A stretch of DNA of 33,495 nucleotides from IMG/VR virus record IMGVR_UViG_3300035187_003564, positions 1-33,495 of that record; one strand, 5' to 3'. The position numbers and the translations under genes are program-made. Position 1 is the stretch's first letter; each line of letters begins with the position of its first letter. Positions 1 through 33,495 of the stretch are shown one piece after another. This DNA comes from a virus. Lineage: Duplodnaviria > Caudoviricetes. The notes beneath the pieces are model-generated. The model had not been told where the DNA came from. It made no database searches and saw only the letters and a program-made list of their open reading frames with translations.

Positions 1-140
1 GTGCGCGGCTCGGACGAAAGATCCAGCGGAATCTGGACGCTGCAAGCCTGGGTGACGGAGTTTGAAATCTGGAAACGGGATCTGCCGGAAGGATGGCAGC
101 ATGACGCAAGCTGGCACCGGATGGTCAGGGACTGGATAAA
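1..140. repeat. Terminal direct repeat, left copy (circular assembly overlap)
   Basis: 1-140 matches 33356-33495: identical for 126 nt, then two substitutions at positions 127 and 138. Confidence 0.95.
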
Positions 141-183
141 GCCGGTGATTGAGTTTGTCGAAACCGTAAAAGCCAAGGACTAG
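1..183 (+). CDS. C-terminal part of the LmbU-like protein that starts at 32906 and crosses the circular junction
   Basis: In frame with the ATG at 32906 through the terminal repeat (33356-32906=450); stop TAG at 181-183. Confidence 0.8.
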   Translation: MRGSDERSSGIWTLQAWVTEFEIWKRDLPEGWQHDASWHRMVRDWIKPVIEFVETVKAKD

Positions 184-402
184 GTGCCGGATCTGGTTTG
201 GTGGCGTGACGTGCTCGGCACGTTACGGGGGACGCTTGTGCGCATCCGGGAAGCTACGGCCAACCCGGATGTGCGCACGGCCATCGCCTTGGTGGATGCA
301 TTGCTACTGATGTCTGGAACAAAAAAGGAGGACGATAATGGACAACAAGTTGATCGAGGCGGCGAAAAACTACCGCCTAACTTTGCTGGAAAAGAAGTCT
401 GA
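184..402 (+). CDS. Hypothetical protein
   Basis: Abuts the upstream stop codon; amphipathic helical 72 aa ORF in the early operon. Confidence 0.5.
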   Translation: MPDLVWWRDVLGTLRGTLVRIREATANPDVRTAIALVDALLLMSGTKKEDDNGQQVDRGGEKLPPNFAGKEV

Positions 403-751
403 GCATTACGAAAGGGAGCTGGAAAAAATCAGGCAAATGCTGGCGCAGCTAAGCCAGGAGGCAGTGCTGCGATCTGCCCTCAAGAGGCCTGAGCTGGCAC
501 TCCCGGTCTTAGAGGTGCCCAAGGAAATCAGCTATCGACCGGAAAACGGTAAAAAGCAGCGCAATCGCACAACGCACGTGGTCGCGCAGCGCTGGGAATT
601 TTGGCGCAAGCAGTATGAAGCGGGCATGACGGTATCCATGATCGCCAAGGCCTGGGACTGTGATCATGCCACGGTGTGCAACGCCAGAAGGTGCGGATGG
701 AAACCATCTATCCGTGGGAAGCGGCGTGGATTTTTGGTCAAGTCATGCTGA
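338..751 (+). CDS. Coiled-coil plus C-terminal HTH protein (DnaA domain IV-like helix-turn-helix)
   Basis: GGAGG SD upstream; MTVSMIAKAWDCDHATVCNA resembles the DnaA_C motif SLxxIGxxFGGRDHTTVxHA. Confidence 0.6.
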   Translation: MDNKLIEAAKNYRLTLLEKKSEHYERELEKIRQMLAQLSQEAVLRSALKRPELALPVLEVPKEISYRPENGKKQRNRTTHVVAQRWEFWRKQYEAGMTVSMIAKAWDCDHATVCNARRCGWKPSIRGKRRGFLVKSC

Positions 752-1611
752 CGATAGAAGATCTCAAGGCTAAAATCCCGCTTCCGGAAGCAGCCCGTCG
801 GCTGGGCATTGCTGGATTTCCCGAAGGGCCAGGGAAGATGTGCAGCCCGATCCGGCAGGGGGACGAAAACCCCAGCTTTTCTGTCTGGCAGGGGGACAAA
901 GGGCTGGTTTGGACAGACCATGGAACCAAGGAAAGCGGGGACCAGATCACGCTGATTGAAAAGGTGCGCGGGGTATCGTCTAAAGAAGCAATCCGGATGC
1001 TGCGCGAGTGGGCTGGTGACCTTACTCCGGTACAGGACCGGAAGGATGGGAAACCTCAGCCTAGGATCGTAAAGGTGTACGATTACTTGGATGCAGACGG
1101 AAAGCTAAGGCATCAAACGCTACGCTATGATCCAAAGATGTTTCGCCAGCGTCGCCCGGCGGCCGAGGGCGAGAGGGCTGGCAACAAACAGGCCAGCCGA
1201 GACCGGGAGGGCAACTGGTGGCTGTGGACGTTGGCCGGCATCACGCCGGTGCTGTATCGATTGCCACAGCTGTTGGCCAATTCAGATCTGGTAGTAGGAA
1301 TTTTTGAGGGCGAAAAGGACGCGGATGCAGCGGCTCTGGCAGATGGCAAGATTGCGGCGACCACCTCTCCGATGGGGGCCGGCAAGTGGCGGGATGAATA
1401 TACCCAGACCCTGGCCAAAAGGAGGGTGATAATTGTGCCGGACCGGGACAAGGCCGGACAGGATCACGGACTGGCCGTGGCCAAGGCTTTGCGGGACAAG
1501 GGCGGGTGCCAAGTGCGCATCGTGCGCTGGGAGTTGCTATGGCCGTCCGCCCCCATGGATGGGAAGGTGGATTTTTATGACTGGATGGACGCGTGGCGGA
1601 GGTCGGCATGA
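745..1611 (+). CDS. DNA primase (degenerate CHC2-type N-terminal domain plus TOPRIM)
   Basis: CSPIRQGDENPSF...WTDHG...GDQITLI domain; TOPRIM motifs FEGEKDAD and VPDRDKAG; ATG 745 overlaps the upstream stop. Confidence 0.8.
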   Translation: MLTIEDLKAKIPLPEAARRLGIAGFPEGPGKMCSPIRQGDENPSFSVWQGDKGLVWTDHGTKESGDQITLIEKVRGVSSKEAIRMLREWAGDLTPVQDRKDGKPQPRIVKVYDYLDADGKLRHQTLRYDPKMFRQRRPAAEGERAGNKQASRDREGNWWLWTLAGITPVLYRLPQLLANSDLVVGIFEGEKDADAAALADGKIAATTSPMGAGKWRDEYTQTLAKRRVIIVPDRDKAGQDHGLAVAKALRDKGGCQVRIVRWELLWPSAPMDGKVDFYDWMDAWRRSA

Positions 1612-3221
1612 AAGACGGCCAAGTGCTGGATGCTTTATGGGAGGCGAGCGCGGATGTTTCTGATTTTATCGGACAATCTGACGTCGGCCAGGCTGTCGTC
1701 AGCAGCGTGCTGCCAAAGATCCGGCTGCCTGGTAATGGTCACAGAATAGGGCAAACGGCAGAGGATCTGGGCAAGGCGTTGCGTGATCAGGATCTTTTTG
1801 AGAGGGACGGAATCGTGCTGATGGTCAACCGGCGAGGCCGGCTATCGGTAATGACATCGGAGAAGTTTCACAGCTGGATTGAGGATTACGTTTCCCCTTA
1901 CAAGCTAGGCGAGCGCGGCGAGGAAGCCGCCAGCATGAGCGACAAGTGTGCGGCCGGGGTGCTGGCCAGTGAGCAGTTTATTCGGGAACTAAGGCCGATT
2001 CGCAGAGTGGCTACGGTAAGGCTGCCGGTAATTCGGAAGGACGGGACTCTGGAGATTTTACCCGAAGGCTACGATGCGGAGACCCAGGTGCTGACGAGGT
2101 CTGAAATGGAGCTGCAGGACGACATGAGTTTGGATCAAGCCAAAGCCGTTTTTGACCAGTGGATGGTTGATTTCCCATGGCCAATCAACGAAGCCGAGGC
2201 AGTTAGATCTAGGGCTGTGGCCTTGGCGGCGATGTTTGCACCATATCTTGACCTGATGCTGGCGCCTCGGGAGCCACGTCCCGCGTTTATTTTTTCAGCT
2301 AACTCGGAAGGTGCGGGCAAGACGTTGCTGTGCCGCCTGGCGGTCTGTCCGGTGTTTGGTCCCATGAGGATTACGGCACCCCCGGAGGGAAGCGACAGTG
2401 AGGAGCTGACTAAAGCGCTAAACGCGGCGGCCATTAGTGGTGAGCCTTATCTGGTATTTGATAACTGGAGAGGTGAAATCAAGTCGTCCAGCCTAGAGGC
2501 GTTTATTACGGCCAACGTGTGGGGTGGTCGTGTGCTGGGGCAGTCGCGAAACTTCGAGGTCGAAAAGTCCTGCCTAATATATGTCACCGCCAACACAGCA
2601 AGGGTCAATGCAGATATGCGCCGCAGGTGCCTTCAGCTTTCCCTCCACGTGCAAGAAGCAAAGATTGAGGAACGTAAATATAGCCGAGCGATTAGCGAGG
2701 AGGACATCTTGGCGGCGCGACCGCAGTTGTTGGGTGCTTTGTGGGCTTTTGTAAAGCATTGGGACGATCAAGGCCGTACTCCAGGATCGGTAAACCACAG
2801 TAGCTTTCCTAGATGGTCGGCGCAGGTTGGTGGCATTGTGCAGCTGGTTACCGGGATCCACCCGTGCACGGCTCCGCTTGTAAGTGCTGACGACACGTTG
2901 GCAGACATGGAGAAGCTGGTGGGTGCTGTTATGGTGGACGAGTCACAGCCTTTACTTGAGTTTCGTCCTGCTGAGCTGATGACCAAATCTAGGGAAATGG
3001 GTTTATTTTCTTGGGTATTGGATGAGGATCCTAGTGAGGATGATCGGCAAGTGCGCAGGGAAAGGTCTGCTTTTGGAAAGATCTTAGCTAGGTTTGACGG
3101 CCGGACGTTTGGCTTAAAAAGGTTGGAAGTAAAAGGCGAGGGCCACGCCCGCATGATTCAGATCCACCATGTTGAGCACCATGTGGCTGACCATGCTAAC
3201 TCGCAACCCGCTCCCGCTTAA
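1608..3221 (+). CDS. P-loop NTPase, putative replicative helicase
   Basis: Walker A ANSEGAGKT and Walker B-like LVFDN; follows the primase with ATGA overlap and GGAGG SD. Confidence 0.75.
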   Translation: MKDGQVLDALWEASADVSDFIGQSDVGQAVVSSVLPKIRLPGNGHRIGQTAEDLGKALRDQDLFERDGIVLMVNRRGRLSVMTSEKFHSWIEDYVSPYKLGERGEEAASMSDKCAAGVLASEQFIRELRPIRRVATVRLPVIRKDGTLEILPEGYDAETQVLTRSEMELQDDMSLDQAKAVFDQWMVDFPWPINEAEAVRSRAVALAAMFAPYLDLMLAPREPRPAFIFSANSEGAGKTLLCRLAVCPVFGPMRITAPPEGSDSEELTKALNAAAISGEPYLVFDNWRGEIKSSSLEAFITANVWGGRVLGQSRNFEVEKSCLIYVTANTARVNADMRRRCLQLSLHVQEAKIEERKYSRAISEEDILAARPQLLGALWAFVKHWDDQGRTPGSVNHSSFPRWSAQVGGIVQLVTGIHPCTAPLVSADDTLADMEKLVGAVMVDESQPLLEFRPAELMTKSREMGLFSWVLDEDPSEDDRQVRRERSAFGKILARFDGRTFGLKRLEVKGEGHARMIQIHHVEHHVADHANSQPAPA

Positions 3222-3437
3222 TTGATTTCATTAAAAGTGTCATGGTCATCATGGTAAGTTGCCTATCCGCCTACTCTTACAGCCAAAGCTCTCCAGCGCG
3301 GGCGCGTGGGCGCGCGCGCGCGTTTGGGTACGGACTGACCATGTTGACCATGTTGCCGTGTTTGGTAGTTCCTTTGCTGTATGAGCTTACAGCTGAACAT
3401 GGTCGTGGACATGGTCCCTGCATGGTCGGACACCATG
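3166..3437. repeat. Dyad-symmetric ACCATG/CATGGT box array, putative replication origin
   Basis: ACCATG at 3166, 3178, 3190, 3338, 3347, 3432; CATGGT at 3241, 3250, 3398, 3410, 3421; GC-rich alternating tract at about 3297-3322. Confidence 0.7.
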
Positions 3438-3523
3438 TGGGTAAGGAATCTTTTATCTACCTGTTGTCTGCGGTGGCGACGACTCCCGTTGATTTTGCGA
3501 GAGTAACCTTAATAGAGTCTAGG

Positions 3524-3529
3524 TTGACA
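3524..3529 (+). promoter_or_regulatory. TTGACA late-gene motif, 15 nt before the terS ATG (3545)
   Basis: One of ten copies at a near-fixed distance from start codons. Confidence 0.65.
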
Positions 3530-3544
3530 GGTTGGTGGCTAGCT

Positions 3545-4147
3545 ATGACCGCCAGTGATCTAGCCAAGGAGTGGGAATGCAGCCGGCAGGCCGTGGCCAA
3601 GTGGGTGGCTAAGGGCATGCCGTTGACCAGCATGGAGGAGGCCAGCGCATGGAGATCTGCAAATTCTCAGAGGGCGCCTAGATGTAGGGTCGTCCAAGCT
3701 GCTGCGGCTTACACGGACCCGGCCGGGCCGGTGAGCCTAGAGACGGCTGTACCAGGGGAAACGCCGGAAGTGACAGAAGTAAGGGAGCGATCCAACCGAG
3801 CAAAGGTTGCGGAGCGTGAAGCCATGAAACTTTTGGATCAAGCCAAGGAGGCCAAAGACGTTCACGGGATCCGGCTGGCTTTGGACAAGGTAATAACGAC
3901 CCAAGAGCGGGCCCGGGATGCGGCAGATGAGCTGTCCAAGGCCCGAGCGGTTGCCGGGATTATGATGACAGTTACCCAGCACACCCAAGTGGTGGAGCGG
4001 TTGGCCGCAGAATTTCAGCGCGGCCTAGAGGCGCTGGTCAACAAGGGCAGCCGGCTTGTCGGGAAAAGCGCCGAGGAGATCCATGATATTATGCGCGAGG
4101 AAACTGGTCGTACTTATGAGGCCATAAAGGCCCGCATGATTGCATGA
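3545..4147 (+). CDS. terS: Terminase small subunit (Nu1-like)
   Basis: N-terminal HTH MTASDLAKEWECSRQAVAKWVAKGMP, coiled-coil C-terminus, ATGA overlap with terL; the longer ORF call from 3242 merely reads through the repeat array. Confidence 0.8.
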   Translation: MTASDLAKEWECSRQAVAKWVAKGMPLTSMEEASAWRSANSQRAPRCRVVQAAAAYTDPAGPVSLETAVPGETPEVTEVRERSNRAKVAEREAMKLLDQAKEAKDVHGIRLALDKVITTQERARDAADELSKARAVAGIMMTVTQHTQVVERLAAEFQRGLEALVNKGSRLVGKSAEEIHDIMREETGRTYEAIKARMIA

Positions 4148-5937
4148 CCATTACGTCATCATCACAAGTCCATGGGGCAGGGGCGGCTTTTAAGTTTCTT
4201 CGCCCCGCGGGGATGGATTCAGTGAGCCGGTGGGCGGAGCAAAGCATTTGGTTTTCTGAGCGCTACAGTCCTAGCAAGCCAGGCAAGGTCAGCTTGGACT
4301 CCATGCCCTATCTGCGCGAGGTGCTGGATAGCGCCACGGCTCCGGGCGTGCATGAGCTGACGCTATGTTTTGCGGTCCAGTGCGGTAAAAGCACGGCCCT
4401 GCAGCTCATGCTGGCCCACCGACTGACCAACAGGGCGACGCCCTGCATGGTGGTCCTGCCGTCGCTCAAGCTGGCACGCTCCATCAGCGCTGACCGATGG
4501 ATGGAATTGGTCCAGAGCAACCCGTGCCTTAGCCGGCTTTGCCCGGACAATGACGATGAGATGAAGCTGGACGAGCAGAGATTTCGATCTGGCACGGTTT
4601 GGTGGGTGGGCGCAGGCAGCGAGAGCAATCTTTCCAGCCGCAGTGTCGGCATGAGTATCGCCGACGAGATCGACAAGTTTCCAGACTGGAACACCAAGGA
4701 GGCCGCTCCGCTTCAGCTAATCGGCGCCCGGATGGAATCTTTCCCGCACTGGCTTTATGTTCAGGCGTCCACCCCGACGATTGACCAGGGGGTCAACATC
4801 TGGACAGAATTTCAGCGCGGTGACCAGCGCTACTACATGGTTGCATGCCGCGAGTGCCATCATCAGTTCAACCTGGAGTGGGAGGGCATTAAGTGGGACG
4901 AGTCCTCTTTTGAGGCAGATTCTGAGACGTGGAATTTTGAAAAGCTAAAGGCCACGGCCCATTACGAATGTCCGGGCTGCCGCCGGCAAATCCCTTTTAG
5001 CGAGCGCAATGAGATGATGCGGCAGGGCAAGTGGAAGGCCTCAGCCCAAGGCGAGCCGGGGCGCCGCAGCTATCACCTCAACGCGCTCTACAGCCCGCAC
5101 AAGACCTGGGGCGAGCTGGCTGTCATGTTTATCCAAGACAAGGAAAGCATCCGCGGGCTGCACCATTTTGTGAACAGCTATCTGGCCAAGCCATGGACTC
5201 CGGCCGCGGCCACGGTCAAGCCAAGCGCCGTCGAGGACGTTATCAAGGCCAGCCCGGAGTATCTGCTGGGCGAGTGCCCGATGGATCCGGACGGGCTAAT
5301 GATGGCGGTGGACGTTCAGCAGACGGAGCTTTGGTACACAATCCGGGCCTACGGCAAAAACGCAGGGAAGCCATGGAGCGCGCTAGTGGACTACGGCCAG
5401 CTAATAGGCTGGGACGCAGTCCTGCAAAAGTTTGGGCAAAAGTATCCGGTGCGCGGCAAGGAGGGCGAAGGCCGAAGCTGCTTGGGCGGGTTTGTGGATT
5501 CTGGTTACGCGGCCCGGAGGACCGGAGGTGTGTACGAGTTTGTGATCAGGGCGGCCGGAAAGTTTTGGGCCAGCAAGGGACGTGCAGCCAGTGCCGGGAT
5601 GCGGGCCAGCGTGGTAAAGCAGGTCGTCGAGCACCTGGGCCGGACTCTGCCTTTGGTCCAGTACGACGATAATGTTTTCAAACACACGCTTTACATCAAC
5701 AAAATCAAGGAGCGTACCGGGGCGGACTGGTGGCTGCCGCGCAATCTTGGCCGCGACTACATCAGCCAGCTGACGAATGAACGGCTGGTGGAGCGCAAGC
5801 TGCGCTATGGGCAGAGAGAGCTGACGTGGGAGGTGGTGGGCGCGAACCACTTGGGGGATTGCGAGAAGCTGGTGCTGGTGTTTTTAGAGCACGAACAAAA
5901 CCGGCCGCATGAGGCGGCCGCTAAATTGACAGCATGA
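4144..5937 (+). CDS. terL: Terminase large subunit, lambda GpA family
   Basis: Walker A AVQCGKST, Walker B IADEIDKF, ASTPT, GDQRYYMVACxxC, SYHLNALYSP, VDVQ, VDSGY, NHLGDC. Confidence 0.95.
   Translation: MTITSSSQVHGAGAAFKFLRPAGMDSVSRWAEQSIWFSERYSPSKPGKVSLDSMPYLREVLDSATAPGVHELTLCFAVQCGKSTALQLMLAHRLTNRATPCMVVLPSLKLARSISADRWMELVQSNPCLSRLCPDNDDEMKLDEQRFRSGTVWWVGAGSESNLSSRSVGMSIADEIDKFPDWNTKEAAPLQLIGARMESFPHWLYVQASTPTIDQGVNIWTEFQRGDQRYYMVACRECHHQFNLEWEGIKWDESSFEADSETWNFEKLKATAHYECPGCRRQIPFSERNEMMRQGKWKASAQGEPGRRSYHLNALYSPHKTWGELAVMFIQDKESIRGLHHFVNSYLAKPWTPAAATVKPSAVEDVIKASPEYLLGECPMDPDGLMMAVDVQQTELWYTIRAYGKNAGKPWSALVDYGQLIGWDAVLQKFGQKYPVRGKEGEGRSCLGGFVDSGYAARRTGGVYEFVIRAAGKFWASKGRAASAGMRASVVKQVVEHLGRTLPLVQYDDNVFKHTLYINKIKERTGADWWLPRNLGRDYISQLTNERLVERKLRYGQRELTWEVVGANHLGDCEKLVLVFLEHEQNRPHEAAAKLTA
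5926..5931 (+). promoter_or_regulatory. TTGACA late-gene motif, 13 nt before GTG 5945
   Basis: Repeated motif at a near-fixed distance from start codons. Confidence 0.6.
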
Positions 5938-5944
5938 AGGGCGC

Positions 5945-6265
5945 GTGGAGCGTGGGCTCATCTTTTCCCTTTGGATCCAGGCATCGAAAGACCCTGTGGC
6001 CCTCCGCCTTGCCTTGGAGGCTCTTGCGGCCGGGCAGGCCAACACTTTCACCAACGGGGGCAAGGTAATGGTCAGCGCATCCGTGGCCGGCAAATCGTTC
6101 AGCTACCAGCTGCAGCCCGGATTTAATCCCGCCGGCGTTGCCCAGCTAGCGCTTAACTGCTGGAAATCCGTGAAGGGTTTTACCACGTCCACTGAGGTTG
6201 AGGATTTTCTGACCAAATCCACCGGCTCGGTCTCCTATCCGTCCTACCCGTCCGAGGTTTTCTAA
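5945..6265 (+). CDS. Putative head completion protein (gpW position)
   Basis: Small ORF between terL and portal with a beta-hairpin-like SASVAGKSFSY segment, as in lambda gene order. Confidence 0.55.
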   Translation: MERGLIFSLWIQASKDPVALRLALEALAAGQANTFTNGGKVMVSASVAGKSFSYQLQPGFNPAGVAQLALNCWKSVKGFTTSTEVEDFLTKSTGSVSYPSYPSEVF

Positions 6266-6266
6266 G

Positions 6267-7877
6267 ATGGGATCCTGGGGCAACTGGTTCGGCCGGATTA
6301 TCCGTGCAGGCGAAAACGACCAGCGCCGTCGCCGCTATATTTACGCCACGCCCCAAGACACCAAGACAGACCTGACGACCGCCAGTCGCCGGCAGGTGCT
6401 GGGGCTGGCCCGGTATTTTTACTACAACAACCCCGTGGTGCGCGGGGCGATCGACAGCATCACCCGCAACTCCATCGGCCCGGGCATCAAGTGCCAGGCC
6501 CGCACGGAGGACGAGGGATGGAATCGCGCCACGGAGGAGTGGTTCCGCTCATGGGAGATCGCCTGTGACGTCCGTGGCATTTTGGATTGGGCCTCGTTCC
6601 AGCAGGTGGCTTGCCGGGCGATGCTGCGGGACAACGAAGTATTTTGTCTTTTGATCGACAACGGCGATGGATGGCCCCAACTGCAGATGGTCGAGGCCCA
6701 CCGCTGCGAGACACCGGCCTACCTTTCCGGCGAAAAAAGGATTTTTGACGGGGTACGCACCAACGCCCAGGGCCGTCCGCTTTCCTACTACATTCGCACC
6801 GGCGACGGCGACAAATACACCGAGGTGCAGTCGTCCGACCTCTTGGTACTGGCGGAGCGAGACCGGCCGGACGAGCTGCGCAGCATCTCCCGGCTGGTGA
6901 CCTGCCTCAACCTCTTGCAGGACCGCGACGAGATTCTGGACCACGAAGTGCAGGGCGTGAAACGCGCCGGCGCCATCGGCCTTGCCTTGGAAGGTCAGGG
7001 AAACACCGGGTTTTTCGGACCTGACACCACCAGCGACGACGGCATCACCACGGACAAGATCCTGGGCGGAGGAGCCATCTGGAACCTGCCTGCCGGCAAG
7101 ACACTCAAGGAAATCAAGAACGACCGCCCCGGGCCCAACCTGCAGGAGTTCATGGATCAGATTTTGCGGGCCGCTGCGGCCGGCCTTGGCCTGCCTTACG
7201 AGTATTTGTGGAAAGCCGACCTGTCCGGCCCTTCGCAGCGCTTTGTCCTAGCACAAGCCCAGCGCCGTTTTGACGAAGTGGCGCAAGCCATCACTAGCCA
7301 GATGGTCAGCCGCGTCCGCCTCTGGGCGCTGGCCAAGGCCATCAAGCGCGGAGACCTAACCCCGCCCCGCGGGATGGACCGCTGGTGGCAGGCGGTTTAC
7401 CACACACCCCAACGCACCACCATTGACGCCGGACGCGACAGCGCCGCCGACCGTGAGGATCTGAAGCTGGGCCTGACGACCATGGCGCACATTTACGCAA
7501 GCCGCGGAGAGGATTGGCAGGAGGCTGTGGACCAGAAGATTGCCGAGGCCACCTATATCCGGCGCAAGGCGGAGGAGGCCGGACTGATGGCCTCTGACGT
7601 CCAGTTTATCCCCAACCAACCGGCCCCGCTCACCCCTCCGTCCGCCGAGCCGGCTGTTGACCAGACCGTCCAGCCAGAGCTGGCCGCGCCCACCGTGACC
7701 GTCACCATGGCCGCGCCGGTAGAAGTGACCCAGCCCGAGCCCTCTCCGGCGGCCGTTTTGACCGAGGCTTTTACCATGAGGGACGAGCCCGACCTGCAGC
7801 TGTCCGACAAGGAGCTCAACATGGTGGTCAAGGCGATCGGCCTAAAAAACAAGCCCGCTAAGAAAAAGAAAAGCTAG
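6267..7877 (+). CDS. Portal protein, lambda family
   Basis: ARYFYYNNPVVRGAID...IGPGI, GVRTNAQGRPLSYY, AAAAGLGLPYE; Pro/Ala/Thr-rich C-terminal extension. Confidence 0.92.
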   Translation: MGSWGNWFGRIIRAGENDQRRRRYIYATPQDTKTDLTTASRRQVLGLARYFYYNNPVVRGAIDSITRNSIGPGIKCQARTEDEGWNRATEEWFRSWEIACDVRGILDWASFQQVACRAMLRDNEVFCLLIDNGDGWPQLQMVEAHRCETPAYLSGEKRIFDGVRTNAQGRPLSYYIRTGDGDKYTEVQSSDLLVLAERDRPDELRSISRLVTCLNLLQDRDEILDHEVQGVKRAGAIGLALEGQGNTGFFGPDTTSDDGITTDKILGGGAIWNLPAGKTLKEIKNDRPGPNLQEFMDQILRAAAAGLGLPYEYLWKADLSGPSQRFVLAQAQRRFDEVAQAITSQMVSRVRLWALAKAIKRGDLTPPRGMDRWWQAVYHTPQRTTIDAGRDSAADREDLKLGLTTMAHIYASRGEDWQEAVDQKIAEATYIRRKAEEAGLMASDVQFIPNQPAPLTPPSAEPAVDQTVQPELAAPTVTVTMAAPVEVTQPEPSPAAVLTEAFTMRDEPDLQLSDKELNMVVKAIGLKNKPAKKKKS

Positions 7878-7881
7878 GGTT

Positions 7882-7887
7882 TTGACA
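7882..7887 (+). promoter_or_regulatory. TTGACA late-gene motif, 14 nt before ATG 7902
   Basis: Intergenic; no SD between the motif and the start codon. Confidence 0.7.
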
Positions 7888-7901
7888 CGCCCCGCCAGCA
7901 C

Positions 7902-8876
7902 ATGGCCGAAAAGAAATTTAAGGGCATATCCGTCATCACTGCTGGCCCCGCTCTTGGCCACGGCATGGTCATCGACGCGGAGACTCTTTCCCAGGTTGTC
8001 GAAAAAGGGAACGAGGCAGGACAGGTCAAGGTCCTGTCGGATCACTCGTCCTCCGTCTCCAACATCATCGGCTATCTGGAAAACTTTGGGCTGGATGGCG
8101 GCCGCGTCCGCGCCGACCTGACTCTTTTTGAAAGCCATGACGGCTTTCAGTATTTCAGCGAGCTGATCACCACGCTTCCTGGTCAGATCGGCTTTTCCAT
8201 CAGCTTTAGCGGCGTGCCCCGGGAGGCGGCCGACGGCACCCAGCTGGCCACCGTGCAGACGCTCTTTTCCGTGGATCTTGTGCTGACTCCGGCCGCAAAC
8301 CCCACCGGGGTTTTCCATGCGCGGGTTGACAGCAAGCAAAACGCCGTGACCAAAACATCACAGGTTGAAGAAACCAAGCTAGAGACGCCCGCCACGGAAG
8401 CGGCGCCCGTAGCCCCGGCGGCCCCGGCGGCAGAGCCCGCCAAACTGGCCGAGCCCACCCTCTCCGACATCAACGCCAAGCTGGACGCCATCATGGCCAT
8501 GCTGCAGGCCGATGTCGTTGAGGACGTGGTCGAGGAGCCCATGACCGGCAAGCCCGAGGAAAGCAAAATGGAAGCCGCCGTGGAGGCATCTCCCGTGGCC
8601 GAGGAACCCAAGGCCGAGCCCGTCCAGGAGACCGTGGCCGCGGAAGCCAAGATCGAGGAGATTAAGGCCGAAGCTCCGGCATCCAACGAGGCCGCCGCTC
8701 TCAAGGCCGAGCTGACCACCCTCAAGATTGATCTGGAAGCCTCGCGTGGCATCAAGCCGCTCGAAGTTTCCGCTGAACAGAATTTCTCGCGTTCCGACCT
8801 GCTTTCGCAGTTCAACGCGGAAAAGGATCCCCGCCGCGCCGCGGAGATCTTCAAGAAAATCAAACTGGCGCGATAA
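7902..8876 (+). CDS. Prohead protease fused to scaffolding domain
   Basis: Protease-like motifs SDH, GFSISF, SVDLVLTPAAN, then an acidic Ala/Glu/Pro-rich coiled-coil; lies between portal and capsid genes. Confidence 0.8.
   Translation: MAEKKFKGISVITAGPALGHGMVIDAETLSQVVEKGNEAGQVKVLSDHSSSVSNIIGYLENFGLDGGRVRADLTLFESHDGFQYFSELITTLPGQIGFSISFSGVPREAADGTQLATVQTLFSVDLVLTPAANPTGVFHARVDSKQNAVTKTSQVEETKLETPATEAAPVAPAAPAAEPAKLAEPTLSDINAKLDAIMAMLQADVVEDVVEEPMTGKPEESKMEAAVEASPVAEEPKAEPVQETVAAEAKIEEIKAEAPASNEAAALKAELTTLKIDLEASRGIKPLEVSAEQNFSRSDLLSQFNAEKDPRRAAEIFKKIKLAR
8326..8331 (+). promoter_or_regulatory. TTGACA late-gene motif, 14 nt before the internal in-frame GTG 8346
   Basis: Sits at the protease/scaffold domain boundary. 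Confidence 0.6.
8346..8876 (+). CDS. Nested in-frame scaffolding protein (internal start)
   Basis: GTG 8346 is in frame with 7902 (offset 444) and has its own TTGACA-N14 motif; analogous to lambda Nu3 inside gene C. Confidence 0.55.
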   Translation: MTKTSQVEETKLETPATEAAPVAPAAPAAEPAKLAEPTLSDINAKLDAIMAMLQADVVEDVVEEPMTGKPEESKMEAAVEASPVAEEPKAEPVQETVAAEAKIEEIKAEAPASNEAAALKAELTTLKIDLEASRGIKPLEVSAEQNFSRSDLLSQFNAEKDPRRAAEIFKKIKLAR

Positions 8877-8897
8877 CCCAAAGGATAACCAAACACC

Positions 8898-9776
8898 ATG
8901 GCTAACACACTCGGTTCCGTCTCGAACGGAAAGGTCATCGCCCAGCGTGCGCTGGAATTGCTGACCGAAAACTACAACTGGATCTCCGCCGGCGTGAGCG
9001 ACTTCTCGGACGCCACCGCCCGGAAAGGTGATTCCATCACCACCCACATCGTCAGCATCCAGTCCGCCTCGGACTACAGCTCGACCGCCGGCTACGTTCC
9101 CGCGGACGTGACGCAGACCGACGTGACCGTGACGCTCAACAACTTCAAGCACACGACCTACGCGGTAAACGACGACGAGCGCACCAGCTCCAACATCAAC
9201 CTGATCGAGCGTTTCGCCGAACAGGCCGCCCACGCGCTGGGCAAGGCGATGGTGGACTCCGTCCTGGCTCTCGTGACGACCCACTACAGCTCCACGCTGT
9301 CCGTGTCGGCCGATGCCATGACCTTCCGCTCCATCGTGAGCGCGGGTCTCTCGCTCGACAACAACAAGGTGCCCATGGGCGGCCGCTTTGCGGTTCTCTC
9401 CCCGGGCAACTACGCCAGCCTGCTCAACGATTCCAACATCGTGGCCAACGCGCAGCGCAGCGGTGACGTCGTGGCCTCCGGCCAGATCGGCACCGTGGCG
9501 GGCATCTCCGTCTACGGCTACAACGGCCTCGCGGCCGGTGTGTCCAAGGGCTTTGTTGCCCAACGGGAAGCCCTCGTCGTGGCGACCCGCCTCCCGGCGA
9601 TCCCCGACGGCGTCAGCCTCCCCGGCAACGTCGAAGTGGTGACGGAACCCAAGAGCGGTCTCAGCCTGCAAGTCGCGGAGCACTACAACTTCCGCCTCGG
9701 CAGCCACGAGCGGTCCTATCGGATCCTCTACGGTGTCGGCCGCGGGCAGACCAGCTCGCTCGTCCGTATCGTCTAA
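8898..9776 (+). CDS. Major capsid protein (HK97 fold, P22-coat/N4-gp56-like)
   Basis: Position after the scaffold; strong codon bias; KGDSITTH, AAHALGKAMVDSVL, LDNNKVPMGGRFAVLSP, GQIGTVAGISVY, RILYGVG. Confidence 0.88.
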   Translation: MANTLGSVSNGKVIAQRALELLTENYNWISAGVSDFSDATARKGDSITTHIVSIQSASDYSSTAGYVPADVTQTDVTVTLNNFKHTTYAVNDDERTSSNINLIERFAEQAAHALGKAMVDSVLALVTTHYSSTLSVSADAMTFRSIVSAGLSLDNNKVPMGGRFAVLSPGNYASLLNDSNIVANAQRSGDVVASGQIGTVAGISVYGYNGLAAGVSKGFVAQREALVVATRLPAIPDGVSLPGNVEVVTEPKSGLSLQVAEHYNFRLGSHERSYRILYGVGRGQTSSLVRIV

Positions 9777-9795
9777 GTAATTAGACCAACTGGTG

Positions 9796-9830
9796 GGCCG
9801 GCCGCATCGGGGGGTGCGGCCGGCCTTCCT
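9796..9830 (+). terminator. GC-rich hairpin after the capsid gene (weak terminator or mRNA stabiliser)
   Basis: GGCCGGCCGCA-N8-TGCGGCCGGCC (9796-9825) followed only by TTCCT. Confidence 0.6.
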
Positions 9831-9840
9831 CCTAAAGAAA

Positions 9841-11976
9841 ATGAAGCACCCCCCTCTTGTTTCGATCGCCCTCATCGCCGGCCCCGGCGAGGGGGCGATC
9901 TTGCGTAGACTCATCGAATCCGCCCGCGGCCTGTGGGACGAGGTCGTCGTGGTGGCGGCCGTCGGCAAAAACAGCTCGGACGATCTGCGCCAATCGCTCC
10001 AGGACGCGGCCGGAGAGGCCGGCGTGTTTGCGGAGTATCACAACGCCCCGGAGAACGCCGAGTGGCCTCACATCGACAATTTCGCCGCCGCCAGAAATCA
10101 GGCGTTCAGCCTAGCCAAGGGCAAGTTTGTCCTGTGGGCGGACTGCGACGACGTCTTTGAGCCCGGCCAAGCGGCCCTGCACCGTGCCCAGATTGAGGCG
10201 AGGGAAGCCGGCAAAGAGGAGTGGGATCTGCTGGTCACCATCTATGACGTGCAAAACAGCGGCATGCGCAACAACCGCCGGGAGCGGATTTTCCGCCGGA
10301 TGCCGGACGGCAAGCTCTCCGCCTATTGGGAGCGACAGATCCACGAGCGGGTCAAGCCCGTGGAGGGTGCCAAGATTGGCCTGGCCAACCACCTGCGCAT
10401 CCTGCACGCGCCCGCAGGGCCGAAGGTCACCTCCGCCGAGCGCAACAAGCGGATCATCGCCAGCCGGCTGCAGGGCATCGGCATGGAATGGTACTACCTG
10501 GCGCAGGAGCATTTTCTAAAAAACAACTATCAGGAAGCCATCGGTCCGTGCCTGCTGGCACTGGAACACGCCGACGTGGGCGCCACGGAAAAATACCAGC
10601 TTCACGTGGAGGCATCCATGATGCTGGCCGAGCGCAACAAGCGGCTGGAGCACCTTGGGAAAGCCATCACGCTTTCCCCGATGCGCAGGGAGGCGCACGG
10701 CCTGCTGGCCACGGACCGCATGGATCACGGGGATTTTGCCACGGCCTACCACATTTTGAAACAGGTGGACGTCATGCCGTCCACGCAGGATTGGAACCAG
10801 GAGAACCGCTGGTATAAGCACCTACCGCGGCAGCTGATGGCGCAGTGTCTGCGGGCGCTGGGGCAGCACGACGACGCCAAGGCGTTGGTGCGGGACGGCT
10901 TCCGCGGAGCCTGGGGACGGATCACCGTCATCCACGCCGGAGAGCCGGATGACTGCCTAAAATCCATGGCGCTCTATACGGACTGCGCGGACGCCTCCAA
11001 CGGCATCCAGCACCTGCTGCTCACTCAGAAGGGCCACAAAATTGCGGACCGGCTGCACATTGTGCAGAGCGCCGAGGAAAGCATCGCCGAGGCGCTGGGC
11101 GACGTGGTGCTGATGGTGAAAGCCAAGGATGCTCCGCTGCCCGGCCTGCGATGGGACGCGGCCTTGTTGGAAGAGGGAACCGTTCCGTCGGGGGCGGAGC
11201 AGCTGCCCAGTCCTGTCGACAAGAAAAGCCGGGTCGTCATCGGCCTAACCACCACGCCGAAGCGGATCCACACCGTCTTGCCCACCATCCAGAGCTTTTT
11301 GGCTCAGTCCATGCCGGCGGATCAAATTGTGCTTTCCGTGGCTGAAAAGCTGGCCCGCACCGGTGAACGATTCCCGGAGATCCCGGCCGAGCTGCAAAAA
11401 CTGGCGGACGACGGGAAGATCACCATTTACCGCAGCCGCGATCACGGCCCGGCGACCAAGTTCGTTGGGGCGGCCTGGGCGGCGGACGAGGCCGGGGCCC
11501 AGGACGATTTCGTCATCTGGTGCGATGACGACATCCTGTACAGCCCGCGGATGGTGCAGACGTTGGTGGAGAATTGCCCAGACAAGGCGGCCATGGGCCT
11601 GTGCGGCTTTTTTATGACCGGGCCCAAGGGTTACGCCATCGCACCCGACCACCTCGGCCACGCGGAGATTCTGGAGGGCTTTGGGGCGATCGCTTGCCGG
11701 CTGAAGGACATGCCCGATCTGGGCCAGTTCCCGTCCTTCACGGCCAAGGAGTTTGCCCAGCTGGACGAAAAGGGCCGGGCGCGTTTCATGGCGGATGATT
11801 TTGTCATGTCCCACGCCCTGCGGGAAAAGGGGACGCGGACATTGGTCTGCGCCACGCCGGACTACAACCGCACCAACGGCATCCGGATCCGCCCAGAAGG
11901 GCTGGGCGAGGATGCGGTTCAAAACAACAAGGGCACGGGCGGAAACCTTGCCGCCTACGCGCTGCTTAAGGCATGA
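9841..11976 (+). CDS. Multidomain glycosyltransferase: GT2 + TPR + second GT-A domain
   Basis: NFAAARNQAF...VLWADCDD...RERIFRR...QIHE (GT2 with DxD); TPR-like helices; C-terminal LTTTPKRI...DHGPATKF...WCDDDILY. Confidence 0.85.
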   Translation: MKHPPLVSIALIAGPGEGAILRRLIESARGLWDEVVVVAAVGKNSSDDLRQSLQDAAGEAGVFAEYHNAPENAEWPHIDNFAAARNQAFSLAKGKFVLWADCDDVFEPGQAALHRAQIEAREAGKEEWDLLVTIYDVQNSGMRNNRRERIFRRMPDGKLSAYWERQIHERVKPVEGAKIGLANHLRILHAPAGPKVTSAERNKRIIASRLQGIGMEWYYLAQEHFLKNNYQEAIGPCLLALEHADVGATEKYQLHVEASMMLAERNKRLEHLGKAITLSPMRREAHGLLATDRMDHGDFATAYHILKQVDVMPSTQDWNQENRWYKHLPRQLMAQCLRALGQHDDAKALVRDGFRGAWGRITVIHAGEPDDCLKSMALYTDCADASNGIQHLLLTQKGHKIADRLHIVQSAEESIAEALGDVVLMVKAKDAPLPGLRWDAALLEEGTVPSGAEQLPSPVDKKSRVVIGLTTTPKRIHTVLPTIQSFLAQSMPADQIVLSVAEKLARTGERFPEIPAELQKLADDGKITIYRSRDHGPATKFVGAAWAADEAGAQDDFVIWCDDDILYSPRMVQTLVENCPDKAAMGLCGFFMTGPKGYAIAPDHLGHAEILEGFGAIACRLKDMPDLGQFPSFTAKEFAQLDEKGRARFMADDFVMSHALREKGTRTLVCATPDYNRTNGIRIRPEGLGEDAVQNNKGTGGNLAAYALLKA

Positions 11977-12647
11977 AAAAAACCCTGACGATCAGCGGCC
12001 ACAGGCGGCCGGACTATTTCCAGCGCGTGCTGTCCGCGCTCTCCTTTTGCGATGGCGTCAGCGAGTACGCCGTCACTGCCGTGCTGGATCCCAGCGAGTG
12101 GACCGACCAGCTGGCCGATATCGCCCGTGGCCACGGCATGGCCGTGCATATTCCGGGAAAGCACCTTGGCTGCGGGGCGGCCATCCGGCACTGCTTGGCG
12201 CTGGGCTTTGAGGCGTCTGACTACCACATCCATCTGGAGGACGACACCGTCCCCAGCCCGGACGCTTTGCGTTGGTTTGAGTGGGCCGGCCGTCAAGCCA
12301 GTCCCATGACCCTGACCATTTCCGGCTACAACCAGCACGCCGGAGATGCCGAGGCCAACACGGCCGGCTGGCGTCATTGGTTCACCCCGTGGGGCTGGGC
12401 CACGTGGCGGGACTATTGGGAAAAATATCTTTCGCCCTCCTGGGACGACTCTTTCTGGGACGGCGGGGTACAGCGCATCCGCGACAATTTGGGCATGGGG
12501 GAGATGTTCCCGCGCGTCAGCCGGATCCAGAACATCGGCGCCACCCGTGGCGCCTTTTGCCCATCAGAAGATTTTCACCGGAAAAATCAGCACGCCACCC
12601 GCGTGGCTGGGCCGGAGGACAAAACAGAAAGGTGGATCCTCGCATGA
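11973..12647 (+). CDS. Glycosyltransferase, GT-A fold (GnT-I/GT13-like)
   Basis: RRPDYFQRVLSAL, HLEDDTVPSPD, FTPWGWATW, WD, FPRVSRIQNIG. Confidence 0.75.
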   Translation: MKKTLTISGHRRPDYFQRVLSALSFCDGVSEYAVTAVLDPSEWTDQLADIARGHGMAVHIPGKHLGCGAAIRHCLALGFEASDYHIHLEDDTVPSPDALRWFEWAGRQASPMTLTISGYNQHAGDAEANTAGWRHWFTPWGWATWRDYWEKYLSPSWDDSFWDGGVQRIRDNLGMGEMFPRVSRIQNIGATRGAFCPSEDFHRKNQHATRVAGPEDKTERWILA

Positions 12648-14185
12648 ACTACGCATTTTTAATCGCCTACCGGGCGCGCCCGCCCCAGGAGTTTAGAAAA
12701 CTTGAGCTGGAGGCGCTGATCGAAAACATCCGCGCCGTCATGGCCAAAAACCCGCGCCACACCTACAAGATCTGGGTCGGCGAACAGGACGACGACAAAA
12801 AGTTCAACCGCGGCTGGCTGCTCAACTCCATTTTCAACGAGGCGGCAAGGGAGGACGAAAACGCCTGCTTCGTTCACGTAAACACGGACTACCAGCTTCC
12901 CGTGGCCGAGCTTCCCGGCGAGCTGGAGGAGATGCCGGAAGGCTTTCTGGATCTGCATGGATACCCGCTGGCCTTGGGCGCGTTTTGCGCGTTTTCGGCC
13001 AAGGCGTACCGCGCCTGCAACGGATTTCCAAACGACCTGTGGGGCTGGGGCGGGGACGACTGGGCGATCTGGAAACGGATCGAGCTGGCCGGCCTCAAGG
13101 TGGATCGTCCAGGGCACCTCTACAACCGCTGGATCCTGGAGGGCAAGGAGCACGTCCGCGACGAAAGCAACAACGCCGAAAACATCACCAAGGCCCTGGA
13201 CGTCACCGGCGCCAGCATGATGCAGAACGGTGCCAACACCGCCGCCTACTGGATCAGCCGATCCTCCAGCCCGGGCCTGCAGGGGGACGTGCGCTGGCGC
13301 AGCTTTCAGCAGCCCAAGCACTTTCTGGTCACCGGCGGCGCGGGCTTTATCGGCAGCCACTTGGTCGACGAGCTGTGCCGGACGTGGAACCGCGTGGAGG
13401 TGATCGACAGCCTGCGGTCCGGTTTCCGGCAGCAGGTCAACAACCGGGCCAGCCTGATTGAGCGCGACATCCGCAGCTACGAATCCATCTGCCAGCTGTT
13501 TGACGGCAAGGACGGCGTCTTTCACCTGGCGGCCATCGCCCGGACTCCGTGGTGCATTGAGGATCCCATTCTTTGCTATCAGACCAACGTGATGGGCACG
13601 CTGCACGTGTGCGAGGCCGCCCGGCAGGCCAAGGTGCCCCGCGTCGTGCTGTCCAGCTCCAACGTGGTCTATGCCTTTATGACACCCTATCGCACCGGCA
13701 AGGAGGCGGGCGAGGGGATCGGGACCACGTATGCCGACATGTACGGGCAAAGCGTCATTAGTTTGCGCTACAGCAATGTCTACGGCCCGCGCCAGAGCGA
13801 GACCGGCCCCAGCCCAAACGTCTTTGCGGCTTTGCGAAAAAGCCGGCGGGACGAGGGCCGGTTGGTCATTACCGGAGACGGCGAGCAGACGAGGGATTTC
13901 ACCCACGTGTCTGACATTGTGCAGGGAAACCTGCAAGCCATACGGTCCCGCCATTGCGGGGTGGTGGATCTTTGCACCGGAAAGAACTGGAGCCTGAATC
14001 AGGTGGCCAAGTGGTTTGGCGGCGAGATCCGCTACACCGACGAGCGTCCCGGGGACGTGAAGCACATCGTGCAAAACCCTGAGGATGCCCGGCTGATTCT
14101 AGGCTGGGAGGCCAAGGTGAATCTGGCCGACGGCATCCGGGATGTGCTGCCGGAAGTATCTTTGACACAGGCACCCACGGCGTGA
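12644..14185 (+). CDS. Fusion of a GT7 (beta-1,4-galactosyltransferase-like) domain and an NAD-dependent NDP-sugar epimerase/dehydratase
   Basis: EQ...FNRGWLLN and NGFPNDLWGWGGDD (GT7); VTGGAGFIGSHL, YxxxK (YRTGK), LRYSNVYGPRQ, GDGEQTRDF (extended SDR); ATGA overlap at 12644. Confidence 0.88.
   Translation: MNYAFLIAYRARPPQEFRKLELEALIENIRAVMAKNPRHTYKIWVGEQDDDKKFNRGWLLNSIFNEAAREDENACFVHVNTDYQLPVAELPGELEEMPEGFLDLHGYPLALGAFCAFSAKAYRACNGFPNDLWGWGGDDWAIWKRIELAGLKVDRPGHLYNRWILEGKEHVRDESNNAENITKALDVTGASMMQNGANTAAYWISRSSSPGLQGDVRWRSFQQPKHFLVTGGAGFIGSHLVDELCRTWNRVEVIDSLRSGFRQQVNNRASLIERDIRSYESICQLFDGKDGVFHLAAIARTPWCIEDPILCYQTNVMGTLHVCEAARQAKVPRVVLSSSNVVYAFMTPYRTGKEAGEGIGTTYADMYGQSVISLRYSNVYGPRQSETGPSPNVFAALRKSRRDEGRLVITGDGEQTRDFTHVSDIVQGNLQAIRSRHCGVVDLCTGKNWSLNQVAKWFGGEIRYTDERPGDVKHIVQNPEDARLILGWEAKVNLADGIRDVLPEVSLTQAPTA
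14162..14167 (+). promoter_or_regulatory. TTGACA late-gene motif, 14 nt before GTG 14182
   Basis: Repeated motif. Confidence 0.7.
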
Positions 14186-14493
14186 CCGAGCTGGACAGCC
14201 TGATGACCGCCGGCCTTTCCGACATGATCGCCGGGGCCGGATCCGTGACCGCCTCCATCGGAGGCACCACGGTCACCGGCATGTATACGCCCGGCGAAAA
14301 GAGCGGGGAGCTGGGCATGGGCGGACTCGTCACGCCCGCCCCGGCAGAGTTTGTTTGCCCGGCCACGGCCGCCAGCGCTCCGTCTCTGTTGGGCACGATC
14401 ACCGTGGCCAACGCCACCAAGCGCGTGATGAGCACCCAGGAGGACGGCGGGCTGATCACCATCACGCTGGGCAATCCCGAGGACGTGCGATGA
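14182..14493 (+). CDS. Putative head-tail joining protein (gpFII-like)
   Basis: Size, beta-rich sequence and position at the start of the neck/tail module. Confidence 0.55.
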   Translation: MTELDSLMTAGLSDMIAGAGSVTASIGGTTVTGMYTPGEKSGELGMGGLVTPAPAEFVCPATAASAPSLLGTITVANATKRVMSTQEDGGLITITLGNPEDVR

Positions 14494-14909
14494 GCCTGCG
14501 CCTTTCCTTTGAATCCAAGCTGGCGGACTACCTTACAGCCGTCAGTCCGTCCAAGCCGTCCGCCCTGCAAGTGCAGGCCGCTCATAAAATCACGGAGCTG
14601 GAGATGCCCGCGCTCGTCATCCACGCGGAAAGCGCGGAGACCATGGAGGAGGGGATCCAGACCAATACCCGCAAGATCACCGTGCAGGCCAGCGTGATGA
14701 CGCCCATCCAAGAGACGGCCACCGTGGCCAGCCACACCGCCGCTTTTCTATGGGCGGAGGCCCGGCTCAAGGATCGGGCCGCCATGATCTCCGGCATCAC
14801 CGCCGGGGTCACCATCCTGGGCAGCCACATCCAGGCCGAGCGCACCGAGACCAACGAGCGGGCCATGGCCGACAGCCTGACCGCCATCTTTTACGTAGAC
14901 CCGTCGTGA
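14490..14909 (+). CDS. Putative tail terminator/completion protein
   Basis: ATGA overlap; ELEMPALVIHAES pattern typical of gpU-like proteins; position. Confidence 0.5.
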   Translation: MSLRLSFESKLADYLTAVSPSKPSALQVQAAHKITELEMPALVIHAESAETMEEGIQTNTRKITVQASVMTPIQETATVASHTAAFLWAEARLKDRAAMISGITAGVTILGSHIQAERTETNERAMADSLTAIFYVDPS

Positions 14910-15355
14910 TCGGGGAAATCACGGAGCACTTTTTTGGCTCCGTGACGGAGCTGTCCTGGTACGAGGACGGCCGCGGCAAGCTGATGGAAATCCTGCGGGG
15001 TGAAGGGGTGGATTTTGGGCAGGCCTACGTCACCACCTGCCGCCCCGGGGTGGTGAAGGCATGGCACCATCACGAGCGCCAAACCGACAGGATGATCTGC
15101 CTCCATGGCGCCCTGCAGATCGGTTTGGTTGATTTGCGGTCAGAAAAGACCGCCACCGTTTATTCCAGCCCGCACGCGCCTCGCCTAGTGACCATCCGCC
15201 CGGGCATCTGGCACGGCTTTTCGGCGGTGGGGGCGGAGGAGGCGATTGTCCTAAACCTGCCCGATCGCGCCTACGACAGAAAAAATCCAGATGAGCAGCG
15301 CCGGCCGGCGCATGATCCGGCGATCCCGTACCGCTGGGGCGTGCAGGACGGTTGA
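14906..15355 (+). CDS. rmlC: dTDP-4-dehydrorhamnose 3,5-epimerase family cupin
   Basis: EDGRGKLME, QAYVTTCRPGVVKAWHHH, LVDLR, IRPGIWHGF, DPAIPYRW; GTGA overlap. Confidence 0.85.
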   Translation: MIGEITEHFFGSVTELSWYEDGRGKLMEILRGEGVDFGQAYVTTCRPGVVKAWHHHERQTDRMICLHGALQIGLVDLRSEKTATVYSSPHAPRLVTIRPGIWHGFSAVGAEEAIVLNLPDRAYDRKNPDEQRRPAHDPAIPYRWGVQDG

Positions 15356-15357
15356 CA
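15352..15357 (+). promoter_or_regulatory. TTGACA late-gene motif, 16 nt before ATG 15374 (C-GTA at the 14-nt offset)
   Basis: Repeated motif. Confidence 0.65.
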
Positions 15358-15373
15358 GTATTGATTCGGGCGT

Positions 15374-15655
15374 ATGGCTTACACCTACGGCACACCCGCC
15401 AGTACCACTCTTTCAGAAACAGTCGCCACGTCCTTCGAGCGGCTCTTTGTCCAAGGCGCCGATGGCGCCGTCAAGGCCGGCTTTAAGAAATACGCTCAGG
15501 GCGAGAAGCGCGTGGAGACCTACAGCAGCACGCTCCCCACGCTGGCCAGCGGCACAATGGCCAACGGGGCCGTGGTGGGTTTTGAGTATCGCGAAACCAA
15601 CACGGACGAGCCCCGCGTGACGGAAACGCAGCTGTCCTGGAGCGCCATTCCGTAA
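15374..15655 (+). CDS. Small structural protein, putative minimal tail tube protein
   Basis: Thr/Ser/Gly-rich beta protein in the tail tube position. Confidence 0.45.
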   Translation: MAYTYGTPASTTLSETVATSFERLFVQGADGAVKAGFKKYAQGEKRVETYSSTLPTLASGTMANGAVVGFEYRETNTDEPRVTETQLSWSAIP

Positions 15656-15665
15656 GGAGTAGATC

Positions 15666-15965
15666 ATGGCCGTAGGCACCACCATTTCCATCAGCGGACT
15701 TATCGTCACCAACGCGACCCTCACCGGCACCGTTGATCAGTTGATCACCGAAAGCGGCTCGCAAAACACCGTTCCGCCCGTCAAGGAAGCCTACAACGAT
15801 CGCGTGGAAGCCAGCATCGAGGGCATCGACGACGGCTACACCGCCGCCAACACCTTCACCGCCAAGGGCCTGACCTTCCAGACCACCAGCGTGGAGCGCC
15901 GCCGCACGCTGGGCGACGTGGCTAAGGTTTCGCTGCGCGGCATCAATTACCCGGATCTGACCTAA
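15666..15965 (+). CDS. Small structural protein, putative minimal tail tube protein
   Basis: AAGGAG SD, strong codon bias, beta-strand pattern similar to the upstream gene. Confidence 0.5.
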   Translation: MAVGTTISISGLIVTNATLTGTVDQLITESGSQNTVPPVKEAYNDRVEASIEGIDDGYTAANTFTAKGLTFQTTSVERRRTLGDVAKVSLRGINYPDLT

Positions 15966-15983
15966 GCCTCCGGGCCCCACGCC

Positions 15984-16562
15984 GTGGCCCTGGATAAACT
16001 ATTTTCCGAGAGCTTGGTCAACCGGGACGACCACGTCGTCCTAGGCGTCCGCCTGCAGCCCTTGTCTCTCTGGCACGCCACGCTCCTGGAGCTGATTGAA
16101 AGCCCGCTGTGGCACGGCAAAAGCGGCGTCACCATGACCGATCTGCGCCTGGCCGTTTCGATCTGCTCCGGCAAATGGCCGGAGTACCGGATCCCGCAGG
16201 GATGGCGTCTCATGCTGTGGGCGTTTCGCTCCCGGCGCTGCCGGCTGGCCGTGGAGGCCGCCAAGTTTTCCGCCTACATCCGGGATTTTCACGCCCCGCC
16301 GATGCTGTGGGAAAAGGAGCAGAAGGAGCGGCCGAAGGGGCCGGAGCTGTGCCCGTTGCCCCAACCGCTGGACGTGGTGGCGTGGCTGGTGCGGCACGGC
16401 TTTGGCGAGGACAGAAGCTGGACGATGCCGATCGGACTGGCGCACTGGTACTACGTGGCCATCGCCAAGCAGCGGGGCGCGGAGGTGGAGCTGGTCAGTC
16501 CGGGCGAGCAGGTGGCGATTGAGAAGGTCAAAGCCCGCCGCGGCATGCAGAGGGCTGGGTAA
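15984..16562 (+). CDS. Putative tail assembly chaperone
   Basis: Between tube-like genes and the tape measure; C-terminal WTMPIGLAHWY motif resembles gpT-type chaperone ends. Confidence 0.5.
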   Translation: MALDKLFSESLVNRDDHVVLGVRLQPLSLWHATLLELIESPLWHGKSGVTMTDLRLAVSICSGKWPEYRIPQGWRLMLWAFRSRRCRLAVEAAKFSAYIRDFHAPPMLWEKEQKERPKGPELCPLPQPLDVVAWLVRHGFGEDRSWTMPIGLAHWYYVAIAKQRGAEVELVSPGEQVAIEKVKARRGMQRAG

Positions 16563-17383
16563 TGGCCTTAAAAATATCCGTTGATGATAGGAAGTTTCAG
16601 CGCGCCCTAAAAAGATTTTACGCCGCCAGCGAAAAAGACCGAGCGGCTATTCTTAAGGCGCAAGGCAGGTTGATTTGCGTCAATTTGGCCTTTCAGACCG
16701 CTCCGTTTGGTAAAGACAAAGCCGCCAAGCTAAGAGGCGAGGGAAGCGCCCAAGCGGACATCAACCGCGTGTACAAGGGGCCGGCCATCGTGCACCGAAA
16801 TATCTGGAACTCCGGGCAGGGGAAAGACCTGCAAAACATTGAGGACAGCCGCCAAGCCGCGGCCGCTTTTGTGCGGCTGGTGCGCGATGGCAAGACGGCA
16901 GAGGCAGAGAAACTTTTGCAGGATCTGCGGATTGATAAGCACAAGGAGGCCAAGGTGGCAAAATTCGATGCGGGCGTGGCCGTAAAGGCAGCCCGTCATG
17001 GCCCACGAAAAAAAGTGAGCCGCAATCAATTCGTCCAGCTGGTACCCACGGACTACAACTCGTTGAAGAAATTTGCCAAAAAGGTGCAACAGCGCGTGGG
17101 CTTGGCCAAGGCCGGATGGGCCAGTGCCGCAAAATGGCTGGGCGGCATGCGGGATATTCCGGCCTGGGTGCAGCGCCATACGGATGGGCGGGCTCTCAGC
17201 AGCCTGGACGATCAAAGCCAAAGAGGTTCACGGCCTTATATCAAGATCACCAATATGGTTCCCTACGTAAGCCGCTGTATTTCGTCAGGGCAAATCCAGC
17301 GCGCCCTTGACATCCAAAGGCAAAAAATGATTAAGGCAATTAACATTGCCACCTCCAAAGCGGCGAAGGCCAACGGGTTATGA
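16562..17383 (+). CDS. Basic neck/tail completion protein (HK97 gp10-like)
   Basis: N-terminal ISVDDRKFQRALKRF and C-terminal ITNMVPYVS; highly basic. Confidence 0.5.
   Translation: MALKISVDDRKFQRALKRFYAASEKDRAAILKAQGRLICVNLAFQTAPFGKDKAAKLRGEGSAQADINRVYKGPAIVHRNIWNSGQGKDLQNIEDSRQAAAAFVRLVRDGKTAEAEKLLQDLRIDKHKEAKVAKFDAGVAVKAARHGPRKKVSRNQFVQLVPTDYNSLKKFAKKVQQRVGLAKAGWASAAKWLGGMRDIPAWVQRHTDGRALSSLDDQSQRGSRPYIKITNMVPYVSRCISSGQIQRALDIQRQKMIKAINIATSKAAKANGL
17307..17312 (+). promoter_or_regulatory. TTGACA late-gene motif, 14 nt before the internal in-frame ATG 17327
   Basis: ATG 17327 opens an 18-codon frame that ends in the ATGA overlap with the tape measure start. Confidence 0.5.
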
Positions 17384-18513
17384 GTGAGTTAACCGTCAAG
17401 ACAGGGGTGGACGCATCCGGCTTTGAGACCGGGCTCAACCGTCTGCAGGGCAGCGTCCGCTCCTTTGCGACCGCCGCGGGGGGGATTTTGGCCGGCGCCT
17501 TTGCGTTTGATAAGCTGATGTCGGGATTAGATGCCGCCATCCAAAAGGGCGATCAGCTGCAGGATTTGGCCAATAAGTTCGGCATCTCGGCCTCCAGCTT
17601 GCAGAAGATCGGGAACGCCGCCGAGCTGTCCGGCGCCAGCCTTGAAAGCGTGGCGGCTGCCATGAACAAAGCTGCGGTCAACGCGCAAAAGGCTGTGGCC
17701 GGAGACGAGGCCCTGGCGGCAGGTTTTTCCGCCATTGGAATTTCAGTTGAAAATTTACGTTCCGCCAGCCCGGAAGATTTGCTGGCAGCCTTTAGCACCT
17801 CGCTCCGCAGCGGGGCAATCGCCGGGCAGGAGTTTAATCTGGCCGTGCAGCTTTTTGGCCGATCTGCCACGGATCTGATACCCACTCTTTCGCAGGACTT
17901 CCAGGCCTTGGGTGAATCGATGGGCGTCATGTCGAACCAGACAATCGCCAATTTATCCGCCGCCTCGGATGCATTAAAAACATTTGGCAACGGGGTGACC
18001 TTGGTTTTTGCCGGCATCGTGAACAAAATCATGCAGGCGTTGGAGGCTTACGGCCGTTTTGCGGCCATTCGTCCCATCGTAAAGTTTTTTGATGATTCTC
18101 GTGCCTCGGCTTCAGCCAGCCTTCAAAAAGCCGCTCAGGCTCAATCGGAGGTTGCAAAATCAAGTTTTGATAAAGAGCGTGACCGCATGGACGTGGCCGA
18201 AGCCCGTCAAGAGCTTCGCGTTATGGAGGCCGGAATCGCCGGAGCCGCCGCCGCGGAAAGGGTGCTGGCAAATTTTACCCCCGGGGTTGCTGTTGGCCCT
18301 GATCAAGCAACACCAGGGGCAAAAGGAAAAACATCAACGCAAGTGCTTGCCGATTCCCTCCAGCAGGTCGGAGGCGGCGGTCGTTTTACCCAGATCGGCG
18401 TTGCAGATAGCACACAAAGGGATCAGCTTGCCGTGCTAAAAAACATTGAGAAAAACACCGCTAAAAGCGGGGCTGTGTTTATGGGCAAAGCGTATGACAT
18501 AGGAGTTGAATAA
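17380..18513 (+). CDS. Tape measure protein (short)
   Basis: VKTGVDASGFETGL N-terminus, Ala-rich helical body, LFGRSATDLIP motif. Confidence 0.8.
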   Translation: MSELTVKTGVDASGFETGLNRLQGSVRSFATAAGGILAGAFAFDKLMSGLDAAIQKGDQLQDLANKFGISASSLQKIGNAAELSGASLESVAAAMNKAAVNAQKAVAGDEALAAGFSAIGISVENLRSASPEDLLAAFSTSLRSGAIAGQEFNLAVQLFGRSATDLIPTLSQDFQALGESMGVMSNQTIANLSAASDALKTFGNGVTLVFAGIVNKIMQALEAYGRFAAIRPIVKFFDDSRASASASLQKAAQAQSEVAKSSFDKERDRMDVAEARQELRVMEAGIAGAAAAERVLANFTPGVAVGPDQATPGAKGKTSTQVLADSLQQVGGGGRFTQIGVADSTQRDQLAVLKNIEKNTAKSGAVFMGKAYDIGVE

Positions 18514-18516
18514 AGC

Positions 18517-19200
18517 ATGCCTTTTACCTACGAGCAGCCAGGCCGGACAGAAACGCAGGATCAGAGCGGCAAAAAAACCCTAACGATCACCTACGTTGGG
18601 GATGCGGTTGCGACCGCTCCGACAGTTTCAAACGCTTCTCTTTATTCCAGGACGGTCGTCACGGCTGAGGCTGGAATGATCAGAACGACCTTTCAGTATA
18701 ACCTCACGCAAGCTTCGGGTGCACTAGGCGGAGCCAGTGCCGGTGGCAACATTGCTGGCATAGAAATCGTCGGAAGCCTTCGGACTGTTCCTCTGCAGGC
18801 GCATCCCAGATACAAAGACCTGACCGCCGAGGAGCAGAAAGAGGTAAGGGATTTTGTGCAAAATCCAATTTCTGGGTCAAAAGCATTGCCTGCATCTTGG
18901 TCAAATTTCGCCGGAGTCGACATGATGGCCGAGCTGGCCACAAAGCTTCTTGAGGGGCAGGAAAGCTACTATGAGCCTTCTGTAATTTTAAGGAAAACTA
19001 CTTTTTCCTCGACCATTCCCTCTGGAGATAAGCTTGGCAAAATTTCAGATCCGGATGTTGATTATGATTCTGCTCCAGAGGATTCAGACTGGCTTCTGGT
19101 CAATGTATCGGCACGTGGTCAGTCTGGAGCCTATACAATTACTCAGGAGTATGAGCTTTCTGGCGAGGGTGGCTGGGACGAGGATATTTACAGCCCATAG
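18517..19200 (+). CDS. Putative distal tail/baseplate protein
   Basis: Immediately after the tape measure; beta-rich; ends with GGWDEDIYS. Confidence 0.5.
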   Translation: MPFTYEQPGRTETQDQSGKKTLTITYVGDAVATAPTVSNASLYSRTVVTAEAGMIRTTFQYNLTQASGALGGASAGGNIAGIEIVGSLRTVPLQAHPRYKDLTAEEQKEVRDFVQNPISGSKALPASWSNFAGVDMMAELATKLLEGQESYYEPSVILRKTTFSSTIPSGDKLGKISDPDVDYDSAPEDSDWLLVNVSARGQSGAYTITQEYELSGEGGWDEDIYSP

Positions 19201-19202
19201 CC

Positions 19203-19844
19203 ATGGCTTACGACCAGCCCGACAGCTTTCAGATCGGGCCTTTCGAGGTCCGTCAAAACCCATCCCCCCGGGAACTGGCCGAAAAGCTCAACAAGCTGCG
19301 GGAAGCCGTGGAGCAGGTGCGCTTGCAGCCCGGCCCTGGGTACGCCATCAACCGAACCAGGGGTGGCACGACCATTCAGTTGCTGTCGCGGTCAGGATCG
19401 GCGGTGCGGGAGACATGTCCTTTTGACGTCTCCCTGCAGACTTCCGGGTCAAGCTATAAAATCAAGGTGGAGCCCGGCACGGTTAACGGCCTGTATGCGA
19501 CAAACTACGCCGACTGCCTTTCCTTTGCGTCCACCAGCCTTTCCGTGGCCAAGTCTGGGACGACTAATGTGGTGGTCGATGTCACCACCGACGGCAAGCA
19601 GGTGACCGCCTTTTCCATGGCCACCTTGGCCACCATGTCCGCCATGATCCCCACCACGCCGCTGGCGCCCACTAGCTTCAAGTGGCCGGTGGCCCACATT
19701 AAGGAGGGCGTCGTCTACAAGACCATCGGCTGCGGCAGCCTGCAGGCCACGGTGAAGGAAAACGTGCGGGTGGCCAAAGCCCCGGCCACGCAAGGCGACA
19801 ATGCTTACGAAATTTATTATTACTGGCTGCTGGAAGCGTTGTAA
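19203..19844 (+). CDS. Putative tail tip protein
   Basis: Tail module position; short coiled-coil followed by a beta domain. Confidence 0.45.
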   Translation: MAYDQPDSFQIGPFEVRQNPSPRELAEKLNKLREAVEQVRLQPGPGYAINRTRGGTTIQLLSRSGSAVRETCPFDVSLQTSGSSYKIKVEPGTVNGLYATNYADCLSFASTSLSVAKSGTTNVVVDVTTDGKQVTAFSMATLATMSAMIPTTPLAPTSFKWPVAHIKEGVVYKTIGCGSLQATVKENVRVAKAPATQGDNAYEIYYYWLLEAL

Positions 19845-21448
19845 TGTTTTCGTATCACCACTTGAGAACAGACGGGTTTGCCCGGACTTACTCTTATTCA
19901 TGGACAAACACGGTTGACCCCATCACCGATCCAAACCCTAATTACAATATCCCAGGATCAGCTGGGCTAGACTCATCAGTTTACAAAACCTCGGTGTATC
20001 TTAGCGGATCGCATTTTGTTTCTGAAATATGCGAGGAAGTTGGGCTAATTAACGGCGGCCGCGCTATCGGAACAAATCGAACCTCCTATCCTTACGGCAC
20101 CTCTGTCAGTAACACCGTTCCTGGCACTACGACCCGCGCCAGAAGCTCGACCACAATCAATGCGCTGGCCGTTCCCAGCACTGTTCTCGTTTCCGACAAT
20201 ACCAGCGGCACTTTTACCAAAGAAGCGGATGGGATAAGCAGCTGCACCAGGTCGACCACCTACACCCATTCCTCAACTTCCAGCACGCTGTTTTCCACTG
20301 CGTACTTTTCCAACAGCCTTACCACCCTTTCCGCCTCCACTTCGGCAGTCGGAACCATTGCCGCTCCCTCCACGGCTAGCTTGACCATGGTCACCACCAC
20401 CGCGCATGTCTTTGGGCAATTCTTTAGCGAGCGCAGGTGGTTTGCCGGCAAGGAAAACCCTCCGCCCTTAAGGCGTGCGGCCTTGCCTTTGGCTATTCCT
20501 GTTTCGTCCATCACTCATTATCTTACCCAATCAACAGGTGACGTAATCCTAAACTCTAGTCTGATGATAACTTCGGCCTTTTCCTCGACTACCTCAAGCG
20601 AAAACATTTTCGCAGGAGACTCTGCAGGTGGAGGTGAAACTATTAGAACAACGTTTACGAGCAGCGCAAAGGGCTATTGCTTGACTTATTTTACCCAGAG
20701 CGAAATAAATTTAATTATCTCCGCCAGCCGACCCGTTTTTTCTGAAATCATTTTCAATTATGACACAGGCTTTTCCCAGGCCGGCTCGGCTCTTGCTTTT
20801 AGTCCATCCCCAGAAGGAATCGGCGGTCGGCTCGCCCCTTTTGCGCTTAATGCCAGTTATCCCTCTATTTATACAACAATCCGCCGCGGACAGACCGTCA
20901 ATGGTTCCTCTGCTTCCTTGGCGTGGATCTACAGCCAGTCCTCGTGGTCATTGCGCGCCAGTCTAAAAAACACATCCACCTCCACCACTTTATGGATTTC
21001 CGTTAATTTAACTGGTCAACCGTCATCTGAGTCGTCATCGGCCATCAGCCCGGTCGGAATAAGCACCGCCCTTCTGGGTCCTCTTTATCCCTTCAGTATC
21101 TCCGGCGGCAACGCCGTCCATTTTAGCCTGGCCAACGACCGGACAGATTCTGTTTCGGCTTTCTACGGATACAGCAACACTGGAATGACTACTGGCACCT
21201 CAACTCAGTTTTCATCCTCTGCTCCGCTATCTGCATCCACCTCATTTTTATCCGGCCAGACAGATTCCACTTTTAAGCGGTTTTACGCCGGCCTGCGCGC
21301 GGCCAGCTTTTCCACCCAGTCAACCAACCTCCCGCCATTGAATGTAAACGAAAATTTCAATCCTTCTCTTTTGGAAACTCCCGCCATTCTCAACGGGGAA
21401 AAGTGGAACGAGGCGGGCCGCCAAGATGCGGTCAGCGTAATTGTGTGA
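19844..21448 (+). CDS. Ser/Thr-rich putative virion (tail tip) protein
   Basis: 534 aa, very high Ser+Thr content, lower GC than its flanks, TAATG coupling. Confidence 0.6.
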   Translation: MFSYHHLRTDGFARTYSYSWTNTVDPITDPNPNYNIPGSAGLDSSVYKTSVYLSGSHFVSEICEEVGLINGGRAIGTNRTSYPYGTSVSNTVPGTTTRARSSTTINALAVPSTVLVSDNTSGTFTKEADGISSCTRSTTYTHSSTSSTLFSTAYFSNSLTTLSASTSAVGTIAAPSTASLTMVTTTAHVFGQFFSERRWFAGKENPPPLRRAALPLAIPVSSITHYLTQSTGDVILNSSLMITSAFSSTTSSENIFAGDSAGGGETIRTTFTSSAKGYCLTYFTQSEINLIISASRPVFSEIIFNYDTGFSQAGSALAFSPSPEGIGGRLAPFALNASYPSIYTTIRRGQTVNGSSASLAWIYSQSSWSLRASLKNTSTSTTLWISVNLTGQPSSESSSAISPVGISTALLGPLYPFSISGGNAVHFSLANDRTDSVSAFYGYSNTGMTTGTSTQFSSSAPLSASTSFLSGQTDSTFKRFYAGLRAASFSTQSTNLPPLNVNENFNPSLLETPAILNGEKWNEAGRQDAVSVIV

Positions 21449-22500
21449 TCTGCCTGACCACATTTTTTACTCGCAGCTGGTGCTATTCCGTGCCCAGCTG
21501 GGCCGAGCACTGCGCCACCGCCATGCGTGGCGAGCCCGGCCACCTTATTCTGGCCACAGACGATTCGATTGAATGCGCCCAGATGGTGGCGCAAGTGGCA
21601 CCAAAATTCCCATCCTTGATCCTGCACCATATCGTAATCGGCCAAGCGGACGACCGTCAAAAAGCCTACCAAGACGAGGCCCAGTTTATTATCGCCCGGC
21701 TGCAGCAAGCTGCCTTTGCCAAGGCCCGGGATTTGGATTGCGACCAATGCTGGTCCGTGGAAAGCGACGTACTGGTGCCGCCCAACGCCCTGCTTGTGCT
21801 GCGCGACACTCTGGGTTTCGACGCCGGCTATTATTCCGTCGCTATGGTCACCTATCCGAACGGCCAGTTTTTGGGTGGCCGAGGTACCGCCCAGCACCCC
21901 ATTGCCGAGGATTTTACTCACGAGGAACGACAGATCCCAGAGGCTATGCAAAAGGAAATTGACGCCAGGGACAAGCGCCTCAAGGACCTGTCCAAAAAAA
22001 AAGAGCGCCCGAGCGAGGAGGAGCTGAAGCAATGGGGTGGGCTGGACAAGCGGATCCGGGAGTGCCCGCCCAAGGGCAACATTTTTGAGCTGCAGGCCAA
22101 GGGCTGGCGGAAAAGGGGATGGCTGGAAAGCGCCTACCCAGCCATCGGCCGCGGAGCCATCCTGCCCACGGACTGGGTGGGACTGGGCTGCACCCTGCTA
22201 AACAAAAAGGCCCTCTCTTTGGCCACTTTCGAGGGCTACGACCTTAAGGGCACTCAGGACCTTTTTCTTTGCTGGAACCGATGGCACCCGCACGGCCTGC
22301 GGATGGCAGTAATCCCACACGTCGTCTGCTCCCACGTGAAGCGGAAGGTGGATCAAGACGGACGTCGCACCGATGAGATTGAGGTGCACGAGGCGTACCA
22401 TGAAATGGGCGGGGAGTACGACGGGCACCTGCGCTGGCGGTTGAAAAAGTTTTACGATTTTAACACCGCCCCGTCTTTGACACGCCCTCCTTCGCCGTAA
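21445..22500 (+). CDS. Glycosyltransferase-like protein (GT-A fold) with a charged helical insertion
   Basis: WSVESDVLVPPNAL (DxD-like), DWVGLGCTLL, QDLFLC, VIPHVVCSHV; GTGA overlap. Confidence 0.65.
   Translation: MICLTTFFTRSWCYSVPSWAEHCATAMRGEPGHLILATDDSIECAQMVAQVAPKFPSLILHHIVIGQADDRQKAYQDEAQFIIARLQQAAFAKARDLDCDQCWSVESDVLVPPNALLVLRDTLGFDAGYYSVAMVTYPNGQFLGGRGTAQHPIAEDFTHEERQIPEAMQKEIDARDKRLKDLSKKKERPSEEELKQWGGLDKRIRECPPKGNIFELQAKGWRKRGWLESAYPAIGRGAILPTDWVGLGCTLLNKKALSLATFEGYDLKGTQDLFLCWNRWHPHGLRMAVIPHVVCSHVKRKVDQDGRRTDEIEVHEAYHEMGGEYDGHLRWRLKKFYDFNTAPSLTRPPSP
22477..22482 (+). promoter_or_regulatory. TTGACA late-gene motif, 22 nt before ATG 22505 (C-GTA at the 14-nt offset)
   Basis: Repeated motif. 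Confidence 0.55.
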
Positions 22501-22504
22501 CCCC

Positions 22505-22846
22505 ATGCCCGCACCCACCTACAACATCACGATCGAGCAGGGGGCGGACTGGACCCGGGACCTTTTCCTCACCACCGCCACCCAGGGGACGATCGACGTC
22601 TCCGGCCGGACGTTTAAGGCCGAGATCCGTCAGTACCCCAGCGGCACCGTGGCCACCGCCATCGCCTGCAGCGTCGTCTCGGCCCCTGGCGGTCAGGTGC
22701 GGATGAGCGTGACCAGCGCGGCCGGCCTGCTTGTGCCCACCGCCGGGGCGAAGTGGGATCTGTTTATGGTGACCAGCGCCGGAGTCAGCACCCGGCTATT
22801 GCAGGGATCCGTGGCTCTCAGCCCCAGGATCACGGTGACATCCTAA
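22505..22846 (+). CDS. Ig-like virion adaptor protein (BppU N-terminal-like)
   Basis: YNITIEQGADW...FKAEIR...WDLFM...RLLQGSV...PRIT pattern. Confidence 0.6.
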   Translation: MPAPTYNITIEQGADWTRDLFLTTATQGTIDVSGRTFKAEIRQYPSGTVATAIACSVVSAPGGQVRMSVTSAAGLLVPTAGAKWDLFMVTSAGVSTRLLQGSVALSPRITVTS

Positions 22847-22873
22847 ACGTAAACGTAAACCTAAACGAAAAAC
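22844..22873 (+). repeat. Short tandem repeat (TAAACS)x4 plus AAAAAC in a gene leader
   Basis: TAAACG TAAACG TAAACC TAAACG AAAAAC directly before ATG 22877. Confidence 0.8.
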
Positions 22874-22876
22874 ACC

Positions 22877-23974
22877 ATGTCCGATATTTATCTGTCCTTA
22901 ACTGAAACGCCATCCGTCGTAACGCTATCCCAGCCCGTCATCGGCAGCTCCGTGGCCGCCACCGTCACCGTGGCCAACACTGTCACCGTGGCGCTGGACG
23001 CAAACAGCCTCTCCGCCCTGGAGAATGTGACGGTGACCGTGGGCGCGGCGGTGTCGGTTTCCAACTTTCCGGCCACCCAGACCATTGCGGGGACGGTCAC
23101 GGCAAATGTTGGCCCGTCGATTGTGGGCGATAGGGGCGGCGGGTCGGTTCCCATTAACGCTGTCGCCATTGGGCATGAGGTCGTCGGGGACGGATTTTAC
23201 AATGTATCAAGCGATAAGCCTTTCCCAATTTCCGGAGCCATCTCCGGCACAGTCACGGTAGGCAACACGGTGACGATTGCTGGGGCGGTTGCGGTATCTA
23301 ACCAACCATCAGAAATTGTTATCAAGGGCTATGACATTGCTGATGATGAATACGAAGTTTTGCGAACCGATCCTGATGGGATACTTTATGTCACACCTAA
23401 CTCCCCGATAAGTGTGCTATTACGGGACGGGTGGTCGAATTTAATTACCTCTACCACCAGTGACACCAAAAGGGGGATTGATTCGAATATAATTTCTTCA
23501 GTCACCATCGGATCACTTCCGGCCATCTCCGGCACGGTCACGGCAAACATTGGCGTAAGTACCTCAATTTACGGTACACTTGTAGACTTTAATGATGGGG
23601 AAGGTTTTAGAATCCAACCCGGGTCATCGGTCAGCGTAAGCAACTCCGTCACCATCGGTTCACTGCCGGCCATCTCCGGCACGGTCACGGCGAACAATCC
23701 ATCCGGCGCACTTACCACCCGCTTCGGCTCCGTCACCACGGCCAATACCGCTCAACTGACCAGTGCGGTGACTAACGCTTCCCGCAAATTTCTCCTTGTT
23801 CAAAACATCGCCACTAGCACCGTGACGATCGGGATCGGCTTTGCCCCCACGACCACCCAGGGCATCCAGCTGACCGCCGGGGCCGGACTGACCTTCGATG
23901 CGTTTTGCCCGACCGGCGGGGTGTGGTGGCTGTCGTCCACCACGGGATCGAATTTCTCGATCCTAGAAGGGTAG
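22877..23974 (+). CDS. Fibre-like virion protein with internal repeats
   Basis: Val/Thr/Ser-rich; repeats of VTIGSLPAISGTVTAN and AISGTVT; C-terminal RKFLLVQN...GIQLTAG beta-sandwich. Confidence 0.65.
   Translation: MSDIYLSLTETPSVVTLSQPVIGSSVAATVTVANTVTVALDANSLSALENVTVTVGAAVSVSNFPATQTIAGTVTANVGPSIVGDRGGGSVPINAVAIGHEVVGDGFYNVSSDKPFPISGAISGTVTVGNTVTIAGAVAVSNQPSEIVIKGYDIADDEYEVLRTDPDGILYVTPNSPISVLLRDGWSNLITSTTSDTKRGIDSNIISSVTIGSLPAISGTVTANIGVSTSIYGTLVDFNDGEGFRIQPGSSVSVSNSVTIGSLPAISGTVTANNPSGALTTRFGSVTTANTAQLTSAVTNASRKFLLVQNIATSTVTIGIGFAPTTTQGIQLTAGAGLTFDAFCPTGGVWWLSSTTGSNFSILEG
23501..23695 (+). repeat. 48-bp direct repeat pair (23501-23548 and 23648-23695), with a partial copy at 23237-23258
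   Basis: GTCACCATCGGWTCACTKCCGGCCATCTCCGGCACGGTCACGGCRAAC. Confidence 0.85.
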
Positions 23975-23977
23975 GCC

Positions 23978-24715
23978 ATGGGCTTCTTCGGCGGCGGAGG
24001 GGGGGCGGCTCCCGCAAACATGGGCGGCGCGACCAGTTCAGTCGCAGGCACGGCTGGCTTGGTTCCTGCTCCGGCGGCGGGGAGCCAAAAAACATTTTTA
24101 AGGGGAGATGCAACTTTTAAGCCGATTGAGTATATGTTTCGTGCGCCAGTAAATAATCTGACTCACAACATGGGGGCAGTAAACGGAAGCTCCGTTCCAT
24201 TCTTTTCTATTTTATTTGCAGTCGGTGGATCAACAGGGACACTTACTGCGCTTCAATGCAGATTTACGCCAATCCTAATTCCCAAAGCTGACACATACAC
24301 TCGACTTGCGGCAGATGTAAATAATAGCAACGCCTCAACAAATTGCTGTATTGCAATCTATTCGCCATCCTCAACAACATATTTGCCAGAAACAAAGCTT
24401 GCAGATACCGGCTCAATGTCCACGGCAACAGCCGGAGTTATTGAGGGAACTATCTCTCAATATCTTGATGAAGGATTTTACTGGCTCGGTATTTGTTGCG
24501 ACTCCAGCCTTGTCCAGTTTAGAGGAAACAACAGCGCACAATGGTCAATGTTTGGAACAAACAGACCAAACGCAGGAGAGGGAAGGACTCACGATATTCA
24601 GGTTCGGCTTACAAATACGATTGCAAGCATTACAAGCTGGCCTGCAACCATAGCGACCGGCGACCTTACGCTTAATAGTGATCAAGCTATTAATCTTGCC
24701 ATAAGAAAAATATGA
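23978..24715 (+). CDS. Tail fibre / receptor-binding protein
   Basis: GATSSVAGTAGLVPAPAAG...FLRGDATF fibre motif followed by a low-GC C-terminal domain. Confidence 0.65.
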   Translation: MGFFGGGGGAAPANMGGATSSVAGTAGLVPAPAAGSQKTFLRGDATFKPIEYMFRAPVNNLTHNMGAVNGSSVPFFSILFAVGGSTGTLTALQCRFTPILIPKADTYTRLAADVNNSNASTNCCIAIYSPSSTTYLPETKLADTGSMSTATAGVIEGTISQYLDEGFYWLGICCDSSLVQFRGNNSAQWSMFGTNRPNAGEGRTHDIQVRLTNTIASITSWPATIATGDLTLNSDQAINLAIRKI

Positions 24716-25032
24716 AATCCTTTTTATTTTCAAACGGAAGTCTTGTTTCGTCTTTTGATGATAGAAACATTGGTCAATGCCAAAAAGAAAACATTGAAAG
24801 AAGCAGAGAATTTGCCACAAGCGCAATCATTCAAGCCGGAATAGACGAGAAAGCTCAAATTAACGCCATCGCTGGCATCTACCCGCCAGAGCGTTGCGAG
24901 GCGATCAAGTCCTACATTGCCGCCTGCCGAAACGAATACTTGCGTTGCAAGGCTCTGATCCTTTCTGCCCAAACCAACGACGAGGCCGATGCCGTCCAGT
25001 TCCTCGCCCCGCCCGTGCCGTCCGGCCTGTGA
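24712..25032 (+). CDS. Putative tail fibre assembly chaperone
   Basis: Follows the fibre gene; C-terminal KALILSAQTNDEADAVQF resembles fibre-chaperone ends. Confidence 0.5.
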   Translation: MKSFLFSNGSLVSSFDDRNIGQCQKENIERSREFATSAIIQAGIDEKAQINAIAGIYPPERCEAIKSYIAACRNEYLRCKALILSAQTNDEADAVQFLAPPVPSGL

Positions 25033-25035
25033 CCT

Positions 25036-25176
25036 ATGGCCACCGCCTACACAATGGCCGACTTTGAATCGGCGATAAAATACCTTTGCGATGAGGGATA
25101 TATAGAACGCTTTACAGATGCCGATGGGAACGAGTGCGTCCGTATTTGCGAAGGCGCAGAGGAGTGTGAGGTGTGA
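25036..25176 (+). CDS. Small acidic hypothetical protein (46 aa, not in the ORF track)
   Basis: MATAYTMADFESAIKYLCDEGYIERFTDADGNECVRICEGAEECEV; fills the gap and has a GTGA overlap with the next gene. Confidence 0.55.
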   Translation: MATAYTMADFESAIKYLCDEGYIERFTDADGNECVRICEGAEECEV

Positions 25177-25397
25177 GCGATTCCGACATCCTGACCGAGC
25201 TCCGCATCGCCGTGGCAAGAATTGAGCAGCGCCAGATCCACATCCTGGAATTATTCGAGGACCACAAGGGCAAGATGAAGGCCCTAGAGGACGAGGCCGG
25301 CACGATCAAAGGCCGGGTCTGGCTAATCTCCACCATCGTTTTTGGGGTGCTAGCGGCCGCTTGGGAGATCATTAAAAACCGCCTGCTCGGGCACTAA
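25173..25397 (+). CDS. Coiled-coil plus C-terminal TM protein (XhlA/holin-like)
   Basis: Heptad N-terminus and hydrophobic VWLISTIVFGVLAAAW. Confidence 0.6.
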   Translation: MSDSDILTELRIAVARIEQRQIHILELFEDHKGKMKALEDEAGTIKGRVWLISTIVFGVLAAAWEIIKNRLLGH

Positions 25398-25401
25398 ATT
25401 T

Positions 25402-25476
25402 TTTTACCGCCGAGACGCGGAGACGCTGAGGGTTACTTCAGAAAATCTCTGCGCCCTCTGCGCCTCAGCGGTAAAA
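25402..25476. repeat. Imperfect 75-bp palindrome (REP-like element or terminator)
   Basis: TTTTACCGCCGAGACGCGGAGACGCTGAG...CTCTGCGCCCTCTGCGCCTCAGCGGTAAAA. Confidence 0.7.
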
Positions 25477-25493
25477 CCCTCTCTTTCCGGTGT

Positions 25494-25499
25494 TTGACA
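25494..25499 (+). promoter_or_regulatory. TTGACA late-gene motif, 14 nt before the holin ATG 25514
   Basis: Repeated motif. Confidence 0.7.
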
Positions 25500-25513
25500 C
25501 TTGGCCGCTAGGT

Positions 25514-25678
25514 ATGGACCTAATCACCCACCTTGCATCGAACTGGCAGTCTTATTTGGGCGTCGTCACCGCCGTGCTGGGTGCGGCCATTGCCGTCGCC
25601 ACCCTGATCCCCGGGGACGAGCCGGAGCGGACGCTCCAAAAGATCGTCGATTTCATTTCGCAAATCTCCCGCAAATAA
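25514..25678 (+). CDS. Putative holin
   Basis: 54 aa, one TM helix, LIPGDEPE turn and basic tail; first gene of the lysis cassette. Confidence 0.55.
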   Translation: MDLITHLASNWQSYLGVVTAVLGAAIAVATLIPGDEPERTLQKIVDFISQISRK

Positions 25679-25687
25679 GGGGAGGGG

Positions 25688-25864
25688 ATGATCACCGGTG
25701 CCCTTACCGTCCTCGGCACCCTCTTGGCGCTGGTTCTCTGGTGGCTCCAGAACCGCGGGAAAAACCGGCACGAATATCGGGACGCCATCATTGAGGCCGA
25801 GCGGCGCAAGCGGGATCAGAAGATTGATTCTTGGTGGACTAAGCGGCCTCCTGCTGGCTCTTAG
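25688..25864 (+). CDS. Putative inner-membrane spanin (58 aa, not in the ORF track)
   Basis: GGAGG SD; MITGALTVLGTLLALVLWWL TM followed by a charged helix; overlaps a lipoprotein gene. Confidence 0.6.
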   Translation: MITGALTVLGTLLALVLWWLQNRGKNRHEYRDAIIEAERRKRDQKIDSWWTKRPPAGS

Positions 25865-26078
25865 CCTTGCCGGCTGTGCCACGGTCACGCCGATTGCGGA
25901 CGGCCCGCCTCCGCGCCCGGAAACAATCGAGGCGCTCATCTACGAGTGGGACAAGATCGAAAGAAAAGAAGGCTCCGCTCCGGCCGCTTACCGCGACCAG
26001 TACGTCTCCGCGCTTAAGGCGCTATCTGCTAGCCTGGCTGAAACAGAGCGCTGGCGGCACCGGGCCGAAAGCAAATGA
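25824..26078 (+). CDS. Putative outer-membrane spanin lipoprotein
   Basis: Signal peptide with lipobox LAGC and a Pro-rich linker; TTG start inside the i-spanin gene (start uncertain). Confidence 0.65.
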   Translation: MILGGLSGLLLALSLAGCATVTPIADGPPPRPETIEALIYEWDKIERKEGSAPAAYRDQYVSALKALSASLAETERWRHRAESK

Positions 26079-26635
26079 CCTGGCGGCAGATTGTTGACCG
26101 CAGCGAGGGCCACATCGCCAAGCTGGCTCCGGGATTCCGGGAGCGGGTGGCCAAGTGGTATCAAGAGCTGACCGCTAAGCGGATCCCGGTGCTGATCTAC
26201 TGCTCAGTAAGGACACCGGCGGAACAGGATGAGCTCTACGCCCAGGGCCGGACTAGGAAGGGAACCAAGGTGACCAACGCCAAGGGCACGCCCGTGGCCC
26301 AGTCGTTCCACTGCTACGCCCGGGCGATCGATGCGGTGCCCTGCGCCAACACGGCCGCCGGTGGATACACCCCCAGCTGGGATGACGAAAAAACGTACCA
26401 GCTTCTGCGCAACTGCGCCGAAAAGTATGACCTCCGCTGGCTTTCGTTTGAGACTCCCCATTTCGAGGACGGTACTTTTAAAGACTGGCGGGCCTTGAGC
26501 CTGTCGAAGGGGGAGCACGACGGCCCCGGCACCCGGATCGCGGAAAAGAACCGGCAAAAGATGCAGGCCGAAAACAGCCCCGTGTCCAGCGGCAGTACGA
26601 AGCAGGTTCGTAAGGTAAGGATCCGCAAGCCATGA
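26075..26635 (+). CDS. Endolysin, peptidase M15 family (L-Ala-D-Glu peptidase-like)
   Basis: RTPAEQDELYAQGRT, VTNAKG, SFHCYARAID, ETPHFE. Confidence 0.9.
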   Translation: MTWRQIVDRSEGHIAKLAPGFRERVAKWYQELTAKRIPVLIYCSVRTPAEQDELYAQGRTRKGTKVTNAKGTPVAQSFHCYARAIDAVPCANTAAGGYTPSWDDEKTYQLLRNCAEKYDLRWLSFETPHFEDGTFKDWRALSLSKGEHDGPGTRIAEKNRQKMQAENSPVSSGSTKQVRKVRIRKP

Positions 26636-26970
26636 CGCACGGCGTTACACCCCCGATGTCCAAGGAGCATGAGCTGCACCTGGCCTCCATCATGGAGGCG
26701 TTCATCAAGGACTTTTCCAAGAAGTACCGCAAGGGGCAGGCGGAGCACGGAGGAGCCCTCTGGATGCGGCCGTGCTGGGCCGATGCGATCAGCGAGGTGC
26801 TGGATTTGGTATCGTATGTTTACACCCATAAGGTCCAGCTTTCCGTCATTGCCGATCTGGCGCTGAAGGGGGCGGAGGACAAGACCGTGGCTGCGGCGGA
26901 CGCAAGGGAGAGCTGCGTGAGGATACTGCAAGTGCTCCAAGGGCTTCCGGGTTACGAGGACAAAAAGTAA
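26632..26970 (+). CDS. All-alpha NTP pyrophosphohydrolase-like protein
   Basis: KYRKGQAEHGG...DAISEVLDLVSY resembles the MazG-like ExxD helix pattern. Confidence 0.4.
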   Translation: MTHGVTPPMSKEHELHLASIMEAFIKDFSKKYRKGQAEHGGALWMRPCWADAISEVLDLVSYVYTHKVQLSVIADLALKGAEDKTVAAADARESCVRILQVLQGLPGYEDKK

Positions 26971-26986
26971 GAAGGCTCCTAAGCCT

Positions 26987-26992
26987 TTGACA
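26987..26992 (+). promoter_or_regulatory. TTGACA late-gene motif, 14 nt before ATG 27007
   Basis: Intergenic; repeated motif. Confidence 0.7.
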
Positions 26993-27006
26993 CATACGGC
27001 GTAGCA

Positions 27007-27804
27007 ATGGCCCGCATTTTACTGGTCGTCAGTGACCTGCACTGTGGATCCGAGGTGGGGCTTATGCCGCCCGACACCACCGTCCGCACCGGGAACAAAA
27101 TCTCCTTTGGCGGGAACGTGCACCAGGAGTGGCTGTGGGCGTGCTGGACGGACCTACAGGCGCAGTTTGCCCGGATCCGCGGCAAGGATAAGTATGCCCT
27201 CCTGCTCAACGGGGACCTCACGGAAGGCATCCACCACAAATCTATCGAAAGCCTTACGCAATCCATCGAGGATCACGCCAATATGGCGATCGAGGCCGTG
27301 GGCGGTCTGGCGGCCAAGGCCCAAAAGACCTTCGTCACGCTGGGCACGGAGGTTCATACCGGCCTCATCGAGCACTACATCGCCAAAAAGATCGGGGCCG
27401 AGGGCAAGGGGGCAAAGGCCAAGTGGCTTTTCCGTATGGCCGGATGTCTGGTGGATGCCACCCACCACATCGGCGTGACCAGCCGCGCCTACTTGGAGGC
27501 GACCAGCCTTTCGATCACTATGGGCAACGCCCGCCTCAACAGCATGCGCTGTGGTCAGGAGCCGGCCCGGATCTACCTCCGCGGCCACCGGCACACCGGG
27601 GGCTGGTTCTCGGACGGGCAGGGGATGATCGGCGTCACCGGCGGATGGCAGTTTTTGACCCGCTACGGCCGGAAGGTCGTGCCGGACGCCATCCCCAGGC
27701 CCAGCGCCATGGTGCTGGACTGGCGACGTAAGCGGGACGGAGAGCTGCCGGAAGTGACGGAGATTGTGTTCACGCCCGATCAGGATGAAATCACCACAGT
27801 ATAA
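27007..27804 (+). CDS. Calcineurin-like metallophosphoesterase
   Basis: SDLHCG, NGD, GTEVH, HH, GHRH motifs. Confidence 0.8.
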   Translation: MARILLVVSDLHCGSEVGLMPPDTTVRTGNKISFGGNVHQEWLWACWTDLQAQFARIRGKDKYALLLNGDLTEGIHHKSIESLTQSIEDHANMAIEAVGGLAAKAQKTFVTLGTEVHTGLIEHYIAKKIGAEGKGAKAKWLFRMAGCLVDATHHIGVTSRAYLEATSLSITMGNARLNSMRCGQEPARIYLRGHRHTGGWFSDGQGMIGVTGGWQFLTRYGRKVVPDAIPRPSAMVLDWRRKRDGELPEVTEIVFTPDQDEITTV

Positions 27805-28069
27805 GCCGGAGGACCTACAGGCCAGCGCTTGGCGGGCTGCCTTTAAAAAGGTGAACCAAAGCCAAGCGGAGGTGATTCCGCCGGGCTGGCATACGCCGGA
27901 TGAAATTGCGGAGAAGCTGGGGTACTGCAAAGAGGTGGCCATGCAGAAGTGCCGTGAGATGGCCAAGGTGGGAATGGTGGAGCGGCGGGATTTTAAGGTG
28001 GCGTGGGGCCACATCGTGCGGCCGCGCCCCCACTATCGCCTAATCAAAAAGAGCGCAAAAAGCGCCTAA
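27785..28069 (+). CDS. Winged-HTH protein
   Basis: PPGWHTPDEIAEKLG...GMVERRDF...HYRL. Confidence 0.6.
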   Translation: MKSPQYKPEDLQASAWRAAFKKVNQSQAEVIPPGWHTPDEIAEKLGYCKEVAMQKCREMAKVGMVERRDFKVAWGHIVRPRPHYRLIKKSAKSA

Positions 28070-28125
28070 AAGCTCCGCGGTGATCCGCGCAAGCCTGTCC
28101 TGTTTGGGACGTTTTTACTCTGTAT

Positions 28126-28186
28126 ATTCACAAATTTGTATAAATTTCTTGTGAATTAACCCATTTGTTGGGTTGATAATGTCGGC
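28126..28186 (+). promoter_or_regulatory. AT-rich promoter with palindromic operators, likely leaderless
   Basis: GATAAT at 28175-28180, 6 nt before ATG 28187; AACCCA-N5-TGGGTT at 28158-28174; ATTCACAA/TTGTGAAT at 28126-28156. Confidence 0.55.
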
Positions 28187-28462
28187 ATGAAAACACAAGA
28201 AATCGAACAGCCTAGAATCGGTTACTGTGGAATCGACGATCGGCATCTCCTAGCAGTGTTGGGGGAGATTCTGGTCAATAGCCGGATCCCGGACGGAACG
28301 CCGGATCACGAAAAGGAAATCATCCGCTGGCTCCTCGCCTATGAGTATGAGGGGGACGACGGCCGGAAATCCTACCACCTGAGCGTGCGGGGCCATCTGG
28401 TCTACGACCTGCTGGCCAGCGTGGGCGCAAGCCAGTGGGAGGCCGGTCGTGAGGAATGGTGA
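28187..28462 (+). CDS. Small hypothetical protein, paralog 1 of 3 (winged-helix wing motif)
   Basis: YHLSVRGHLVYDLL. Confidence 0.65.
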   Translation: MKTQEIEQPRIGYCGIDDRHLLAVLGEILVNSRIPDGTPDHEKEIIRWLLAYEYEGDDGRKSYHLSVRGHLVYDLLASVGASQWEAGREEW

Positions 28463-28718
28463 CCGGCGCTGCTACTGCCGCCGCCATGCGGACCTTGGCC
28501 GGATCCGGGAGATCCTGAGCCATGTCCTTGTGTGCCGTGAGTTGCCGGAGTTTATGACCATCCGGGAGCGCAGTTTGGTGTTGCGCAGTTTGGTCATGCA
28601 CGTCCCACACGGCAACGGCTTCGGCTGCCCCACCTACTGCCTGACCTGGCGGGGTCAGGAGGTGCTACTGGAGCTGGATACGAATCGAACCACCAAGCGA
28701 AAGGAGGCGGTTAAATGA
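28449..28718 (+). CDS. Small hypothetical protein, paralog 2 of 3
   Basis: YCLTWRGQEVLLEL; GGAGG upstream. Confidence 0.65.
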   Translation: MRNGDRRCYCRRHADLGRIREILSHVLVCRELPEFMTIRERSLVLRSLVMHVPHGNGFGCPTYCLTWRGQEVLLELDTNRTTKRKEAVK

Positions 28719-28984
28719 AACAACGCATCATGGAATTGATCCAACCATCCACCCCGCAAAGCTACGGGAACATGACTCAGCAGAGGCTCCAGCACGTCCT
28801 CAACTACGTGCTCAAGTGGTCGTACCTTCCCGACGACATCACCCACGAGGAGCAGGTGGCGATCCTTTATGAGCTGGTGAATCCGATCGAAACCGAGAAC
28901 GGCGAGGAGATCCATCGGCTCACCGAGGACGGGGAAAAGCTGCTTTGCTATTTCCTGTTCGGCCCCTGGACGACGCAGATTTAG
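28715..28984 (+). CDS. Small hypothetical protein, paralog 3 of 3
   Basis: HRLTEDGEKLL; AGGAGG SD; ATGA overlap. Confidence 0.65.
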   Translation: MKQRIMELIQPSTPQSYGNMTQQRLQHVLNYVLKWSYLPDDITHEEQVAILYELVNPIETENGEEIHRLTEDGEKLLCYFLFGPWTTQI

Positions 28985-29154
28985 TCCTTTAGCCGGCCCT
29001 TCCAGTTCGTGTTGCCCTTGGGGGCCCCGCCTTTGCGGGCGTTGCGGGCCGCTGCCTTGGCCTTGCGCCTGGACTTAACCCGGCCGAGGGCGCGATAGAA
29101 CAGCTCCGGCGGCACTGGCTGCTGGCAGGTGGGGCAGATGACCTTGGCGGGCAC
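28981..29154 (-). CDS. Small basic putative DNA-binding protein (CxxC plus KAxAARxNAxKGGxP motif)
   Basis: CPTC...KSRRKAKAAARNARKGGAPKG; GTG 29154 preceded by TTGACC-N16-AAGGAT. Confidence 0.6.
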   Translation of the reverse strand: MPAKVICPTCQQPVPPELFYRALGRVKSRRKAKAAARNARKGGAPKGNTNWKGRLKD

Positions 29155-29183
29155 GCGGTATCCTTGCCCACAAAAAAGGCGGG

Positions 29184-29414
29184 TCAATCCTCAGGTTGAT
29201 GGCCGTAGGCTTTAAGAAGCTGCCGCAAAAGCATGTTCGTCCGGCGTGTCTCCACCAGCTGCTCGTCAGCCTTGCCTCGCAGATCCTGCAAAAGGTGGCG
29301 GCACTTGTAGACGTAGTAGGGCATGAGCACAGCCATGACGGCCAGGACAACTAAGCCAAAGAGAATTGGCAGAAAAAACAGTGTCCACGCCCCGTCAGCC
29401 GCTTCGGCAATCAT
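29184..29414 (-). CDS. Small membrane protein, possible superinfection exclusion factor
   Basis: One long TM segment plus coiled-coil; ATGA-coupled to the RHH repressor gene. Confidence 0.55.
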   Translation of the reverse strand: MIAEAADGAWTLFFLPILFGLVVLAVMAVLMPYYVYKCRHLLQDLRGKADEQLVETRRTNMLLRQLLKAYGHQPED

Positions 29415-29620
29415 ATCCCTTTTGTCCTAGTTTTTGCCCGTGACCGAAGGACCGCATATTTCGCAGGGGTCTCGTGGAGGGCGTTTCCCAGGTTAACCTC
29501 CCTTACCAAAAGCATGGTGACCAAGGCAGACAGGCTGACGCCCGTTCTTTTCGCGTGGCCTTCCGCCCTCCGCTTGACGACAGGATCGATGGTTAAGGTT
29601 GTCTTTTCCTTTTTCAGCAT
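29411..29620 (-). CDS. Ribbon-helix-helix repressor (leftward)
   Basis: KTTLTID-PVVKRRAEGHAKRTGVSLSALVTMLL, a typical RHH strand-helix-helix pattern. Confidence 0.8.
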   Translation of the reverse strand: MLKKEKTTLTIDPVVKRRAEGHAKRTGVSLSALVTMLLVREVNLGNALHETPAKYAVLRSRAKTRTKGI

Positions 29621-29716
29621 ATCAACGGTACGTATAAAATACGTATCCAGTCAAGGGCTCAAAAAAAAATTACAAAAAGGTCTTGCCAACACGTATACCA
29701 TACGTATTCAAGACGC
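29621..29716. promoter_or_regulatory. Divergent sigma70-type promoters with twin operators
   Basis: ACGTAT at 29630/29641 and 29691/29702; leftward TTGACT-N18-TACCGT; rightward TTGCCA-N16-TATTCA. Confidence 0.75.
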
Positions 29717-29884
29717 GTGGCACGAGGAACCCTAAACGGCAGGCGGGCGGAAAAAACCACGCTGACCATTCCTGCCTCGGTAAAAAAATCGGCTTTCCGT
29801 CATGCCGCTAAAAAAAGAATTTCGTTAAGCCAGCTCGTCACTCATCTCATCGCACGCGAGGTGGGGAATGGAAAAACAAGCTAG
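29717..29884 (+). CDS. Ribbon-helix-helix protein (rightward paralog, 55 aa, not in the ORF track)
   Basis: MARGTLNGRRAEKTTLTIPASVKKSAFRHAAKKRISLSQLVTHLIAREVGNGKTS. Confidence 0.8.
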   Translation: MARGTLNGRRAEKTTLTIPASVKKSAFRHAAKKRISLSQLVTHLIAREVGNGKTS

Positions 29885-29890
29885 TTGTTT

Positions 29891-30274
29891 ATGACCTCGG
29901 GGGCTTTCAACGGTGACGGTGCCATGGGAAACGGGAGGCCCCCGCATGCGGAATATCTCTCTGCCGCTCTGGCGAAGCGCGCTTTTAACCAGGCGATGAA
30001 ACTGAAAGAGCTGGCGGCAGCTTACGGGATTGCCTACGGCAAGATGCGCCGGATGTCTTTGGAGCCTGGGTTCCCCATCGTGCTGGGCGTGGTAGTGCCG
30101 GGGGATTTTGACCGCTGGCGGGCGGAGGCGGCTGGCCGGCGTCCACAAACCGGCGCAAATCCTCTACCTCGTGCCGGACGTACATCTCGTGAACTAGCTC
30201 TGAACCGTGGTTTAACAGCCGCATGGCCGCACCTATTGGCACACCTGCCCGGCGCAGATTCGACGCGCGCGTAA
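29891..30274 (+). CDS. Putative excisionase (AlpA/Xis-like HTH); start uncertain
   Basis: MKLKELAAAYGIAYGKMRRM...GFP...DFDRWR; converges on the integrase. Confidence 0.55.
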   Translation: MTSGAFNGDGAMGNGRPPHAEYLSAALAKRAFNQAMKLKELAAAYGIAYGKMRRMSLEPGFPIVLGVVVPGDFDRWRAEAAGRRPQTGANPLPRAGRTSRELALNRGLTAAWPHLLAHLPGADSTRA

Positions 30275-31145
30275 CCCGGAGGCAGTGAAAACAGTGCAAA
30301 TACAGCCCCAGCCTATCAAAGACCGGTCGGAAGTAGGTGGACGCCTTGGCCGGCAGACGGCAGGTGATCGGCAGCCCAGCCTTTTTCATCGCCGTAAGCA
30401 TCGGCCGCAAGGTGGCCGGGATGGGCACGGTGAAGGATTTGGCCGCCCCGCCTTTGGGGGAGGGAAATGTGATCGTTCCGTTATCCAAGTCGACACAGCG
30501 CAGGGGGATTTGGGTTTCCGCCAAGCGACAGCCTGTGGCCAAGGAAATCTCGAAGGCCACGCGCATCCACTCCTTTCCGGCCGGCAGATTGGCCAAGGCA
30601 ATGCGGACGCGGTCAATCTGTTCCGGGGTAAAGACCGGCTTAATCCGGCGCGGCTCGGCGTATTTAAGGCGGTAGTCGTCCAGCTCTCGGGTATGGATGC
30701 GGCCCAGCAGCCGGCCCTGCCGGTGGATCCATTTCATAATTTTAATATCTCGCAGGGCTTGGTTTCGATGGACGGACCGGCCGGAGACCCGCCGGTCTGG
30801 AGAGATGCGCCACGGGATATACATCTCTGCCATCGCCGGGGTGAACTGCTCGGAGGTGATGCCTTGCTCCGTCATGAACAGCTGCAGCCAACGCCAGGAG
30901 TTTCGGTAATGGATCATGGTGGAGTGCACGGCGGGGTAGCTCTGAATATGCGGCAGGATCCAGTCGTCCCGGGCCACCGGCCGCTTTTCGCGTACCGAAA
31001 GGCCGGCTGCTTCCTCAATGGCTCGGGCCCGGTGAAGGGGATTACCTACCAACCAGCGCGTGCCCTTGGATCGCCACTGTCCGGTAGGGGATTTGAACCG
31101 CAGCCAGTACCAAGGCGAGTCTTTCCTGGCAAAAATCGAAGCCAT
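29985..31145 (-). CDS. int: Tyrosine integrase
   Basis: Catalytic set TGCRLAE (R), SPKGG (K), FHCLR (HxxR), LNH (H), EMY (Y); N-terminal arm-binding-like SPWYWLRF. Confidence 0.93.
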   Translation of the reverse strand: MASIFARKDSPWYWLRFKSPTGQWRSKGTRWLVGNPLHRARAIEEAAGLSVREKRPVARDDWILPHIQSYPAVHSTMIHYRNSWRWLQLFMTEQGITSEQFTPAMAEMYIPWRISPDRRVSGRSVHRNQALRDIKIMKWIHRQGRLLGRIHTRELDDYRLKYAEPRRIKPVFTPEQIDRVRIALANLPAGKEWMRVAFEISLATGCRLAETQIPLRCVDLDNGTITFPSPKGGAAKSFTVPIPATLRPMLTAMKKAGLPITCRLPAKASTYFRPVFDRLGLYLHCFHCLRVTRASNLRRAGVPIGAAMRLLNHGSELVHEMYVRHEVEDLRRFVDAGQPPPPASGQNPPALPRPARWGTQAPKTSGASCRRQSRKLPPALSVSSPG

Positions 31146-31196
31146 CGGACAAGCGTATCAAATCGCTTGAATCCGCAAGATAAATAAGAGAACCCG

Positions 31197-31592
31197 ATGG
31201 AACTAATTAACCAAAACAACTCTTATCATCGTCCTCGGGGGTTCAAATCCCTCCACTGCCACGGTTGGAATGACAGGAAGTTACGCAAGAGACGTGACAA
31301 CAGCGTAACAAACGAGATTCATGACGGCGGATTTCGCCTCCTAATCGTCGCGCTCTGTGCGCGCGCGTTTATCGACCGCCGCCTGTTTGGCCTACGCAAA
31401 CCGGTGCCGTGTGTCCGGATCCAGAAAGAGTCTTTAACGGACCTGGAGTACTTCATTCATCGCATTGCACCAGCCCTCTGGGACATGGCGGGGCTGTGCC
31501 GCCTTAACGGTGACTATGCGCTGCGCCGCTGCCGCCAGCCGGCCAAGGGCTTCCCTGTAACGATTGGACTAACCACAGGAGGTACAGCATGA
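31197..31592 (+). CDS. Hypothetical protein whose 5' end spans the putative attP
   Basis: 131 aa ORF, ATGA-coupled to the downstream early operon. Confidence 0.5.
   Translation: MELINQNNSYHRPRGFKSLHCHGWNDRKLRKRRDNSVTNEIHDGGFRLLIVALCARAFIDRRLFGLRKPVPCVRIQKESLTDLEYFIHRIAPALWDMAGLCRLNGDYALRRCRQPAKGFPVTIGLTTGGTA
31220..31261 (+). other. Putative attP core: 3' portion of a tRNA gene
   Basis: T-arm GGGGG-TTCAAAT-CCCTC (31237-31253), 7-nt acceptor strand CACTGCC and discriminator A; no 5' half; adjacent to int; flanking repeats AGCGTAWCAAA at 31152 and 31302 and CGTGACAA at 31293. Confidence 0.7.
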
Positions 31593-31741
31593 CGTGGGAA
31601 ATCATAAAAAACATGGCCCAGCTGGTGGCGATTGCCACGGGATGGGCCCTAATTGTCGGCGCGGCTTGGGGGCTTATTGCTTTTGCCTTTTCTTTTGCCG
31701 CCTGGGCAATCCGTAAAACCATTGAGGAGGCCCGCAAATGA
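31589..31741 (+). CDS. Small membrane protein (50 aa, not in the ORF track)
   Basis: AGGAGG SD; hydrophobic; ATGA overlaps on both sides. Confidence 0.65.
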   Translation: MTWEIIKNMAQLVAIATGWALIVGAAWGLIAFAFSFAAWAIRKTIEEARK

Positions 31742-31941
31742 GTAAGGCCGAAAAGCATCTGGTCATTGAAAACATGATCGCAGGACTGGTGGCCAAGTTT
31801 AACGCCACGCCGGATCTGGCGCGGCATGAACACGAAACCATGGATCCAGACGCATTGCGGGACTTAGTGGCCAAGCGGCCAGAGGAACCGGCTCCGGTGG
31901 GTTACGAGCACTTTGAACACCTGCGAGAGGAGGGAGCATGA
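31738..31941 (+). CDS. Hypothetical protein
   Basis: GAGGAGG SD; ATGA coupling. Confidence 0.65.
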   Translation: MSKAEKHLVIENMIAGLVAKFNATPDLARHEHETMDPDALRDLVAKRPEEPAPVGYEHFEHLREEGA

Positions 31942-32108
31942 GCCTGACCACTAGACTCATGGCCTTCGCCGGATTCGTGACGATTGCAGATACAGGACGG
32001 GCGGTGCACGTGATCATTGACCGGCGCAAAAAAAACGCCCGGCTTAGACCGCACGATTCGCTCCGCGGCTACTACAAAAAGCTTAAGCACGTGGAGAAGG
32101 GCCGATGA
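31938..32108 (+). CDS. Small basic hypothetical protein (56 aa, not in the ORF track)
   Basis: GGAGG SD; ATGA overlaps on both sides. Confidence 0.6.
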   Translation: MSLTTRLMAFAGFVTIADTGRAVHVIIDRRKKNARLRPHDSLRGYYKKLKHVEKGR

Positions 32109-32311
32109 TTGAGCCAACTAACGTAAGGGATTTGGAGCAGGAGGGTGTGCTCGGGAACATCAACCTATCGCAAAGCTGGAGTGCCGGGGTACAGGACGCG
32201 TTCCTCAATGCCCGGCGGGACATCTTAATTCAAGGACTGGTCGCCCGAGTGGAGCGGCTGGAGGAGGTCTTGGCGGACTTCATCAGAAAACAAAAAGGAG
32301 GGCAACCGTGA
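32105..32311 (+). CDS. Hypothetical protein with a C-terminal coiled-coil
   Basis: ATGA coupling; LVARVERLEEVL heptad. Confidence 0.6.
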   Translation: MIEPTNVRDLEQEGVLGNINLSQSWSAGVQDAFLNARRDILIQGLVARVERLEEVLADFIRKQKGGQP

Positions 32312-32406
32312 GTGAACTAGAACTAATCGTAAGACTAATCATTCCGGCCGCGGCGGTGGCGATATTCGCCATGGCATGGCCGGTAATCAAAAGCTGGGAC
32401 GTCTGA
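32308..32406 (+). CDS. Membrane peptide (32 aa, not in the ORF track)
   Basis: AAGGAGG SD; MSELELIVRLIIPAAAVAIFAMAWPVIKSWDV; GTGA and TGATG coupling. Confidence 0.55.
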   Translation: MSELELIVRLIIPAAAVAIFAMAWPVIKSWDV

Positions 32407-32915
32407 TGAGCTGGAGCGGCCCCCACTGTGATGCGGCGGAAAGGCCGGAGGCCAGCCATACCCCCGATATGGCTGCTCTTTGCGATAACCCCGTTGAAGC
32501 CCTGTACAGGGAAGCAACGGAATCGTACTCCGGTGGGGGTCTGCCCGCTTTTGAGTCTTGGCTCAAGGTAACAACGGCAGACCAAGCCAGGCAGCTGACG
32601 ATAGAAACTTTGTCCCGCGTGCTTCCGATGCTGGTGAAGCCTGGAAACGTGAGGCTGCGGGTCTACGCGCTGATGTTTGCCATTAACAGCGATGCGTTAA
32701 ACGGAGTATGGACGCAGACGGCTGCCGCAAAGGAAATGGGAGTGACGCGGGCGGCGGTAAGCAAACAGGTGCAGTGGTGGTTGGATTTCTTGGGATTCCG
32801 GCGCAACGCGCACACCAAAAGCGCTGAGGCGGTGGAGTCATATAGGACAGTGCAGCGCGAGCGGCACTGGAGGCGGCAATCAATCGGGAAAAAAGGAGAT
32901 AAAAAATGCAAATAA
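32406..32915 (+). CDS. HTH protein with a sigma70 region 4-like helix-turn-helix
   Basis: WTQTAAAKEMGVTRAAVSKQV. Confidence 0.6.
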   Translation: MSWSGPHCDAAERPEASHTPDMAALCDNPVEALYREATESYSGGGLPAFESWLKVTTADQARQLTIETLSRVLPMLVKPGNVRLRVYALMFAINSDALNGVWTQTAAAKEMGVTRAAVSKQVQWWLDFLGFRRNAHTKSAEAVESYRTVQRERHWRRQSIGKKGDKKCK

Positions 32916-33495
32916 TTGAATTAAAGCGCCTGGACCGTGAGGGTCGGGCGGTGGAAAAGGTGCCAGGTGTGCGGATTACGCCCAACGGGCTGGTGTTTGA
33001 AAAGGCGTTGAACATTGAGCAGTGGAAGGAGGTGGGCCGCTGGCTGCAGAGCTGTCGCCGGGCGCAGACTTGGCTGGACGCGGACTGGCTAAACTACGGC
33101 AAGAAGTCTTACGAGGCAGAGGATCTGCAGGAGGCCTTGGATCAGCTGGAGTTTAACTTTGGCCCAAAGACAGAGGCGTTGGTTGCGTTGGGAACCGTGC
33201 CGATTGAGAAGCGGCGGCCTGAACTGACGGCGGCGCACTACCTGGAGCTGCAGAAGCTTAAAACAGCGAAAGATCAGGACAAGTGGGCCAAGCTGGCGGT
33301 GGCGGAAAAACTAACTCCTAACGATCTAAAGCGATCCATTGCTTCTGGTGAGGTGGTGCGCGGCTCGGACGAAAGATCCAGCGGAATCTGGACGCTGCAA
33401 GCCTGGGTGACGGAGTTTGAAATCTGGAAACGGGATCTGCCGGAAGGATGGCAGCATGACGCAAGCTGGCACCGGATGGTCCGGGACTGGATCAA
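32906..33495 (+). CDS. LmbU-like DNA-binding protein (continues across the circular junction to 183; about 210 aa)
   Basis: AAGGAG SD; GLVF...EQWKEVGRWL...WLDADWLNYG...RRPELTAAHY...QDKWAKLA pattern of the LmbU family. Confidence 0.65.
   Translation, partial: MQIIELKRLDREGRAVEKVPGVRITPNGLVFEKALNIEQWKEVGRWLQSCRRAQTWLDADWLNYGKKSYEAEDLQEALDQLEFNFGPKTEALVALGTVPIEKRRPELTAAHYLELQKLKTAKDQDKWAKLAVAEKLTPNDLKRSIASGEVVRGSDERSSGIWTLQAWVTEFEIWKRDLPEGWQHDASWHRMVRDWI
33356..33495. repeat. Terminal direct repeat, right copy
   Basis: Matches 1-140 with two mismatches. Confidence 0.95.

Follow-up and report, generated by a model that had tools for sequence, protein, structure and literature searches.

A TTGACA hexamer without a -10 element as a candidate compact late promoter in probable Verrucomicrobia phages, with a helix-turn-helix protein as its putative switch

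Results

The phage, its late-gene TTGACA boxes, and its early genes

The DNA analyzed here (the window) is a stretch of 33,495 nt, positions 1 to 33,495 of IMGVR_UViG_3300035187_003564, from a Caudoviricetes phage. The phage is temperate, with an integrase gene (29985-31145, minus strand) beside an attP core (31235..31262, plus strand) that matches the 3′ end of a host tRNA-Met gene, and its hosts are likely Verrucomicrobia bacteria. The host sample comprised 33 metagenome contigs around tRNA-Met (337 kb), representing one chromosomal region. A contig search for the host also returned one sequence of 2.9 kb, likely misbinned, from a MAG that carries the title Betaproteobacteria.

An exhaustive scan of both strands found ten exact TTGACA hexamers (boxes), all on the plus (late) strand and none on the minus strand, at the same coordinates as in the initial annotation, whose gaps between hexamer and start codon were also confirmed. 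In box order, the first (3524..3547, gap 15) precedes the ATG of the first late gene, which encodes the terminase small subunit (phrog_57); this 200-aa ORF and its gap are kept in relatives. The second (5926..5947, gap 13) precedes the GTG of a small gene before the portal gene, an orthologue of gp08 of phage P8625, where the gap is a canonical 30 nt. A third box (7882..7904, gap 14) stands at the ATG of ORF 7902-8876, a likely prohead protease-scaffold from its synteny between portal and capsid, and a fourth inside that ORF (8326..8348, gap 14) precedes the in-frame GTG of the likely scaffold half; internal start and box are present in 6/6 genomes (G000-G005). The following boxes precede the GTG of a head-tail attachment gene (14162..14184, gap 14; weak PF05354) and the ATG of a 93-aa tail-region gene (15352..15376, gap 16), with a G at offset 14 past the hexamer. 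The seventh box (gap 14; 17307..17383 with its reading frame) lies inside ORF 16562-17383, and its ATG opens an in-frame tail of only 18 codons, the stop of which overlaps the ATG of the tape-measure gene (17380); box and in-frame Met are kept in G001-G005 despite CTT/ATT codon changes. The last three are found before a tail-fibre-assembly-like gene (22477..22507, gap 22, with GTAACCCC as leader from offset 14), at the ATG of a 54-aa hydrophobic ORF that is likely a holin and heads the lysis block, with the endolysin at 26075 (25494..25516, gap 14), and at the ATG of a metallophosphoesterase-like gene (26987..27009, gap 14). The proposed placement before in-frame starts of late genes thus stood, with the correction that the boxes at 8326 and 17307 are intragenic, and the C-GTA described at offset 14 after the boxes at 15352 and 22477 is present in the sequence.

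In the last part of the early operon, a gene on the plus strand (32406..32915) encodes a 169-aa all-helical protein with a predicted helix-turn-helix, our candidate late activator from the co-occurrence described below (182 clusters at E ≤ 0.001; model pLDDT 91). The adjoining early ORF (32906..33495, plus strand), which continues across the 140-nt end repeat as far as position 183, is the second-ranked candidate factor. Divergent canonical promoters of two DUF6364 ribbon-helix-helix-type genes (29620..29719; TTGACT and TTGCCA, each 28 nt from the start codon) serve as an internal control for normal promoter geometry. Three such switch promoters had been described; the 28-nt gaps hold at 29654 (TTGACT, minus strand) and 29683 (TTGCCA), and no -35-like hexamer precedes the ORF at 29187, for which 28187 may have been meant.

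Placement and conservation of the boxes

TTGACA is not more frequent than chance in the window (10 observed, 12.4 expected). Nine of the ten boxes lie 13 to 16 nt from a start codon, and at 8/10 an ATG or GTG at this gap opens at least 50 codons, against a plus-strand background of 6.2% (P ~9e-9, for a gap range chosen after the data had been seen). TTGACA ranked first among hexamers for start-codon placement at gap 13-16, and its 18 one-mismatch variants had such a start codon at 7/209 sites. From this P value and rank, chance was rejected as the cause of the placement. All 10/10 sites match the canonical sigma-70 -35 hexamer exactly. A host-wide trait was also rejected, since none of the 11 distinct TTGACA sites in the 337 kb of host contigs was followed by a start codon at gap 12-17.

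Conservation of the spacing in relatives, a check proposed in the initial annotation, was borne out: hexamer and gap are kept, and the flanks have diverged. Among terminase relatives, the start codon lies at gap 13-17 in 53/55 distinct TTGACA sites, the remaining two being cut by locus ends, so that a misplaced start codon was rejected as the explanation. A logo of 158 sites shows only [T/G]TTGACA and, ahead of the start codon, a bias toward G-G-C. The logo has no TA...T of a -10 signal, and the position 16-18 nt past the -35 falls within coding sequence; at offsets 0-8, right after the hexamer, it also holds no information corresponding to a lambda Q-type -10-like element. Nor does a purine-rich word appear in it 5-9 nt ahead of the start codon, in agreement with the earlier remark that the gaps lack a clear Shine-Dalgarno (SD) sequence; the early genes of the phage have ordinary AGGAGG-type ribosome sites. 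A second DNA motif was found neither in the pooled 158 sites nor per genome in 12 genomes. Antisense TTGACA was depleted in 24 compact genomes (50 observed, 159 expected; 42 and 48 in the P8625 clade), but this was not counted as support, since the host contigs show depletion as well (9 observed, 35 expected) and G023 shows none.

Two layouts before the same gene

In P8625 and in 30/39 related loci, TTGACA precedes the gp08 gene at a gap of 30-37 nt; the gap is 15-16 in 5/39 loci and 13 in the window, and 4/39 loci end before the gene. Because the hexamer stands before the same gene in the canonical layout in the P8625 clade, the compact TTGACA box is, on this sequence comparison, the positional homologue of the canonical -35 element. 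In common with the canonical leaderless sigma-A promoters of P8625 and Verrucomicrobia, the compact form has the hexamer, orthologous late genes, a gene-by-gene arrangement, and a presumed start site close to the start codon. The canonical promoters have 17 nt followed by a TA-rich -10 and a gap of 29-37, whereas the compact form is ~16 nt shorter and lacks the -10. A term search of the main text of the P8625 paper (PMC4642752) found no mention of promoters. In Akkermansia, 10% of transcripts are described as leaderless, with starts on YR (PMC4782308).

Sites with a start codon 19-58 nt from the box have a purine at offset 14 in 32/38 cases (background 0.38), in a set that includes orthologous genes and for an offset picked after a first look. 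An A/C-rich leader follows, A making up 94/228 at offsets 12-17 and 72/418 at offsets 0-10, and an SD-like word occurs in 4/38 leaders. At 27 sites, a composition change placed at hexamer+12 fitted better than any start-codon-anchored point (log-likelihood -999.9 versus -1019.6). The purine and the leader suggest that the fixed point at about offset 14 is likely the transcription start.

The helix-turn-helix protein and its co-occurrence with the boxes

The family of the 32406-32915 protein was found in all 20 box genomes compared, 13/20 of which had been selected through the protein itself, and is their most universal non-virion family. It is missing in P8625, the sole complete genome of its clade checked, and in the cultured phage Moulinsart, which has no box (0/7 late-strand TTGACA at gap 12-17). 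In loci with the family, 142/240 TTGACA sites are at gap 12-17, against 10/118 in chance-match loci, and further family records (15/15) carry 5-15 same-strand boxes. The complete records selected by their boxes, G026, G046, G048, and, at weaker significance, G040 (E 5e-5 among its own ORFs), carry the family; the G035 member is also weak (E 3e-3 among its own ORFs), and none was found in box-poor G038 and G042. Of the loci in the P8625 terminase set, only L211-L213, three of the five compact ones, carry the family. G031, a complete genome sharing no proteins with the window, has 5 pattern matches (3/8 before an ORF start) and no family member. In G023, nothing lies between the family member and the terminase small subunit. 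On a quick portal tree, only two independent changes, the P8625 clade and Moulinsart, underlie the co-occurrence. Homologues of ORF 32906-183 were found by blastp in 17/20 box genomes.

The recognition helix varies (TRAAVSK, TKQAISK, TREAVRL, KRSAVCA) and the hexamer is invariant, which favors a conserved host reader. Kept in the family are T-R/K at the start of this helix, aromatic residues after it, and a C-terminal helix with K-S..A...Y......H-W-R. A PDB fold search with the model gave no match at E ≤ 0.001 and only generic helix-turn-helix likeness (best Z 5.7); the match to AlpA (Z 5.2, rmsd 5.6, 86 aligned) is within the noise of helical folds, and matches in a viral fold library were uncharacterized proteins only. 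The model has no clear sigma fold match, although absence from the fold list excludes nothing. Among 124 family members, none matched a Q family in Pfam or PHROGs, and one matched Sigma70_r4 (PF04545; E 0.003), with no match in the window. The family member P0245 had no match among 50,697 phage records.

Discussion

The initial annotation had read the hexamer as a promoter used by a phage factor or remodelled polymerase. Two independent lines, homology with the canonical -35 element of the P8625 clade and the purine and composition switch 12-14 nt past the hexamer at sites with a distant start codon, argue for such a promoter, and co-occurrence now names the 32406-32915 protein as the candidate factor. 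Our preferred explanation, with a probability of roughly 0.45, is a compact late promoter at which this protein remodels the host RNA polymerase: sigma region 4 would sit on TTGACA right beside the opened DNA, in a geometry like that imposed by lambda Q, and transcription would begin 13-15 bases past the hexamer, at or just before the start codon. The hexamer followed by 1 bp, a 6-bp -10 position, and 6-7 bp would give 13-14 nt. Each module would have its own, mostly leaderless message; the internal box at 8326 would let the scaffold be made separately from the protease, and that at 17307 would serve the tape measure through an 18-codon coupled leader. From the sequence evidence, transcripts very probably start 13-15 bases after the hexamer, the protein is probably the switch, and reading of the hexamer by host sigma region 4 rather than a phage protein is favored about two to one. 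Counting against this explanation, there is no -10-like sequence 1 bp past the hexamer, the gap is often GC-rich, and its spread of 13-18 nt is looser than that of sigma-70 spacers.

The helix-turn-helix protein might instead read TTGACA itself and act as a minimal sigma-like factor that recruits core polymerase, with its C-terminal helix helping to open DNA without a -10. This would account for the missing -10 and fits the predicted helix-turn-helix, the kept T-R/K, the aromatic residues, and the lack of a second motif for an activator to bind; we consider it rather unlikely, as the recognition helices differ widely and the hexamer never does, Sigma70_r4 appears in a single member and not in the window, and a new reader need not keep the exact sigma-A -35 consensus. 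It is also unlikely that the gene accompanies a compact promoter by descent only, the switch being a host factor or a different phage protein, for example that of ORF 32906-183. The two independent contrasts, the frequent neighboring ORF, the family's absence from G031, and a host sample from one chromosomal region leave room for this. Against it stand the family's universality among non-virion families, the arrangement in G023, its presence in G026, G046, and G048 (weakly G040) and absence from G038 and G042, and, for a host factor, the 0/11 host sites.

A quite improbable reading, close to the alternative raised in the initial annotation, is that the box acts on RNA, with UUGACA as a translation-initiation signal or as a mark for a cut 13-15 nt downstream that yields leaderless messages from a long late transcript. 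The boxes are strictly sense-strand and tied to start codons, within genes too, and a processing site would leave an identical purine and leader signature. The translation signal is weakened by start codons lying anywhere from 13 to 58 nt away, and by the AGGAGG-type sites of the early genes. Moreover, the sister clade has a canonical -35 in its place before the same gene, the box is the exact sigma-70 consensus with one-mismatch variants inactive, and the co-occurring protein appears, by prediction, to bind DNA.

In the accepted view, sigma-70-type initiation requires a spacer of 16-18 bp and a -10 to melt the DNA. In T4, phage proteins re-purpose sigma region 4 (AsiA-MotA appropriation) or replace sigma (gp55 late promoters) to create a new promoter class, and both have the -10 element as core; the present boxes instead retain the -35 hexamer and lack the -10. 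The geometry proposed for sigma region 4 is likened to that in the lambda Q-loading complex at PR' (PMC9388147). There, Q is described as acting at a single site on an elongation complex that has paused; the site has a Q-binding element and a -10-like pause element, the latter held by sigma R2. Here, by contrast, there are ~10 sites per genome (5-15 across records), tied to start codons, with no -10-like or second motif, and the 32406-32915 protein matches no Q family in Pfam or PHROGs. The late promoters of the Thermus phage Lalka27a (bioRxiv 10.64898/2026.04.20.719267) are similarly dense and mostly leaderless, in a temperate phage with a tRNA attachment site, where a phage factor is thought to alter the specificity of the host polymerase. 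They are reported to have a TAGGGT -10, a C at -25, and a start 6 nt past the -10, TTGACA being an ordinary -35 in the early and middle promoters (same preprint); TAGGGT with C at -25 is absent from our 158-site logo. The promoters described in PMC4331800 are ordinary. A literature search covering few subscription papers found no such compact promoter. Phage late promoters are familiar as such, but this architecture passes the tests of none of the classes compared.

On balance, we lean toward the view that Verrucomicrobia phages have a new promoter class, a -35 hexamer alone, placed around -19 to -14 and lacking a -10, at which a new small phage protein family makes RNA polymerase initiate, either by holding sigma region 4 in a lambda-Q-like position or as a minimal sigma itself, and that a change of ~16 bases at the same gene can take lineages from this layout to the canonical one or back. 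If true, a six-base promoter without a -10 would be another route to the open complex, and the transient sigma-4 position of the lambda Q complex would become an initiation mode. With one 169-aa protein named as candidate, the question can be addressed with purified parts, and the P8625 promoters offer natural controls. For work in Verrucomicrobia, the box would also be an inducible, orthogonal promoter of very small size, and it may serve as a sequence tag for finding Verrucomicrobia phages and correcting late-gene start codons.

Placement and conservation of the TTGACA box

The initial annotation placed ten exact TTGACA hexamers (hereafter boxes) before late start codons, and a two-strand scan of the window recovered all ten on the + strand (3524, 5926, 7882, 8326, 14162, 15352, 17307, 22477, 25494, and 26987) and none on the − strand. 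The total was unremarkable (10 found versus 12.4 expected). Eight of the ten boxes had a gap (nucleotides between hexamer and start codon) of 13 to 16, a range picked post hoc, to a start codon opening at least 50 codons (background 6.2%, P ~9e-9), and the same placement test gave 7/209 for the 18 one-mismatch variants. The boxes span from the terminase small subunit to a gene beyond the lysis block. Two lie within genes: one, in ORF 7902–8876, precedes an in-frame scaffold-like half and is present in 6/6 genomes, and the other precedes an 18-codon tail overlapping the tape-measure start; both fit promoters. The metallophosphoesterase-like gene beyond the lysis block (27007–27804) has its own box; related phages G004 and G005 carry a different phosphoesterase-like gene at the equivalent position, boxed in G005.

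The spacing is kept in relatives, with a start codon at gap 13 to 17 for 53 of the 55 distinct sites in 24 terminase-related loci; the remaining two were truncated by locus ends. Box flanks and spacers in these loci had freely diverged. Gap counts over 247 distinct sites peaked at 13 (60), followed by 14 (46), 15 (22), 16 (19), and 17 (9). A logo of 158 box sites showed signal limited to [T/G]TTGACA and a G-G-C bias ahead of the start codon, with no −10 element or Shine–Dalgarno word. The original observation is thus upheld by placement, conservation, and the absence of these two elements, and the box layout is real and conserved. Two boxes in G005 (19128–19153) stand back-to-back on opposite strands, each followed by a start codon after 14 to 15 nt, and the box therefore also serves an other-strand gene. 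In locus L141 (~5691–5745), a single inverted repeat holds two TTGACA facing each other.

Likely host and control promoters

The window covers an entire viral record, has an end repeat of 140 nt, and encodes a primase, a lambda-type terminase and portal, capsid, tape measure, endolysin, and integrase. Late-strand genes for a glycosyltransferase, a nucleotide-sugar epimerase, and a cupin-fold sugar isomerase between the capsid and head–tail genes (9793–15355) suggest virion or surface glycosylation. A 28-nt stretch (31235–31262) matches the 3' end of a tRNA gene, and 32 of 37 metagenome contigs with its 26-nt core carried a full tRNA-Met. A gene on one of these contigs had its closest named homologue (77% identity) in a Verrucomicrobia bacterium, so the host is likely a member of Verrucomicrobiota, at the phylum level. 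L027, L040, L044, and L056 show the identical tRNA-Met att core in use by a second group of phages, of G004 type and 50% GC. L024, a 2.9-kb contig of the window's phage group, lies inside a MAG titled Betaproteobacteria, which is likely misbinning.

The host tRNA-Met promoter reads, by eye, TTGGCG, 17 nt, TAGAA. Host contigs from one chromosomal region (337 kb, partly redundant) contained 11 distinct TTGACA, none of which had a start codon at gap 12 to 17; within this sample, the compact box is not a feature of the host at large. The window's early genes have AGGAGG-type sites. Three switch-region promoters had been offered as conventional controls: 28-nt gaps stood for two of them (29654 and 29683), and the third (29187) lacked a −35-like hexamer. 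The switch (29411–29884) is a divergent DUF6364 ribbon-helix-helix-type gene pair, not cI/Cro, and is kept in G001–G005; CGTAT..ATACG inverted repeats cover both promoters.

One gene with two promoter geometries

Several late genes of the cultured phage P8625 have the canonical layout (TTGACA, 17 nt, TAT..., ATG at gap 30), and one is 46% identical to window ORF 5945. Among 39 P8625-terminase-related loci, 30 had TTGACA at gap 30 to 37 before the ORF 5945 orthologue, with an AT-rich stretch ~17 nt downstream by eye, five (L211–L215) had gap 15 to 16, and four stop short of the orthologue. Thus, one hexamer serves one gene in two geometries ~16 nt apart, and the compact box occupies the position of a −35 element. 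A quick, midpoint-rooted portal tree with long branches joined one clade of 14 canonical rows (96) to compact G023, L211, L214, and L215 (100); two changes suffice for all layout labels, including that of the cultured phage Moulinsart, which has neither layout. The P8625 late promoters (L076 5412, 10736, 15558) also carry GTATC in the spacer and GATAC/AATAC beyond the −10, which together form an operator-like inverted repeat.

A helix-turn-helix family accompanies the box

ORF 32406–32915 (+), the candidate phage factor for the box, belongs to an unnamed family of 182 clusters with no consistent Pfam or PHROG assignment, and its predicted structure is a confident all-helical model with a helix-turn-helix (pLDDT 91). 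The family profile matched all six of G000–G005, including G004, which was found by its att site and has a divergent early region, and matched nothing in P8625 or Moulinsart. In 79 loci from two motif scans, 142/240 TTGACA were at gap 12 to 17 in 63 family-encoding loci, compared with 10/118 in 16 chance-match loci. All 15 family records picked from these loci (five with few local boxes, 10 long) had 5 to 15 same-strand boxes; reversed-pattern controls gave 0 to 3. The family was the most universal non-virion family in 20 box genomes (19 by blastp, G023 by profile), 13 of which had been chosen via the family itself; the neighboring ORF (32906–183) came next, with 17. In the P8625 set, only L211–L213 had the family; L214 and L215 begin too near the terminase to reveal it, and many canonical loci are short too. 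Two copies occur in G004 (reverse strand, 29641–30195 and 33623–34096) and in G011, which also has two portal genes.

A reverse test took the longer records, 31 of 122 box-pattern loci. Among seven at least 90% complete, the family was present in box-rich G026, G046, and G048, weakly in G040, and absent from box-poor G038 and G042; G031 had five pattern matches, no family member, and no proteins in common with the window. One of 24 incomplete records (G049) was positive and G035 held a divergent candidate; G029 and G030 begin <1 kb ahead of the terminase.

Reading of the compact box

Of 38 de-duplicated sites with a start codon 19 to 58 nt off, 32 had a purine at offset 14, counted after the hexamer (P 4.5e-9 against a background of 0.38), although these sites include orthologous genes and the offset was selected after initial inspection. 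A rose from 72/418 at offsets 0 to 10 to 94/228 at 12 to 17, G dropped in the leader, and a change-point at hexamer+12 fitted better than any start-codon-anchored point. This fixed point downstream of the box looks like a transcription start; that the box is an RNA-level signal is less likely. In Akkermansia, transcripts begin at YR and 10% of messages are leaderless (PMC4782308).

We favor a host holoenzyme, remodeled by the phage, that would read the compact box, because the hexamer plus 1 bp, a −10 position of 6 bp, and 6 to 7 bp sum to 13 to 14 nt, because the hexamer is the invariant, exact sigma-A consensus whereas the recognition helix of the phage protein varies, and because the layout could switch within a lineage with the hexamer unchanged. 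Melting is the weak point of this reading, as −10-like sequence is absent. The main rival is that the helix-turn-helix protein is itself a minimal sigma; fold searches favored neither. That its gene merely hitch-hikes with box phages is less likely.

We found no description of the compact TTGACA layout in the literature searched, and a term search of the main text of the P8625 paper (PMC4642752) gave no mention of promoters. The nearest case found is the late promoters of Thermus phage Lalka27a (bioRxiv 10.64898/2026.04.20.719267), which depend on a TAGGGT −10, whereas the box logo shows no −10. Judging from sequence comparison, the box likely represents a new class of promoter, for which the helix-turn-helix protein is a specific, testable candidate activator.
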